The notes under the pieces: model-generated
Seen by the model: only the letters and a program-made list of their open reading frames with translations
Database searches by the model: none
Told to the model about the DNA's origin: nothing
Program-made: the position numbers and the translations under genes
Source: Bacteroidetes bacterium GWF2_35_48
GTDB taxonomy: Bacteria; Bacteroidota; Bacteroidia; Bacteroidales; GWF2-35-48
Assembly: GCA_001769125.1 (NCBI GenBank)
Contig: MEOG01000020.1
Span: 1,387 to 65,386, forward strand
Direction: 5' to 3'
DNA length: 64,000 nucleotides
Part shown: positions 1-64,000 of the stretch, in pieces
Layout: the number at the start of each line of letters is the position of its first letter
Numbering within the stretch: position 1 is the stretch's first letter

Positions 1-675
1 TGTTATTTCAGGATTACCATAGCGACTTGTATTTGCTTTGTCGAGCAATGCCATTACCTCTACACCATATTTTCCGCACTCTAAAACCAGACCAACAAGT
101 TGATCAATTGTCAATGAATCATCAGTTGTTGCAACAAGTCCTTTTTGAATGAAAGCCCATATTTCTTTATTTTCATAACCCAGATTGTGCGCATGTTCAC
201 CATAGGCAGCAATCCCTTTGATTCCGTAAATCAGGAGTTCTCTCAGCGAGCGTACATCTTCGTTGCTTGTGCTGAGAACACCCACTGTCAGTGATTTTGT
301 GTAAATTTCTTCTTCTGTTTTTGGAATCCATGTAGCGCATTCATGAAGAGAAGAAAATTTAGCTCCTGCTTTTTCTGCTGTTTGCTTCATCATATCACGT
401 AGTTCAATCCCTTTTTTGATACGATTAAGAAAAACATTTTTGTCGAAATTAGCATTTGTAATCGTAGTAAAAAGTCCATCGAAAATGAATTTATTAACTT
501 CATCATTTTCTATTCCTTTTTCTCTTGCTGCGTTACTGAAAACAGAAACACCTCTCAGAACATACATTAACATGTCCTGCAGGTTCGCAACTTCATCATT
601 TTTTCCGCATACACCTTTGATGGTACAACCTGTACCTTTTGCCGTTTCCTGGCATTGAAAACAAAACATACTCAT
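1..675 (-). CDS. hcp: Hydroxylamine reductase / hybrid cluster protein (5' part; runs off the window start)
   Basis: Not in the ORF track. Translating the reverse strand from ATG at 675 gives MSMFCFQCQETAKGTGCTIKGVCGK, the Hcp N-terminal cubane motif. Later residues include DVRSLRELLIYGIKGIAAY and GKYGVEVMALLDKANTSRYGNPE. Confidence 0.95.
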   Translation of the reverse strand, partial: MSMFCFQCQETAKGTGCTIKGVCGKNDEVANLQDMLMYVLRGVSVFSNAAREKGIENDEVNKFIFDGLFTTITNANFDKNVFLNRIKKGIELRDMMKQTAEKAGAKFSSLHECATWIPKTEEEIYTKSLTVGVLSTSNEDVRSLRELLIYGIKGIAAYGEHAHNLGYENKEIWAFIQKGLVATTDDSLTIDQLVGLVLECGKYGVEVMALLDKANTSRYGNPEIT

Positions 676-708
676 AGTTATATAGATTTAAGATTAATAT
701 TTAATAGA

Positions 709-740
709 CTGTATCATCGCCCCATGGGGCGATGTTACAG
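709..740. repeat. REP-like palindrome (GTA-CATCGCCCCA/TGGGGCGATG-TAC family), uninterrupted copy
   Basis: CTGTATCATCGCCCCATGGGGCGATGTTACAG is a near-perfect palindrome. Its arms recur at 2691-2742. Confidence 0.8.
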
Positions 741-757
741 TTTTGAACAGAACTTTT

Positions 758-1636
758 TTACAACCGTATCCATTCCTCTTTTATTACTTCGCCCTGAACA
801 CTTACGATAATGACTTTTAGTGGTACTTTTCGCGTTGCCTGTTGTAATGCCGTTTTAGCCAATTGAAGTAACCCGCCACAGCAGGGAACTTCCATTATCA
901 TTACTGTTATTGTATTTACTTTAGCTTCGTCAATCATTCCAATTAATTTTTCCACATATACTTCCATGTTTGAATCCAGCTTGGGACAAGCAATTGCGAG
1001 TCCTTTTCCCTTTAAAAATTTTTGATGAAAATTTCCCATGGAGAAAGCTACGCAATCTGCTGCAAGGAGTAAATCTGCATTTCTAAAATACTGTGCATTT
1101 TTACTGACGAGGTGTAACTGAACCGGCCATTGCCTGAGTTCACTTTGCACTTCAGTAATCTCTTGACTTGCTTCTTTTTTGTCAAAGCTCATTTCCTGAG
1201 AACCCATGCAGCCGCAGCCTCCACCGGATTCATGCGTTTGTGGTTTTTGCATAGTATGTACTTTAAATTTAACTTCATCAAGATCGAAAGGCAAATTATT
1301 TCTGTTTTCTTCTAGCCAGTTTACAGCTTGTTTAAGGTAAGTTGTTTCGCTGTGTTCTTTCAGATGCTGCAGGTGCGCGATCATTGTGTTTTTGCCTTTG
1401 GGTATTATATCTTTAATAACCGCAATTTCATCGTAGGGAGCAGCTTCCCGTTCGATAATTTCTAAAGCTCCTTCCGGGCAATGACCTAAGCATGCGCCTA
1501 GACCGTCGCACATGAGGTCGCTAATCAGGCGTGCTTTTCCATCAATAATTTGCAATGCACCTTCGTGGCAGTTTGGAATGCAGAGACCGCATCCGTTGCA
1601 TTTTTCTTCATCTATTTGTACAATTTGACGTTTCAT
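758..1636 (-). CDS. 2x[4Fe-4S] ferredoxin-domain iron-sulfur protein (family commonly found next to hcp)
   Basis: Motifs CNGCGLCIPNC and CDGLGACLGHCP, a GCGCMGS linker, and a C-terminal QWPVQLHLV...ADCVA...IACPKLD...MEVPCCGGL domain. Confidence 0.85.
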   Translation of the reverse strand: MKRQIVQIDEEKCNGCGLCIPNCHEGALQIIDGKARLISDLMCDGLGACLGHCPEGALEIIEREAAPYDEIAVIKDIIPKGKNTMIAHLQHLKEHSETTYLKQAVNWLEENRNNLPFDLDEVKFKVHTMQKPQTHESGGGCGCMGSQEMSFDKKEASQEITEVQSELRQWPVQLHLVSKNAQYFRNADLLLAADCVAFSMGNFHQKFLKGKGLAIACPKLDSNMEVYVEKLIGMIDEAKVNTITVMIMEVPCCGGLLQLAKTALQQATRKVPLKVIIVSVQGEVIKEEWIRL

Positions 1637-1657
1637 ATTCTTTAATTTCTATTTTAA

Positions 1658-1683
1658 TATTTAGGTATTGTTTTGCTTAAATA
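1658..1683. promoter_or_regulatory. Putative Rrf2 operator, copy 1 (26-bp imperfect palindrome)
   Basis: TATTTAGGTATTGTTTTGCTTAAATA, just upstream of the Fe-S gene start. Aligns with 2108-2133 and 5149-5174. Confidence 0.5.
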
Positions 1684-2093
1684 CATTTAATTTTTTTAGC
1701 ATAATCAGAAAGTTTTGTTGCTTCAAGAAAATTTTTAAATTCAGCCGTTATTTTTTTTCCTAAGCCACCGAAAATACATTTATCCTGTGGACATATTTTA
1801 TGATCTACCGGGCATTCTGTCTGCCTTAAATCTCCTTCAATTGATTTATATATTTCGTAAAAAGTTATTTCATCAGATTTTTTCAGCAGGTTAAAACCAC
1901 CAGATGGTCCTCTGCCAGATGAAAGCATCTGATCTTTAACTAAACGCTGCAATACCTTAGATGTATGATGGCGGGATGCGCCTAATCTGTCAGCAATGTT
2001 ATTTGCATTCAGGCGAATGGGGGAGTTCAGGATCAGAATCATGCTGTGAATTGCAATGTGAGATGCTTCTGATAATGTAAAAATTTTTGCCAT
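1677..2093 (-). CDS. Rrf2-family Fe-S transcriptional regulator (paralog 1)
   Basis: Winged-HTH region SKVLQRLVKDQMLSSGRGPSGGF and three Cys (CPVDHKICPQDKC). Start re-assigned to ATG 2093 (MAKIFTLSEAS) by comparison with paralog 2. Confidence 0.9.
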   Translation of the reverse strand: MAKIFTLSEASHIAIHSMILILNSPIRLNANNIADRLGASRHHTSKVLQRLVKDQMLSSGRGPSGGFNLLKKSDEITFYEIYKSIEGDLRQTECPVDHKICPQDKCIFGGLGKKITAEFKNFLEATKLSDYAKKIKCI

Positions 2094-2107
2094 TTTATTA
2101 ATTGTAT

Positions 2108-2133
2108 TATTTCGGTAATTCAATACGCAAATA
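2108..2133. promoter_or_regulatory. Putative Rrf2 operator, copy 2, overlapping a TAnnTTTG -7 promoter box on the minus strand
   Basis: TATTTCGGTAATTCAATACGCAAATA. The minus strand reads TATATTTG at its upstream edge. Confidence 0.5.
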
Positions 2134-2250
2134 TAGAAATTAAATAATTCATCATCCAAATATTTTTCAATAAAAATTTTATTTATTTTATAAATTATTG
2201 AAATACAAGATATTAGAAAATGTAAAAAAGAAGGAAAGATAAAGAGGCAT

Positions 2251-2335
2251 GGTATAATACATCGTCCCACTTGTGCTGCGATGCATTGAGCGTAGTCGAA
2301 ATAATCGAAGTCGAAGCATGGGACGATACAGTACC
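2251..2335. repeat. REP-like palindrome carrying two nested micro-element insertions
   Basis: Arms ATCGTCCCA (2261-2269) and TGGGACGAT (2319-2327). The 49-nt centre is CTTGTGCTG[CGATGCATTGAGCGTAGTCGAAATA]ATCGAAGTCGAAGCA. Confidence 0.7.
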
Positions 2336-2337
2336 TT

Positions 2338-4719
2338 TTAATATTTAAGAGCGATTAATGTAATATCGTCTGTTTGTTCAATAGGAGAGCCTGTGTTATT
2401 TTGCCAATTAAATAGTTCGGTTTCGAAACAAATTTTTTGTTCAGCTAATGTTTTATGAGCGTTATTTTGCAGAAGCAGTTTAAAGTTTTTATGAAGATAT
2501 TTTTTGGAGGAAGGCCCTCCAAACTGGCTTTGGTAGCCATCGCTAAATAAATAAATTGTGTCGCCTTTCTGTAATTGGAATATTTGATTTGTAAAGGGGT
2601 TCATTTTTTCGTGAATTCCTATGGGTTGTTTGTCTCCCTTAACTTCGTTCAAAGTTATGGTAGATAAATCGGGGCAAATTTCCTTAATATGTAGCATCGC
2701 CCCATTTGCGCTGAGCGAAGCCGAAGCGTGGGGCGATGCTACCATTAAAGGATTATTCGCCCCTGCAAATTGAAGTTCCATCGTTTCGGTGTTTATTGCA
2801 ACAAAAGCGATATCCATACCATCTTTCACAGAGTGGTTTATTTCATAATTTCCCTTTTGATGAAGAGATTGAATGATGTGAGTTCGTAAATGATTCAACA
2901 CATCCGCAGAGGTTTGGATTTCTTTTCTTGATACAATATCATTCAGAATTGAAATTCCCATCATACTCATAAAAGCACCGGGAACGCCATGACCTGTACA
3001 ATCTCCAACAGCAAAAAGTAACATTTTTCCTTTTCTGGCAAACCAGTAAAAATCTCCGCTTACGATATCTTTCGGTTTAAAAATGACAAAAAAATCTGAG
3101 AAATAATTTTTAGGATTACTCTCTTGAGGCGAAATAACAGCTTGAATGAAATCGTTGGAAGGTATTACCGCACTTTGAATACGTTCTGCATATTTAATGC
3201 TTTCCGTAATATTTTCATTGATTAAAGAAATCTTATCTCGTTGATGCTCTATCTCGTCACGTTGAGCTGCAATTTCTTCATTCTGCTGGTTGAGCTCTTC
3301 ATTTTTCTCTTCAATTTCATGCTTTTGTTCAGCAAGAAGTTTATTCGCTTTCTTTTTTTGCATAAAGCTGTAAAAGGCAACAATTAATAAAATAAGAACC
3401 AGAATAAATCCTATACTGAAAGCTGTTTTTTGTATTTTTTGTTGTTTAATTTCGGATTTCTGTAATTCAATTTCTTTTTGTTTCTTTTCATTCTGGTATA
3501 AAGACTCCATTTCATTGAGGCTTTTTGTACTTTCAATGTTGAAAATACTATCGTTGTATTTGCTGTATAGCTTGTGGTATTTGTATGCTTCTTTATAATT
3601 ATGCAGGCTGTCATGAATTTCAGAAAGCAAAAAACAATTTGTTCTAATATCGTCTATTGAACCTGTAATTCTTGAGTAATCCATGCTTATATTAATATAA
3701 GTAAGTGCTTTGTCGTAATTTTTTAGTTTTATATAAATTCCGGCTATATTCTGGGTAACAATTGCAATCCCTTTTATATCTTCAAGCTCTTCATCAATCG
3801 CGAGTGATTTTATAAAATAATCCAGAGCTTTCTGATAATCTTTATTCTCAGAATAAATATTTCCTATATTGTTATAACAACCCGAAATTTCTCTTTTGTT
3901 TCCTGTTTGCTCCATCATTTTTTGAGAACGAATATAGTAAAGCAACGCTTTATCGGTATTTCCCTGTAGGTAATATATGTTGCCAATATTACTAAGATTT
4001 CCATAAATTCCTTTAATGTCTTGCAGCTCTTCTTTTATTTTTAATGCCTTTTCAAGATATTTCAGAGATTGTTCAAACATATTCTGCATGGCATAAATAA
4101 TACCTATGTTCGCATAACATCTTGAAATATGATTTTTATCTTTTAACTCATCGCCATATTTCAAAGATTTCAGATAGCAATCGAGCGATTCATTTAGTCT
4201 TCCCTGCTCTTTATAAATATTTGCAATACTTATATAGTAAACAGAAATTCCTTTTTCGTTTTTAATTTCCATGCTCAAACGACCTGACTTTTCATAATAT
4301 TCTAATGCAAAATTGTATTTTCCCTGATCGCTGTATATGTTTCCAATATTCAAATAACCTTGAGATTCTTTTTTTTTATTTTTTAAAGATAGATTTAATT
4401 TAAGTGCTTTCCTGTAATATTTCAGTGCAGGATGGTAATCTCCTGTTTCATAATAATAATCTCCAATCGCATTGTAGCTGTCAGAAACACCATTCATGTA
4501 ATTTATTTTTTCTGATAAATTCAACGCATTCTCAAGCATACGTTGAGCCTTGGGATTTTTATACTGAATATAGATTTCCCCAAGACGAATAAATGCACTA
4601 ATTTTTAGAGTATCGTGGTTACTGCTATTGGTAATATTCAATAGATTTTTTTCTTCATGCGTCTGCGCAAAAAGGGAGTAAGAGAAAATGACCAAAATGA
4701 CCAGAAACAGAAGCTTCAT
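2338..4719 (-). CDS. Membrane sensor phosphatase: signal peptide, TPR repeats, TM helix, coiled coil and SpoIIE/RsbU-type PP2C domain
   Basis: Repeated Y-N-I-G-x-I-Y TPR units, the TM segment AFSIGFILVLILLIVAFY, and PP2C motifs VSGDFYW, DCTGHGVPGAFMS, DGMD, FSDG and QTDDITL. Confidence 0.9.
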   Translation of the reverse strand: MKLLFLVILVIFSYSLFAQTHEEKNLLNITNSSNHDTLKISAFIRLGEIYIQYKNPKAQRMLENALNLSEKINYMNGVSDSYNAIGDYYYETGDYHPALKYYRKALKLNLSLKNKKKESQGYLNIGNIYSDQGKYNFALEYYEKSGRLSMEIKNEKGISVYYISIANIYKEQGRLNESLDCYLKSLKYGDELKDKNHISRCYANIGIIYAMQNMFEQSLKYLEKALKIKEELQDIKGIYGNLSNIGNIYYLQGNTDKALLYYIRSQKMMEQTGNKREISGCYNNIGNIYSENKDYQKALDYFIKSLAIDEELEDIKGIAIVTQNIAGIYIKLKNYDKALTYINISMDYSRITGSIDDIRTNCFLLSEIHDSLHNYKEAYKYHKLYSKYNDSIFNIESTKSLNEMESLYQNEKKQKEIELQKSEIKQQKIQKTAFSIGFILVLILLIVAFYSFMQKKKANKLLAEQKHEIEEKNEELNQQNEEIAAQRDEIEHQRDKISLINENITESIKYAERIQSAVIPSNDFIQAVISPQESNPKNYFSDFFVIFKPKDIVSGDFYWFARKGKMLLFAVGDCTGHGVPGAFMSMMGISILNDIVSRKEIQTSADVLNHLRTHIIQSLHQKGNYEINHSVKDGMDIAFVAINTETMELQFAGANNPLMVASPHASASLSANGAMLHIKEICPDLSTITLNEVKGDKQPIGIHEKMNPFTNQIFQLQKGDTIYLFSDGYQSQFGGPSSKKYLHKNFKLLLQNNAHKTLAEQKICFETELFNWQNNTGSPIEQTDDITLIALKY
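2691..2742. repeat. REP-like palindrome with a 24-nt central insert, located inside the PP2C coding sequence
   Basis: GTAGCATCGCCCCA + TTTGCGCTGAGCGAAGCCGAAGCG + TGGGGCGATGCTAC. The arms are a perfect 14-bp inverted repeat. Confidence 0.85.
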
Positions 4720-4722
4720 AAA

Positions 4723-5142
4723 TTATTTCTTTTTTTTCTTTTTTGAAATAAATTGGTCAAGTGTAGATTTAGAGAGGTATTCTTTGAATTCTTTTGTTAT
4801 TTTGCTCACAACATTTCCCATAAGGCATTTATCGAAAGGGCAAACCTGATTATCTACAGGGCAATGCGTCAGTTCGATGGGACCTTCAATGGATTCATAA
4901 ATTTTAAGCAAGGTTATTTCTGATGCTTTTTTTTTCAGGGAAAAGCCACCATAAGGGCCCCGGTTTGAGCTCAGGAAATCATCTTTAACGAGCCTTTGAA
5001 GAATTTTGGCAATATGATGTTTTGATGAGCCTGTAAGTTCTGCTATTTTTATAACATTAATTTTTTCGGATGCCTGAGCGATTAAGACCATTGAATGAAT
5101 TCCAATAGATGCTGCTTCTGATAATGTAATAAGTTTTGACAT
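4723..5142 (-). CDS. Rrf2-family Fe-S transcriptional regulator (paralog 2)
   Basis: AKILQRLVKDDFLSSNRGPYGGF and CPVDNQVCPFDKC. Clearly homologous to 1677-2093. Confidence 0.92.
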   Translation of the reverse strand: MSKLITLSEAASIGIHSMVLIAQASEKINVIKIAELTGSSKHHIAKILQRLVKDDFLSSNRGPYGGFSLKKKASEITLLKIYESIEGPIELTHCPVDNQVCPFDKCLMGNVVSKITKEFKEYLSKSTLDQFISKKKKKK

Positions 5143-5148
5143 AAAAAT

Positions 5149-5174
5149 GTATTAAGTATTTTAATGCTCAAATA
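5149..5174. promoter_or_regulatory. Putative Rrf2 operator, copy 3
   Basis: GTATTAAGTATTTTAATGCTCAAATA, immediately upstream of the ATG at 5142. Confidence 0.5.
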
Positions 5175-5310
5175 TCGGAATTTTTATTTTATGAAGTTAA
5201 AAATAGGATGATTTTTTTTGTTTCAGGTATTATAATTCCACACCTTTAATAATTTTGGTAATTCGATATTTTTAGTGGAAAATAAATAATTAACTTTATT
5301 TAAGACAAGT

Positions 5311-5410
5311 GATGCCCGGCTATTTTCAAACGGAAAACATCCTCGAGGTTTCAGCGCACCTGAAGGGTATAAACCCCGAGGGTGTTCCTATTGCATAATT
5401 AGCGGGTATT
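5311..5410. repeat. Intergenic imperfect double inverted repeat (REP/MITE-like)
   Basis: Inner arms AACATCCTCGAGGTTT and AAACCCCGAGGGTGTT. Outer degenerate arms ATGCCCGGCTA and TTAGCGGGTAT. Confidence 0.45.
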
Positions 5411-5527
5411 TAAACATTCACTAATTTTGGAGAATAACCTCTTTTACTGAAGAAAAAAGTGTGTTTGTTACCTGATTGGTATAAATCAGTTCGTTGTAAT
5501 CAAAATACATTAAGTCTTATGAAAATA

Positions 5528-7840
5528 TCATATAGTCTTTGAGACACTTGCAGGCAACTTTTCTATTGATAACAAAATATTTTCATTCGTTGCGGGGATA
5601 CAAAAATCTGGTTCAATTTTATGATTTTTAATTGAAGAAATTGCATCTTTAATTGCTAACCACACGGAAAATGCCAGCATAATAGGTGGCTCTCCAACTG
5701 CTTTGCTTTTACGAATAGCATTTGGATTTGGATATCCTTTCAGAAGTTCCACGCGAAAATCAGCAGGTATATCTTGTATTGAAGGAATTTTGTACGTATC
5801 GGGTGAATGATTGAGCAAATAACCTTTTGCATCGTACTTCATTTCCTCGGATGTAACCCAGCCCACACCTTGTATAAATGCGCCTTCTACTTGTCCTTTG
5901 TCAATATTCGGAATAATAGATTCTCCCACATCGTGCAAAATATCGGAACGCAACAATTGAACCCTGCCTGTTAAAATATCTACCTGAACTTCACTTACAG
6001 CCATTCCGAATGCAAAGTAATGAAAGGGTTTTCCTTTCCCTGTAGCTCTGTCGAAATGGATGTCAGGGGTTTTATAAAAACCTGTAGCACTCATGCTCAC
6101 TTGCTGTATGTATGCAAGAGAAACCAATTGCAGAAACGACATTTTGCGATCCGGATTTTGTGAATCGTACACTACATTATTTTCAAATACAATTGCTTTT
6201 TCGTCTGTTGGAGGGACATTATTTTTTCTCAATTCTTTTGCAGCAACAGGAATCAAGCGGTATTTCAGCTTTTCAATGGCATCTTTTACTGCCGCTCCAT
6301 TCAGGTCTGACCCAGAAGAAGCCGCTGTAGCAGATGTGTTTGGTACTTTCGATGTATTCGTTGCATTCACTTTTATCTTATCAATACTCACACCCATTTC
6401 GAGTGCTGCTATTTGTTGTATCTTTGTATTGAGTCCTTGTCCCATTTCTGAGCCGCCATGATTTACAAGAAGTGTTCCGTCAGTATAAATATTTACCAAA
6501 GCACCTGCCTGATTTAGAAATGATGAGGTAAATGAAATACCGAATTTCACAGGAGTTAACGCAATTCCTTTTTTATAAAATTCATTTTCATTATTGAATT
6601 TTTCAATATCTTTTTTTCTTTTTTCGTAAGAAGAAGAATTCATCAATTGCTCCCACAAAACATAGAGGCGGTTATTTTCTACGGTCTGTCCATAAGGTGT
6701 AGTATTGCGTTCATTGAGTCCGTAAAAATTTTTATAACGAATTTCTGCTGCATCTTTTTTAAGAATACGTGCAATTTTATCTATGATTGTTTCTACACAA
6801 GCCATCCCCTGAGGCCCACCAAAGCCACGAAATGCGACATTCGATGGCAGGTTCGTTTTCATTGCTTTACCAATGATGCGCATGTTTGGAATGAAGTACG
6901 AATTCTCAGCATGAAGCATCGCGCGTTCGAGAATGGCCATACTTAAATCGCTTGCATAACCACCATTTGCATAATGCAGCACATCTATTGCGAGAATTTT
7001 TCCATCATTATCAAATCCTGCTTTGTATTTGAACAAAAAAGGATGGCGTTTGCCTGTTATGAGCTGATCTTCGTCGCGCTGCAAACGAACTTTTACAGGT
7101 CTTTTTGTATGATGAACAAGCAGAGCAGCCCATGCTGCAAGATGATTTCCCTGTGTTTCTTTTCCTCCAAAAGCGCCACCCATTCTGCGCATTTCAACTT
7201 CAACTTCATTTTTTTGCACACCCAGAACCTCTGCAATAATTGCTTGTGTTTCCATGGGGTTTTGCGTGGAGCTGTATGCTTTGATGTCATTCCCTTCTCC
7301 GGGAACACACAAGCAGATTTGTGTTTCGAGGTACCAATGCTCCTGACCCCCTGTGATTAATTCTCCCTCAAGAATATGAGGCACATTTTTAAAAGCTTCT
7401 TCTACATTTCCACATTCAATTTTTCGCTCGGGTTGTAAAAGCATGTTTTTTTCAATTGATTCTTCAATCGTAACAACAGCAGGGAGAATTTCATACTCAA
7501 TTTTTATTACTTTTTTTGCTTCAAGCGCAGCTTCTTCACTTTCTGCAGCAATAAGAAAAACAGCCTGTCCGATACATTCCACCTTTTCAAAAGCAAGCGC
7601 CGGCTCATCGTGAAACACAGGCCCCATATTGTTGTGTCCGGGAATATCTTTATGCGATAAAATTGCATGTACACCCTTAACTTTTTTTGCTTCTTCCAAA
7701 TCAAAAGAAATAATTCGTGCATGTGCATGCGGACTGGTGTAAACAAATCCGTGCAAAAGCTGATCATTGATTTGAATATCGTCAATATAAACCGCTTCGC
7801 CGGTTACGTGGTATTTTGCGCTTTCGTGATAGGTGGTCAT
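5528..7840 (-). CDS. xdhB: Xanthine dehydrogenase molybdopterin-binding subunit
   Basis: Motifs HESAKYHVTGEAVYIDD, GGQEHWYLE, RRMGGAFGGKET, AFRGFGGPQG, TSATAASSGSDLNG and SKAVGEPP. Confidence 0.95.
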   Translation of the reverse strand: MTTYHESAKYHVTGEAVYIDDIQINDQLLHGFVYTSPHAHARIISFDLEEAKKVKGVHAILSHKDIPGHNNMGPVFHDEPALAFEKVECIGQAVFLIAAESEEAALEAKKVIKIEYEILPAVVTIEESIEKNMLLQPERKIECGNVEEAFKNVPHILEGELITGGQEHWYLETQICLCVPGEGNDIKAYSSTQNPMETQAIIAEVLGVQKNEVEVEMRRMGGAFGGKETQGNHLAAWAALLVHHTKRPVKVRLQRDEDQLITGKRHPFLFKYKAGFDNDGKILAIDVLHYANGGYASDLSMAILERAMLHAENSYFIPNMRIIGKAMKTNLPSNVAFRGFGGPQGMACVETIIDKIARILKKDAAEIRYKNFYGLNERNTTPYGQTVENNRLYVLWEQLMNSSSYEKRKKDIEKFNNENEFYKKGIALTPVKFGISFTSSFLNQAGALVNIYTDGTLLVNHGGSEMGQGLNTKIQQIAALEMGVSIDKIKVNATNTSKVPNTSATAASSGSDLNGAAVKDAIEKLKYRLIPVAAKELRKNNVPPTDEKAIVFENNVVYDSQNPDRKMSFLQLVSLAYIQQVSMSATGFYKTPDIHFDRATGKGKPFHYFAFGMAVSEVQVDILTGRVQLLRSDILHDVGESIIPNIDKGQVEGAFIQGVGWVTSEEMKYDAKGYLLNHSPDTYKIPSIQDIPADFRVELLKGYPNPNAIRKSKAVGEPPIMLAFSVWLAIKDAISSIKNHKIEPDFCIPATNENILLSIEKLPASVSKTI

Positions 7841-7926
7841 AATTGTAAAGTAAAAAATTTTGATACTATTTCTTTTTAAAAAAATACATAAGTACTAATA
7901 TTTGTCTTTCTCAATAAGGAAATATG

Positions 7927-9351
7927 TTATTTTGTTTCGCTCCAAAATTTCAGTAAAAGATTTCTTGCCATTATTTTACGGGCATCTGCACCTGAACGGG
8001 CATCTGAGATAGGTGTGAATTCTTCATCAATCAGGGTCATGGTCTGCTCCACATGCTCCCTTGTCCATTCTTTACCGAGCAAATAATTTTCTGCTTTTGC
8101 AGCACATTTTGTAAGTGCAGCCATTCCTCCGTAATATAAGGCAATCTCTTTTACAATTCCACTTTCAATCTTTAATCTGAATCCTGCGCTGACAGTAGAA
8201 ATATCCATATCTTTCCGCTTGGATACCTTATACGATTTCACAATAGTTCCTTCGGATAATTTCGGAATAATTACAGAGGTAATCAATTCGTCGTTTTTTA
8301 ATTGTGTAGTACGATACGACACTACAAATTCCCGCAGTTTTATTTCACGGCTGGAACTTGCATTTTCCACACAAACACTTGCATCGTAGGCCATCAGTAC
8401 CGGAGGCGTATCTCCAATGGGAGAAGCAGAACCGATATTTCCACCCAGCGTGGCTTTATTTCTTATCTGTTTTGAACCAAAAACACTCAGCATTTCATAC
8501 AAGGCAGGAAATATTTTTTTGCTTTTCATGCGCACATCTTCCATGCAAGCACCACTGCCAAAAATTACAGCATCAGACTTTGTTTGTATTTTCTTTAGTC
8601 CCGCAATATGAGATAGATCAAGCAGCATGGGTAAAAATTCTTTTTTCTTTGTAACACGCAGCGCAATATCTGTAGCGCCATTTATTACTAATGCATCAGG
8701 ATATTTTGCTTTAAGACTTAATGCCTTTGCTTTGGTAAAAGGAATAAAATAATTTTGTTTTCCTGTATTGAGAGAAATAGCAGTTTTCGTATTTATGCAT
8801 TCAAGCATTTTGATTATTTCAGGCTCTTCTTCAGAAAATTTATCTTTTCCCTCCAACTTGCAGGCGCGCTGGGTGGCTTCAATTATGGGTCTGTAACCGG
8901 TACAACGGCATAAATTACCTGTAAGCGCATCATTTATTTCAGCAAGCGTAGGTTTCTTGAATTGCTTGAAAACGGCAAACATGCTCATCACAAAACCGGG
9001 AGTGCAAAACCCACACTGGCTGCCATCTGTTTCTATCATTGCCTGCTGAACGGGGTGCAAATTTGTTGAATTTCCAAGGTTTTCAACTGTCAGAAGCTGC
9101 TTGCCGTGGAGCATTGGAAGAAAGATGATACAACTGTCATAAGCGCGGTATTCCAATTTTCCGTTTTTATTTTCAGCAATAACTACAGTACAAGCACCAC
9201 AATCGCCTTCGGCACAACCTTCTTTTACTCCTTTATGCCCGGACAGACTGCGAAGGTATTGAAGTACGGTTGTTGTGGGCGTATACACAGAATTTGAAAA
9301 ATCTATTTCCGTTAATTTGTTTCCTAAAAGGAATGTAATTTTTTGTGACAT
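7927..9351 (-). CDS. xdhA: Xanthine dehydrogenase small subunit (2x[2Fe-2S] + FAD)
   Basis: Motifs KEGCAEGDCGAC, GSQCGFCTPGF, GNLCRCTGY, and FAD-binding QIRNKATLGGNI. Confidence 0.95.
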   Translation of the reverse strand: MSQKITFLLGNKLTEIDFSNSVYTPTTTVLQYLRSLSGHKGVKEGCAEGDCGACTVVIAENKNGKLEYRAYDSCIIFLPMLHGKQLLTVENLGNSTNLHPVQQAMIETDGSQCGFCTPGFVMSMFAVFKQFKKPTLAEINDALTGNLCRCTGYRPIIEATQRACKLEGKDKFSEEEPEIIKMLECINTKTAISLNTGKQNYFIPFTKAKALSLKAKYPDALVINGATDIALRVTKKKEFLPMLLDLSHIAGLKKIQTKSDAVIFGSGACMEDVRMKSKKIFPALYEMLSVFGSKQIRNKATLGGNIGSASPIGDTPPVLMAYDASVCVENASSSREIKLREFVVSYRTTQLKNDELITSVIIPKLSEGTIVKSYKVSKRKDMDISTVSAGFRLKIESGIVKEIALYYGGMAALTKCAAKAENYLLGKEWTREHVEQTMTLIDEEFTPISDARSGADARKIMARNLLLKFWSETK

Positions 9352-9366
9352 AGGGTTTATTTTTGA

Positions 9367-9484
9367 CGGTATTGTAGAATCGCTCCATGGAGCGATTTTA
9401 CATTACCGTATTATATTTCTAACATCAATTAATTTCGCCAGTATGCTGACCGCAATCTCTTGTGACTTTTCAGCAATAAATTTA
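9367..9484. repeat. Direct repeat copy A: REP palindrome (9368-9407) plus a diverged duplicate of the xdhC 3' end
   Basis: Aligns without gaps to 9777-9894 (offset 410), with about 9 mismatches counted by eye. The minus strand encodes ...KSQEIAVSILAKLIDVRNIIR*. Confidence 0.9.
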
Positions 9485-9676
9485 TGCTACTTCGTATTCA
9501 AATTTTGCAGGATTTCCTGTTTGCTTTGAAGCATTAAGAATTTCAATGCCAACAATAGAACCGTTTTCAGCATAGTCAATTATAATTCCCGGTTTGTCTT
9601 CACTGCTATCATGGATTTCTGATTCACTAAATCGGATATACAATACATCAACTTCTTTGTCATACTTTATTTTCAT
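9482..9676 (-). CDS. DUF2283-family small protein (putative antitoxin)
   Basis: MKIKYDKEVDVLYIRF...GIIIDYAENGSIVGIEILNAS is the typical DUF2283 pattern. Confidence 0.85.
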   Translation of the reverse strand: MKIKYDKEVDVLYIRFSESEIHDSSEDKPGIIIDYAENGSIVGIEILNASKQTGNPAKFEYEVA

Positions 9677-9776
9677 AGTATTTTTCGATTTTTGACGTTT
9701 TATAAACTGTAATTATTTTTTTTATCTCTGTATTCACAAAAACCCTTATTAAATATTTTAGTTCTTGTGTTTCTAC
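9660..9776 (-). pseudogene. C-terminal remnant of a DUF4258-like (putative toxin) gene
   Basis: The minus strand reads VETQELKYLIRVFVNTEIKKIITVYKTSKIEKYYENKV* and overlaps the DUF2283 start. There is no start codon, and the 5' end stops at the REP. Confidence 0.6.
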
Positions 9777-9894
9777 CGGTATTGTAGAATCGCTCCATGG
9801 AGCGATTTTACATTACCGTAGTGTATTTCTAACATCAATTAATTTCGCCAGTATGCTGACCGCAATCTCCTGTGGTGTTTCAGCTGCAAATTTA
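9777..9894. repeat. Direct repeat copy B: REP palindrome (9778-9817) overlapping the xdhC stop codon, plus the functional xdhC 3' end
   Basis: GGTATTGTAGAATCGCTCCATGGAGCGATTTTACATTACC is identical to 9368-9407. Confidence 0.9.
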
Positions 9895-10577
9895 ATCCCA
9901 ATGGGCATATCAATTTTTTCAATTTCTTCGGGTGTCAAAATTTTTTCATCATTCAGCATTTTTTTTACTTCTGCTACTTTGCGCTTACTGCCAATCATCC
10001 CAAGATAGGCATGCTCTTTTTTACATGCTAATTTTAATATATCAAAATCGTGCATGTGGTTATAGGTAACAATTACTATAAACGTTTTTCTGTCAAATTT
10101 TATATTGTCAAGAATTTCTTTGTAATCTTTGTTGATACAAGCACATTTAATTTCAGAAAAATCATTAAATACATCAATTCTCTCATCTATGACGGTAACA
10201 TCAAATCCCAACTCAACACTAAACTTTGCGAGGGCTTTTCCAATATGACCTGCTCCAAATATATGCAAAGGAATTTTTCGGGAAACAGGCTCAATATAAA
10301 CTTCCATATTGCCACCGCACTCCATGGCAAGATCTTTTTTTAGGTCGTACTTCAGCAAAACAGGAGCTTTGGACAATATTACTTTTTGGGCTTCTTCAAT
10401 AACTGTTTTTTCTATTGTTCCTCCACCAACCGTTCCGATTATTGTTCCGGTTTCTGTTACGATCATTTTGGAACTGCTTTTACGCGGAGAGGAACCAAAT
10501 GTTTCCACAACAATACAGAAAGCTGCATTGATATTATCATTCTCCAGATCTGCCAGATGTTGAAATATTGATTTCAT
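9813..10577 (-). CDS. xdhC: Xanthine dehydrogenase accessory (Moco insertion) protein
   Basis: Motifs GSSPR...GTVGGG, CGGNMEVYIE, IFGAGHIG, YLGMIGS and PIG...TPQEIAVSI. Start re-assigned to ATG 10577 (MKSIFQHL). Confidence 0.9.
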   Translation of the reverse strand: MKSIFQHLADLENDNINAAFCIVVETFGSSPRKSSSKMIVTETGTIIGTVGGGTIEKTVIEEAQKVILSKAPVLLKYDLKKDLAMECGGNMEVYIEPVSRKIPLHIFGAGHIGKALAKFSVELGFDVTVIDERIDVFNDFSEIKCACINKDYKEILDNIKFDRKTFIVIVTYNHMHDFDILKLACKKEHAYLGMIGSKRKVAEVKKMLNDEKILTPEEIEKIDMPIGIKFAAETPQEIAVSILAKLIDVRNTLR

Positions 10578-10726
10578 TTTTATGAATTTTGTTGCAATCA
10601 CAAATATATTATTTTTTTGTTTAACCGATATGATTTTTATCGCATTGTTTCTAATCTTTGCTGCAATTATTTCTTTATAAATAAATTTTTTCTTTACTTG
10701 CATTGATTTTTATAAAACCTTAAAAA

Positions 10727-12832
10727 ATGAGAAAAATTAATTTTTTTTTAATTCTATGTGCAATGATTGGATTTTCGTGTTCCAATAATGAAACCAAGGA
10801 TGTTGCGGTTACCGGAAATCCTTTAATTGACAAACAGGACAACCCTTTTGGGGTGGCTTCTTTTGAAAAGATTAAACCTGAGCACTATCTGCCTGCTTTT
10901 GAAGAAGGAATGAAGCGACAAAATGATGAGATTAATTCTATTATCAACAATAGTGAAATACCAGATTTTAAAAATACTGTTGAGGCATTATTTAACAGTG
11001 ATGAACTTTTATATAATGTAAGTTTGGTATTTGATAATGCAACTTCTGCCAATACGAGCTCTGCATTAGATTCTATTTCAGAAGTCATTAGTCCTCGCCT
11101 TGCTAGACATCGGGATGAAATATCCATGAATCCAAAATTGTTTGAAAAAATTAAAGCTGTATATGAAAACAAAGCATCTTTTTCTTTAAATGCAGAACAA
11201 ACATTTTTGATGGATAACATATATAAAAGTTTTGTCAGAAACGGCGCACTGCTTGCTCCTGAAAAACAAGCAGAACTTAAAAAAATAAATGAAGAACTTT
11301 CAGGTCTGTCAGTTAAATTTGGTCAAAATCTTTTAGCTGAAACTAATGCATTTAAAATGTTTGTAGATAAAAAAGAAGATCTGGCAGGGCTTCCTGAAGA
11401 TGTTATCTCCGGTGCTGCAGAAGCTGCTGAAAAAGATGGAAAAACAGGACAATGGATGTTTACCACTCACAAACCAAGCATGCTCCCTTTTCTTCAGTAT
11501 GCAAAAAACAGAAGTCTGCGTGAAAAAATTCTTACAGCATACATGATGCGCGGAAATAATGGAAATTCAAACGATAATAACAAGGTACTTGCAAAAATGG
11601 TTACCTTAAGGTATCAGAAAGCAGCCTTACTTGGATACAAAAATTATGCTGCATATAAGCTTGAAACCCGTATGGCGAAATCACCTGAGAATGCATTTGA
11701 GCTTTTAAATAAATTATGGGAGAAATCAATTGCTGTTGCGAAAAAAGATGCAGTTTCTCTTCAGAAATTATTGTCGCAGGATAGTCAGAAAAATACACTG
11801 GCAGCTTGGGATTGGTCGTATTATTCAGAAAAACTCCGCAAAGAAAAATACAATCTTGAAGAAAGCGAAGTGCGTCCCTATTTTAAATTAGAAGATGTTA
11901 CTACCGGAATATTTATGGTTGCAGAAAAACTGTACGGATTAACATTTACAAAAATAGATAATATTTCGTTGCCACATCCTGATGCAATTGCTTATGAAGT
12001 TAAAGAAGCGGATGGAAAGCATCTTGGCGTTTTTTATCTTGACTTTTTTCCACGCGACAGCAAAAGAGGCGGTGCCTGGTGTACAGAATACCGTGGACAT
12101 CATATCAAAGAGGGCAAAGAAATAACACCTATTACTTCTGTTGTTTGTAATTTCACAAAGCCCACAAAAGATACTCCATCGCTTTTAAGTATGGATGAAA
12201 CGGAAACATTGTTTCATGAGTTTGGTCATGCGCTAGAAAGTCTTATGTCTAAAGTTTCTTACAGAACAACTTTTGTTGCAACAGATTTTGTTGAGCTTCC
12301 CAGTCAGGTAATGGAACATTGGGCGTTTCATAAAGATGTTCTTAAATTGTATGCCAAACATTATAAAACGGGAGAGGTAATACCCGATGTCCTTGTACAA
12401 AAAATTAACAACAGTTCACTTTTTAATCAGGGATTTGGAACTACAGAATACCTTGGGGCATCTCTTCTGGATTTGGAATATCATTCAATTGAAAATAGCA
12501 ATGATGTTGATGTGCAGAAATTCGAAAAAGAATTCCTGATAAAAATTGGTCTGATTCCTGAAATTCCGCCACGTTACAGAAGCACTTATTTTTCCCACAT
12601 CACAGGAGGTTACGATGCAGGATATTATAGCTATATCTGGTCTGCAGTACTTGACAATGATGCATTCGATGCGTTTGAAGAAAAAGGTGTTTTTGATAAG
12701 TCGGTTGCAGAAAAATTCAGAAAAAATATTCTTGAAAAGGACGGTATTGAAGATCCTGTAAACATGTATGTGAATTTCAGAGGGAAAGAGGCTGGTATTG
12801 AACCATTATTGAAAAACAGAGGATTGTTGTAA
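10727..12832 (+). CDS. dcp: M3-family peptidyl-dipeptidase (lipoprotein)
   Basis: Zinc motif FHEFGH, plus KRGGAW, DFVELPSQ and GYYSYIWS. N-terminal lipobox IGFSC. Confidence 0.9.
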   Translation: MRKINFFLILCAMIGFSCSNNETKDVAVTGNPLIDKQDNPFGVASFEKIKPEHYLPAFEEGMKRQNDEINSIINNSEIPDFKNTVEALFNSDELLYNVSLVFDNATSANTSSALDSISEVISPRLARHRDEISMNPKLFEKIKAVYENKASFSLNAEQTFLMDNIYKSFVRNGALLAPEKQAELKKINEELSGLSVKFGQNLLAETNAFKMFVDKKEDLAGLPEDVISGAAEAAEKDGKTGQWMFTTHKPSMLPFLQYAKNRSLREKILTAYMMRGNNGNSNDNNKVLAKMVTLRYQKAALLGYKNYAAYKLETRMAKSPENAFELLNKLWEKSIAVAKKDAVSLQKLLSQDSQKNTLAAWDWSYYSEKLRKEKYNLEESEVRPYFKLEDVTTGIFMVAEKLYGLTFTKIDNISLPHPDAIAYEVKEADGKHLGVFYLDFFPRDSKRGGAWCTEYRGHHIKEGKEITPITSVVCNFTKPTKDTPSLLSMDETETLFHEFGHALESLMSKVSYRTTFVATDFVELPSQVMEHWAFHKDVLKLYAKHYKTGEVIPDVLVQKINNSSLFNQGFGTTEYLGASLLDLEYHSIENSNDVDVQKFEKEFLIKIGLIPEIPPRYRSTYFSHITGGYDAGYYSYIWSAVLDNDAFDAFEEKGVFDKSVAEKFRKNILEKDGIEDPVNMYVNFRGKEAGIEPLLKNRGLL

Positions 12833-12870
12833 AAATGAAAATTAACTGAATTTATAAATCTTATACTTTA

Positions 12871-12946
12871 TGTTGCAGGTTGCAGGTTGCAGGTTGGCTT
12901 CGACTTCGCTCAACCACCCTGAACAGGAAACTTGCAACTTGCAACA
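12871..12946. repeat. Inverted heptamer arrays (GTTGCAG)n / (AACTTGC)n with a central micro-element
   Basis: TGTTGCAGGTTGCAGGTTGCAGGTT, then GGCTTCGACTTCGCTCAACC (12896-12915), then AACTTGCAACTTGCAACA. Confidence 0.75.
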
Positions 12947-12988
12947 ACTATAAAAAAAATAAATCACTTTATAAAAAAATAAATAAAC

Positions 12989-14038
12989 ATGCCCAAAACA
13001 ATATTAATAACAGGTGGAGCTGGCTTTATTGGCTCACATGTAGTACGGCTTTTTGTAACAAAATATCCAGAATATAAAATTGTAGTTCTCGATAAACTTA
13101 CGTATGCCGGAAATCTTGAAAATTTAAGGGATATAGATAAATCGCCCAATTATGAGTTTGTAAAAATGGATATTTGCGATCAAGATGTTTTTGAATTATT
13201 TCAAAAATATAAATTTGACGGAGTAATTCATCTGGCAGCAGAGTCGCATGTTGACCGCTCTATTACGGATCCCATGGCTTTTGTTCAGACAAATGTAATT
13301 GGAACATGCAATTTGTTGAATGCAGCAAAAGAAAGCTGGAAAGATGCTTTTGAGGGAAAATTATTCTATCATATTTCAACCGATGAAGTATATGGCTCAC
13401 TTGAGCATGAAGGTTTTTTTGTTGAAGAAACATCATACGATCCGAAAAGCCCATATTCTGCATCAAAAGCAAGCTCTGATCATTTTGTGCGCGCATATCA
13501 CAACACATATAAAATGCCGGTGGTTATTACGAATTGCTCCAATAATTATGGACCCAATCAATTTCCTGAAAAATTAATTCCACTGTGCATTCATAATATT
13601 AAAAACAACAAACCAATTCCTGTTTATGGAAAAGGTGAAAACATACGCGACTGGCTGTACGTGGTAGATCATGCACATGCAATTGATGTTGTTTTTCATA
13701 AAGGAAAAGTGGGAGAAACTTATAATATTGGTGGAAATAATGAGTGGACGAATATCAGTCTGATACATAAACTTTGTGAAGTAATGGATGTTCAGCTTGG
13801 CAGAGCAGCAGGAGATTCTGCCAAATTAATTACGTTTGTAAAAGATCGTGCCGGTCATGATTTGCGTTATGCTATTGACAGCTCAAAACTGCAGAAGGAA
13901 TTGGGATGGGAGCCTTCGCTGCAATTCGAACAGGGCATTGTAAAAACAGTAGAATGGTATCTGACAAACGAAGAGTGGCTGAACAATGTGGTTTCTGGTA
14001 ATTATACAAAGTATTATGATGAGATGTACGGGAAATAG
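12989..14038 (+). CDS. rfbB: dTDP-glucose 4,6-dehydratase
   Basis: Motifs TGGAGFIGS, DKLTYAGN, HLAAESHVDRSI, HISTDEVYG, YSASK and DRAGHDLRYA. Confidence 0.97.
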   Translation: MPKTILITGGAGFIGSHVVRLFVTKYPEYKIVVLDKLTYAGNLENLRDIDKSPNYEFVKMDICDQDVFELFQKYKFDGVIHLAAESHVDRSITDPMAFVQTNVIGTCNLLNAAKESWKDAFEGKLFYHISTDEVYGSLEHEGFFVEETSYDPKSPYSASKASSDHFVRAYHNTYKMPVVITNCSNNYGPNQFPEKLIPLCIHNIKNNKPIPVYGKGENIRDWLYVVDHAHAIDVVFHKGKVGETYNIGGNNEWTNISLIHKLCEVMDVQLGRAAGDSAKLITFVKDRAGHDLRYAIDSSKLQKELGWEPSLQFEQGIVKTVEWYLTNEEWLNNVVSGNYTKYYDEMYGK

Positions 14039-14160
14039 GGGAATTAAGAATTAAGAATTGGGAATTGGGAATTGATGGACAATAGAAATACAATAGAAAT
14101 ACAATAGAAATACAATAGAAATACAATAGAAATACAATAGAAATACAATAGAAATACAAT
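14039..14160 (+). repeat. Heptamer run (GAATTAA/GAATTGG) followed by an 11-bp tandem repeat (ACAATAGAAAT) x7 plus a partial unit
   Basis: Perfect 11-mers occupy 14079-14155. Confidence 0.95.
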
Positions 14161-14263
14161 TGAACATCTATTGTTGCTCTATTGACCATCTTTTGAATTT
14201 CAATCGTAACCCTATTATACGCCTAATGAATGATAAAATTTAACTGAAACATTAAAAAACCAA

Positions 14264-15010
14264 ATGGGAATTTTTAATAAAATATTCGGAGAAAAGCAGT
14301 GCAGGATTCCTGCTGATTTATCCGTTTTAGAAACAGATTTGCATTCCCATTTAATACCCGGCATAGATGATGGAGCAAAAACTTTGGATGATGCGCTTGT
14401 ACTGGTTCGAGAGCTTCATGAATTAGGTTATAAAAAGCTTATTACTACTCCTCATGTAATGAGTGATTATTATCAAAATTCGCCTGAAACAATTTTATCG
14501 GGTCTGGAAAAACTCAAAGAAGGAGTCATAGCCGCAAATATTCCTGTTACAATAGAAGCTGCGGCAGAGTATTATATTGACGAACATTTTGCTTCCAAAA
14601 TTGAAAAAAAAGAATTACTCACTTTTGCCGGAAATCATGTTTTAATTGAATTGCCATTTTTTAATGAGCCGAAAAATCTTAATACAGAAATTTTCAATCT
14701 TACTATATCTGGATATAAAGTTGTATTAGCACATGTTGAGCGTTACACATACTGGTTTCATGATTTTGAAAACTATGAAAAGTTAAAAGACAGAGAAGTT
14801 TTTTTTCAGTTAAACCTTACATCTCTTTACGAAGATGGGAAAAGTCATATACGCAAGATATGTGAAAAATTGATTGATGCAGGCATGATTAATTTTCTTG
14901 GCAGCGATGCGCATAATCCTGAGCATATAGAAAAAATTAAAAAGGTATTATCAAATAAACACCTGAAAATACTAATAGATTCAGGTAAGCTGTTGAATAA
15001 AAATTTGTGA
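14264..15010 (+). CDS. CpsB/CapC-type PHP protein-tyrosine phosphatase
   Basis: Motifs DLHSHLIPGIDDG, TTPH, LAHVERY and LGSDAH. Confidence 0.9.
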   Translation: MGIFNKIFGEKQCRIPADLSVLETDLHSHLIPGIDDGAKTLDDALVLVRELHELGYKKLITTPHVMSDYYQNSPETILSGLEKLKEGVIAANIPVTIEAAAEYYIDEHFASKIEKKELLTFAGNHVLIELPFFNEPKNLNTEIFNLTISGYKVVLAHVERYTYWFHDFENYEKLKDREVFFQLNLTSLYEDGKSHIRKICEKLIDAGMINFLGSDAHNPEHIEKIKKVLSNKHLKILIDSGKLLNKNL

Positions 15011-15035
15011 TTTTTTTTGTGGATAATAAATAATT

Positions 15036-15494
15036 ATGTTGCGTGCTATATTACTGATTTCTGTATTTCTTTTTTTCTTTCCTTTTTTCTCATCGGCAGA
15101 AGTTTTATTTTCAGCCTGCCAGGAAAAAACAATTGTAATTGTTGTTGAAAATTCAGCAGAAGCAGATTATTTTTTAACTTATCAGGATAATATTAAAGCC
15201 GGAAAAAAAAAGTATTTTAAAATCGGGAAAAAAATATTCAGAAACCCATTTTATAAGGAAAACACAGCGAACGGAAAACAAAAATTTGCCACAATTGTTA
15301 TTATTTTACTGACCGGGCCTCTTGGCGGGCATCGCTTGTATCTTGGAACAAAACCGGTAGTCCCTGTAATTTATGCGGTAACACTTGGTGGAGGAATCGG
15401 TATACTCCCCATTATTGATCTTTTTGCAATTGCATTTACAAAAGATATTTCACGATATGTAGATAATGAAAGAGTGATAATGTGGTTGAAATAA
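15036..15494 (+). CDS. TM2-domain membrane protein
   Basis: Motif LTGPLGGHRLYLG...TLGGGIGILPIIDL. Confidence 0.75.
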   Translation: MLRAILLISVFLFFFPFFSSAEVLFSACQEKTIVIVVENSAEADYFLTYQDNIKAGKKKYFKIGKKIFRNPFYKENTANGKQKFATIVIILLTGPLGGHRLYLGTKPVVPVIYAVTLGGGIGILPIIDLFAIAFTKDISRYVDNERVIMWLK

Positions 15495-15573
15495 AAACCT
15501 GCATATCTTTCAACAAAATTTTGCATATAAAAAAAAAGTTGTATTTTAGTCAGAAACTCATATTCTCATAATA

Positions 15574-16275
15574 ATGCTGACATTGAAAAAAGATATTATC
15601 ATTGCTATAGATGGCTATTCCTCATGTGGTAAGAGTACACTTGCAAAATCTCTCGCAGGTATTCTGAAATACACATATATTGACAGTGGCGCTATGTACC
15701 GTGCTGTTACGCTTTACGGACTGCGCAACAATTATGTAAGAACCGGTTTTGTAGATACAGACAAAATGATTCAGAATATTTCAAATGTGAAAATTGAATT
15801 CCGGCTGAATGAAGAAACACTCAGAAATGAGTTGTGGCTAAATGGCGAAAATGTTGAAGACGAAATCCGGGGAATGGAAGTTGCCAATAACGTAAGCCCT
15901 GTAAGTACTATTGCAGAAGTTCGTAAGCGCATGGTTTTTTTACAGCAGGAAATGGGTAAAAACAAAAGTATTGTGATGGATGGTCGTGACATTGGAACGG
16001 TTGTGTTTCCTGAAGCAGAACTGAAATTTTTTGTAACAGCAGACGTTGACGTCCGGGCGCAGAGGCGTTATAAAGAATTTAAAGAAAAAAATATTCCTAT
16101 AACAATCGAAGAAATAAAAGAGAACATCGGTCAACGAGACCACATTGACGCGACCCGCAAAGAAAGCCCCCTGCGTCGGGCAGAAGATGCCGTAATTCTT
16201 GACAACAGTAATCTTTCCCGGGAAGGGCAATTGGAATGGGCGATAAACTATATAAAAGAGCATTTTAGTTCATGA
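15574..16275 (+). CDS. cmk: (d)CMP kinase
   Basis: Motifs IAIDGYSSCGKST, DSGAMYR and MDGRDIGTVVFP. Confidence 0.96.
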   Translation: MLTLKKDIIIAIDGYSSCGKSTLAKSLAGILKYTYIDSGAMYRAVTLYGLRNNYVRTGFVDTDKMIQNISNVKIEFRLNEETLRNELWLNGENVEDEIRGMEVANNVSPVSTIAEVRKRMVFLQQEMGKNKSIVMDGRDIGTVVFPEAELKFFVTADVDVRAQRRYKEFKEKNIPITIEEIKENIGQRDHIDATRKESPLRRAEDAVILDNSNLSREGQLEWAINYIKEHFSS

Positions 16276-17141
16276 ACATAGAAATTGACCCCGGCTCTGG
16301 TTTTTGCTTTGGTGTTGTGTATGCAATTCAACGCGCAGAAGAAGAACTAAAAAAACACAAAACACTGTATTGTCTTGGCGATATTGTTCACAATAATGTG
16401 GAGGTAAATCGTCTTAAAGAGCTTGGTCTTGTTACTATTGAACACAGCCAGCTAAAAAATCTTCACAATTGCAAAGTATTAATACGTGCTCACGGAGAGC
16501 CGCCCGAAACGTACCAGATTGCTTTTCAAAATAATATTGAACTTATTGATGCATCCTGCCCGGTTGTGCTTCGCTTACAAAATAAAATTAAAAACGGGTT
16601 TGACCGGATGAAGGAAGTGAACGGACAGATTGTGATATACGGGAAAGAAGGTCATGCCGAAGTCAACGGATTAGTCGGGCAAACAAAAGAAGAAGCCATT
16701 GTAGTCAACAAAATTTCAGACCTTGATAAAATTGATTTTACACGCCCTGTTATTTTATATTCTCAGACAACGCAAAGTACAAGCGGTTTTCAGGCAATTC
16801 AGCAAGAAATTGAAAAAAGACTTGCCAGTATGAATGTAAATTTTTCATTTGTTGCAAACGACACGATTTGTCATCAGGTTTCAACACGCGGGCCACAACT
16901 CATGGAGTTTTCAAAAACACACGATATTATTATTTTTGTAAGCGGAAAAAAAAGCTCGAATGGTAAAATGCTTTACGAAGTATGTAAAAAAGAAAATCCG
17001 AACACCTATTTTGTTTCAGACGTTGACGATCTTGATTTTTTCTGGTTTTCTGAAAATAAATCGGTGGGTATTTGCGGTGCTACATCAACACCTCGCTGGC
17101 TGATGGAAAAAATTTGTAATGAGATAAAAAACAGAAAGTGA
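16272..17141 (+). CDS. ispH: 4-hydroxy-3-methylbut-2-enyl diphosphate reductase
   Basis: Motifs GFCFGV, IVHN, RAHG, DASCPVV, SQTT, DTIC, SSN and GATSTP. Confidence 0.96.
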   Translation: MNIEIDPGSGFCFGVVYAIQRAEEELKKHKTLYCLGDIVHNNVEVNRLKELGLVTIEHSQLKNLHNCKVLIRAHGEPPETYQIAFQNNIELIDASCPVVLRLQNKIKNGFDRMKEVNGQIVIYGKEGHAEVNGLVGQTKEEAIVVNKISDLDKIDFTRPVILYSQTTQSTSGFQAIQQEIEKRLASMNVNFSFVANDTICHQVSTRGPQLMEFSKTHDIIIFVSGKKSSNGKMLYEVCKKENPNTYFVSDVDDLDFFWFSENKSVGICGATSTPRWLMEKICNEIKNRK

Positions 17142-17294
17142 TTTTTTGTGGATTTTTTTACTTTCAGCCTGTCCTCCTTAAAAGAAACAGTATGTTTTTT
17201 GGGATAATTTGGTGGCGAAGAAAATACTTTCAGAGTGGGACTCAACAATAAAAAAAAATTAATACTTTTGAGGTAAATATTAAATTAATAGAAT

Positions 17295-18521
17295 ATGATC
17301 AAACAAAAAACCGTAGTTATACTATGCGCTGGTGGTCCTGCACCCGGCATCAACACTGTTATTGCAACTGTTTCAAAAAGGTTTATTTCGGGAGGATACA
17401 GAATATTGGGATTAAATTATGGATACAAAACTATTTTCATGTCAAATCCCGATTTTATTGAAATCAATTATGATCTGGCAGACCGTATTTTTGATAAAGG
17501 CGGATCGTATCTGAAAATGAGCAGGCATAAACCCAAAAAAGAAGAATTTAATGTAGATTTTTTCGTTAAAGAAAACATTGTACTTCTTGTAACAATAGGG
17601 GGCGACGACACTGCATCCTCTGCAAACAGAATTAGCCAGTATCTTGCAGAAAACAATCATAAAATACAGAACATTCATGTTCCGAAAACCATAGACAACG
17701 ACCTTCCGTTGCCAGACAATATTCCTACATTCGGATACCATACTGCAAAGAATGAAGGAGTGCGTATATGCAAAACCATATTGGAAGATGCGCGCACCAG
17801 CGATGGTTGGTTTGTCATTTCTGCCATGGGTCGTGAAGCAGGACATCTGGCTCTGGGTATTGGTTTGGCTTGTCATTACCCGATGATTATTATTCCTGAA
17901 ATGTTTTATAAGGTTTCTGTTACTTTTGACAGAATTTTAAAAATGATTATCTCTTCAATGGTAAAGAGGGAACTGATGGGATTAAAATACGGTGCTGCCA
18001 TTGTTTCAGAAGGTGTTTTTCATTATTTTGATGAAGAAGAAATTATGAATTGCGGCATTGTTTTCACGTATGATGACCATGGACACCCAGAACTGGGGAA
18101 TGTAAGTAAAGCACATATTTTTAATGTACTGTTGCAAACCGAACTAAAAAATCTGAATTTAAAATTCCGCAGCAGACCCGAAGAAGTAGGCTATGAGCTG
18201 CGTTGCGTGTCTCCTATCGCATATGATTTAAAATATTGCACGAATCTTGGCAATGGAGTAAAAGTACTTTTTGACCGTGGAGAAACTCAATGTATCGTTG
18301 TTTCTACAGCAAATGATGAAGTTCTTCCTTTATACATGAAAGACATTTCCAATGAGCAGGGCATTATCAAACCACGTCTTGTTAATGTGCAGTCAGAGCG
18401 CTTTCTCGTTACATTGGGAAGTTTTGAATATATCACGGAAAGAGACTATGCTGCCGCGAAAAAATATTTTGCAAACCCTGAGGAATACGATTTGAAGAAT
18501 ATTTTGAAAATTGAGATTTAG
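17295..18521 (+). CDS. 6-phosphofructokinase, PPi-dependent signature
   Basis: Motifs GGPAPGIN, IGGDDT, PKTIDND and MGREAGHL. GGDD plus PKTIDND indicate PPi use. Confidence 0.85.
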   Translation: MIKQKTVVILCAGGPAPGINTVIATVSKRFISGGYRILGLNYGYKTIFMSNPDFIEINYDLADRIFDKGGSYLKMSRHKPKKEEFNVDFFVKENIVLLVTIGGDDTASSANRISQYLAENNHKIQNIHVPKTIDNDLPLPDNIPTFGYHTAKNEGVRICKTILEDARTSDGWFVISAMGREAGHLALGIGLACHYPMIIIPEMFYKVSVTFDRILKMIISSMVKRELMGLKYGAAIVSEGVFHYFDEEEIMNCGIVFTYDDHGHPELGNVSKAHIFNVLLQTELKNLNLKFRSRPEEVGYELRCVSPIAYDLKYCTNLGNGVKVLFDRGETQCIVVSTANDEVLPLYMKDISNEQGIIKPRLVNVQSERFLVTLGSFEYITERDYAAAKKYFANPEEYDLKNILKIEI

Positions 18522-18771
18522 ATTTAATCGGATTTTTTGACACGAATTCTCACAAATTATTTTATTAGGGTGCTATTTGAACGCAGACCTTGTCTGTCGA
18601 AAGTCAAGATGACGCAGATGCAGCAGTTATGGTTGTAGCAACGGTCACGCAAAACGTGATCTTAGAAATTAACCATTGAAATTTATATTTTAATTTTGGT
18701 CTAAAATATAAATACAATTGGTATAATTTGCTACTGATTCCGCTGTGTTCAAAAGATTTCAAGATTTTTGG

Positions 18772-18779
18772 TATATTTG
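18772..18779 (+). promoter_or_regulatory. Bacteroidota -7 promoter box upstream of the fic gene
   Basis: TATATTTG (TAnnTTTG) about 20 nt before the ATG. Confidence 0.55.
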
Positions 18780-18799
18780 CAGATAGATAATAATAATTT

Positions 18800-19585
18800 A
18801 TGTGGCAAGATATTAAAAAATATAGAGAAAAATATAAAAAATTAGGATTACAGAATTCGATTGATTATGAAAAATTCTGTATGATTTCTATTGTATATAA
18901 TTCATCAAAAATTGAAGGATGTTCTTTATCTGAAACCGACACAAAAATATTAATAGAAAATGATCTAACAGCAAAAGGGAAACCCCTTCGTGACCATTTA
19001 ATGGTAAAAGATCATTACAATGCATTTTTATCAATAAGAGAGAGAGCTTTCAATAAAGAAAAAATTACAATTGATTTCATAAAAGATATTAATGCAAAAG
19101 TAATGAGTAGTACGGGTGGTATTATAAAATCAATGGCTGGAGATTTTGATACTTCAAAAGGAGACTTACGATTTGCTCAAGTTTATGTTGATAAAAAATA
19201 TTTTCCGAATTATAAAGAAGTACCAAAATTACTAGAAAAATTATGTACAGCGATTAATAGTAAAATTGATACAGTAAAAGAAAACGATATTATAAAATTA
19301 TCTGCTGACATCCATTACAATTTAGTAAATATCCATCCTTTTGGCGATGGTAATGGAAGGACATCAAGACTGTTTATGAATTATATACAGTTATATCATC
19401 AAGAACCTTTGATCAAAGTTTTTACTGAGGATAGAGCTAAATATATATCTGCTTTAAATGACACAGAAGAAAATGAAAATCCTGATATTTTCAGAAACTT
19501 TATTTGCAGTCAACAAATTAAATTTTATAAAGCTGAAATAAAAAAATTCTCAAACTTAAAATCAGAATATATATTGCTGATGTAA
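18800..19585 (+). CDS. Fic-domain protein (class II, with N-terminal inhibitory helix)
   Basis: Catalytic loop HPFGDGNGRTSR and inhibitory motif SSKIEG. Confidence 0.92.
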   Translation: MWQDIKKYREKYKKLGLQNSIDYEKFCMISIVYNSSKIEGCSLSETDTKILIENDLTAKGKPLRDHLMVKDHYNAFLSIRERAFNKEKITIDFIKDINAKVMSSTGGIIKSMAGDFDTSKGDLRFAQVYVDKKYFPNYKEVPKLLEKLCTAINSKIDTVKENDIIKLSADIHYNLVNIHPFGDGNGRTSRLFMNYIQLYHQEPLIKVFTEDRAKYISALNDTEENENPDIFRNFICSQQIKFYKAEIKKFSNLKSEYILLM

Positions 19586-19640
19586 TAATCGCAAACATAG
19601 ACCTAACATCAAAACACACGAAATAAAAAACGTTATTATT

Positions 19641-19687
19641 AAACGTAAAAGAGCGCAGGGAGTAATTCTCTGCGCTCTTTTACGTTT
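19641..19687. terminator. Bidirectional intrinsic terminator between the convergent fic and aminotransferase genes
   Basis: AAACGTAAAAGAGCGCAGGGA-GTAAT-TCTCTGCGCTCTTTTACGTTT. Confidence 0.85.
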
Positions 19688-19708
19688 TACAGATAATAAA
19701 ATTTATTC

Positions 19709-20950
19709 TTAAATTTCTGCAATTTTATCAGACATATATTTTCCGGCAGCAAGTTTTTTTGCTACTTCAGAGAAAGCATTAATTGTATATTCAACATCTG
19801 CTATAGTGTGTTCTGAAGTGGGTATCAGACGGAGAAGAATAACGCCTTTCGGTACAACCGGATATGCCACCATTGAGCAGAATACGCCATAGTTTTCACG
19901 CAGGTCAACAATAACATTTGTGGCTTCGGGAATAGAGCCTGATAAAAATACAGGAGTAACCGGAGATTGCGTGTTGCCAATATTAAAGCCTTTTTCTTTC
20001 AGTCCATTTTGAAGCGCATTCACAACATTCCATAATTTTTCACGCAATTCGGGTTTGGTACGAAGTAATTCCAAACGCTTCAAAGCACCAAAAACCATAG
20101 GCATTGGGAGTGATTTTGCAAAAATCTGCGAGCGCATATTATATTTCAAAAAGTCAATCACATATTCATCCGCGGCAATAAAACCGCCGATTCCGGCCAT
20201 TGCTTTTGCAAAAGTTCCGAAATACAAATCAATTTTATCCTGCACACCAAAAAACTCACCGGTGCCCTGCCCTGTTTTTCCCATTGTTCCGAAGCCATGC
20301 GCATCATCAACAAGAAGCCGGAAATGATAGCTATCTTTTAAATCGCAGATTGCTTTTAAATTGCCCAGATCGCCGGACATACCGAAAACGCCCTCTGTTA
20401 TTACCAGAACGCCTCCGTTTTGTCTTGCTGCGATTTTTGAAGCTTTATCTAACTGCCTGTGAAAATTTTCCATATCATTGTGGGGAAACACAAAGCGTTT
20501 TCCGAGATGCATACGCATTCCGTCTATGATACAAGCATGCGCTTCAGAGTCATAAACAATAACATCGTTGCGGCTTAAAAGCGAATCAATAATTGAAATC
20601 ATTCCCTGATAACCATAATTAAGCAGGAATGAATCTTCTTTTCCGGCAAATGCAGCCAACTGTGCCTCCAGTTCTTCGTGTTTAACGGTTTGACCCGACA
20701 TCATACGCGCACCCATAGGATACGCCATTCCATAATCTTTCGCTGCTTCTGCATCTGCTTTACGCACCTCCGGATGGTTTGCAAGACCGATGTAATTGTT
20801 TAAACTCCAGTTAAGGACTTCTTTTCCCCTGAATTTCATACGGGGGTTAATTTCTCCTTCTAATTTTGGAAATGTAAAATAACCGTGTGCTTCCTTCTGG
20901 TATTTTCCAAGAGGGCCACGATTTCCTTTGATTCTTTCTAAAATATCCAC
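19709..20950 (-). CDS. PLP-dependent alpha-oxoamine synthase (AONS/KBL/SPT family)
   Basis: Motifs NNYIGLANHP, AHACIIDG, EGVFGMSGD, VDDAHGFG and GTFAK. The substrate cannot be assigned from motifs alone. Confidence 0.85.
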   Translation of the reverse strand: MDILERIKGNRGPLGKYQKEAHGYFTFPKLEGEINPRMKFRGKEVLNWSLNNYIGLANHPEVRKADAEAAKDYGMAYPMGARMMSGQTVKHEELEAQLAAFAGKEDSFLLNYGYQGMISIIDSLLSRNDVIVYDSEAHACIIDGMRMHLGKRFVFPHNDMENFHRQLDKASKIAARQNGGVLVITEGVFGMSGDLGNLKAICDLKDSYHFRLLVDDAHGFGTMGKTGQGTGEFFGVQDKIDLYFGTFAKAMAGIGGFIAADEYVIDFLKYNMRSQIFAKSLPMPMVFGALKRLELLRTKPELREKLWNVVNALQNGLKEKGFNIGNTQSPVTPVFLSGSIPEATNVIVDLRENYGVFCSMVAYPVVPKGVILLRLIPTSEHTIADVEYTINAFSEVAKKLAAGKYMSDKIAEI

Positions 20951-20976
20951 GATAATTTATTTTAAAATTTATGAGG

Positions 20977-20984
20977 CAAAGTTA
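20977..20984 (-). promoter_or_regulatory. Bacteroidota -7 promoter box
   Basis: Minus-strand TAACTTTG upstream of the GTG start at 20950. Confidence 0.55.
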
Positions 20985-21080
20985 ATTTTTTTAGAAATGA
21001 AAAAGAGAAAATAAAAATATTTATTATATGAGCTTGGGTAAAATGTGGGAAATGTTGTTGGAGAAGGGAGTTTGGAGAGT

Positions 21081-21313
21081 AAAGTCGGTAGTCGGCAGTC
21101 GAAAAAGTCAGCAGTCAGCAGTCAGGAAGTCAGCAGTCAGCAGTCAGGCAGTCGGCAGTCAGCAGTCAGCAGTCAGCAGTCAGCAGTCAGCAGTCAGCAG
21201 TCAGGAAGTCAGGAAGTCGGCAGTCAGGAAGACTGTAGGCTGAGGACTGAGGACTGTAGACTGAGGACTGTAGACTGAGGACTGTAGACTGAGGACTGTA
21301 GACTGTAGACTGA
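21081..21313. repeat. Head-to-head heptamer arrays (AGTCAGC/AGTCGGC)n then (GACTGAG/GACTGTA)n
   Basis: Directly visible. The CAGTC and GACTG cores are reverse complements. Confidence 0.92.
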
Positions 21314-21370
21314 TTAAAAAAATCTTTTTACCTAAAATAAATTATTGCCAGAAACTTGTATCAATACAGT

Positions 21371-22036
21371 TCAATCTCTCGGAAAAACATAGCCAATCTG
21401 AAAGCCTGCTGTAAAGCCGAGTTTGCCAAAGCGGTATATGCCTCTGATGCCTCCATAAGCACCAGCAAAAAAATTATCTTTAACCTGAAAATAGGCTTTA
21501 ATTCCGGTTTCGCCGCTCATGTAAATTGTTTTGGGAAGCGTTTCGAGGCGACGGGCATAGTCAACACCAAAAGGATTTACATAAATTGAAAAAGCAAATT
21601 GCGAGAAATTCCGGGGATGAATTTTAAAATTTACACCCTCGGGCAACAGCAATGTAAGAATACTCAGAAACACCCAGCCTCCACGGTTCGAGTCTGCTTC
21701 TAAAGCAAACATTAACATATAGGGAGAAACAACCGTTCCCGGAGTTCCATGAACTGAATACAGCTTGTTGTCTTTATAACTAAGTGAGAATTTATAGTTC
21801 AACGAAAGAAAATCAGTAACAGATGGTTCAAAAGAAATACCCATGCTCCATACCTGCTGGTTTCCATAAAATGTAAGATCAGGAGTTAAGGCAGCTGTCC
21901 AGCCTGTTTGAAAAATAGAAGAAGTGGTAGATTTCCCTGATTTTACAAGCGGATTGCCAGCATAGATGTTTGCAATAAAAAAAGAAAAACAAAGAAAGCA
22001 AAAAAGTTTTCGGATGTTGTTAACAGATACGCACAT
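21371..22036 (-). CDS. Hypothetical exported protein, possibly an outer-membrane beta-barrel
   Basis: Signal-peptide-like N-terminus and amphipathic strands ending in AGFQIGYVF. Confidence 0.55.
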   Translation of the reverse strand: MCVSVNNIRKLFCFLCFSFFIANIYAGNPLVKSGKSTTSSIFQTGWTAALTPDLTFYGNQQVWSMGISFEPSVTDFLSLNYKFSLSYKDNKLYSVHGTPGTVVSPYMLMFALEADSNRGGWVFLSILTLLLPEGVNFKIHPRNFSQFAFSIYVNPFGVDYARRLETLPKTIYMSGETGIKAYFQVKDNFFAGAYGGIRGIYRFGKLGFTAGFQIGYVFPRD

Positions 22037-22052
22037 TTTTCACAATAGAATT

Positions 22053-22060
22053 TAACTTTG
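22053..22060 (+). promoter_or_regulatory. Bacteroidota -7 promoter box upstream of purD
   Basis: TAACTTTG about 27 nt before the ATG. Confidence 0.55.
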
Positions 22061-22087
22061 TAAAGTTACAAAAAAATCAAAACAGAT

Positions 22088-23368
22088 ATGAATATTTTGC
22101 TTTTAGGCTCCGGTGGCAGAGAACACACCCTCGCATGGAAAATGAATCAAAGTAACTTGTTAAAAAAACTTTTTATCGCACCCGGAAATGCAGGCACTTT
22201 GCAGGCAGGCACAAATGTTTCTCTTGATATTTTAAATTTTGAATCTGTTGGAATATTCTGTATTGAAAACAATATTGAGATGTTAATTGTTGGTCCCGAA
22301 GAACCCCTTGTTAAAGGGATATGTGATTATTTTCAATCAGAAGAACGCTTGAAACATATTGCATTAATTGGCCCCACAAAAACGGGCGCACAATTAGAGG
22401 GCAGCAAAGATTTTTCCAAGCAGTTTATGGAAAGATATAATATACCAACAGCGCGATACAAGAGCTTTACAAGAGATACTGTTGCAGATGGATTTCAGTT
22501 TTTAAAATCGTTACAAGCTCCTTATGTTTTAAAAGCAGACGGACTTGCAGCCGGAAAAGGTGTTATTATTCTTGAGAATATAACAGAAGCTCAAATAGCA
22601 CTTGCAGATATGCTTGAAGGCAAATTTGGCGATGCAAGCAAAACCGTAGTTATTGAAGAATATTTGCATGGAATTGAAATGTCTGCTTTTGTTGTAACAG
22701 ATGGAAAAAGTTATAAAATTTTGCCTGAGGCTAAAGATTACAAACGCATTGGAGATAGCGACAAAGGGTTGAATACAGGAGGCATGGGAGCCGTATCGCC
22801 TGTTCTTTTTGCTAATGATGAGTTCATGAAAAAGCTCGAAGATCGTGTAATAAGGCCAACAATAAAAGGGCTGCTGAATGAAAGTATTCATTATTGCGGG
22901 TTTATTTTTTTCGGAATTATGAATGTGAAAGGAGATCCTTATGTTATTGAATACAACGCGAGGATGGGCGATCCGGAAACAGAAGTTGCTGTACCCAGAA
23001 TAAAAAATGACCTTGTGGAAATTTTTATTGCAATGGCCAAAGGCAATCTTGAAAAAATAAATATTGATATAGATAAAAGAACCGTAACGACAGTAATGAT
23101 GGTCTCTGAAGGATACCCGGAAGCGTATGAAAAAGGAAAAGAAATTTCAGGATTAGAATGTGTGGAAAACTGTATCCCCTTTCATGCAGGTACAAAATTA
23201 GAGGATGAAAAAATTGTAACAAACGGTGGAAGAGTAATTGCTGTAAGCGCTTTTGGGAAAAATATTCAGGAAGCAAGAAATTTATCGTACCAGGGAGTTG
23301 CAGTAATAAATTATGAGGGAAAATATTTCAGAAAAGATATCGGTTCAGACTTAATGAATCTAAAATAA
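22088..23368 (+). CDS. purD: Phosphoribosylamine-glycine ligase
   Basis: Motifs LGSGGREH, APGNAG, LEGSKDFSK, KADGLAAGKGV, NTGGMGA and GDPETE. Confidence 0.98.
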   Translation: MNILLLGSGGREHTLAWKMNQSNLLKKLFIAPGNAGTLQAGTNVSLDILNFESVGIFCIENNIEMLIVGPEEPLVKGICDYFQSEERLKHIALIGPTKTGAQLEGSKDFSKQFMERYNIPTARYKSFTRDTVADGFQFLKSLQAPYVLKADGLAAGKGVIILENITEAQIALADMLEGKFGDASKTVVIEEYLHGIEMSAFVVTDGKSYKILPEAKDYKRIGDSDKGLNTGGMGAVSPVLFANDEFMKKLEDRVIRPTIKGLLNESIHYCGFIFFGIMNVKGDPYVIEYNARMGDPETEVAVPRIKNDLVEIFIAMAKGNLEKINIDIDKRTVTTVMMVSEGYPEAYEKGKEISGLECVENCIPFHAGTKLEDEKIVTNGGRVIAVSAFGKNIQEARNLSYQGVAVINYEGKYFRKDIGSDLMNLK

Positions 23369-23394
23369 AAAAAGGAGCGAAAAGCTCCTTTTTT
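23368..23394. terminator. Bidirectional intrinsic terminator
   Basis: AAAAAAGGAGC-GAAAA-GCTCCTTTTTT between convergent genes. Confidence 0.85.
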
Positions 23395-23395
23395 A

Positions 23396-24097
23396 TTACT
23401 CTTTATTGAGTTTATATTTTATTCTGGCAATATATTTTTCGGCTTTTCGCGACTCCTGACTTTTTGAAAAATCTTTTTCTATTATTTCATAAATTTTCAG
23501 AGCATTATCCATGTCGCCCAGCTTTTCATAAGCCAAGGCAGCTTTCATGAAGAAAACCGGACTTGTAAAATCATTGTTTACTTTTTCAGCAGCTTTCAAA
23601 TAAAAATCTACGGCTTCTTTTGTTTTTCCAAGTTCCATGTTCGCGTCTCCGATACCGCCAATTGCAAGGGGTGCAAGAAATTTATCGCTGGATTTGAATT
23701 GATCAAGATATTCAATAGCTTTAGGAAAATCTTTCAGACGCAAATAGCACATTCCTGCATAGTATTTTGAAAGGTTACCGCTTTTTGTACTTCCGTATTC
23801 TTCGATGATATTTAAAAATCCAAAATAATTGCCATCGCCATTTAAAGCAATACGGAAAGAGTCTTTTTCAAAATATTGTTCAGCCACGAACATTTGTTTT
23901 TGAGCTTCTTCCTGTTTTGGTTTTAGATAAAAACTGTTATAAAGAAGATAACCGCCAATGACAACTATAATTGCTCCAATCACACCGGAGATAATCTTTT
24001 TATTATCTTCAATAAATTGTTCGGTTCTGCTGAGAGCGGTGTCAACAGCTATGATTTTATCGTCTGAATTATCAATATTGCTTTTTTCTTTTGCCAT
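23396..24097 (-). CDS. Membrane-anchored TPR protein (YfgM-like)
   Basis: A single N-terminal TM helix, the ALNGDG motif and TPR helices. Confidence 0.8.
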   Translation of the reverse strand: MAKEKSNIDNSDDKIIAVDTALSRTEQFIEDNKKIISGVIGAIIVVIGGYLLYNSFYLKPKQEEAQKQMFVAEQYFEKDSFRIALNGDGNYFGFLNIIEEYGSTKSGNLSKYYAGMCYLRLKDFPKAIEYLDQFKSSDKFLAPLAIGGIGDANMELGKTKEAVDFYLKAAEKVNNDFTSPVFFMKAALAYEKLGDMDNALKIYEIIEKDFSKSQESRKAEKYIARIKYKLNKE

Positions 24098-24335
24098 AAT
24101 AACTTATGTATTCAATTTTAAAGAGTGCAAATGTATGATTTTTATGAAATAAATAAAAAAAAATATTTTTTTTGTTGCTTGTTGCCTGAAATACAGTAAG
24201 AAGAGTTAATTGATTGTGTGTTTTATATCTCTGTTTAGCTCTTATTAATCCTTTTAAATTTTCAAATGAACATCATTTTTTAAATCAAAAGCTCTTTTAT
24301 ATCTTTGAAAATCAAATCTATTAAAAAAATATTCT

Positions 24336-25271
24336 ATGCAAAGCTTCAGAACGATACTGTTTACAGCCCTTTTGGTAATATCAGGCTTTTATCTTTTTGC
24401 TCAATATTCTGTACATATAAATCAGCCGCCACCAGTAAGCCGACCTCAGATTTGTTTAGTTACGGTAAGTCCGGAATCTGATAAAAATCTTATTGTATGG
24501 GAAAAAAATAATGCAGAACGTGTTGCTGAATATAAAATATACAAAAGAGATGATAATGATTTACAATATTATCCTATCGGAATAAAATCTGTAACAGAAA
24601 CAGGAATTTTTGCAGATTCTGCATCAACACCTCATCTCAAATCAAACTATTATAAAATTTCTGCAATTGATTCATGTGGAAAAGAGAGCGAACTCAGCGA
24701 CGCGCATAAAACAATTTATTTATCTGTAAGTGATGAGGGAAATTCTTTTTTGCTTGAATCAGAACACTACGAGGGGCTTTCGTTTCAAAATTATGAGATA
24801 TGGCGCGGCATTCAGGCTGATAATCTTTTTTGGATCGGCGTTAATCCTGCTGACAGTATATTTTATTCAGATATTAACGCGCCGGGTGGAACTTTTTTTT
24901 ATCAGTTAAAAATGAACTTGCCAGTTCCTTGTAACCCTGAACAAGCAAAAGAACTCAGCGGGCCTTTCATGAAATCTCTTTCAAATATTGAGGGAGTAAG
25001 CAATGTTTCTGCTTTATTACATTTTAATAAAAATAAATCCCTCATAATATTTCCCAATCCTTTTTCAGAAAAAACTAAAATTATTTTTTTAAATCCGGAA
25101 GCAAAAGAATATTCTTTAACCCTCACAGATATAACAGGAAAGCCGGTTTACGTGAAAGAAAAAATAAGATCTAATTCTGTAGAAATTGAAAAGGGAACGT
25201 TGAAGCCGGGTTATTACAATCTGATTTTAAAAGGAGAAAAATGTGAATATGGGATGTTGATCGTTAACTGA
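24336..25271 (+). CDS. Secreted protein with a T9SS type-A C-terminal sorting domain
   Basis: Signal peptide and FN3-like YYKISAIDSCGKES. CTD reads IFPNPF...LTDITGK...LKPGYYNL...LIVN. Confidence 0.8.
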   Translation: MQSFRTILFTALLVISGFYLFAQYSVHINQPPPVSRPQICLVTVSPESDKNLIVWEKNNAERVAEYKIYKRDDNDLQYYPIGIKSVTETGIFADSASTPHLKSNYYKISAIDSCGKESELSDAHKTIYLSVSDEGNSFLLESEHYEGLSFQNYEIWRGIQADNLFWIGVNPADSIFYSDINAPGGTFFYQLKMNLPVPCNPEQAKELSGPFMKSLSNIEGVSNVSALLHFNKNKSLIIFPNPFSEKTKIIFLNPEAKEYSLTLTDITGKPVYVKEKIRSNSVEIEKGTLKPGYYNLILKGEKCEYGMLIVN

Positions 25272-25289
25272 TATTTCGGGAATAGTGGA

Positions 25290-25418
25290 AAAGTCGGCAG
25301 TCGGCAGTCGAAAGAGTCAGCAGTCGGCAGTCAAATAGTCGGCAGTCATGAAGACTGAAAACTGAAAACTGAAAACTGAAAACTGAAGACTGAAGACTGA
25401 GGACTGAAGACTGAAGAC
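25290..25418. repeat. Second copy of the head-to-head heptamer element (AGTCGGC)n / (GACTGAA)n
   Basis: Shares the lead-in AAAGTCGG.AGTCGGCAGTCGAAA.AGTCAGCAGTC and the junction AGTCGGCAGTCA.GAAGACTG with 21081-21313. Confidence 0.88.
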
Positions 25419-25467
25419 CAATTAATAATTTTTTTTTTATATAACATAAGTAATAACCTAATTAAGG

Positions 25468-27933
25468 ATGAAAAAACTATATATTATTTTAATATTTCTT
25501 GCCGGTTTTAGTAAACTGTATGCTCAGCAATATGAATGTCAGGGAAGTTTATTTGATATTTTGTTAACGGGATTTCAGGAGGGTACAATATCATGGCAGC
25601 AGTCGGAAGATTCTTCTATATGGGAAATTATTCCGGGAGAAAATGATACAATTCTGGTTCAGAATGCAAGCCAGTCTTTGTACTACAGGGCTATGGTCGT
25701 AAATGAAAATTGTACTTCTTTTTCTTCTGTTACACGAATAATTATTGTTACCGCTACAGATGCTGCTATTGCAGGAGCAGATCAGGTAATTTCAAATGGT
25801 ATTGTTGCCACTTTATCTGCGCAACCTGTTACTAATGGCGCGGGAAGTTGGAGTATTTTATCAGGCTCAGGTGGTCTTATTGAGAATTCAGAAAATGCAG
25901 CAACAACGTTTACAGGCTTAAATTGCGGAGAGTATCAGCTCGTGTGGACTGTGGAAAATAATCCCTGTCCCGCCAGTGCAGATACGATTACAATAATTTT
26001 TCAGAATTACCCCACAACAGCGAGTGCAGGGAATGATCAGGTTATAACAAATTCTAATAGTACTACTATTTCTGCGCAGGTTGCAACAACAGGAACAGGA
26101 CAGTGGAGTATTCTATCCGGAATCGGAGGCTCCATTGGTGTATCAGCAAATGCAATCACGACATTTTCAGGTCAGAATTGCGCAAGCTACCAGCTATTGT
26201 GGACAGTTGAAAACAATCCATGTACCGCATCTGTTGATACGCTTTCTGTTATTTTTCAATACGAGCCTTCGGATGCAATTGCAGGGCAGAATCAAAACGG
26301 AACACAAATGTGCGGTTTAACATCTGCAAGTTTAAATGCAACAGCGCCTTCAAATGGGGTAGGACTCTGGACTGTGTTATCAGGAAATGGTGGCAGTTTC
26401 AGTGATGCATCTTTGCCCGATGCCGTTTTTTCAGGATTAGCAGGTGTGTCGTATTCACTAAAATGGGCTATTACAAATGGAAATTGTCCTGAAAAAAGTG
26501 ATACAATACTTGTCCGTTTTCGTCAAAATCCTTCTCTTGCAAATGCCGGTCAAGATATGACAGGCGTTGAAACCTGTGGTTTATCATCACTCTCGCTTTC
26601 TGCAACAGCACCAGTAGTTGGGACAGGAACATGGAGCATCGTGAGTGGCAATCCCGGCTTTTCAGATATTTATGCGCCGGATGCAACAATCATCGCAATG
26701 TCGGGAAGTTCTGTTGTTTTGTTGTGGACTGTGGAAAATGATTCCTGTACAGCAAGTACAGATCAAATAAATATTATTTTCAATCAAAATCCTTCACAAG
26801 CCAATGCAGGAGCAGATTATACAGGAGCCTCAACCTGTGGCATCACATATCTGACAATACCCGCGAATACACCTGCAGTTGGAGTCGGTGTATGGACTAT
26901 TGAAAATGGCTCTGGTGGGAGCTTTGCAGATGCAAATAATCCTTTTGCCGATTTTACAGGAATTGCCGGCACATTATATACCTTGCGCTGGACCATTTCA
27001 AATGCGCCCTGTCCTGCTTCTTCAGATGACATGCTTGTACAATTTCATCAAAATCCTTCTGCTGCAAATGCAGGAACGGATCAAGCTTTTAACGGCAGTA
27101 CCGTAACACTGGCAGCACAAAGTCCATCAGTAGGTATTGGAAACTGGAGTATTTTGAGTGGTACCGGAGGAACAATTTCTAATCCGACTAATCCTTCAAG
27201 CGGCTTTACCGGGTTGCAAGGATTAAGCTATCAGCTAATATGGACGGTATCGAACGCGCCCTGCAATTCCAATTCAGATACGGTAACTATTTGTTTATTT
27301 GTATGTGGGAATCCTTTTACTGATTACAGGGATGGCAGAACATACATTTCTTTGCAGATTGGCTCACAATGCTGGATGGGGCAAAATCTTAATATCGGCA
27401 ATATGATTGCTGCCAATACAAACCAGTTGCATAATCAGATTTATGAAAAATATTGTTATGATAATGATACAAACCAGTGCAATACGTGGGGAGGCTTGTA
27501 TCAGTGGGGCGAAATGGTGCAGTACCTCAATGGTGCATCGAATGCGGCAAGCTGGAATCCCATTCCCACGGGTTACATACATGGCATTTGCCCGACAGGC
27601 TGGCATCTTCCGAATGATCAGGAATGGAGTACTCTGACTACATTAAATGGTGGATTGGGGCTTGCAGGCGGAGAAATGAAAGAAACCGGTACAAGCCATT
27701 GGGCAAGTCCAAACACCGGAGCTACAAACAACAGCGGATTTTCTGCAATTCCATCGGGGCAAAGGGTTGCCGGAATTTTTCAGGACAAAAGCTTTTATGC
27801 TTACTTTTGGTCAACAACTGAATATTCAGCAATAAATGCATACAACAGGACACTCAGATACGACGACATGGGAATCCTATATCTTGGCTATTCTAAGCAA
27901 TATGGAAAATCGGTAAGATGTATAAGAGATTGA
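25468..27933 (+). CDS. Exported protein with about 6 Ig/PKD-like repeats and a C-terminal Fibrobacter succinogenes major paralogous (FISUMP) domain
   Basis: Repeats A-x-AG-x-DQ...G-x-WSILSG...Y-x-L-x-WT-x-x-N-x-x-C. The C-terminal domain has DYRDGRTY..QIGSQCWMGQNL, GGLYQW, GICPTGWHLP, GFSAIPSG and SVRCIRD. Confidence 0.88.
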   Translation: MKKLYIILIFLAGFSKLYAQQYECQGSLFDILLTGFQEGTISWQQSEDSSIWEIIPGENDTILVQNASQSLYYRAMVVNENCTSFSSVTRIIIVTATDAAIAGADQVISNGIVATLSAQPVTNGAGSWSILSGSGGLIENSENAATTFTGLNCGEYQLVWTVENNPCPASADTITIIFQNYPTTASAGNDQVITNSNSTTISAQVATTGTGQWSILSGIGGSIGVSANAITTFSGQNCASYQLLWTVENNPCTASVDTLSVIFQYEPSDAIAGQNQNGTQMCGLTSASLNATAPSNGVGLWTVLSGNGGSFSDASLPDAVFSGLAGVSYSLKWAITNGNCPEKSDTILVRFRQNPSLANAGQDMTGVETCGLSSLSLSATAPVVGTGTWSIVSGNPGFSDIYAPDATIIAMSGSSVVLLWTVENDSCTASTDQINIIFNQNPSQANAGADYTGASTCGITYLTIPANTPAVGVGVWTIENGSGGSFADANNPFADFTGIAGTLYTLRWTISNAPCPASSDDMLVQFHQNPSAANAGTDQAFNGSTVTLAAQSPSVGIGNWSILSGTGGTISNPTNPSSGFTGLQGLSYQLIWTVSNAPCNSNSDTVTICLFVCGNPFTDYRDGRTYISLQIGSQCWMGQNLNIGNMIAANTNQLHNQIYEKYCYDNDTNQCNTWGGLYQWGEMVQYLNGASNAASWNPIPTGYIHGICPTGWHLPNDQEWSTLTTLNGGLGLAGGEMKETGTSHWASPNTGATNNSGFSAIPSGQRVAGIFQDKSFYAYFWSTTEYSAINAYNRTLRYDDMGILYLGYSKQYGKSVRCIRD

Positions 27934-27945
27934 GTGAAAAATAAA

Positions 27946-27988
27946 AAAAAATCCCGTTACACAAGATCATTGAACAGCGGGATTTTTT
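27946..27988 (+). terminator. Hairpin / probable terminator after the FISUMP gene
   Basis: Arms AAAAAATCCCG and CGGGATTTTTT with a long loop. Confidence 0.5.
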
Positions 27989-28100
27989 ATACATTTTAAA
28001 ATGCAAGATTTTGTCATAAAATTTGCAGTTTAACCTTTTTTTACAAAAGAAAATTTCGGGCAAATTTTTCGCCAAAATTGTTTATGTATCAGTTGTTTTT

Positions 28101-28145
28101 ACCCCGAGCTTATTTCGACTTCGCTCAATAACCATTGCTCGGGGT
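28101..28145. repeat. REP-like palindrome with a central micro-element
   Basis: ACCCCGAGC + TTATTTCGACTTCGCTCAATAACCATT + GCTCGGGGT. Confidence 0.75.
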
Positions 28146-28268
28146 TACAAACATTCGACTCCTCCAGAGTCGTTTTTTTCCTGCATTTTATCTGCCACAA
28201 CAGATTCGATCAAATTTTTGTTTTCTATTAATATTTAGTCACGAGGTAAAGAGTTCTGAAATCAACGA

Positions 28269-30425
28269 TTAATCATCATCTTCGTCAGCAGCGTGCGCTT
28301 TGAGGAGTTCATTCTGAACTTCGCCCGAAACCTGAGTATATTCAGAAAATTTCATGGAATATACAGCCCTGCCACCGGTTATTGAGCTTAAAGCTGTTGA
28401 ATACTTGTTCATTTCTGCGAGGGGAACTTTAGCTGTAATTTTCTGGAATCCTTTTTCAGCACCCATTCCCTGAATAATAGCTCTTCGGCCTTGAAGGTCG
28501 CTCATAACATCACCCATATAATCGGCAGGTACAAGAACTTCTACTTCATAGATAGGTTCAAGAATTTTCGGACCTGCTTTTTTGAAAGCCTGGCTGAATG
28601 CATTACGACCAGCTAAACGGAAAGAAATTTCATTGGAATCAACAGGGTGCATTTTACCATCATATACAGAAACTCTGATATCGCGGGCATAACATTTTGT
28701 AAGCGGACCTTCTTCCATTTTTTCCATAATTCCTTTTAAAATTGCAGGAAGAAAACGGGCTTCAATAGAACCGCCGACAATACAGTTAAAATAAACTAAT
28801 TTACCGCCCCATGGAAGATCGTGTTCTTCTTTACCTCTTACAGAAATATTGATTTCTTTTCCATCAATAATATATTTTTTAGGATCAGTCATTCCATCAA
28901 CATAGGGCTCAATAACCATGTGTACTTCTCCAAACTGACCGGCGCCTCCGGATTGTTTTTTATGACGGTAATCTGCCTGCGCAATTTTGGTAATGGTTTC
29001 GCGATAAGGAATACGTGGCGCAATGAATTCGGTTGGAATTTTATAGACATTGTCAAGATGCCATTTCATAATATTGAGGTGAAATTCGCCCTGTCCGTGA
29101 ATAATGATTTGTTTTAATTCTTTAGAATATTCAACAACCAATGTCGGATCTTCTTCTTTCATTCTGCTTAAGGCTTCGCCTAATTTTTCTTCTTCACCTT
29201 CTGTAACCGTTTTAATGGCGGTTCTGTATTTGGGGTTAGGAAAAGCAATATTTGGGAATGCAGCGCCATCATTTCCGGCACTCAGGGTATGATTTGTTTT
29301 TGTAGCTTTCAGCTTAACAGCAGCACCAATATCTCCGGCTGAAAGTTCTGACACTTTTGTCCTGTTTTTTCCTGCAACAGCAAGAATTTGTGCGAGGCGT
29401 TCTTTATTTCTTGTATTGTTATTTTGCAAATCAATACCTTCAGTGATTTTACCGGAAATTACTTTAAAATAGTTTACCTCTCCGATATGTTCTTCCACAG
29501 ATGTTTTGAAAACAAATGCTGAAACAGGTTTAGAAGGATCGATAGCGATTTCATTTCCTTCAATGGTTGTCCATGCAGGGAGTAAATCAGGAGAAGGACA
29601 ACTTTTAACAACAAAATCTAAAAGACGGCTCACACCAATATCTTTTTTTGCAGATATACAGAAAATCGGGAACATGCCGCGACTTAAGATTCCTTTTGCA
29701 ATACCCGAGCGGATTTCATCTTCGGTCAGTGTATTATTTTCAAAGAAAATTTCCATTAATTTTTCATCACTTTCGGCAGCTTTTTCTATCAATTGCGACT
29801 GAAGTTCCTCAGCTTTGTCTTTTTCATCAGCGGGGATATCAAGAATTTGAGGTTTGTGGCTGCCGGCAGTGTATTTATACATTTTCATAGCAACCAAATC
29901 TATAATGGAATCAAATCCAGAGCCGGTAGTTACGGGATATTGTGCAAGAATCGCATTTCCACCATAACTGGCTTTAATCATTTCAATTGTTTTTTCAAAA
30001 TTTGCTTTATCGTGGTCAAGGTGGTTGATAACAATAATCATGGGTTTGTTATTCTTTTCAATATTTCTTCCATGAATTTCCGTACCCACCTCTACACCAT
30101 TTTGTGCGTTGATTAACAGAACTGCTGTATCTGCAACATGCATAGAAGAAGCAACACCTCCGACAAAGTCGTCAAGACCGGGGGCATCTAAAATGTTTAT
30201 TTTATGATCCGTCCACTCTGTGTATAAAACAGTAGAAAAGATAGAAGAACATCTTTCCTGTTCAATCGGGTTGTAATCCGAAACGGTGTTTTTGGTTTCA
30301 ACAGCACCTTTACGGTCAATAATACCTCCAGCCTGAAGCATAGACTCTGCCATCGTGGTTTTTCCCGAGCCGGTATTGCCTGTCAGAACAATATTACGAA
30401 TTTGTTGTGTCTGGTAATTTTTCAT
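28269..30425 (-). CDS. fusA2: Elongation factor G paralog (EF-G2 type)
   Basis: Divergent G1 motif GNTGSGKTT, plus DAPG, NHLD, KKQSGGAGQFGEV and DGKMHPVDS. Domain IV carries an insert. Confidence 0.9.
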   Translation of the reverse strand: MKNYQTQQIRNIVLTGNTGSGKTTMAESMLQAGGIIDRKGAVETKNTVSDYNPIEQERCSSIFSTVLYTEWTDHKINILDAPGLDDFVGGVASSMHVADTAVLLINAQNGVEVGTEIHGRNIEKNNKPMIIVINHLDHDKANFEKTIEMIKASYGGNAILAQYPVTTGSGFDSIIDLVAMKMYKYTAGSHKPQILDIPADEKDKAEELQSQLIEKAAESDEKLMEIFFENNTLTEDEIRSGIAKGILSRGMFPIFCISAKKDIGVSRLLDFVVKSCPSPDLLPAWTTIEGNEIAIDPSKPVSAFVFKTSVEEHIGEVNYFKVISGKITEGIDLQNNNTRNKERLAQILAVAGKNRTKVSELSAGDIGAAVKLKATKTNHTLSAGNDGAAFPNIAFPNPKYRTAIKTVTEGEEEKLGEALSRMKEEDPTLVVEYSKELKQIIIHGQGEFHLNIMKWHLDNVYKIPTEFIAPRIPYRETITKIAQADYRHKKQSGGAGQFGEVHMVIEPYVDGMTDPKKYIIDGKEINISVRGKEEHDLPWGGKLVYFNCIVGGSIEARFLPAILKGIMEKMEEGPLTKCYARDIRVSVYDGKMHPVDSNEISFRLAGRNAFSQAFKKAGPKILEPIYEVEVLVPADYMGDVMSDLQGRRAIIQGMGAEKGFQKITAKVPLAEMNKYSTALSSITGGRAVYSMKFSEYTQVSGEVQNELLKAHAADEDDD

Positions 30426-30652
30426 TTTATATCACTCTAATTATTAATTACTAAAAAGCTTGCAAAAATAATAAAATTTTGAATTGCACAATATTTTTTA
30501 TTGTTGAATTCCTTTGCTTTTAAAAATTGAGCCTACTCCGATAAGTCATTTTTTGCCACAGAGACTCAAAGGCTCTAAGTTTCACAAAGGCGATATGGTA
30601 GAATATCAAGACTTTGTGTTTCCTTGAGCCTTCGTGCCCCTACTGGTTGCAG

Positions 30653-30984
30653 CTACTGTGTGGACACATCTTTGTTCTTAAAGCGAGATTTTGTCACAAA
30701 ATTTGCATGCTTCTATCTTATTATAAGTTTCGCTGAGCAATTGAGCAAATTTTCCGCCAAATCATTTAATTATGAGTCCACTCCGAAAACCCTTTTGCCA
30801 CAGATTACGCCAATTTTCACAGATTATTAATTCTATTAATCAGTGAATTAAATCTGTGTTAATTCGTGAAATCGGTGGCAATTCAATAAAATGATACTTT
30901 TCGGAGGAGACTCAATTATATTTTTCCCAACTTTTGATTTTATGAAAAAATACAATACTTCACATATTTGTGTCCACACGGTAG
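30653..30984. mobile_element. Middle MITE with IS4/IS50-like TIRs and a 10-bp TSD
   Basis: TIRs CTACTGTGTGGACACA and TGTGTCCACACGGTAG (1 mismatch). CTGGTTGCAG is directly repeated at 30643-30652 and 30985-30994. Confidence 0.85.
30774..30913. mobile_element. Inner 140-bp MITE (same TIR family as the outer element) with a 6-bp TSD
   Basis: TIRs GAGTCCACTCCGAAAA and TTTTCGGAGGAGACTC. AATTAT occurs at 30768-30773 and 30914-30919. Internal GCCACAGATT...AATCGGTGGC hairpin. Confidence 0.8.
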
Positions 30985-31190
30985 CTGGTTGCAGGCAGGT
31001 ATTTTTTGAATATGTACTTTTCGGAGTGACCTTAAAATTAATTTTTATATTGAAGTAATGATGGATACAAATGGGATATAAAAAAAATAAAGTTCGTCAA
31101 ATAAACGAAAGTTTTTTATTTTTCTTCGTTATTTAAACGAAACCCTAAATATAATCTATAAGAATATACATAGGCATGCACACCCACTAG

Positions 31191-31259
31191 CTCGGATTTA
31201 TAATCCGAGACTCGCCGCTTGTAATTGTACAGACGTTGCACATCAACGTTTTCCCCTAC
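31191..31259. repeat. Two adjacent REP-like palindromes
   Basis: CTCGGATTTATAATCCGAG (31191-31209) and the degenerate GTACAGACGTTGCACATCAACGTTTTCCCCTAC (31227-31259). Confidence 0.55.
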
Positions 31260-31342
31260 GCTATTACAGTTTACCATCCGCCGCGGAACCACTTCCCGCT
31301 TCTTACAAAAATCGCTAAAGACATTATCGGAAGTCTATTTCG

Positions 31343-32398
31343 TCAATTAAACTCCAGGCATAAAAAATCTCTTAAATTTATATGCTTAACACCCTTATAA
31401 GAGCCAACAGGATATTCGTCCATAGTTACAACATACTTAGGATAATTATCTTTAACCAGCAATAAACGCCCGAATTCTCTTTCTTTAACCTTGTCGTTCG
31501 GTATGAGATAAGCAACCTGAACGTACAAAATTTCGCCATTCTTTTGGGCAACAAAATCAATTTCACTTTCAGGAGTAACACCAACGCCAACATCAAAGCC
31601 CTGATTTAATAAATGAATAAAAACTACATTTTCTAATACAGCAGGAACAGAAAAATTATTTAACCCGATAAGTGCATTTCTTAATCCCCAGTCTTCAAAA
31701 AAATATTTATTATTTGTTGTAAAAATATTTTTCCCTGTTAAATTGATTCGACGAAGTTTATATACAAAAAAAGCATTTTGCAAATATTGCAGATAGCTCA
31801 ATACAACCTTTGTTGAAATATCTATTTTCTGAGATTTTAAATAATCGCTGATTTTATTTGCAGTAAATAAATTACCGGTATTATGTGCCAGATATTTTAT
31901 TAAATTTTCAAAAAAATCTATATTTCGGATATTATAACGTTGTATGACGTCTTTATATATAATGGTAGAAAGAATATTTTTTAAATAATCAAAAATAACA
32001 TCATCTTTTTTGACCAGATTTTTAATAAAAGGCAGACCGCCCCATTTCAAATAATTTTTCAGCGCATCATTGTTGTTTTTCAAATCGTGAAAAATCAGGA
32101 ATTCGTTAAAAGAGAGTGTTCCAACTTTTATTTCGATATAGCGACCGCTTAAGTATGTAGCCAAATCTCCTGATAATAAATTCGCATTACTTCCCGTGCA
32201 ATAAATATCTACATTTTTTTTATTCTGAAAATGACGAAACGCCTTTTCAAAATATTCGATGTCTTGAACCTCATCAACAAATAAATAATTTTTTGTCTTG
32301 GGATTAATTACAGATTCTGTATATTTAATGAGCGACTGATAATTATTAATAAAATCAAAATCGCTTAATTCCTTATCAACATAAATGATATTCGCAGA
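31343..32398 (-). pseudogene. 5'-truncated AAA_14/DUF4143 ATPase
   Basis: The frame stays open upstream of the tracked TTG and includes Walker B (YLFVDEVQ) and TGSNANLLS. It hits an in-frame TAA at 32399-32401 before any Walker A or canonical start codon. The C-terminus has LENVVF...EIDFVA...YVQVAY. Confidence 0.75.
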
Positions 32399-32456
32399 TT
32401 ATCAAGAATAGACGGAAACATTATTTATCAACATTCTTTTTTTTAACAATAATTGT

Positions 32457-33590
32457 CTAAACCTGATTCTTTGTAATAAAAGAAAATCTTTCTTTAAATT
32501 TTAAAAAAGGTAATTCAAAATACTTATAACTTAATTTAGCAATTATAACAGTAATAAGAAGAGATAAAATTGTTTCAAGTATCATTACCTGCCAAAGCTG
32601 ATTATTAAAATTAAAATATTTTGTTATGTTTATTGTTATTAAAATGCCAATAAAATGAAGACAATATAATCCATATGTAATAATTCCTAAATTAGAAATT
32701 TTCTTGAAATTTGATAATTTGAATAAAGAATTTATTGAAAAACTTTGCTCCAATATAACGAACAGAATGATTATTGAAATTATAAGTCGCTCAAAAATAC
32801 GAATATACGAGTTTGAAAAAAGAAATTCATCTCTAAATAAAAACACAAATATTAATAGAAGGTAGATTAATAAAATATGAAATCTACTAAATTTTTCTAT
32901 TACAATTCTAAACCGGTTAGAAATATTAAATAGCCATGCTCCTATTGCTCCTATAGACATATCTCCAATACATGACAATGTATGATATTCATGCATCATA
33001 TATGTATCATTACAGCTTCGGAAAATTAAATTAGATAATAAAATAACAGTAAAAGGTATCCATAATTTTTTTAATGGAAATAAAAAAATTATTATTGGCC
33101 AAATAAAATAAAACTGTTCTTCTATAGCGATACTCCATAAAACACCCAAAATAGATGCATCTGGCAACCCTTTATTGATAAAATCAAAATTATTTAAAAA
33201 AGTTAAATAATATACCGGATCTGCTGTTTCATTTGTCCCCAGCCCAAGCATGTTTTTAATAAATGGGAAGATTACAAATCCAATAAACACGCATATAAAA
33301 AACAAAGGCCAAATTCGAAGTATTCTTCTCAGCCAAAATTTTGGAAGGCTTATCTGCCCATTCATTTTTTTTTCTTCAACTAATAAATAGGTAATTAAAA
33401 ACCCACTTAAAACAAAGAAAAAATTTACACCCAAGTTCCCGTTTGCAAATAATTCTTTTTTGAAAAATACATAGATTGGGCTATTTTTTATTACTTCTAT
33501 TTCTGAATAAAAGCTATGAAACAAAAAAACAGATAAAAAACAAAAAAAACGTAACCCGTCAAGATTTTTAAAATAAATACTTTTCTTCAT
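32457..33590 (-). CDS. Acyltransferase-3 (OafA-like) membrane O-acyltransferase
   Basis: Motifs LDGLRF, GVNFFFVLSGFLIT, RRILRIWP and WSIAIEEQFY. Confidence 0.92.
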   Translation of the reverse strand: MKKSIYFKNLDGLRFFCFLSVFLFHSFYSEIEVIKNSPIYVFFKKELFANGNLGVNFFFVLSGFLITYLLVEEKKMNGQISLPKFWLRRILRIWPLFFICVFIGFVIFPFIKNMLGLGTNETADPVYYLTFLNNFDFINKGLPDASILGVLWSIAIEEQFYFIWPIIIFLFPLKKLWIPFTVILLSNLIFRSCNDTYMMHEYHTLSCIGDMSIGAIGAWLFNISNRFRIVIEKFSRFHILLIYLLLIFVFLFRDEFLFSNSYIRIFERLIISIIILFVILEQSFSINSLFKLSNFKKISNLGIITYGLYCLHFIGILITINITKYFNFNNQLWQVMILETILSLLITVIIAKLSYKYFELPFLKFKERFSFITKNQV

Positions 33591-33601
33591 TTTATTTTAT
33601 C

Positions 33602-35035
33602 TTAACTTACTGACTCCGATATAGAATGTCCCATTTTATCCTGCTTCTCTTTTTCGCTTTCAATTTGTTTGTGTCTTATAAAAAACAATGCTGCCATGTA
33701 AAATGGAATTAAAGGGATCTTGTATCTTACTAAAGCTCCAAAATTAGAAGTGGAAAAACCAATAGAAAACGCAAAGCTCATCGCAAATACAAAGGAAAAC
33801 AAAATTAAAGGATGATCAAAAAGAGCATTCAATAAAAACATGGGGCTTCGTCGGAACAATATCATAAGTGTAAAAATTATTAAAAATGTATTTTCCAACC
33901 CTGAAAGTAACATAACAATATTTCTCACATCCCACAAAAAAGGTCTAAATAGCCCAGCTGTCATTGCTTGAGGTATTTTTATCATAATACTCATCATACT
34001 TGTTTTATCATAATCCCCAATATTAAAATTATTACTTCCATATTGTTCTGCACGCACTAAATCTCTTCGTATCACATCAGCCTTGTTTATCATCTTGTCA
34101 ATATTCTCATAATCACCCCCAATAATTTTACCTGTTGCCCCTAATATCAAACCACCAACCACCCATGCAACCATAAAAATGCTTGGAAAAATCAGCACTC
34201 TGTGAAAATTACTTTTAACGGCTTTAAACTTATAGAAAACAAACCAAATGACAAATCCAAAAAATAAAGAATATAAAATATAAGGTTTTATAGAAATAAT
34301 AATATAAGAACTTATAAAAAATGCAACAAAATAAAAGTAGTATTTAGTTTTACCTTTTTTAATAAATAACTGATAAAAACTATAAGTGAGCCAACCAGCT
34401 GCAGCCAGTGTCCAGGAATCTTTCAATATACCTGAGCCCCAAAAAGCAACTGATGGCATAAATATAATTGCAATAGCAAATTCTTTATGCAACTTTGGAA
34501 AATGAATATAAAATACCTGATATAATTTCCAAACTCCAGAATAAGTAATATAAGCAGTTATTATACTTGTTAACAAATAGCCTTTAATTCCAAAAAATAT
34601 AAGTGGTGTAGTTAAACGAACAACAAAAAAAGCCTGAGGGTCTTTCCAATAAAAAAATTGATAATTGTACTTTGCAAATATTGAAAAATTTTCTGATGAC
34701 AAATTTCCTCCCATAATAGAAAAAAAGTTCAGTGGCTCATTAAACAGCATCTCTGACATCCCGCGAGCATTGTTAAAATAAACAAATGTATCCCCACCAT
34801 CATAATAATATGTATATATCATACAAAAACAAAAAACCCCGAGCATTTTAAAAAGTAAACCATTTACATAATACTTATATTCAAAATTTGCATTGATTTT
34901 ATTACGTTGTGTTCGGCGTGCTAAATAAAAAATAATTAAGAAAAATACAGGAAAAAGGATGTATTCCCAAAATTGAATTTTAGCCTGAAATATAAGGATA
35001 TAAAGATCTGTATAAATGAAATTTTTATCGGGCAT
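33602..35035 (-). CDS. Polytopic membrane protein, probably a polysaccharide polymerase / GT-C type
   Basis: About 11 TM segments and motifs YYDGGDT..Y, FWGSGILKDS, FRPFLW and NFGALVRYK. Lies within the glycan locus. Confidence 0.6.
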   Translation of the reverse strand: MPDKNFIYTDLYILIFQAKIQFWEYILFPVFFLIIFYLARRTQRNKINANFEYKYYVNGLLFKMLGVFCFCMIYTYYYDGGDTFVYFNNARGMSEMLFNEPLNFFSIMGGNLSSENFSIFAKYNYQFFYWKDPQAFFVVRLTTPLIFFGIKGYLLTSIITAYITYSGVWKLYQVFYIHFPKLHKEFAIAIIFMPSVAFWGSGILKDSWTLAAAGWLTYSFYQLFIKKGKTKYYFYFVAFFISSYIIISIKPYILYSLFFGFVIWFVFYKFKAVKSNFHRVLIFPSIFMVAWVVGGLILGATGKIIGGDYENIDKMINKADVIRRDLVRAEQYGSNNFNIGDYDKTSMMSIMIKIPQAMTAGLFRPFLWDVRNIVMLLSGLENTFLIIFTLMILFRRSPMFLLNALFDHPLILFSFVFAMSFAFSIGFSTSNFGALVRYKIPLIPFYMAALFFIRHKQIESEKEKQDKMGHSISESVS

Positions 35036-35049
35036 AAGTGATAGTCTAA

Positions 35050-36165
35050 TTACTTTTTGTATAAAAGGAAATACATTTTGTAAATAAATTCAAGTCGTTT
35101 TTCATCATTTGGATAGTCTTTATATGTTTTTGGGGGCAAGTTTAAAATTGAATCAAGTTCTACAATATTAATAGCCAGCTTTTTACTCAAGTATTCTTTG
35201 TCTTTTTCTAACTCCAAGCTATTGTAGGGAGGTATCTTTAATATTGCAAGTGCATCATCACGAATTATTTCTCCGGCACAAATTTGAGTTGAATAGGTTG
35301 CCTTGCGGTAATCTATATTAAATTTAACTGGCAAATAATAAGACTGAATAAATTTAGTGTATATTGATTCATGATGCTTCCCTCCATAGTTTTCCCAAGC
35401 TAACTTATCTTCTAGTATTTTTACAGCTTCTTTTTTATTATAGGGTACCAAATTTAAAGGATACAATATTTTTATTTTTTTAAATAGTTTATAATATGTT
35501 TCTTGAATAAATCCAAAAGCCGGAAAGTCTTTTAATTTTACTTTTCCAAATTTTTTATGAATAGAATTTAAATATTTTAAATCTTTTGGATTATATTGAA
35601 ATCTTTTTGGGAGAATTCCTTCAGTCGCATAGTTACCCCCAGATAAAATAAATTTTATTTTATGTTTTGCTGCAATTTTGTGCAATACTCCCTGAATTGC
35701 CATATCAGTTGGATTTTCTGCTTCAGGGACAGATGCTTTAAGGAAAGATAATTGTAAATCTTTAAATTCCTCCCAGTTTAACACAACAGTGTATAAATCA
35801 ATCCCAAGAATATCCAATGCTTTTTTTATATTTAAAACAGCTACTCTTGCGTTCCACCCATTATCCATATGAACGGCCAAAGGATTTAAACCCCAATGTT
35901 TAGCAAGATAACATAAATATATACTATCAACACCTCCGCTTACACCTATTATCGAGTCATACTTATGATTTATTCCCTTTGATTTAATTAGTGTAATAAT
36001 ATTTTTAAGCTTTTTATCACTTTCTTCTCCATTATATATTTCGTTCGAAATTTTATTAAAAAAATCATTACAATGATTGCAAAACCCATTGCTATCAAAA
36101 ATAATATTAGGATCTGAATTGTCCATTACACATCGTTCACACCTTCTGTACATTTTTTTATCCAT
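35050..36165 (-). CDS. N-acetyl-sugar amidotransferase (WbuX/WbpG-like)
   Basis: N-terminal CxxC...CxxC, PP-loop GVSGGVDS, and DNGWN and YGGKHHES motifs. Confidence 0.88.
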   Translation of the reverse strand: MDKKMYRRCERCVMDNSDPNIIFDSNGFCNHCNDFFNKISNEIYNGEESDKKLKNIITLIKSKGINHKYDSIIGVSGGVDSIYLCYLAKHWGLNPLAVHMDNGWNARVAVLNIKKALDILGIDLYTVVLNWEEFKDLQLSFLKASVPEAENPTDMAIQGVLHKIAAKHKIKFILSGGNYATEGILPKRFQYNPKDLKYLNSIHKKFGKVKLKDFPAFGFIQETYYKLFKKIKILYPLNLVPYNKKEAVKILEDKLAWENYGGKHHESIYTKFIQSYYLPVKFNIDYRKATYSTQICAGEIIRDDALAILKIPPYNSLELEKDKEYLSKKLAINIVELDSILNLPPKTYKDYPNDEKRLEFIYKMYFLLYKK

Positions 36166-36254
36166 TAATAACAGTTTATTTAAAACAAAAGTAGGGTTTT
36201 AAATCTAATAAATTATTAGTATTTTTTAAAATTAAATAAGATTCGGAATAAACT

Positions 36255-37607
36255 TTATTTATTAATGACTGTATAAGGAGGTGTAATTTTATTTATTATT
36301 CCAGCAAGTTTTTCAACTTGGATTTTTCTGGAATATTGTTCTGTATTTATCGAATGACATTCTATTTTTCTTTTCTCTTCAAATTCTACTTTTAAATTCA
36401 ATAAAACCTCCCACAAATGCTCCTCGTTTTTAATGCAGAATCCTGAATTAGTATTCGTTATCAAGTCCTCCTGTGATTGCATGTTGATGTTAAAAATTTT
36501 CTTCTTAAAGTATTTGTTTATTAGTTTTTTTTGAGCGGTTGCATTCGTATAACAAAGTAAAATTTTTCTTTTCAAACCTATATATTCAAATGTTTTAGTA
36601 GAAATAAAGAAATAATCATTAAAAAGCAACATTACATCGTTTTTAGATAATTCGAGAAGAAGTTTATTGTTAGGAATCCTTGGAAAAATGTTAACAACAT
36701 TTATTAAATTAAAATATTTAGCTAAAATTATTTTTTTTAGTTCATCAGAAATATTGATACCATAAAAATTAATTTTTAATTGTGTATTTGTTTCATATAA
36801 AAATTTAGAGACTGTACTTAAAAAGCTTTCAAAAGGATGATCCCGTTCCTTATAAATAGTACCAGCGAACGCAATATTTAATTCGCAATTTTGAGGTTGA
36901 GTATTTTTTGTGGATTCAATGATTTCTTGATCATATCCATTGGGGATAATATGAATCATTTTCCTTAATATATTCGTAGGTAATTGTGTTCTAACAAAGT
37001 CCGCAACGGTTGTGATGGAAGAACAAGTGCGAACAATTTTTTTTTCAAAAAAACGACTCCAAATTTTAAATAGAGTTTTTTTTTCAAGAGTAATATCAAA
37101 AGACCAAGGGTCGCGATAATCAGCAATCCATGGAATTTTATATTTTGCGCTTAATTTTGCTGCGTATTTGAATAAAATGAAGGGATCTCCGGTAGCAATA
37201 ATGATATCAATTTTGTTTGACTTTAAATAACTTTTGGCAGTGTTGTAAATTTGTGACTTAGAACCAGTGAATGAAAACCATTGAATAATTTCATAATAAG
37301 TAGAAAAAAAATTTCTTATAAATTTATATTTTTTTTCTCCATGCTTTAATAATATTTTGTTTGATATATTAGGGGTATAAGGTGTTTTAATGATTGTTCC
37401 ATACTCGTTTTTTTCAATTATAATTTTTGATGAACTTCCAGGAGCTATATAGTCAAGCTTATTCCCAAATTGGCAATCCCACTGACGTGTCACAACTATA
37501 GGATATACGTTAAATTCTTTTAAATATTTATACCAGCTATAGGGACGTAATGACCCTACAGAAGTAAAGGGTGGAAAATCATAAGTAAGAATAAGTATTT
37601 TTTTCAT
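36255..37607 (-). CDS. GT-B fold glycosyltransferase (GT4-like)
   Basis: Motifs LILTYDFPP...LRP, IATGDP, WIADYRDPW, IPNGYD and TKTFEYI. Confidence 0.75.
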   Translation of the reverse strand: MKKILILTYDFPPFTSVGSLRPYSWYKYLKEFNVYPIVVTRQWDCQFGNKLDYIAPGSSSKIIIEKNEYGTIIKTPYTPNISNKILLKHGEKKYKFIRNFFSTYYEIIQWFSFTGSKSQIYNTAKSYLKSNKIDIIIATGDPFILFKYAAKLSAKYKIPWIADYRDPWSFDITLEKKTLFKIWSRFFEKKIVRTCSSITTVADFVRTQLPTNILRKMIHIIPNGYDQEIIESTKNTQPQNCELNIAFAGTIYKERDHPFESFLSTVSKFLYETNTQLKINFYGINISDELKKIILAKYFNLINVVNIFPRIPNNKLLLELSKNDVMLLFNDYFFISTKTFEYIGLKRKILLCYTNATAQKKLINKYFKKKIFNINMQSQEDLITNTNSGFCIKNEEHLWEVLLNLKVEFEEKRKIECHSINTEQYSRKIQVEKLAGIINKITPPYTVINK

Positions 37608-37614
37608 AAATATA

Positions 37615-38601
37615 TTACCTTGGCAGGTTAACCCATTGTTTTCTTAAAATATTATTCGAATGAAGCATCAAACCTTTAATTATTTCATTTTTTTCAATAC
37701 CTTCATGTTTTCTTACTAATAAAGAGGTATCACCAGTTTTCACAATAAAAGAACCATCAAAAAAACACTCACAAATCTGCCCACAATTCATATCATCCCA
37801 GCGTAAATGAGTGTCAAACGGTATTGCAGACCAAATTTTCAACTTATTTATGCTTCCATTTTGTGACTCATAAAAAGTAAATGCACCTGGGAAGGGTTTT
37901 GTTACGGCTCTGATAAGATTGTATATATCAAAAGTAGCGTCTTCCCAAAAAATTAATCCATCATCTTCTGTTCGTTTAGGGTAAAATGATTTCGAATTTT
38001 CTTTTTGTCTTACTCGGGGATAGTCATTTGAAATAATTTTGGGCAAAGCGTATGAGCACAATTTAATCATAGCAACAAGATTTTTAAAATGCAAGGTTAA
38101 AGCATCATCAAAAGATGTTATTTCAAAATATTGGGTTGCGACAATGTCACCATCGTCCATGCCCGGATTATACCTAAATAAGTTTGTAATAAATATTTTT
38201 TTATCCTGAATTAATGACCAGTTAAGTGGGCTTCTTCCTCTACCATGGGGTAGTGGTTTATTGGAACCATGCATGCCAAAAGCCCCCACTGAAAGAATAT
38301 CTAAAAACCAAACAGGGATTAATCTCTGCCAACCCATGCACAACAATATATCAATTTTAATATTTTTAATATTCTTTTTATCTTCTTCGGATTGTAAATT
38401 ATAATTATTTGCAATGTAGTAAGGAATAAGCATTTCTTCGAGATAAGGTTTTAGGTCAAAGTAACCGGCCACCTTATGCTTTTTAGCTTTTTCTGAATTA
38501 ATTGTAATAACATAATCTATACTAAATCCTTCTTTCTGCAAACCCTTTATCAGATCTAAAGTAGTATGCTTACATCCGGCAACAGCAATTTTATTTTTCA
38601 T
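37615..38601 (-). CDS. Sugar-nucleotide N-formyltransferase (Fmt-like)
   Basis: Motifs GMHGSNKPLPHGRGRSPLNW, MDDGDI and IRAVTKPFPGAF. Lies in the glycan cluster. Confidence 0.85.
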   Translation of the reverse strand: MKNKIAVAGCKHTTLDLIKGLQKEGFSIDYVITINSEKAKKHKVAGYFDLKPYLEEMLIPYYIANNYNLQSEEDKKNIKNIKIDILLCMGWQRLIPVWFLDILSVGAFGMHGSNKPLPHGRGRSPLNWSLIQDKKIFITNLFRYNPGMDDGDIVATQYFEITSFDDALTLHFKNLVAMIKLCSYALPKIISNDYPRVRQKENSKSFYPKRTEDDGLIFWEDATFDIYNLIRAVTKPFPGAFTFYESQNGSINKLKIWSAIPFDTHLRWDDMNCGQICECFFDGSFIVKTGDTSLLVRKHEGIEKNEIIKGLMLHSNNILRKQWVNLPR

Positions 38602-38646
38602 ATATTTTTTATTTTATATCAAATCCATTTACATATTTTTTATACT

Positions 38647-41349
38647 TTAAATAGATTTAACAATATCTGCTAATATTGAAGTTTGAGTCTTTCTTGACAA
38701 TCTTTCAATTTTGATCGAATTGCATTTAATAAATTGATTCTCCTGAAATTCTGCATATAAGCCTTTCAAAACTTTTAATAAATGATTTGAATTCTGAATA
38801 ATAATTCCAGAGTTCGTTTCTATGATAAAATCTTCCTGAATATGAGAATTATCGCAAATATCAACCTTAAGTTTATAAAATTTATTATACAAAATCTTTG
38901 ATTCGACATCATCAGAATAGCAAAAAATTATCTGACGTTTTAAAGCAATATAGTCATAAATTTTAGTCCCAATAATATGATAATCATTAAATAAAAGGAA
39001 TACGTTATCCAAGGATAGTTTTTTCATCAAAAGTTCATTAGATATTTTAGGATGTACGTAAACAAATGGGATAAGTGAGGGATATTTTAAGTTTATTAAT
39101 TTTGTTATTTTTTCAGACTCATTTACTCCATAAAAATTTATTTGAAGTTTTGGGTTTGACATTTGCATAATAAAACAACAACATACTTTTAAAAAACTTT
39201 CTAGGGGATGCCAAATATAAATAGTTCCTGCAAAAGAAATACTTAAAATTTTATTCTGCTGGTTTATTTCACAAGATTTCTCCACAGCCTCCGGATCATA
39301 ACCGTTAGAAACAATTGAAATGGGTTTATTTGAATTTGTAACTAATATCAGTTTTTTAAAAAATGGTGAAACTGTCAATATCTGATAAGAATTTGCAACA
39401 ACTTTTTTTTCAATAATTGAATTTAAAAATTTCAATATTTTATTATTTTGCATAGCAATATCGTTCGTCCATGGATCTCTATAATCTGCAATCCATGGGA
39501 TATTATATTTCTTACTGAGCAATGAGGCATATTTAAATAAAACAAAAGGGTCGCCAGTAGCGATTATTGCGTCTACTTTATTTGATTTTAAAAAATTATT
39601 TGCAGCAAAATATATTTGGGCTTTAGCACCAATCAAAAACATAAATTGACCTATTTCATAATATGCAGAAAAAAGCTTACGAATTAATTTAAATTTAGTG
39701 TTTCCGTATAAAAGCAAAAGTTTATTAGAAATATTAGGAGAATAGGGAGCACAAATCAATGTGCCGTGCTCTGACTTTTCAATTGTTGTTTGAAATGAAT
39801 CGCTAGATGAAATATAATCAATTTGATTACCGTGTGTGTGTTTCCACTGCCGAGTAACAACTATTGGATATAATCCAAATTCGTGTAAATATTTATACCA
39901 ACTGAAAGGTCTCAAACCTCCGACTGATATATATGGAGGAAAATCGTAAGCCAAAATTAAAGATTTCTTTATACAACCAGAAATTTTATATATAGGTTCA
40001 ATATTATAAAATTGTTTATTTTCAATTATAGATTTTACTAATTCTGCTAATTTACTTGTCTGCAAAAGTCTTGAATATTGCTCTACTCCTACTGACTCAC
40101 ATCTAATAAATCCGTTTAATTCAAATTCAGAATATAAATCCTTTAAAATTTTTGCCAAATGTGTAGAGTCTTTTACAATAATACCCGAATTTGTATTGCG
40201 AATAATATCTGCTTGCAGGTCATTATTATCAGACTTATTTTTAAATTTTATTCTACAGTATTTTTCGTATAATTTATTTGCTTCTGAATCATTAGAATAA
40301 CACAACAATATTTTTCTTTTTAAAGCGATATACTCAAATATTTTAGTTCCGGTTGCAGCATAAGCATTAAATAACAAAAAAACATTCTTCTTTTTTAATT
40401 CTGATAATAAAATATCATTGGATATTTGAGCATGAAAAATAATATGTTTTTCAAGTTCTGGAATTTCCTCTGACACTACCTTTTCAATTTCAGGTTGTAT
40501 ATTAATTCCATAAAAATGAATTTTTATTTTCACATATGAATTTTTGGTTATAAATTGGTGAACAACCCTTAAAAAACTATATATAGGGTGGTGCTTATAG
40601 ATTGTTCCCGCCAAAGCAATGGAAAATTCTGAATTATTCTGAGGGATGTGGTTTATTTTATCTATTATATTTTCATTAAAACCGTTATTTATAACTATAA
40701 ATTTATCTTTATTTTTTTCAAGTATTAGTTCTTTAATAGTATCTACAACTGTAATTATTTTACAGCATGATTTATTGTATTTTCGTTCAAAAAAAGTTTC
40801 TAGCCATCTTTGCAAGAAAATTTTTTTATGAAAATCAGTCCTTGACCAAGGATCTCGGTAGTCTGCCACCCATGGTATATTGAACTTGTGCGAAAGCCTG
40901 TCTGCATACTTAAAAAGAATATAAGGATCAGCAGTTGCAATAATTATATCTACTTTATTAAATTTAAGATAATCTGCAGCAGCATAATAAATTGGTTTTT
41001 TATTTCCTGTAAAAAAAATAAATTGAGAGAATTCATGTAAGGCAGTAAAAAACTTCCTTACCAGAACAAATCTATTTTCTCCAAATTTTAACTGAATTTT
41101 ATTTCCTAAATTAGGTGTGTAGGGTGCACATATAATTGTACCTTTCTTTTCAATATTTAAAATTACCTGATCCGAAATGCCTGCTTTGACATAGTCATTT
41201 TTATTTCCAAATGAATTAGACCATTGTCTTGTAACAACAACCGGATATATATCGAATTTGTGAAAAGATTCATACCAGCTAAATGGTCTCAAACCTCCGA
41301 CAGAAATGTAAGGGGGAAAATCGTACGCAAGTATTAAGACTTTCTTCAT
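38647..41349 (-). CDS. Double-domain glycosyltransferase (two tandem GT4-like units)
   Basis: LILAYDFPPYISVGGLRPFSWY and W.ADYRDPW each occur twice. Confidence 0.8.
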   Translation of the reverse strand: MKKVLILAYDFPPYISVGGLRPFSWYESFHKFDIYPVVVTRQWSNSFGNKNDYVKAGISDQVILNIEKKGTIICAPYTPNLGNKIQLKFGENRFVLVRKFFTALHEFSQFIFFTGNKKPIYYAAADYLKFNKVDIIIATADPYILFKYADRLSHKFNIPWVADYRDPWSRTDFHKKIFLQRWLETFFERKYNKSCCKIITVVDTIKELILEKNKDKFIVINNGFNENIIDKINHIPQNNSEFSIALAGTIYKHHPIYSFLRVVHQFITKNSYVKIKIHFYGINIQPEIEKVVSEEIPELEKHIIFHAQISNDILLSELKKKNVFLLFNAYAATGTKIFEYIALKRKILLCYSNDSEANKLYEKYCRIKFKNKSDNNDLQADIIRNTNSGIIVKDSTHLAKILKDLYSEFELNGFIRCESVGVEQYSRLLQTSKLAELVKSIIENKQFYNIEPIYKISGCIKKSLILAYDFPPYISVGGLRPFSWYKYLHEFGLYPIVVTRQWKHTHGNQIDYISSSDSFQTTIEKSEHGTLICAPYSPNISNKLLLLYGNTKFKLIRKLFSAYYEIGQFMFLIGAKAQIYFAANNFLKSNKVDAIIATGDPFVLFKYASLLSKKYNIPWIADYRDPWTNDIAMQNNKILKFLNSIIEKKVVANSYQILTVSPFFKKLILVTNSNKPISIVSNGYDPEAVEKSCEINQQNKILSISFAGTIYIWHPLESFLKVCCCFIMQMSNPKLQINFYGVNESEKITKLINLKYPSLIPFVYVHPKISNELLMKKLSLDNVFLLFNDYHIIGTKIYDYIALKRQIIFCYSDDVESKILYNKFYKLKVDICDNSHIQEDFIIETNSGIIIQNSNHLLKVLKGLYAEFQENQFIKCNSIKIERLSRKTQTSILADIVKSI

Positions 41350-41373
41350 TTTTTTGTTTAGAGGTTTATAAAT

Positions 41374-42009
41374 TTATTTTATGATCCATCGAATAACATC
41401 AAAAGTTTCGGCATATCTTCCTCCTACCTGTACTCCTCTAGTCATCGCAAGACCTTTTATATATTCTTCACTAGAGTACTTTCTTCCTATTTGTGACCGA
41501 TAACACTTGAGCGACTCAAGTTTATTCGCTACATGCCTGTCTTCTAAATGAACAAAACAAGTTGTCTCAAACACATAATTATTCCAAGGTAATTCATATC
41601 CTAATAAAGATGTGAACTTGAAAGCCCGCATTGCCTCTTGCGTTATGGTGAAGTGATCTTGATGAACATCAAATTTTGAAGGGGTAAAAACAAGATCAGG
41701 TTCAATATTTTTATTTAAAATAACCATATCCTCTAAAATTTCTTGTCTGTGATAAGATAATTTTCGTACAGGATATTTTAAAATATATAAATTTTCAGTT
41801 TTAATACCTAGCAATTTTGTGGCATTCTTAACTTCAACTTCTAAAATATCTTTTGGCAGACCTTCAGGGACAGATTCTTCTGCACAAGAAAAAGCAGCAT
41901 AATGTATTTCTGCACCAATTTCAATAAATTTACTTATAGTCCCTCCACAACCAAATTCTCCATCATCTGTATGTGGAGCTAAAACCAAGATTTTTTTAAT
42001 TGATTCCAT
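41374..42009 (-). CDS. PIG-L/LmbE-family N-deacetylase
   Basis: Zinc motifs APHTDDGE and HQDH. Confidence 0.9.
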   Translation of the reverse strand: MESIKKILVLAPHTDDGEFGCGGTISKFIEIGAEIHYAAFSCAEESVPEGLPKDILEVEVKNATKLLGIKTENLYILKYPVRKLSYHRQEILEDMVILNKNIEPDLVFTPSKFDVHQDHFTITQEAMRAFKFTSLLGYELPWNNYVFETTCFVHLEDRHVANKLESLKCYRSQIGRKYSSEEYIKGLAMTRGVQVGGRYAETFDVIRWIIK

Positions 42010-42080
42010 TTAAATTTTGTAAGAATTTTTTGAAAATAATCTGTTTAATAAACAAGTTCAAACACTTTTTTATTTTGTAG

Positions 42081-42294
42081 CAAAGTTAGCCTGAATTATT
42101 TATAAAAAAAAGAAAGTTTGTTAAAGAGAAGCAAACATATTTTGAAGTTTAGCAATCATTAATTTTGAAGTTTTGTTGATACTCTTGGCATCTTTGTTGT
42201 TCTCTTCATTTGAGTACTTGCATTTCTGGCTGAGTTATTATTTTCTAAAAAAATATCATTGTTATTTATCTTATTAAAAAAATGCATATATTTG
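42081..42294. promoter_or_regulatory. Divergent Bacteroidota -7 promoter boxes
   Basis: Minus-strand TAACTTTG at 42081-42088 and plus-strand TATATTTG at 42287-42294. Confidence 0.55.
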
Positions 42295-42316
42295 TACCAA
42301 ATAAAGATTTTTCAAT

Positions 42317-42859
42317 ATGATAAATAAAACAAGCGTCATACCACAAAATTTTAAACATGGGTTAAATTTAAAAGTGGGTAACTTTTGCATAATTGAAGAA
42401 AACGTCACGATTGAGGATAATGTTATTATTGAAGATTATTGTATTATTAGAGAAAATGTTTTTATCGGAAGCGGTACTCATATTAAGAGTTTTGTCGAAC
42501 TTAGAACTAATACTGTGATAGGCAAAAATTGTATGATTGATTCTAAAGTTTCTAGCTCCGGGAACTGTAAAATAGGCAACAATGTTACTTTAAGATATGA
42601 TACTATAATAGCCAGAGGAGTTGAGATTGGCGACAATACTTATATTTGCCCACGGGTTATGACTAATAATTTAGATGCTACACAGGCTTCAATAGGTGGT
42701 GCAAAAATTGGAGCAAATTGTTTTATAGGAACCAATGCAGTTCTCCAACATGGAATTTCTATTGGAGACAATGTAATTATTGGTTCGATGTCATTTATTA
42801 ACAAAGATTGTAATCCAAATTCTACTTATATTGGGATTCCAGGCAAAAAAATAAACTAG
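42317..42859 (+). CDS. Hexapeptide-repeat (left-handed beta-helix) acyltransferase
   Basis: Repeated IG.N..I hexapeptides and a C-terminal YIGIPGK. Confidence 0.85.
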   Translation: MINKTSVIPQNFKHGLNLKVGNFCIIEENVTIEDNVIIEDYCIIRENVFIGSGTHIKSFVELRTNTVIGKNCMIDSKVSSSGNCKIGNNVTLRYDTIIARGVEIGDNTYICPRVMTNNLDATQASIGGAKIGANCFIGTNAVLQHGISIGDNVIIGSMSFINKDCNPNSTYIGIPGKKIN

Positions 42860-42861
42860 TA

Positions 42862-43734
42862 GTGAAGATACCATTTCCTATCGATACATCATTTGTTTCT
42901 CAGGCATTTGATTTAAAACTTGTTGGACAGAATATTCCTATTTACGGGTTTTCAATACCTGACAACCAGAAAGAAAACACAATTATTTGGACAAAAACTA
43001 ATCATGTCTTTCTAAATTTAAAAAAAGGAATTATTATAGCTCCTGAATCATTTGAATCGATTGCAATTGAGGGTGTCACATATTTATTCTGTAGTAAATC
43101 GCCTAGATTAATATTTGCAAAAATTATTAATAAGTACTTTTCTCATTTATTTCCCGATGATCTGACAAATTTTGTACACGAACATAAAAATAATAAAAGT
43201 ATAAAAATCGGAGAGAATTGTTTTATTGCCAAAAATGTAAAAATTGGAGCTGATACAATTATCTTACATAACACTTCTATATTTGAAAATACTGTGATTG
43301 GTAATAATTGTTTGATTCAATCAGGTTGTTCTTTAGGGACATCTGGTTTGGGGTTTGAATATGATGGGGAAGAAATTGTTAATTTTCCGCAATTAGGAGG
43401 TGTTGTCATTAAAAATAATGTGGAAATTGGACCTAATTCTACTATAAGAAAAGGGGCTTTAGGTAATACTATCATTGAAGATGGATGTAAGATTGGTGCT
43501 CTTTCAAACATTGGACATAATTCTCATATTGGAGCTCAATCAATTCTTACTTGCCAGTGCATAATTGGAGGATCAGCGGTTCTTGGGAAAAGAGTCTTTA
43601 TGGGAATGAATTCTATTATAAAAAATAAAATTGTGATAGGTAATAATACTGTGATTGGTATGGGTGCTGTGGTAACAAAGAATTTTCCCTCAGATATAAC
43701 TATAATCGGAATCCCTGCAAAAATCAAAAAATGA
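42862..43734 (+). CDS. LpxD-like N-acyltransferase
   Basis: Motifs SPRLIFA, GTSGLGFE, FPQLGGVVI and IGHN, with hexapeptide repeats. The C-terminal helical domain of canonical LpxD is not apparent. Confidence 0.75.
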   Translation: MKIPFPIDTSFVSQAFDLKLVGQNIPIYGFSIPDNQKENTIIWTKTNHVFLNLKKGIIIAPESFESIAIEGVTYLFCSKSPRLIFAKIINKYFSHLFPDDLTNFVHEHKNNKSIKIGENCFIAKNVKIGADTIILHNTSIFENTVIGNNCLIQSGCSLGTSGLGFEYDGEEIVNFPQLGGVVIKNNVEIGPNSTIRKGALGNTIIEDGCKIGALSNIGHNSHIGAQSILTCQCIIGGSAVLGKRVFMGMNSIIKNKIVIGNNTVIGMGAVVTKNFPSDITIIGIPAKIKK

Positions 43735-43749
43735 AAATTAAATAATACT

Positions 43750-45216
43750 TCATTTAATTCGAAACATTTTTAACATTTTTTTTAACATTTTATTTTTAAT
43801 TTTTTGTTGTTTGAAAAACGTGAAAAAAACAATAAAAAGAAACAAGGAACAAACAATAATAAAAAAGAAGTATTTACCATTAATAATATAATGATTTAAA
43901 AAATAAAGAACGAATATAAACAAAATTATCTCTCCAATAATTATCAAACTATTTTTTATTTCAATCTGAAGATTGGCTTTTTTCTTTCCAAAATAATATA
44001 AAAATGAAACCATTATGATATAAGAAATTATTTGGGAATACCCTGCCACAACCACACCATATCTTTTCATAAATAGTATATTGATAAGCAGACAAACACT
44101 TCCGCTTATTATAATTCCATATAAAATATAAATATTTTTTTTTATCAGACTGAAGCAGATACAAAATTGATTTGATACAATATAAATTACATTTGCAAGT
44201 GCCATTAGTGGAACAACCTTCATCACGGCAAGGTACGATTCGTCGGCAAGTAATAACGTTAATAATGGGGTAAATAATACAATGCCAACCAATACTAAAG
44301 AACTTGCAAAAACAGAAAGATCAAAAACTTTTTGATAAGTGCTTTCTGCATCATTATCCTTTCTGATAGACATAATATAAGGACCTATTGCCATTCTTAT
44401 CATATCTGAAAGCACAACAATTGGAATAACTAATTGAGTTGATAAAGCTAGAATAGAAACCTCTTCATTATTAATTAACGATTGAGTTCCTATAAATTTA
44501 TCAGCAGCTAGAATGATTATATAAAATAAACTTGATGCAATAAATGGCCATGAATATGTAAATATTTTTTTTAGGAGTTTTGAAGAAAAGTATTTATAGT
44601 TAAAATAGAAAAAACTTTTTTTTATAAAAAATAGACATACTAATGTTCTTGAAAGTATTTGTGCTAAAACAACTCCAACGAGACCTAATTGAAAAATTAC
44701 TAAAGAAAGATATACAAGTAATAATGTGAAAATTGATTCCAGTAAGACTATTATTACTACATATTTGGGCTTCCTGTCAATTCTGAAAAAATTAATATTT
44801 GTAATATTTATTATATATGGGAGTAATTGTATTCCTATTAAAACCAGACACCATTGAATAACATTAATGTTTAAACTGTTAATAATAAAAAAATTGGTAA
44901 AAAATGGTGAAAGAAAAATTAAAAATAGAATTATTAAACCTGCAATGAATACTTGATAGTAAAACCATGATGTGAAAACAAATTTACGATATCGTATATT
45001 TTCATATTCATAATAATAAAAAAACACACCAGAGTTAAGAGCTAAAAAAAAAGATAAAAAAGTGAATGTTAATTGTAACATCACGAAATTAGAATAATCT
45101 GTTTTTCCTAAGTATGAAGTAAAAATTGGTATTAGTAGCATTGCAAAAAACCGGGAAAAAACATTTCCAAAACCATAAACTATGGTTTCACCTATGAACC
45201 CTTTAATTTTACTCAT
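43750..45216 (-). CDS. Wzx-type oligosaccharide flippase
   Basis: N-terminal ETIVYGFGNVFSRFFAMLLIPIFTSYL and about 12-14 TM segments. Confidence 0.85.
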   Translation of the reverse strand: MSKIKGFIGETIVYGFGNVFSRFFAMLLIPIFTSYLGKTDYSNFVMLQLTFTFLSFFLALNSGVFFYYYEYENIRYRKFVFTSWFYYQVFIAGLIILFLIFLSPFFTNFFIINSLNINVIQWCLVLIGIQLLPYIINITNINFFRIDRKPKYVVIIVLLESIFTLLLVYLSLVIFQLGLVGVVLAQILSRTLVCLFFIKKSFFYFNYKYFSSKLLKKIFTYSWPFIASSLFYIIILAADKFIGTQSLINNEEVSILALSTQLVIPIVVLSDMIRMAIGPYIMSIRKDNDAESTYQKVFDLSVFASSLVLVGIVLFTPLLTLLLADESYLAVMKVVPLMALANVIYIVSNQFCICFSLIKKNIYILYGIIISGSVCLLINILFMKRYGVVVAGYSQIISYIIMVSFLYYFGKKKANLQIEIKNSLIIIGEIILFIFVLYFLNHYIINGKYFFFIIVCSLFLFIVFFTFFKQQKIKNKMLKKMLKMFRIK

Positions 45217-45748
45217 TATCTAACCTATGATTTTCTCTTTGCTTAAATTGTAAATATATACTATTTATCAATTGCTTTATTTCTTCACTAGATGCTTTAA
45301 CTCCTGTACCATGTTTTTTCGATATGGAATCTGTAATTTCATATAGAACATCACGTTCTTTACATTTTTTCATATAATTTTCTACAGTTGTTATTATTTT
45401 TGCTGGATTGCCACCAACAACAGAATAGGGTGGAATATCTTTAGTAACAATAGCTCCTGCTCCAATAATACAGCCATCTCCGATTTTTACTCCCGGTAAA
45501 ATTACTGCATTTGCACCAAGAAAAACTTTTTTACCAATAATGGTTTTTTCAACTCTTAATTTACCACAATGAAGTATTGTGCTAGCATCATGTGCTAATA
45601 TAATTGAACCTGGAGCAGAAATGAATTCTTCACCTATCTCAACAAGCTCAGAAAGACCATCAATATTGCTATTCATGCCTTTATTATAATAACGAGATGG
45701 TCCTTTTGAAATTTGATAAATTGTCTTTAAAATTCTTAAAAATTGCAT
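45209..45748 (-). CDS. Hexapeptide-repeat O-acetyltransferase
   Basis: Motif ILAHDAS...ILPGVKIGDGCIIGAGAIVTKDIP..SVVGGNPAK. Confidence 0.85.
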   Translation of the reverse strand: MQFLRILKTIYQISKGPSRYYNKGMNSNIDGLSELVEIGEEFISAPGSIILAHDASTILHCGKLRVEKTIIGKKVFLGANAVILPGVKIGDGCIIGAGAIVTKDIPPYSVVGGNPAKIITTVENYMKKCKERDVLYEITDSISKKHGTGVKASSEEIKQLINSIYLQFKQRENHRLDNE

Positions 45749-45751
45749 AAA

Positions 45752-46684
45752 TTATTTTTTAATCAAGGTTTCTATTTTTTTTATTCTGGGCTGAACGCGA
45801 TACATAATATTTACAATTATTTTATGAATTGGATTATTCCAGTTATGTTCCCATTTCACTGAGTATGTATTAAAGATTTCTTTATTTGTTAGTAAAAACA
45901 TTATTTTCATTAATGGAACATGTACATTTTTCTGATAGTAATAGCTTACTAACTGTTTTTTTAGTTGATCATAAACCGACCAATACCAAACATCGTATTT
46001 TTTTAGATTTACTTCTAAGGTATAAATGCAAGAAATCCACAACTGATTTATTTCTTCCTTTCTTGTAACCCTGTAAAGATCAAGAATTCCAAAAATTGTA
46101 TAGATAAATCCATTTAAAACATAAGATGGTTTTGAAGTAGGGTATTCTTCAAACCAGATACAACCATTCTTGTCAATTCTTTTGAATCCACCCTCACTGT
46201 ATTCATATTTGAAAGATTTGTAAATTGCCTCTGCTACTTCAAGATATTTTGAGTCGTTATACAATTGGTAGGCTCTCAGGTATACTGAAATTGCCTGCCC
46301 ATGAACCATCCCTGATATCCACCCTTTTTCTAAATCATACTGTTTGCACTCAGAATTTCGCCAAATAACACCATCGTTAAATTTTTCTTTTTTACTCTCT
46401 AGCCAATTTATACAATTAAGAAAAATATTTTTATTTTCTTGAATATTTTCCTTCCTTATTAATAAGTCGTAGCACATCAGTGCATATTGAATTGTAACTA
46501 TTGGAGCATAATTTTTTTTTTTCTCATCAATACAATATGGAATGCCTTTTTCATCCAGACATGCGAAAATTCCTCGGGAAATATGAACTATGGCAGGTGA
46601 AATATCCTGATAATATTGACCAAGATTTGTTTCATGAGAAATATTTCCAACGTCCAGGTTTAAGCTGATATCAATCCCTGCCAT
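45752..46684 (-). CDS. D-glucuronyl C5-epimerase family protein (copy 1)
   Basis: Motifs WISGMVHGQAISVYLRAY, WFEEYP..SYVLNGFIYTIFG..D, WSVYD and YYQKNVH match the C5-epim_C pattern. Confidence 0.82.
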   Translation of the reverse strand: MAGIDISLNLDVGNISHETNLGQYYQDISPAIVHISRGIFACLDEKGIPYCIDEKKKNYAPIVTIQYALMCYDLLIRKENIQENKNIFLNCINWLESKKEKFNDGVIWRNSECKQYDLEKGWISGMVHGQAISVYLRAYQLYNDSKYLEVAEAIYKSFKYEYSEGGFKRIDKNGCIWFEEYPTSKPSYVLNGFIYTIFGILDLYRVTRKEEINQLWISCIYTLEVNLKKYDVWYWSVYDQLKKQLVSYYYQKNVHVPLMKIMFLLTNKEIFNTYSVKWEHNWNNPIHKIIVNIMYRVQPRIKKIETLIKK

Positions 46685-47795
46685 GATTCATTTGTTTATA
46701 TGTATCAATAAATTTAGGTAAAACAGATTTCCATGAAGCAAATCTTGTAATTATCTCTTTATTGTGTTGGCATTTTTTCTTATATAAATCTAGGTTTTCA
46801 AGAATATTAAAGAATCTTATCAAAAAATCATTTTTATTGCTTCTTTCAAAAAATACTCCTAATTTTTCATATACTTGATAGGGTAACCAATCTCCTACTA
46901 AAAGGACATTAGATGCAGTCATCGCTTCTTTTATTGAACTCGCCAGAGCATCTGTTGTTTGGCAGTTTACAGTTATATCTGAAAGTATTTTAGTCTCTGC
47001 TAATTCCTCGTTTGTTAGTTTGTTTTCGATGCACAAGTAATCAATACTTAAAGATTTAATATGTAATTTTAGTTTTTGGACGTAGTCGTCAGTTCTCCCC
47101 AATGCCATAGGAATTATTAAAAAAAGTTTCTGTTTTATCTCGTCATTTAAATCCTTTAAAAGGTTTAGGAATAGCAAATGTTGTTGTTCCTTCTTTGCAT
47201 TGTACCCAATTGTAACAACGATTTTATTCTTACTAATATTAAATTTGTTTCTATATACAGATCTGTTTTCTAAAGTGTTTAATTTTGCAATTAAATCAAT
47301 ACGATTTGATCCATATTGATTGTGTTCAATTTTATTATCTAAACCCGGAAAAAAGGAGTCAAATTCTTTTTGCATATTTTCACCCATTACTATTTTATCA
47401 GCGACTTCAAATATTTTTTTTTGTATTTTTTTTTCAGCAATACTACTTCGATAAAAGTCAGAACCAAAAAGTGTAGCAATAATTTTTACTTTTCTTTTTT
47501 TTATAGATTCAATATATTTTGAGTAATAATGTCCACACCATTGAATATCAACTATATCATTTTCATGGATATATTTTTTTATAATCATTTTTCGAAAAAG
47601 GCGCCTGTATATTTTTGCTGTAAAACCGATACATATTTTTGGTATTAAATTATGAATATGATTATTGCAATCTATATACCTTAATTCCCAAATATCAAGA
47701 CAAGTAACAGATATACTGTTTTTCTTCAACCCATCTATAAGTTCTTGAGTACATACATGCCAAAATGGTATAGGAGTAAGTATCTTTATGTTCAT
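46671..47795 (-). CDS. Glycosyltransferase (GT-B fold, divergent)
   Basis: Motifs LFGSDFY, VTIGYNA...QQH and TDALASSIKEAM. Confidence 0.65.
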   Translation of the reverse strand: MNIKILTPIPFWHVCTQELIDGLKKNSISVTCLDIWELRYIDCNNHIHNLIPKICIGFTAKIYRRLFRKMIIKKYIHENDIVDIQWCGHYYSKYIESIKKRKVKIIATLFGSDFYRSSIAEKKIQKKIFEVADKIVMGENMQKEFDSFFPGLDNKIEHNQYGSNRIDLIAKLNTLENRSVYRNKFNISKNKIVVTIGYNAKKEQQHLLFLNLLKDLNDEIKQKLFLIIPMALGRTDDYVQKLKLHIKSLSIDYLCIENKLTNEELAETKILSDITVNCQTTDALASSIKEAMTASNVLLVGDWLPYQVYEKLGVFFERSNKNDFLIRFFNILENLDLYKKKCQHNKEIITRFASWKSVLPKFIDTYKQMNHGRD

Positions 47796-47796
47796 C

Positions 47797-48846
47797 TTAT
47801 TCCTGAATCATTTTAAGGTATTCTTTCCATTCTCCAATATCCTTCCAACTATTTTCACTAATTGGAAAAACACCTACTCTTTTTTTCTTTTTTTGTAACA
47901 GTTCAATAAGCGATGTTATGTGAAAAAAAGTGTTTTGTGGAATTTCACTAATAAGATGTGGTTCCAAAATATAAAAACCAGTATTTATTTTAAAAGTAAT
48001 TTCCGGTTTTTCGGTTATTGAATCCAATACACCATTTTTACCTGTTTCTATAGTACCGTAAGGGATTGAATAATTTTTAAGGGCTGCAACGACTGTTAGT
48101 TCATTGTTGTTTTCTCTATGATATTTGAGTATTTCAGAGTAATCCTGGTTAATTAATATATCACAGTTTGTCACAAAAAAAGTTTCTTTAATCACGTCTT
48201 TTAAAAGTTGTAAACTGCCAGCTGTCCCTAGTGGTTTCAATTCTTCAAGATAGGATATATTGTATTTTTGTTTTACTTGGTTTTCAATATAATATTTTAT
48301 AATATCTGACTTGTAGTTAACCGATAGAAAAAATTTGTCACAACCATATTCAATAAAACTTTCAAGGATTTCTTCAATAATTGTATTTTCTCCTATCGGA
48401 AACAAAGGCTTTGGAATCACATTTGTTAACGGTTTTAATCTTTGCCCCTGCCCTCCTGCCATTATAACAACAGGTAAATTTATTTGTGTTTTGTTTTTTA
48501 AAGTTTCATCACCAATAATATCTTCCCAGTAAACAACTTTAACCAAATATCCTTTTGAATCAATAACTGGCATAGCCTCTACTCTTTTTTCAAGCATAAC
48601 TTGTTTAATTTCATCAAATGATTGCTGGGTATTTGCAACAGTAATTAATTTCCTTAAAATATCTTTAATCGGTGTTTCTAAAGATTTTTGGTTGATTATT
48701 GCCCTCTGTAAATCTCCCAGGCTAAGTACCCCAATAAATTTATTGTCAGATTCTACAATAAAAAGAAGTTTGCATTTTTTTTCGTCCATTAATTTCAATG
48801 CAGAAATAATGGTTAGATTTATTGATACAATGTTGTTCCTGTTCAT
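47797..48846 (-). CDS. CBS-domain sugar-1-phosphate nucleotidyltransferase (PtmE-like)
   Basis: N-terminal CBS pair, then MAGGQGQRLKPLT..IPKP, PLGTAG and WKDIG. Confidence 0.88.
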   Translation of the reverse strand: MNRNNIVSINLTIISALKLMDEKKCKLLFIVESDNKFIGVLSLGDLQRAIINQKSLETPIKDILRKLITVANTQQSFDEIKQVMLEKRVEAMPVIDSKGYLVKVVYWEDIIGDETLKNKTQINLPVVIMAGGQGQRLKPLTNVIPKPLFPIGENTIIEEILESFIEYGCDKFFLSVNYKSDIIKYYIENQVKQKYNISYLEELKPLGTAGSLQLLKDVIKETFFVTNCDILINQDYSEILKYHRENNNELTVVAALKNYSIPYGTIETGKNGVLDSITEKPEITFKINTGFYILEPHLISEIPQNTFFHITSLIELLQKKKKRVGVFPISENSWKDIGEWKEYLKMIQE

Positions 48847-49490
48847 AGTTTGTTACCTTTAATTAATTTTATAGCAGGTACCCCTACATAAATTCCAGGT
48901 TCTGTAATGTTTTTAGTAACAACTGTTCCTGCCCCTGTTTGTACAAAGTCGCATATAGTTACATCGTTGCTTACTGTTGTCGAAATTCCTATATTGCAGC
49001 ATTCTCCAATTTCGCAGTGCCCTGCAATAGATACAGTCCCAGAAATCATAGTGTGTTTTTTAACTTTTGAATCAGTAACATAGCTTCTTATTTGAATAAA
49101 TACATCATCTTCAATAATTGCATTCATATAAAGAATAGAAAATGGAAATACTATAACTCCTTTTCCTATTTTAGCGGTACTATCTATTAAACAGCTTGAG
49201 TGTATGAAAGTCGCAAATGGTATTTTGAATTCAAATCTTTCAAAAACTTCTTTTCTGTATTTTAAACGCGTGTAACCTATTGAATTTATTAACTGATCAA
49301 AAACATTATTTCTGAATGCTGATTCAATATCATTAAGGGTTCCAATTACAGGGTAACCATTTATTATGTTTCCAACTGGCGTGAAATCGTCAAAATAACC
49401 AACAACATCAAATTGATTATCTTCTACAATATAATGCGCTATATGCTTAGCCATTTCACCAGAACCAATAAAAGTTACACGTTTTTTCAT
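48843..49490 (-). CDS. NeuD/PglD-type sugar acetyltransferase
   Basis: N-terminal IGSG...GYFDD, hexapeptide repeats and YVGVPA. Confidence 0.8.
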   Translation of the reverse strand: MKKRVTFIGSGEMAKHIAHYIVEDNQFDVVGYFDDFTPVGNIINGYPVIGTLNDIESAFRNNVFDQLINSIGYTRLKYRKEVFERFEFKIPFATFIHSSCLIDSTAKIGKGVIVFPFSILYMNAIIEDDVFIQIRSYVTDSKVKKHTMISGTVSIAGHCEIGECCNIGISTTVSNDVTICDFVQTGAGTVVTKNITEPGIYVGVPAIKLIKGNKL

Positions 49491-49497
49491 TTTTTAA

Positions 49498-50670
49498 TTA
49501 ATACATTTCTATTTTTACAGTAGCGAAAAATTGATTTTTTAACTCAAGTAAATTATTCATATTTTTACTTTGTAATACGACAAAGCCTATGCGGTCTATG
49601 CTGTTTTTAATTTCATTTATTGTTGAGCCGACACTAACATTTAGTTCGAAACTTTTTACACCAATTATTTTTTGTGCTTTTTTTAAACCAGAAACAGATT
49701 TGATAGTTCCAGTTGGGAGGTTAAAATAGAATATTCCTGAAAAGTTATCTTTTTCACGAGAATAAATGGGAGTATTTCCAAGTGATATTTCAATTAACAT
49801 TTTTTCAATATTAATTCCGGACGATAAAGGTGTAAGCATTGATGTTATATAATCGCCACCAAGCCTGGGGCTGGTTTCAAGAATAAAAATTCCTTTTTCG
49901 TTAACTTTTAACTCTGTATGAGAAGCACAATTGTCAAATTTAAATGCAATTGCAATTTTATCAATAATTTCAACTATTTTTTCTTTGATGTTTTGATCCA
50001 GATTAGCAGGCTGAATATGCCCCAGCTCAACATGATATGGTAAGGATGTTGTTGTTTTTTCAGTAAATTGGATTATTTCTGTTTTACCTTTAAAATGAAT
50101 AGCTTCTATGCTGTACTCATATCCATCAATCACTTCTTCAATCACAACATTTGGTTGCTTCGTGTTTTGAAAAGCATAATTTAATGAGATCCTTGCTGTT
50201 TCAAGGGAAGCACAAGTTGAGACTCCCCTGCTACCTGAGTTGTCTCTTGGTTTTACAATAACAGGAAAATCTGAAATATCATCAACATTACTAACCAGAT
50301 ATCCTTTAGGGCATGGAATATCATTTAACTGAAAAGTCTTTTTCATTAAAAACTTATCTGTAGATAACAGGGCCGTTTGTTCACTATAAAATGGAATGTT
50401 ATATTTAGAAGCCAGCTTTGCCATCATAACCAATGGTTTGTCTGTTGCAGATGTAATAATCGCTTTTATCTTATATTTTTCTATAATATCACATGTTTTT
50501 TTGAAGTCCTGACCGTCTATTACTTCAAACAAATCTGCAATACTTTTTCCTTTTGCTTTAGAGTCCGGATCAATAACAATGGTAAATAAGTCCATAGATT
50601 TACAGCAATTGATCAAAGAAATTTGTAAATTACCGCCACCAAAAACCAATATTGTTTTTTTATTGTACAT
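49498..50670 (-). CDS. ATP-grasp ligase
   Basis: Motifs TDKFLMK, VKPRDNSGSRGV, EEVIDGYEYSIE, HTEL and PRLGGD. Confidence 0.88.
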   Translation of the reverse strand: MYNKKTILVFGGGNLQISLINCCKSMDLFTIVIDPDSKAKGKSIADLFEVIDGQDFKKTCDIIEKYKIKAIITSATDKPLVMMAKLASKYNIPFYSEQTALLSTDKFLMKKTFQLNDIPCPKGYLVSNVDDISDFPVIVKPRDNSGSRGVSTCASLETARISLNYAFQNTKQPNVVIEEVIDGYEYSIEAIHFKGKTEIIQFTEKTTTSLPYHVELGHIQPANLDQNIKEKIVEIIDKIAIAFKFDNCASHTELKVNEKGIFILETSPRLGGDYITSMLTPLSSGINIEKMLIEISLGNTPIYSREKDNFSGIFYFNLPTGTIKSVSGLKKAQKIIGVKSFELNVSVGSTINEIKNSIDRIGFVVLQSKNMNNLLELKNQFFATVKIEMY

Positions 50671-51799
50671 TCTCTAATATTGAATTCAAAACTGAACAAA
50701 TATAGTCAATTTCATCTGTTGAAAGAGAACCATACATCGGGAGAGTTATTTCATTGTCGGAAACATATTCTGTTACTGGTAAACCAATTTTAAATGTCTT
50801 ATAAATAGAAAACCTGTGTACTGCAGGATAATGCACGCTGGTCTGAATACCAGCTTCGTGCAGCTTGTTTCTGATGGTGTCTCGTTTAAAAGATGTTGAA
50901 TTTTTTAATACTATTGGAAAAATATAATTCGATACAAACTCCTTGTTATCAGAAAAAGGTATTATAATATTTTCTAATTTACTTAATTGTTTAAGATAAT
51001 ATGCTCGGACTTTTTGTCGGGATTCTAAATCGTTTTGTAATTTTTTTAATTGAGATAAAGCAATTGATGCACGAATATCATCCATTCTGAAATTATACCC
51101 GAGTTCTATAATATCGTAAGATGTAGCATGCCCTTGTGCTCTTTGATATGATAACGAGGTCATGCCATGAGAGCGCAAAAGACGGATACGCGGTTCGAAT
51201 TTTGAATTATTTGTAACGATCATGCCTCCTTCACCAGTTGAAATATTTTTATTAGAAAAAAAACTAAAACACCCAATATCACCAATAGATCCGAGTTTTT
51301 TTCCTTTGTGTTCAGACATGGGTCCATGACATGCGTCTTCGATAATTTTTAACTTGTATTTATTTGCAATTTCTTTAATTTTATCCATGTCACATGGAAA
51401 TCCGGCAAAATGAACAACAATAATGGCTTTAGTTTTTGATGTAATTAGTTGCTCTATTTTATCTGGATTAATATTGATATTTTCAAAACTTTTTATATCA
51501 CAAAATACAGGAACTGCATTTACATATCTTATAGCATTTACCGTAGCAGCAAAAGTCAGAGAGGGACAAATAACTTCATCGCCATCAGAAACATTTAATA
51601 TCCTGAATGCTAAATGTAGTGAATCCGTACAGTTTGAAAGAGAAACAGCGTGCTTTACATTCAGCATTCTGGCAAATTGTTCTTCTAGTTCTTCGCATTT
51701 AGGCCCAGTTGAAATCCATTTTGAGCGAATTGTTTCAATAACTGCAAATTCTTCAGATTCGTCAAAATTTAATTTAAAAAGAGGGATTTTATATTCCAT
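50660..51799 (-). CDS. DegT/DnrJ/EryC1/StrS sugar aminotransferase
   Basis: Motifs VHFAG, IEDACH, FSFFSNKNISTGEGGM and LGYNFRM. Confidence 0.93.
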   Translation of the reverse strand: MEYKIPLFKLNFDESEEFAVIETIRSKWISTGPKCEELEEQFARMLNVKHAVSLSNCTDSLHLAFRILNVSDGDEVICPSLTFAATVNAIRYVNAVPVFCDIKSFENININPDKIEQLITSKTKAIIVVHFAGFPCDMDKIKEIANKYKLKIIEDACHGPMSEHKGKKLGSIGDIGCFSFFSNKNISTGEGGMIVTNNSKFEPRIRLLRSHGMTSLSYQRAQGHATSYDIIELGYNFRMDDIRASIALSQLKKLQNDLESRQKVRAYYLKQLSKLENIIIPFSDNKEFVSNYIFPIVLKNSTSFKRDTIRNKLHEAGIQTSVHYPAVHRFSIYKTFKIGLPVTEYVSDNEITLPMYGSLSTDEIDYICSVLNSILENVQ

Positions 51800-51801
51800 T
51801 A

Positions 51802-52776
51802 TCAGACGTTATAAATATTCCATTTATAGTTTGCAAGATTTTTTTCATTTAAAAACCACTTGATTGTTTCACTTAACCCCTTTTCAATATTATACTTTGG
51901 CTTAAACCCTGTTAATTTTTGAATTTTACTATTGTCTCCAAATAGGCGAAATACTTCAGAGTTTTTTGGGCGAATTCTATTATTGTCTTTTGTTATTTGA
52001 ATTTCTGAATTCATTTTTTTTGCAATTAATTCTGTTATTTCACTCATGGAAATTTCAAAATTACTGGAAATATTTATTTCCTGCCCAATGGATTCATTGC
52101 ATTCAGCCAATTGAATAAATCCCTCACAGGTATCTTGTACAAAAGTAAAATCTCTTGTTGGCGTTAAATCCCCTAATTTAATGTTTTTTTTACCTGATGC
52201 TATTTGAGTAATAACAGTAGGGATAAATGCTCTGGCAGACTGACGAGGCCCGTATGTATTGAATGGTCTTACAATTGTAACAGGTAATTGAAAGGAATTA
52301 AAAAAACTCAATGCAATTGCATCTGCTCCAATTTTTGAAGCTGAATAGGGGGATTGTGGTTGTTTGGGATGATTTTCATCAATGGGTACATATTTGGCTG
52401 TTCCGTAAACTTCGCTTGTTGAAGTTACAAGTACCCTTTTTACATTATTATCTCTTGCGGCTTGACAAATATTCAAGGTCCCAGAAATATTTGTTTCTAA
52501 ATAGCTGTTGGGAGCTATATAAGAATAGGGAATTGCAATTAATGCGGCCAGATGAAAAACTACTTCAATATCTTTTAAAAGCATATTACAAAAATGGGGA
52601 TCCCTTATGTCGCCGGTAACTATTTCTAGATTTTGATGCCTTAAACCTTCAAGCCATCCCCAATTATTAAATGAATTGTAAAAAGATAATGCTTTTACGT
52701 TGTAATTTTTTCTCAAAAGCATTTCGGTTAAATGAGAGCCAATAAAACCATCTGCACCAGTTATAAGTATTTTCAT
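51802..52776 (-). CDS. NDP-HexNAc 4,6-dehydratase (LegB-like SDR)
   Basis: Motifs TGADGFIGSHL, HLAALIAIPYSY, STSEVYGTA, YSASK and RPFNTYGPRQSARA. Confidence 0.85.
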   Translation of the reverse strand: MKILITGADGFIGSHLTEMLLRKNYNVKALSFYNSFNNWGWLEGLRHQNLEIVTGDIRDPHFCNMLLKDIEVVFHLAALIAIPYSYIAPNSYLETNISGTLNICQAARDNNVKRVLVTSTSEVYGTAKYVPIDENHPKQPQSPYSASKIGADAIALSFFNSFQLPVTIVRPFNTYGPRQSARAFIPTVITQIASGKKNIKLGDLTPTRDFTFVQDTCEGFIQLAECNESIGQEINISSNFEISMSEITELIAKKMNSEIQITKDNNRIRPKNSEVFRLFGDNSKIQKLTGFKPKYNIEKGLSETIKWFLNEKNLANYKWNIYNV

Positions 52777-52926
52777 TTTTCAAGTTTTGTGTTTTTCACA
52801 AAAATAGTAATTTATTCTTTCACATTTTACAACTATTTATTTTTCGTAAACACTTAAAATGAATACGCAACTTGATTTATATTTATTCTGATAATTTAAC
52901 GAGAATATTATTTGCACAAATAAGAA

Positions 52927-54171
52927 TTATAAGCCTAATAATTCATCAGCAAATTTGTTATAGTTTATGTCGGCATTATAACTTTTTTTCCAAAAATCAA
53001 ATGCATTCTGTCTATAGTGTAACTGATTCTCTAAACTGCTTGATAAATAAGTTTCAATTACCTGAGCAATTACATTTACATCAAATTCTTTATTAATCAA
53101 AAATCCGAATTTTTTATTTACAATTTCAGATGTGCCTCCAACATCCGTAGCAATAATAGGTATGCCCGCAGATAATGCCTCCATAATACTGACCGGAATT
53201 CCTTCTGATTCACTGACATTAATAAATAAATCTACATAATTATTGTGATAAAACTCTAGTATTTCACTGTTTTTAACGATTCCCTTGAAGCAAAATTCAA
53301 CATGTGATATTTTTTGTTTAGCATATTCTTCAAGTTCTTTTCGTAGCTCTCCTTCTCCCCAATGCACCCATTTTATTTTTTTAAATTGAAGTTGAGCCAA
53401 TATATCAATTATCAGATGAATTCTTTTTAAAGGCAATAAGAAACTGCAACTGCAAAACAGAACCGAATCTTCCTTTTTTTGGACGTTGCATACACGAGTA
53501 CTTGTTTTACCAAGCCTTGAGATTGAAATTTTATTTTCGAATTGGCTCCCTAACAATCTGAGAAATTCCATTTTTCCGGCTAATGATATTGAATAGGTTT
53601 GATCTAATGATAATACAATATTTTTTTTAAAAGGTAAATAGGGAATAGGATGGCGATCAAAAAAAATATCCCAACCGTGTGATCTTGAAATACACTTAAA
53701 GTCCTTATTCTCTTTTTTTAAAAGCGCCAAAGCCAATGATTTATAATCATGCCAGTATGAGTAAAATATTATATTCTGTGATTCATATCTGTTTTTTCTA
53801 ACAATTATATTTATAAATCTTGTTAAGATACGTGCCTTAACAATATCCATATACATTATTTTAAAAATATGAAAAATGAGCTTTAATTTAAAGTTTTTAA
53901 TAATATAAAATATCTCTTTCCAGAAAAATATCTTGGAAAAACTTAAAAGACCAAAAATTTTTATATCAATAGTTACTTTTTGTGAATAGGTGTTGACAAA
54001 AACATTTGAGGGTAAATGTCTAATATAATTTGGATTATTTTGCTCTTTTGTTATAATAATAATTTTTTCAAATCTTTTAGCAATTATGCCAATTTCGTCA
54101 TCAAGAAAAAATTCTTCGTATAAAAAGGGATAACTCTCAGTTAATAATATTAATGTTTTTTGTTTATCCAC
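52927..54171 (-). CDS. GT4 glycosyltransferase
   Basis: Motifs YSYW...SRSHGWD and SESEGIPVSIMEALSAGIPIIATDVGG. Confidence 0.88.
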   Translation of the reverse strand: MDKQKTLILLTESYPFLYEEFFLDDEIGIIAKRFEKIIIITKEQNNPNYIRHLPSNVFVNTYSQKVTIDIKIFGLLSFSKIFFWKEIFYIIKNFKLKLIFHIFKIMYMDIVKARILTRFINIIVRKNRYESQNIIFYSYWHDYKSLALALLKKENKDFKCISRSHGWDIFFDRHPIPYLPFKKNIVLSLDQTYSISLAGKMEFLRLLGSQFENKISISRLGKTSTRVCNVQKKEDSVLFCSCSFLLPLKRIHLIIDILAQLQFKKIKWVHWGEGELRKELEEYAKQKISHVEFCFKGIVKNSEILEFYHNNYVDLFINVSESEGIPVSIMEALSAGIPIIATDVGGTSEIVNKKFGFLINKEFDVNVIAQVIETYLSSSLENQLHYRQNAFDFWKKSYNADINYNKFADELLGL

Positions 54172-54214
54172 TTTGTGAAAAAAATTAAATCATAATTCTG
54201 ATTTATAACCAATC

Positions 54215-55372
54215 TTATAAACTTATAGTATAATAAAAATCTATTAATTCCTTAATTTTAATAGTCACGTCAAATCTAGCCGCGTACTGTTTTGAATATT
54301 CGGACATATTTGAATACATCTCTGGTTTGTTAATCAAAGATTTAATCGTATTTGAAAAAAGTGATGCATCCTGTTTAAAAAGCATAAATCCATTCCTGCC
54401 TTCTTCAATTACATCCCTGTTCCCTTTCCCATCAAGTGTAATTACGGGCAAGCCAGCAGCCATTGCTTCAAGGAAAACTAGACCAAATGCTTCGGATAAA
54501 GCAGAGTGTATATATAGATCGCATTTTTTGTACCACTCTTCAACATTATGGCAAATCCCTCTTAAAAATATTTCGTTTTCAAGATTGTTACTAATCACTA
54601 AATCCTTGATCATGTTAAATTTTTCTCCGTCACCTATTAAGTTCATTTCAAAAGGTACATTTTCTTTTTTTAACTCTTTTGCAACTTCGATTAAAAATTT
54701 CTGATTTTTCTTGTATTGAAAACTGCCTACGTTAAGCAACCTTATTGGTTGATTAGGATTAATTCGTCTATTATTAATGTTGAAAAAACGATTATAGTTA
54801 AAGCCATAATAAATCAGATTAACATTTTTGACCATTGAGGACGGCAATGATTTTTTAAAGTATTTTTCTGTATCACTTGAATTTGCAATAAAATAAGTTG
54901 TTGTGTTTTTATATTTTTTTCTAGTTATATATATTTTTTCTATAAAATGTAAAATGCTTTCCTTTTTTAATAAAGTACTGAGTGAAAAGTTTTTAAATTG
55001 TACCATCTTGTCATGACAATGGCAAACATACCTGATATCTTTGTGATTGTAGTATGAACTTAAAAATTCAGCTAAAAATCTATGAGTGTGAATAATATGT
55101 GGCTTAAAAGATTCCAGTAAATTTTTATAAGCATTATTCTCGTTTTCTCCAAATAATCTGAATGTTTTGTAATCTAATATTTTAACAGGATAATTGTTTG
55201 TGAATTCAGTATTTTGATTATTATCATAAAGAGCTGCAATTATAAATTCTATATTTTTCGTTTTAGAAATTTCACAGCACAAATCCATCAAATACCTTTC
55301 AGCTCCTCCTTTTCCTAAATCTGTGATGAGAAATAGTACTCTTAATTTATTTTGATTTGTAGAAATCATCAA
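54215..55372 (-). CDS. GT4 glycosyltransferase
   Basis: Motifs GGAER, KNQ and EAFGLVFLEAMAAGLP. Confidence 0.9.
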   Translation of the reverse strand: MMISTNQNKLRVLFLITDLGKGGAERYLMDLCCEISKTKNIEFIIAALYDNNQNTEFTNNYPVKILDYKTFRLFGENENNAYKNLLESFKPHIIHTHRFLAEFLSSYYNHKDIRYVCHCHDKMVQFKNFSLSTLLKKESILHFIEKIYITRKKYKNTTTYFIANSSDTEKYFKKSLPSSMVKNVNLIYYGFNYNRFFNINNRRINPNQPIRLLNVGSFQYKKNQKFLIEVAKELKKENVPFEMNLIGDGEKFNMIKDLVISNNLENEIFLRGICHNVEEWYKKCDLYIHSALSEAFGLVFLEAMAAGLPVITLDGKGNRDVIEEGRNGFMLFKQDASLFSNTIKSLINKPEMYSNMSEYSKQYAARFDVTIKIKELIDFYYTISL

Positions 55373-56294
55373 TCATTTTTTTTAAATTTCGAATCCGTGG
55401 TTTTACTCTGAACATTAATTTAACAAAAAGAAAATTTAATGGAGTTATTTGCTTTTTCCATTTTTGATAATATTTTTTAAATATAGGTTCTTCTGTCAAA
55501 TAGTATAATATTTTTAACTGTGGAACATGAACATTTTGTTGATAATAATATCGTACCAATTCTTTATTTAACAGATCATAGATAGACCAATATGATGTAC
55601 TGAATTTATGAATATTTTTTTTTAAAGTTATGATGCATTTGTCAATATCTTTTTTTACTTCAGTATTTCCAGTAACTCTGTAAAGATCATACAATCCAAA
55701 AAGTGTGTAAATATACCCGTTTAAAACAAATGTGGGCTTTGGTGTTGGATATTCTTCAAACCAAAGATCTCCGTACTCATCGAATCTTCTTACGCCACCG
55801 TTATTATACTCAAATTTTAAAAATTCATATGCCTGTATTGCAGTATTTAAAAGATTTTCATCATTAAGCGCCTGATACATCCTTAAATAAAAAGAAATAA
55901 TCTCTCCTTGAGCCATAGCGGATGGCCAGGGAGGATCTATTTTATACTTTTCATCAAAAACATAATTATACCAGACACTCGTATTATTTTTTGTTGTCTT
56001 TAAATTATTTAAAACAAGTAAACAGTGTTTTAAAATCTGTAAAGTCTTTTGATCTCTGTTTTCAAGCCATTCAGCATGAAGCATAAATCCATATTGTGCG
56101 ATGTTAACAGTTGAATAATATAACTCTTTATTATTTCGGCACATTGGTACTCCATTAGGATCTATAACACCGTTATAAATGTTATTTGTTGTATAATGGA
56201 TTAAAGCAGGTCGCATATCAATATAATAGGATCCCAGATTTTTATCCAGAGAAACATTACCAAGAGAAAATTTTATTTTTCGGCTTTCTTCCAT
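55347..56294 (-). CDS. D-glucuronyl C5-epimerase family protein (copy 2)
   Basis: Motifs NIAQYG, WPSAMAQGE, WFEEYP..TFVLNGYIYTLFGLYD, WSIYD and YYQQNVH. Confidence 0.85.
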   Translation of the reverse strand: MEESRKIKFSLGNVSLDKNLGSYYIDMRPALIHYTTNNIYNGVIDPNGVPMCRNNKELYYSTVNIAQYGFMLHAEWLENRDQKTLQILKHCLLVLNNLKTTKNNTSVWYNYVFDEKYKIDPPWPSAMAQGEIISFYLRMYQALNDENLLNTAIQAYEFLKFEYNNGGVRRFDEYGDLWFEEYPTPKPTFVLNGYIYTLFGLYDLYRVTGNTEVKKDIDKCIITLKKNIHKFSTSYWSIYDLLNKELVRYYYQQNVHVPQLKILYYLTEEPIFKKYYQKWKKQITPLNFLFVKLMFRVKPRIRNLKKMIDDFYKSK

Positions 56295-56316
56295 TATAAT
56301 ATTCAGAAAAGGAGGA

Positions 56317-58176
56317 TTAAAAATTTTTTAAATACCATAATTTGAAAATATATAAATTCCAAATTAATTTTCTATTATTTTGTTTTTTTGAAATATGATC
56401 GTAAAGTATTTTTTTTACATATAAATCAGAGAAAAAATCATCTTTAGAGCTTAAAATATTAAAAACGTCACTTTTTAAATCTTCACGAATCCACTTTGAG
56501 AGTGGAATCCCAAACCCTTTTTTGGGTCTGTTAATTATCTGATCAGGAAGTTTATTTCTCATTACCTTTTTTAAAAGATACTTACAAGTTCCATTTCTTA
56601 TTTTATAAGTTTTCGGCAATGTGCTAATAAAATTAACCACTTCTGTATCCAGAAAAGGCACTCTTACTTCTAGGGAATTAAACATAGAAGCCCTATCAAC
56701 TTTATATAAAATATCATCTAATAAATAGGTTTTATAGTAAATATAAAGAATTTGATTAAAATAATTTTCATTAGGAATGTTTTTCAAAAAATAATCAACT
56801 ACATCAAGACCATTTCCATTCTCTATTTGCAATCCAATATCTTTTTTAAATAGGTGGTTTTTCATTAATGGAGTGAAACTTCCTAGCCAAAGAGAATGGG
56901 TATAATTTTTATTGCTTTCAAAACCTTTTAAAAATTGATTGATTTTAAAATCAAGGCTTATGTTTTTATCACTTACAGGCAAAAATTGAGAAATTTCAGT
57001 AAATATTTTTATAATTATTGCAGGAAATAATCTGAAAAATTTAGCATATTTTTCAGAAATAAAAGTAGGATAGCCTGCAAGCAATTCATCGCTGCCATCC
57101 CCCCCTAAAGCAACAGTAACATGCTCGCGGGTAAATTTTGATAAATAATATGTTGGTATAATTGATGGATCTGCAAAAGGTTCATCTAATTTATCAATAA
57201 TTTCAGGAAGAAGGGTCAATGATTGCTTTGAAGATAATATTTGTTCATTATGATTAGTGCCAAGGTGACCAGCAACTTTTTTTGCATAATTGCTTTCATC
57301 ATAACTTTTTTCTTCAAAACCAATAGAAAAAGTGTTGATTTTTTGACTACAGTTTTTTTGGGCATAATATGCTATAGCACTACTGTCGATTCCACCACTA
57401 AGAAATACACCAAGGGGAACATCACTCATCATACGTTTTTTAACAGCATTGTTTAAAAGTAAATCGAGTGTATTTATTGCATCTGGGATTGAGATATTCT
57501 TTTCATTGAAATTCACGTTCCAATATATTTTTTTTTCTGTAATTTTATTTTTCTTAACAATCAAATAGCTTGCAGGTTCCAGTTTATAAATGTTTTTATA
57601 AATAGAAAATGGTGTTGGAACATAATCGAAAGTCAAATATTGATTTAACGTGTTTAAATTAAGCTCTTTTTTAACAGATGGGTAAAAAAATAAAGATTTT
57701 GGCTCAGATGCAAAAACGAATGATTGATTATCATGATAAAAATAAAGTGGTTTTTTTCCCATTCTGTCTCTTGCTAAAAATAAAGTTTTCTCATTGAAGT
57801 TATATATAGCAAAAGCGAACATCCCATTAATAATATCAAGACAATCATGTCCATATTCAATATACGCATTTAATAGAACTTCTGTGTCTGATTGTGTTCT
57901 AAAGAAATAGTTTTTTGTTTTTAATAATTTTTCTTTTATTTCTAAATAATTATAAATTTCTCCGTTAAAAACTAAAGCATATTTTTTATCAGCAGAAAAA
58001 AAGGGTTGGTGGCTTCGGCTGTCTAAATCTATTATACTTAAACGGGCTTGAGCTAGTCCTACGTTTTCAGTAAAAGAAATCCCTAAAAAATCTGGGCCTC
58101 TGTACTGAATTGAAGATATCATTTTATAAATAATGTCTTCATTCCCAAAGCCAACAAATCCTGCTATTCCACACAT
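56317..58176 (-). CDS. asnB: Asparagine synthetase B-like glutamine amidotransferase (glycan amidation)
   Basis: Motifs MCGIAG, RGPD, RLSIIDL, FNGEIYN, LSGGIDS, GGDGSDE and DRASM.NSLEVRVPFLD. Confidence 0.92.
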   Translation of the reverse strand: MCGIAGFVGFGNEDIIYKMISSIQYRGPDFLGISFTENVGLAQARLSIIDLDSRSHQPFFSADKKYALVFNGEIYNYLEIKEKLLKTKNYFFRTQSDTEVLLNAYIEYGHDCLDIINGMFAFAIYNFNEKTLFLARDRMGKKPLYFYHDNQSFVFASEPKSLFFYPSVKKELNLNTLNQYLTFDYVPTPFSIYKNIYKLEPASYLIVKKNKITEKKIYWNVNFNEKNISIPDAINTLDLLLNNAVKKRMMSDVPLGVFLSGGIDSSAIAYYAQKNCSQKINTFSIGFEEKSYDESNYAKKVAGHLGTNHNEQILSSKQSLTLLPEIIDKLDEPFADPSIIPTYYLSKFTREHVTVALGGDGSDELLAGYPTFISEKYAKFFRLFPAIIIKIFTEISQFLPVSDKNISLDFKINQFLKGFESNKNYTHSLWLGSFTPLMKNHLFKKDIGLQIENGNGLDVVDYFLKNIPNENYFNQILYIYYKTYLLDDILYKVDRASMFNSLEVRVPFLDTEVVNFISTLPKTYKIRNGTCKYLLKKVMRNKLPDQIINRPKKGFGIPLSKWIREDLKSDVFNILSSKDDFFSDLYVKKILYDHISKKQNNRKLIWNLYIFKLWYLKNF

Positions 58177-58179
58177 AAA

Positions 58180-58992
58180 CTAATGTTTAATTCCTCCAAA
58201 TTTCCAGGAGTTACCATTTCTGAAAATGATATAGGTTGAAGATAAATCAATCGAAGGCGTTATTTTAAGCAAATTCTTAATTTCTTTTTTTGAAAAATAT
58301 CTTGTTTGTGGAGTAACTAATTGGTCAAAAGCTACATGTCTGAAAAAAGCAAACTCTCTTTTTGAAATCCAGCAAGAGTATTCGTATAAAGGGAATTTTT
58401 GAAAAAGAGTTATTTTTGAAACTGTTTTGGCGTAAAAAAAATAAGCAGCAGAGAGAGGAGTTGCTATACAATATTTTGTAACCCACCAAGGCAATTTTGA
58501 AGATATTCTTCTTATAGGATCGACAAAATACCGGATAATAGTATTACCTTCTTTCGCATATACCCAACAATGAAATCTTCCTCCTTTTTCAGTGTTTTCC
58601 AATACTGATTTGAACCCGCTTAGTGGATTTTTAAGGTGATGAAGAACACCAATACAGTATACTAGGTCGTATTTCTCTTTTGTAAGGAATGAGGTCAGAT
58701 CTTCTTTTATTATTGAATAATTTTTATAGTTAGTGTTTCGCATATTAATTTCGCAGGATGATACTGAGTTGCCCAGATCAACTCCTGTTAAAAATTTTGG
58801 TTTTAATGATGCTACATGAACCATTAAGCTTCCGTTTCCACATCCAAGTTCAAGGATTTTTTTATCCTTGATGTTTTCTTCTTTTAATGGATGAAACCAA
58901 TCTGCAAATTGTTCATACGTGTAAATAGTCCCTTCTGGTAAATTGTTCCAAGAGGTTGAAAAAGCAGTTGCAGTTTTTTGATCACTATTCAT
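58180..58992 (-). CDS. Class I SAM-dependent methyltransferase
   Basis: Motifs ILELGCGNG and YCIGVLHHL. Confidence 0.88.
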   Translation of the reverse strand: MNSDQKTATAFSTSWNNLPEGTIYTYEQFADWFHPLKEENIKDKKILELGCGNGSLMVHVASLKPKFLTGVDLGNSVSSCEINMRNTNYKNYSIIKEDLTSFLTKEKYDLVYCIGVLHHLKNPLSGFKSVLENTEKGGRFHCWVYAKEGNTIIRYFVDPIRRISSKLPWWVTKYCIATPLSAAYFFYAKTVSKITLFQKFPLYEYSCWISKREFAFFRHVAFDQLVTPQTRYFSKKEIKNLLKITPSIDLSSTYIIFRNGNSWKFGGIKH

Positions 58993-59331
58993 TTTGAAAT
59001 TTTAATCTTCATAAATTTAATACATAAAAAAAATGCTTAACATGATAATATAAAGTTGTTTTTAGTTTATGGCTTTAATAAAAATTCATCGAATTCTAAA
59101 TTATTTTAATGTTTTAACTAATTTGTTCAATAAATTTGATTCCAGATTTTTCTTTAATTTTAAAGAAAAATTATTTCAAATGAGTGACACAAATGTTTTG
59201 AAAAGTAAAAGCAGAAAACATTAAGTTTTTATTGTAAGTAATTATTCTTTTTTGTAATCCATATAGTTAATATTTATTAATTCGATTTTAAACCCAAATT
59301 TATTATATTGATTATAGTGTCTGGTATACCA

Positions 59332-60273
59332 TTAATTATCTATGTTTATTTTTTCTTTTATTGTAAAAGGAAATTTATTCTGACTTTCAAAATAAGTTCT
59401 CATTATCATTTCAGCAATAACTCCAAGCAAAATCATTAAAATTCCAACAATAAAAAACATGGCTGATAAGGTTGGTAAAGGTGTTTGTATAAAATCCTTC
59501 TGACCTGTAATTTTAAAATATACCGCGAAAGCTGCACATGCAAACATTACAATAAAAGATAAAATTCCAGCCCCTCCAAAAAAATGAATTGGCCGATGCA
59601 TGAATTTGTCAAGAAATTTTATTAGAATCAAATCAAGAATTACTTTGTAAATTCTAAAAAGTCCATAATTACTTTTACCATAAATTCTGGGTTTATAACT
59701 TACAGGAATTTCAGTTACTTTTCCTCCCTGCCAGTTACAAAAAACAGGAATGAAGCGGTGCATTTGTCCATATAGTCTAACATCTTTTATAATATCTTTT
59801 CGGTATGCTTTGAGAGTACATCCATAATCATGCAAATGAACCCCTGAAATTTTGCTTATAAGTTTATTAGCAATAATTGAAGGCAGTTTCCTTGATAAAA
59901 ATTTTCCTTCCCACCTGTCCTTTCTCCAACCACTAACCACATCATAACCCTTTTCTAATACATTCAGGAGATTTTTAATATCATTTGGGTCGTTTTCCAG
60001 ATCGCTGTCTATAAGCACAATAATATCTCCTTTAGCGAATTGTATCCCTGCGTTTATAGCCGCAGTTTGGCCGAAATTTCTTTTGAAATTAATAAGCTTA
60101 ACACAGGAGTTATCTATAGCTGTTTTTTTTAATTCTTCCCAACTGGAATCTACTGATCCATCATTTACTGCAATTATTTCATAGGAATAATTTATCAGAG
60201 ATTCATGTAAAAGAGAAAACAAGACGGAAATATTTTTGGACTCGTTATATATTGGAATAACTATTGAAATCAT
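59332..60273 (-). CDS. GT2 polyprenol-phosphate glycosyltransferase (ArnC/GtrB-like)
   Basis: Motifs IPIYNE, VNDGS.D, RNFGQTAA, IDSDLEND and HDYGC, plus two C-terminal TM helices. Confidence 0.9.
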   Translation of the reverse strand: MISIVIPIYNESKNISVLFSLLHESLINYSYEIIAVNDGSVDSSWEELKKTAIDNSCVKLINFKRNFGQTAAINAGIQFAKGDIIVLIDSDLENDPNDIKNLLNVLEKGYDVVSGWRKDRWEGKFLSRKLPSIIANKLISKISGVHLHDYGCTLKAYRKDIIKDVRLYGQMHRFIPVFCNWQGGKVTEIPVSYKPRIYGKSNYGLFRIYKVILDLILIKFLDKFMHRPIHFFGGAGILSFIVMFACAAFAVYFKITGQKDFIQTPLPTLSAMFFIVGILMILLGVIAEMIMRTYFESQNKFPFTIKEKINIDN

Positions 60274-60281
60274 ATAAAATA

Positions 60282-61754
60282 CTAATTAGAATTAATATGC
60301 AATATATTTCTTTTTTTGAAAATTTCTATAAATATTTTTTGTTTTAGCATATTTATTAAACAAAAAGAATAGAGTATCTCAAAAGTAATGATTGGAATTA
60401 AATATCTGAAATCATTTGATTTGAATATAATTGCGTGAATGAAATAAAAGTATATCAGAATTAAAGAAATTAATAAAAAAGGGGCATTTAAATTATGGTT
60501 TATTATTAAAATTATAATAAATAAAAAACTTAATATTTGAGTCACCCAAAAACAAAAATCAACAAAATATCGGAATACTAAAAGCCATTTATTCGTAGTA
60601 TTATATTCGCCAAACATTCTGTAAGTTGAGCTGGAAAAGATTAACCGTGAAAGGAATTTCAAAGGGGAATAAAAATAATAAATTATTTTTTTTTCCATCT
60701 TAACAGAATTTGTATATTCCTTAAGCTTCTTTTTTATTTGTATATTCTTGGCAATTCTAATACTGTCAGATATTGCATTATTAAATGAAGTTAAACCATC
60801 TTGAGCAATTAAAATATCCTTTTTCATATTAATCAAAGTATCTTTGTTAAATTTTGATGTAAAAATATTTTTATCATAGGGACAGTTTTTAGTGTTTGAA
60901 TAAAACCATACATTGTTTTCCCATTCTTCTCCTATTGATTGAAGAAAATGGATCATATCCATTGAATGCATTTTTTCGTTGAGATAAACAGGATGAAATA
61001 TAGTTGGAGTTGTTAGGTTTATTTTATTTTTATAATGGTAGTTACCTGCAATCCAAACGCCTTCGAAAAGAATCAATGGAAGAAAAAAAAGTATTGAATA
61101 CCTGATAAGATGCAATATCCCTTTTTTGTAATCTTTAATAATGAAATATAGGAAAAACAGTAAAAATAAAGGAAAACAAACTGGTCTTAAAAATGCCATC
61201 CAGGTAAGAAGAATTCCTATAATGACTATATTGAATGTTGTTCTTTTATAAACAAGTAAAAACACACTTATTAACATGAACGAAGAAGTGAAACTTTCTG
61301 TTAATGCAGCGATATCATAAAATGAAATAATAGGGAATAAAAAATATCCTAAAAAGGTTATAATGAATATCTTAAATCTGTTAACTATCCGAAACGCAAA
61401 TAATGCAAGCAAATAAAGTGAAATTGAGGCAAAAATATATTGAATAAAAATTATAATATTTAGAGAGGTTCCTGATTCGAAAACAAAACGAAGTAAGTAA
61501 TAGGGCAAGCCATAACCAAACATTCTGTATTGAAATAAAAAAGAAAAATCTTTGTGATGAATAAGGTTTTCTATTGGTTGAATATAGCTGGATGTATCAT
61601 TTGAAATATAGCCGATAAATCCTTTTATGTTAATTATATCGTCTGGTTTAGTAGAAAAAAAGAGGATGAAAAAAATAAAAACAACAAATTTTAAAAGGAA
61701 AGCAACTATAAGCCAAAATTTCCAATTTTCTGGATTAATTTCCAATTTTCTCAT
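60282..61754 (-). CDS. Polytopic membrane protein, likely a GT-C (ArnT/PMT-like) transferase
   Basis: Motifs DTSSY...YRMFGYG, LTESF and LRP, with many TM segments. Confidence 0.55.
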   Translation of the reverse strand: MRKLEINPENWKFWLIVAFLLKFVVFIFFILFFSTKPDDIINIKGFIGYISNDTSSYIQPIENLIHHKDFSFLFQYRMFGYGLPYYLLRFVFESGTSLNIIIFIQYIFASISLYLLALFAFRIVNRFKIFIITFLGYFLFPIISFYDIAALTESFTSSFMLISVFLLVYKRTTFNIVIIGILLTWMAFLRPVCFPLFLLFFLYFIIKDYKKGILHLIRYSILFFLPLILFEGVWIAGNYHYKNKINLTTPTIFHPVYLNEKMHSMDMIHFLQSIGEEWENNVWFYSNTKNCPYDKNIFTSKFNKDTLINMKKDILIAQDGLTSFNNAISDSIRIAKNIQIKKKLKEYTNSVKMEKKIIYYFYSPLKFLSRLIFSSSTYRMFGEYNTTNKWLLVFRYFVDFCFWVTQILSFLFIIILIINHNLNAPFLLISLILIYFYFIHAIIFKSNDFRYLIPIITFEILYSFCLINMLKQKIFIEIFKKRNILHINSN

Positions 61755-62697
61755 ACCATTCGTTGAATTTTTTTAATCCCTCAGTAATGTTGAATTTTGG
61801 ATTATATCCCAGGAGACGTTGTGCTTTTTCAATATTTGCATGAGTAATAATCATCTCACCTTCTCTTAATTTTTGGTTTTTTCTAATAATTTTTATTCCT
61901 GAAAGTTCCTCAATCTGTTGTATTAAATCTTTTAGAAAGATATATTGATTATTGCCAAGATTAATTATTTCATAAATTGGGTTTTGGGATTCTTTTAAAA
62001 ATTTAACACCTGCAACAATACCGTCTAAAATATCTTCAATATACGTGTAGTCGCGTGCAGTGAGGCCGTCTCCGTATACATCAACAGGTTTTGACTTGTA
62101 AGCGCTGTCAAAAAATTTATAAATAGCTAAATCGGGTCGGAGACGAGGACCATAAACAGAAAAAAAACGAAAATTAATTATTTTATAATTATAAAGATTA
62201 AAATATGAATAATTTAAAAGCTCCATCGATTTTTTAGTAACAGCGTATACAGAAACCGGGCTGTTTGCTTTTTGTTCCTCTTTAAACGGTATTTTATCGC
62301 CATTTCCATAAACAGATGAAGATGAAGCAAAAATGAGTTTATCACAACAAAATGCCTGCATTATATTTAAAATAGAAAGAGAGCCAGCAATGTTTGTGGA
62401 TATATATTCCTCAGGGTTCTTAATTGAACCCATAACTCCCGCTTTGGCTGCTAAATGAATAACAAGATCAAATGTTCCGGTTATTTTACTTTTTATAAAT
62501 TTTTCATCCTGAATATCTGCTTCTAAAAAATAAAATGCATTACAACTTAAACTTTTTGATAAATTGATTAACTTTATTTGCTTTGAATAAAAAATATCAA
62601 AATTATCAATTCCGATAACTGAATGTCCCTCGCTTAATAATTTTTCTGAAAGATGGGATCCTATAAAACCAGCAACTCCTGTTATTAGTATTCTCAT
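61735..62697 (-). CDS. NAD-dependent epimerase, UDP-glucuronate 4-epimerase-like
   Basis: Motifs TGVAGFIGSH, HLAAKAGV, ASSSSVYG, YAVTK and RFFSVYGPRLRPDLA. Confidence 0.85.
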   Translation of the reverse strand: MRILITGVAGFIGSHLSEKLLSEGHSVIGIDNFDIFYSKQIKLINLSKSLSCNAFYFLEADIQDEKFIKSKITGTFDLVIHLAAKAGVMGSIKNPEEYISTNIAGSLSILNIMQAFCCDKLIFASSSSVYGNGDKIPFKEEQKANSPVSVYAVTKKSMELLNYSYFNLYNYKIINFRFFSVYGPRLRPDLAIYKFFDSAYKSKPVDVYGDGLTARDYTYIEDILDGIVAGVKFLKESQNPIYEIINLGNNQYIFLKDLIQQIEELSGIKIIRKNQKLREGEMIITHANIEKAQRLLGYNPKFNITEGLKKFNEWYEKIGN

Positions 62698-62879
62698 TAT
62701 TTAATATTTGGACTTGACATTTTCGAGTGAATATAACCTGATAAATTTTAAGAACTAAAAATTATTTTAAATGAAAAAATAGTTACAACCTAATGATCGA
62801 AAAAATACAAATTTATGAAAAACAAACAAATAAATTTAAATAATCACACTTTTATCTTAAATGCAGATTTTTTATTAAT

Positions 62880-64000
62880 TTAAGGTATTTGCTTCTTTCT
62901 TCGAATTTTCAGAAATTGCAATTTTACTATAACCTGGTTTTTAAGATATAAAAATTCTTCAATTTTAAAAATCAAGGACAATGTTGTGTATACAATTATT
63001 CCAATTCCGCACAATACAAAAAGTTCTATGTAACAGGAATAGAAATTTATGAAATGCGAAATGGAAAATACAATGGCAAACATGGACAATGTTAATAAAG
63101 CAGATGGAATTAATCCAATAATATACTTATATAATGATATTTTTAATAGCATTTTTGTCATAATCATTGAAATTAAAAAAGTTATTATTGCAGAAAGTAC
63201 TATGAGGTATAGTACTGTAGTCATTCCAAAATACATTCCTGCAACAATTGATAACACGTATAATGCTTTATTGATAATATCTACTTTTAAAACAAGATCA
63301 GATCTTCCTCTTGATAAAATTGTTTGTTGAAGTATAACAATTAAAGGAATTACGATACCTGCAATACATAGTATTTTAAAATAAAAAACAGAAGGAAGCC
63401 ATTTTGAAGAAAATAAAATTATGAACATTGGTTTTGCAACTAGTAATAATCCTACCATTATTGGGAAATTAACATATGCAACTAGTTTGAAAAATTTTAA
63501 ATGTATGCGAAATAACTCTTTATTATCTTCTATTTTTGAAAATATCGGAAAAACGATATTTGTTAAAATAGACGAAGTATTATCTATTGAAAGGTCACGC
63601 GTTGATTTTGCTCTGGTAAAATACCCTAATATTGAAGATGAAAACATCTTTCCTATAAACAAAGAATCAAAGTTTTTAAATATTTTTTCTAAAATATATG
63701 ATATTAATATATTAGACCCAAAACGGAATAATTTTTTAAAAGAAATCCAGTTAAAAGGAGCCCGGGGTTTCCATCTCGTGAAATAAAATAAAAATATGCA
63801 GTTCGTAACAGAATAAATTATTGTTTGTGCAACAAGACTATAAACTCCGGCTCCAAGGTAAGCCATAACAATTGCAACAGGTGCAGATGCAATGACACTC
63901 AATAATGTGATTAAATTTACTTTTTTAAACTCTAGATTTTTGACTAATATATAGTTTGGAACCATTCCAAATGAATTTATAATAAATGAAATGGAAAGCC
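62880..64000 (-). CDS. WzxC/PST-type flippase (3' part; 5' end beyond the window)
   Basis: Motifs FRFGSN, IGKMFSSSILGYFTRA and FPIFSK. The frame stays open from 63965 to the window end. Confidence 0.85.
   Translation of the reverse strand, partial: LSISFIINSFGMVPNYILVKNLEFKKVNLITLLSVIASAPVAIVMAYLGAGVYSLVAQTIIYSVTNCIFLFYFTRWKPRAPFNWISFKKLFRFGSNILISYILEKIFKNFDSLFIGKMFSSSILGYFTRAKSTRDLSIDNTSSILTNIVFPIFSKIEDNKELFRIHLKFFKLVAYVNFPIMVGLLLVAKPMFIILFSSKWLPSVFYFKILCIAGIVIPLIVILQQTILSRGRSDLVLKVDIINKALYVLSIVAGMYFGMTTVLYLIVLSAIITFLISMIMTKMLLKISLYKYIIGLIPSALLTLSMFAIVFSISHFINFYSCYIELFVLCGIGIIVYTTLSLIFKIEEFLYLKNQVIVKLQFLKIRRKKQIP

Follow-up and report, generated by a model that had tools for sequence, protein, structure and literature searches.

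Very small hairpin repeats in Bacteroidetes bacterium GWF2_35_48 and their association with a single-domain GIY-YIG nuclease gene

No enzyme has been on record for dispersed repeats of some 24 bases since these became known in 2008, and we know of none that mobilises the small dispersed repeats (SDRs) of Nostoc. According to the 2008 abstract of Elhai and colleagues, some SDR families reportedly have a hairpin fold in common, maintained through compensatory changes, and in the same work some families are said to lie inside heptamer arrays, minitransposons and copies of themselves. The families concerned, SDR1-8, are small dispersed repeats of Nostoc punctiforme, and one of the papers that cite them (PMC5861425; PMC3116915) reports no SDR-type repeat outside the Nostocaceae.

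Larger palindromic repeats are better provided with enzymes, in that REP and REPIN sequences go with RAYT tyrosine transposases; a survey of such repeats distinguishes GTAG-tagged from CGTC-tagged palindromes, the latter with a CGTC tag, an 8–9 bp stem that begins with A-T pairs, a 4–5 base loop and a CCA tail, and also cites the palindromic elements of Rickettsia as in-frame repeats in protein genes that stay open (Di Nocera et al., 2013; PMC3733652). A further system is formed by the Ssn single-strand DNA nucleases (clade CDD cd10448), which pair with hairpin repeats termed NTS or Ssn-related motif and whose characteristic activity is to cut single-stranded DNA at specific sites beside the hairpin, duplex DNA and RNA being left intact (Chenal et al., 2025; PMC11893778).

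Here we describe a family of very small hairpin repeats which, on balance, is probably partnered with an Ssn-like single-domain GIY-YIG nuclease and gained and lost at single-stranded DNA; one clade of tiny GIY-YIG nucleases thereby becomes a candidate enzyme for repeats of this size. The family came to light in a window of 64,000 nucleotides, positions 1,387-65,386 of contig MEOG01000020.1 in assembly GCA_001769125.1 (Bacteroidetes bacterium GWF2_35_48), to which all coordinates below refer.

A preliminary description of the window had claimed five sites occupied by the unit, together with an empty palindrome, and each of its coordinates checked out. The empty palindrome (709..740, no strand assigned) is of the GTAG type (REP A), and direct reading shows its two halves, ending in CCCCA and starting with TGGGG, to abut. 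A second GTAG-type palindrome (2692..2741, + strand; arms 2692-2704 and 2729-2741), in frame within a gene, carries a 24-base module at 2705-2728, which is the exact centre of the palindrome, between the CCCCA and TGGGG halves, and the whole folds as a single uninterrupted hairpin bearing a 5′ bulge of four bases (z −5.7). A third (2262..2326, + strand; arms 2262-2269 and 2319-2326) encloses a 49-base pair of nested modules and reaches z −4.5 when the composite is folded as single-stranded DNA. The outer module of this pair, 24 bases long (2270..2318, + strand), is split after the TG of its top into pieces at 2270-2278 and 2304-2318, and its top is degenerate, with two mismatches in the core at 2302-2315; intact counterparts of the nested composite were found in three places in the same genome (C51, C89 and C121). 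The inner module (2279..2303, + strand), of 25 bases and with an intact top at 2287-2300, belongs to a CGATGCRY-armed subfamily, fifteen more members of which are inserted after the TG of another top elsewhere in the genome.

Both remaining copies lie on the reverse strand. One (12892..12919, − strand; top 12899-12912) is placed between inverted heptamer arrays at about 12872-12895 and 12931-12945, and the other has its core at 28114-28127, within the 27-base loop (28110-28136) of the central palindrome (CCCCGAGC / GCTCGGGG) of a MITE-like repeat (28102..28144, − strand). The window thus contains four exact copies of the 14-base core and one with two mismatches, compared with a mean of 0.68 in shuffled sequences, none of which (0/100) reached five. 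At gathering thresholds, Rfam returned no family match in the window.

Genome-wide, the unit consists of a short variable stem carrying a conserved top, TGAG followed by 4–5 variable bases and YCGAA, usually with an unpaired 5′ tail of 3–6 bases. There are 314 such hairpins, compared with eight for the reversed pattern, and their immediate contexts are of 263 distinct kinds; the modal module length is 24 bases, with 27 and 21 next. The pattern proposed in the preliminary description captured a real motif, with 113 exact copies against none for its reverse, but was drawn too narrowly, as core position 7 can be any base (A 66, G 64, T 22, C 4); with N at that position the genome holds 190 copies, and a sister class exists with a 13-base top. 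Stems of 3–8 bp vary in sequence yet remain complementary, with at least three flanking pairs in 64 of 66 consensus copies as against 6% of 20,000 random positions. The first stem pair is most often C-G (145) or T-A (77), and each stem position shows several pair types.

Within the stems, G.T is commoner than A.C on the core strand, which suggests that one strand folds. In our inferred fold of the conserved part, a small variable loop is carried on one T-A pair, two sheared G.A pairs and one G-C pair. A GNA-triloop mini-hairpin, known from the d(GCGAAGC) motif, was also considered for the core: it fits the variable positions 7 and 10 but not the 13-base class, for which reason we prefer the tandem G.A arrangement, both folds being predictions. 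Folded alone, a 24-base module is no more stable than its shuffles (z +0.4), only the composite with host arms being stable. The flank profile of the 314 copies contains no GTAG, this tag belonging to the host palindrome, and nine hairpin strings recur in identical form in other taxa.

The module behaves as an independent element, as had been claimed: it measures 23–24 bases, and its filled and empty sites are precise and lack target duplication. All such comparisons are between paralogous copies within one genome. The GTAG palindromes of the genome comprise 51 empty copies, 17 with a 24-base insert, five into which a 23-base unit of the sister class is inserted, and four composites, with no target duplication at the inserts. 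Of the MITE-like element there are 19 copies with a loop of 3–4 bases, eight with a 27-base loop and one with 51 bases; in an alignment of five copies a 23-base block is the only large difference within the shared core, although one of the five carries a further insert, of 28 bases, close to one of its ends. Filled and empty states of this element both occur within one flank sub-lineage. All nine filled copies, however, hold nearly the same insert in the same orientation, and among the GTAG palindromes insert variants correlate with variants of the host arms, so that many filled copies may stem from few events, with the host repeat multiplying after it was filled. The nearest genomes of the same genus share about 70–76% DNA identity, and synteny with them stops at the nested site. 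In another genus (G274 compared with G214 and G285) a hairpin doublet in one species corresponds to a plain terminator hairpin at the same spacer in another, in spacers too diverged to give a precise junction.

Self-nesting, proposed from a single case in the window, proved recurrent. Throughout the genome, removal of a nested unit exactly restores the top of the split copy around it in 38 cases (control, 0), the break lying after TG in 15 and in the apical loop in 23; 37 of the nested units have the orientation of the copy they split, and the outer stems of these host copies differ from one another. Insertion into palindromes of other kinds is likewise enriched, about ten-fold at palindrome centres. 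The proposal that a host inverted repeat encloses every copy in its loop describes the copies in the window but only a minority genome-wide: an outer helix of at least 6 bp surrounds 61 of 314 copies (1.4% with permuted flanks, 2.3% at random positions), and a second definition gives 77 of 314, a share of 19–25% that is still about ten times chance. Heptamer arrays adjoin 67 copies, and at least six unrelated contexts share the same top. For 165 of the 314 copies no host palindrome exists, which makes hairpin tips a favoured rather than an obligatory site.

The gene that travels with the hairpins encodes a small GIY-YIG nuclease, which was not among the candidates named in the preliminary description. 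Its product has 109 residues, with a Pfam GIY-YIG domain at residues 2-74 (E 1.8e-18) and no other domain, and the nearest solved structures are the UPF0213 proteins 1zg2 (E 8e-13) and 1ywl. The two densest hairpin clusters of the genome, of 7 and 9 copies, fall within 3.4 kb around this best GIY-YIG gene, with three hairpins upstream of it, one over its 3′ end and more downstream. Among relatives, the four closest homologues have hairpins on both sides and ten more distant GIY-YIG loci have none. When the 80 closest homologues in other genomes were taken, from Bacteroidota and some other phyla, 77 of the 80 loci had at least one hairpin and 43 had hairpins on both sides within 400 bases, giving 295 hairpins in 237 kb against none in the control.

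The association was also apparent in a sample of 300 genomes of the phylum, in which a homologue was defined by E ≤ 1e-20 and a repeat-rich genome by at least 10 copies: 19 of 38 genomes with a homologue were repeat-rich, compared with 19 of 262 without. Five repeat-rich genomes lacking a close homologue yielded only distant GIY-YIG genes, the single hairpin-flanked one of which is broken by a stop codon. A homologue of 77% identity comes from a genome with just one copy of the 14-base core, yet hairpins with the 13-base core flank the gene. Loop class clusters weakly on the nuclease tree (13 changes against 17.2 with shuffled labels), in a tree of 88 columns with few supported branches and related rows that share labels; we do not take this clustering as evidence of co-evolution.

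The arrangement resembles that of the Ssn systems in several respects (Chenal et al., 2025; PMC11893778). In both, a single-domain GIY-YIG protein of about 100 residues is encoded by a gene bracketed by its own hairpin repeat, in a repeat-gene-repeat layout resembling an insertion sequence; hundreds more copies of the repeat are scattered over the genome, and the repeats are polar, flank and orientation being of consequence. Tyr6, Tyr16 and Glu63 of the present protein occupy the positions of the catalytic mutants Y6, Y17 and E64 (PMC11893778). In contrast, the published repeats have a conserved stem and flanks with a short loop, whereas here the stem varies and a top of 13–14 bases is conserved. 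A search of the genome with the published Ssn-related motif gave one match, against four in block-shuffled sequence, and overlapped none of 264 core copies. No Bacteroidota genome is among the 29 that define that motif, the strings TCGAA and CTGAG are absent from the ten supplementary files we searched, and the available text does not describe unit-length insertion into hairpin tips (PMC11893778). The present family would extend the pairing of Ssn-type nuclease and hairpin to repeats in which the top is conserved and the stem free to vary, and since the published search motif misses conserved-top repeats, the true spread of Ssn-type systems has probably been underestimated. Nucleases of this type are also of interest for the site-directed cutting of single-stranded DNA.

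With its gene bracketed by hairpins and its protein built like the Ssn single-strand DNA nucleases, the enzyme would most likely recognise, in single-stranded DNA, the hairpin that one strand folds into, and cut beside or within it. Hairpins of unit length would then be gained or lost wherever DNA becomes single-stranded, whether at the tips of GTAG palindromes, of the MITE central palindrome, of terminators and of heptamer-armed hairpins or at the top of another copy, and a gain would leave no target duplication. GIY-YIG enzymes hydrolyse DNA, and we know of none with strand-transfer activity, so that the insertion step of this scheme would draw on a chemistry not known for the family.

Spread could instead have needed no enzyme of its own and have come about through gene conversion between tips, template switching or replication slippage, with the GIY-YIG gene a separate selfish cassette that uses the hairpins as landing sites or ends. 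We hold this to be unlikely, even though one in two repeat-rich genomes of the phylum sample has no close homologue, and fold-back copying would give rise to stems that vary while staying complementary more readily than would a long series of paired mutations; tandem arrays of hairpins, with periods of 21, 26 and 48 bases, are likewise in its favour, and the nuclease cassette can itself be present in frame within a different gene, behaviour expected of a mobile cassette. For close homologues, however, the association is very tight (77 of 80 loci), and the non-palindromic top and polar 5′ tail are conserved across classes and phyla, which points to recognition by a protein. Slippage alone would not lead one to expect nesting at two defined places and almost always in one orientation.

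The near-uniform filled MITE copies and the tracking of host-arm variants by insert variants, both noted above, are also what one would see if the unit were not separately mobile and formed an integral loop variant of larger repeats, or a host signal such as a terminator or protein-binding site, with filled forms as multiplied sub-families. Some copies do occur in terminator-like hairpins with an A-run and a T-run, and copies are depleted in divergent, promoter-bearing spacers (18 of 253 intergenic copies, as against 21% of spacer length). This reading is improbable given the almost random orientation to transcription (81 copies in the same direction as flanking genes, 110 opposite), the recurrence of one top in unrelated and highly diverse contexts, the copies that stand alone, the mixture of filled and empty states in one MITE flank sub-lineage, the nested copies whose hosts have different outer stems, the copies inside open reading frames and the identical modules that flank the nuclease gene in other classes. 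Least probable are the links suggested in the preliminary description, by which the unit would be a REP-type element mobilised either by a reverse transcriptase or by a tyrosine HUH transposase of the RAYT or IS200-like kind. The host palindromes bear GTAG tags like those of RAYT-linked REPs, the genome has about ten Y1 transposase matches and two copies lie about 600 bases from one Y1 locus; the units themselves nevertheless carry no GTAG tag, no copy lies within 1.5 kb of eight of the nine Y1 loci examined, which leaves essentially no HUH/RAYT link, and the single reverse transcriptase gene of the genome is on a contig without any copy.

The likeness to Nostoc SDRs put forward in the preliminary description holds in size and in habits, as judged from descriptions of SDRs. 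Both are very small (21–27 bases there, a mode of 24 here) and dispersed in many copies, and the settings are alike, with the heptamer-array copies, nine copies in the MITE-like element and the self-nested units in the present genome. They differ in phylum, and in that the hairpins described here have a candidate enzyme. On the N. punctiforme plasmid pNPUN01 the top motif was not enriched (two matches, four in the control) and no GIY-YIG gene was found. A literature search by topic and with top-motif strings on both strands found no description of the motif within the literature searched, the only string matches being in an unrelated zebrafish kidney preprint and an archaeosine paper. We would suggest, very tentatively, that a single-domain GIY-YIG single-strand nuclease might drive an undescribed form of transposition, in which hairpins of 23–27 bases, the smallest known bacterial mobile units, are cut out and set into hairpin loops or their own tops without target duplication, and that the SDRs of Nostoc, with different sequences and perhaps different small nucleases, might be explained in the same way.

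With REPs the units share a short, mostly intergenic hairpin form, frequent inverted doublets, a position flanking a single-copy nuclease gene and the occurrence of some copies within other palindromes or in frame in genes (PMC3733652). They differ from REPs in a partner gene of the GIY-YIG type rather than a Y1 HUH enzyme, in having neither a GTAG nor a CGTC tag, and in being shorter and dispersed as single units rather than doublets. Compared with CGTC-tagged REPs in particular, the stems are of 3–8 bp and open with C-G or T-A, and the top is of 13–14 bases.

Such units add in-frame residues to proteins, can pass for terminators and form nested palindromes at which assemblies break. The in-frame copy at 2692-2741 belongs to a gene for a 793-residue TPR / PP2C (SpoIIE-type) sensor (2338..4719, − strand), in which palindrome and module together form an insert in the phosphatase domain. 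On alignment with six homologues, four have 2–3 residues where the sensor protein has about 26, which places the insert in a length-variable loop of the protein; the nearest relatives of the sensor in a metagenome scan are only about 40% identical. This insert, with those in about 30 other open frames, recalls the palindromic elements of Rickettsia, which are much longer and unrelated in sequence, and for which no nesting at hairpin tips has, to our knowledge, been described. In all, 31 of the 314 hairpin copies lie in long open frames, compared with 2182 of 3000 random positions.

The copies of the small hairpin repeat named in the preliminary description could all be read in the window where it had placed them. 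The 14-base core of this unit—its conserved top, TGAG, variable bases and YCGAA—occurs there as four intact copies and one degenerate copy, against a mean of 0.68 in shuffled sequences, none of 100 of which reached five. A 24-base block at 2705–2728 interrupts a GTAG-type palindrome precisely at the junction of its halves; the same palindrome occurs uninterrupted, as the empty form, at 709–740. The split copy at 2270–2318 is interrupted after its first two core bases by a 25-base copy at 2279–2303. Two copies lie on the opposite strand, one (core 12899–12912) flanked by inverted heptamer arrays and the other (core 28114–28127) occupying the loop of a CCCCGAGC/GCTCGGGG palindrome. The inverted 7-base arrays at 12872–12945 (TTGCAGG on the left, the complement of its A/G variant on the right) form arms around the hairpin and pair with G·T wobbles on one strand. 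The copy at 2705–2728 and its host palindrome are in frame within a PP2C-type sensor gene and, by alignment, the insert site is a loop of the protein, with ~26 residues here and 2–3 in four of six homologues. The source genome is a draft of 5.98 Mb with 34.8% G+C.

The core pattern initially proposed matched this genome 113 times, with no matches to the reversed pattern used as a control for chance, but the true family proved larger: any base is found at core position 7 (A 66, G 64, T 22, C 4), position 10 is C or T, and in a sister class the middle is shorter by one base. We defined the unit generally as TGAG, four or five variable bases and YCGAA, with three or more complementary bases immediately on either side. 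This definition recovered 207 hairpins in which the middle has five bases and 107 in which it has four (reversed pattern: 2 and 6, respectively), and these 314 hairpins occupy 263 distinct immediate contexts. A flanking stem accompanies 64 of 66 consensus copies, compared with 6% of 20,000 random positions; its sequence varies among copies while complementarity is kept, and the closing pair is C–G (145) or T–A (77). Read on the core strand, G·T pairs far outnumber A·C pairs in the stems, which suggests that the core strand is the one that folds, although many of the copies counted are mutually related. The 5′ side usually bears an unpaired tail of 3–6 bases, for which CCG is a weak consensus. 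Of 77 modules delimited by an outer host helix, 24 are 24 bases long, 13 are 27 bases long and 10 are 21 bases long.

Because variation is confined to the middle of the top, TGAG and CGAA would be expected to form a T–A pair, two sheared G·A pairs and a G–C pair under a loop of 5–6 bases. Nearest-neighbour folding of the unit returned a short stem only, and a 24-base unit folded alone was no more stable than its shuffles (z = +0.4); together with its host arms, the unit formed a single hairpin, slightly bulged on the 5′ side (z = −4 to −5.7).

Within this single genome, three host repeats exist in both filled and empty form. Among 87 matches to the GTAG palindrome, 51 have nothing between the arms, 17 carry a 24-base insert bearing the 14-base core, five carry a 23-base insert bearing the 13-base core of the sister class, four (the window's among them) are composites of 44–49 bases, and 10 are adjoining palindromes or unrelated sequence. 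With the insert disregarded, the arms join precisely as they do in empty palindromes, and hence no target sequence is duplicated. A MITE-like element of ~235 bases, bounded by 17-base terminal inverted repeats, has the CCCCGAGC palindrome at its centre; the loop of this palindrome measures 3–4 bases in 19 copies, 27 bases in eight and 51 bases in one. When three filled and two empty copies of this element were aligned, a 23-base block was the sole large difference in the shared core (one empty copy has an additional 28-base insert near its left end), and flank variants of a filled copy were common to empty copies. The nine filled MITE-like copies carry a near-identical insert in one orientation and, in the GTAG palindromes, insert variants go with host-arm variants. 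Both findings speak against numerous separate insertions, and some of the filled copies therefore probably stem from a host that multiplied after it had been filled. The MITE-like repeat, of which ~28 copies were seen, has a second internal hairpin (GACTCC..GGAGTC); the copy in the window (27990–28180) seemingly lacks the terminal repeats.

Units also serve as hosts to one another: 38 lie inside another unit, the top of which is restored letter for letter on their removal (reversed control 0), and 37 of the 38 share the orientation of their host. The host is split inside its apical loop, and thus on the symmetry axis, in 23 cases, and after its first two bases in 15, all with a CGATGYRY left arm; the nested pair in the window belongs to the latter class, its host top having decayed. 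Over all hosts, junctions were seen at three places: the boundary of the 5′ tail, the position following TG of the top, and the apical loop. Within one inner subfamily the stems of the hosts differ, which argues for several nesting events. At C8:8325, C1:4155, C58:13969 (contigs of this genome) and other sites, a single intact unit is surrounded by stacked half units, both left (GCGATG-type heptamers) and right (AGCTTGCCGAA), in an arrangement that looks like several rounds of nesting at one TG/AG position; some heptamer-like arrays may be piled-up half units.

Of the 314 copies, 61 are enclosed, beyond their own stem, by an outer helix of 6 bp or more lying no further than 6 bases away, compared with 1.4% when the left and right flanks of the copies were permuted and 2.3% at random genome positions; counted with Watson–Crick-only stems, the figure is 77 of 314. 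No host palindrome surrounds 165 copies, and a few copies sit in terminator-like hairpins. Hairpin tips are therefore strongly preferred but not required, and the earlier reading, that of a very small module residing at hairpin tips, is upheld in part: the unit is a module with separate filled and empty states and tips are its favoured sites, but it also resides outside them. Heptamer arrays adjoin 67 of the 314 copies, raising the question of whether such arrays grow from hairpin stems.

Coding sequence is avoided, with 31 of 314 copies in long open frames compared with 2182 of 3000 random positions, and divergent spacers hold just 18 of 253 intergenic copies although they account for 21% of spacer length. 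Where the flanking genes, as crudely called, are co-directional, 81 copies are oriented with them and 110 against them, a weak bias that favours a DNA-level element over an RNA signal. At C95:5047–13559 and C64:47188–48520, at least seven units lie inside long open frames of ~680–760 codons, oriented as their frames and with flanks related between the two loci; these frames may represent a repeat-bearing protein family.

For the mobilising enzyme, the preliminary description had pointed to HUH/RAYT transposases or reverse transcriptases, and neither link held in this genome. There are ~10 matches to Y1 transposases, with no copy of the unit within 1.5 kb at eight of nine loci examined and two copies ~600 bases away at the ninth, while the sole reverse transcriptase gene sits on a copy-free contig. 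We identified a better candidate in a small GIY-YIG nuclease. The best of five GIY-YIG matches in the genome, a 109-residue single-domain protein, is encoded at C39:112369–112698, in the genome's densest cluster of copies (nine in 1.5 kb), adjoining the second densest (seven in 230 bases), and the other four GIY-YIG loci have no copies. Three hairpins of one type lie upstream of the gene and a fourth overlaps its 3′ end, where it is translated as the last residues of the protein. We infer that this nuclease cuts the hairpins and thereby moves them. At C39:113544–113600 (2676–2731 of locus L020), three incomplete units, repeated in tandem every 21 bases, encode the N-terminal repeat SGVEAPV ×3 of a 225-residue open frame.

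The closest described system is that of the Ssn nucleases, single-domain GIY-YIG enzymes that cut ssDNA upstream of a hairpin repeat, at a distance of a few bases; this repeat brackets the nuclease genes and has hundreds of further copies, a layout likened by the authors to that of an insertion sequence (Chenal et al., 2025; PMC11893778). The two systems are alike as far as anatomy goes, and the SsnA residues lethal to activity when mutated (Y6, Y17, E64) have counterparts in Y6, Y16 and E63 of the 109-residue protein, the nearest solved structures to which are two UPF0213 proteins. The repeats themselves differ: Ssn repeats have a conserved stem and flanks and a short loop, whereas those of GWF2_35_48 have a free stem and a conserved top of 13–14 bases. 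The published Ssn search motif had one site in the GWF2_35_48 genome (four in shuffled sequence) and matched none of the copies; the 29 genomes behind that motif include none from the Bacteroidota (PMC11893778). Other families have been reported to include REPs that lie within another palindrome or, in frame, within a gene (PMC3733652). Sequence variants of the top were sought in the literature accessible to the search, with no relevant hit. The small dispersed repeats (SDRs) of Nostoc, which Elhai and colleagues are said to have described in 2008, are reportedly small, nested, and found within heptamer arrays and minitransposons, and the GWF2_35_48 units match them in all these respects; the top motif showed no enrichment on the one Nostoc punctiforme plasmid searched. 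We class the unit as a nuclease-partnered hairpin repeat with an Ssn-like layout and SDR-like size and habits.

Among 40 relatives, hairpins whose top is of the same kind lie on either side of the four closest homologues of the nuclease (100, 77, 62 and 52% identity), while ten loci of more distant GIY-YIG genes had no hairpins. In a homologue scan of one genome per species, in which the best 80 of 588 relatives (60–79% identity) were kept, at least one hairpin lies within 1.5 kb at 77 of these 80 loci and hairpins occur on both sides within 400 bases at 43; the 237 kb around them contain 295 hairpins and no matches to the reversed pattern. Typically, two hairpins in inverted orientation, ~55 bases apart, precede the gene and another such pair follows it, and the class of top near the gene tracks the protein tree weakly. 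Hosts of the best 80 are mostly Bacteroidota, species of Winogradskyella, Aquimarina, Chryseobacterium and Cloacibacterium among them, with single records labelled Ignavibacteriales, Candidatus Electronema, Gammaproteobacteria, Dehalococcoidia, Candidatus Kuenenia, Melainabacteria and Cardiobacteriales, these being metagenome bins that may include mis-binned sequence. When a loose pattern and its reverse were counted across the whole genome in five such bins, the totals were 107 and 33 (Ignavibacteriales), 75 and 19 (Kuenenia), 26 and 13 (Electronema), 24 and 12 (Dehalococcoidia) and 5 and 28 (Melainabacteria), so that wide dispersal seems to occur mainly in Bacteroidota and their neighbours. 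GWF2_35_48 shares nine identical hairpin strings, each made up of the top and five stem bases on either side, with loci of other taxa, one of which is the Ignavibacteriales bin.

Across 300 other genomes of the phylum, the 14-base core was found in 143 (reversed control at most 2 per genome) and a nuclease homologue at E ≤ 1e−20 in 38. At least ten copies were present in 19 of the 38 genomes with a homologue and in 19 of the 262 without one, a comparison that covers the 14-base core class only and in which related genomes are not independent. The co-occurrence of nuclease homologue and repeats is real but loose. Five repeat-rich genomes without a close homologue have distant GIY-YIG genes only, of which one alone is flanked by hairpins and is interrupted by a stop codon. 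The repeats can therefore persist after the gene is lost or spread beyond it, a behaviour known from REPs.

Three loci in other genomes deserve mention. At locus L120 (genome G194, C11:185127–188363), in a genome with 148 core copies and no close nuclease homologue, a 45%-identical GIY-YIG frame is broken by a TAG codon, and the left arm of the flanking hairpins, GTCATGC, recalls the CGTCAT start of the Neisseria repeat. In a genome of the same genus as GWF2_35_48 (G002, locus L022, C135:32725–36000; protein P0004), a GIY-YIG gene and its two flanking hairpins lie in frame, with no stop codons, inside a frame resembling a type I restriction enzyme R subunit, between the early helicase motifs and the DECH box; the cassette is like an in-frame selfish insert. 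In the Ignavibacteriales bin (G339, locus L041), head-to-tail hairpin arrays with a 26-base period occupy contig ends (C2:11–182 and C9:12–157), and such unit-length tandem arrays could give unit-length pieces if cut once per unit.
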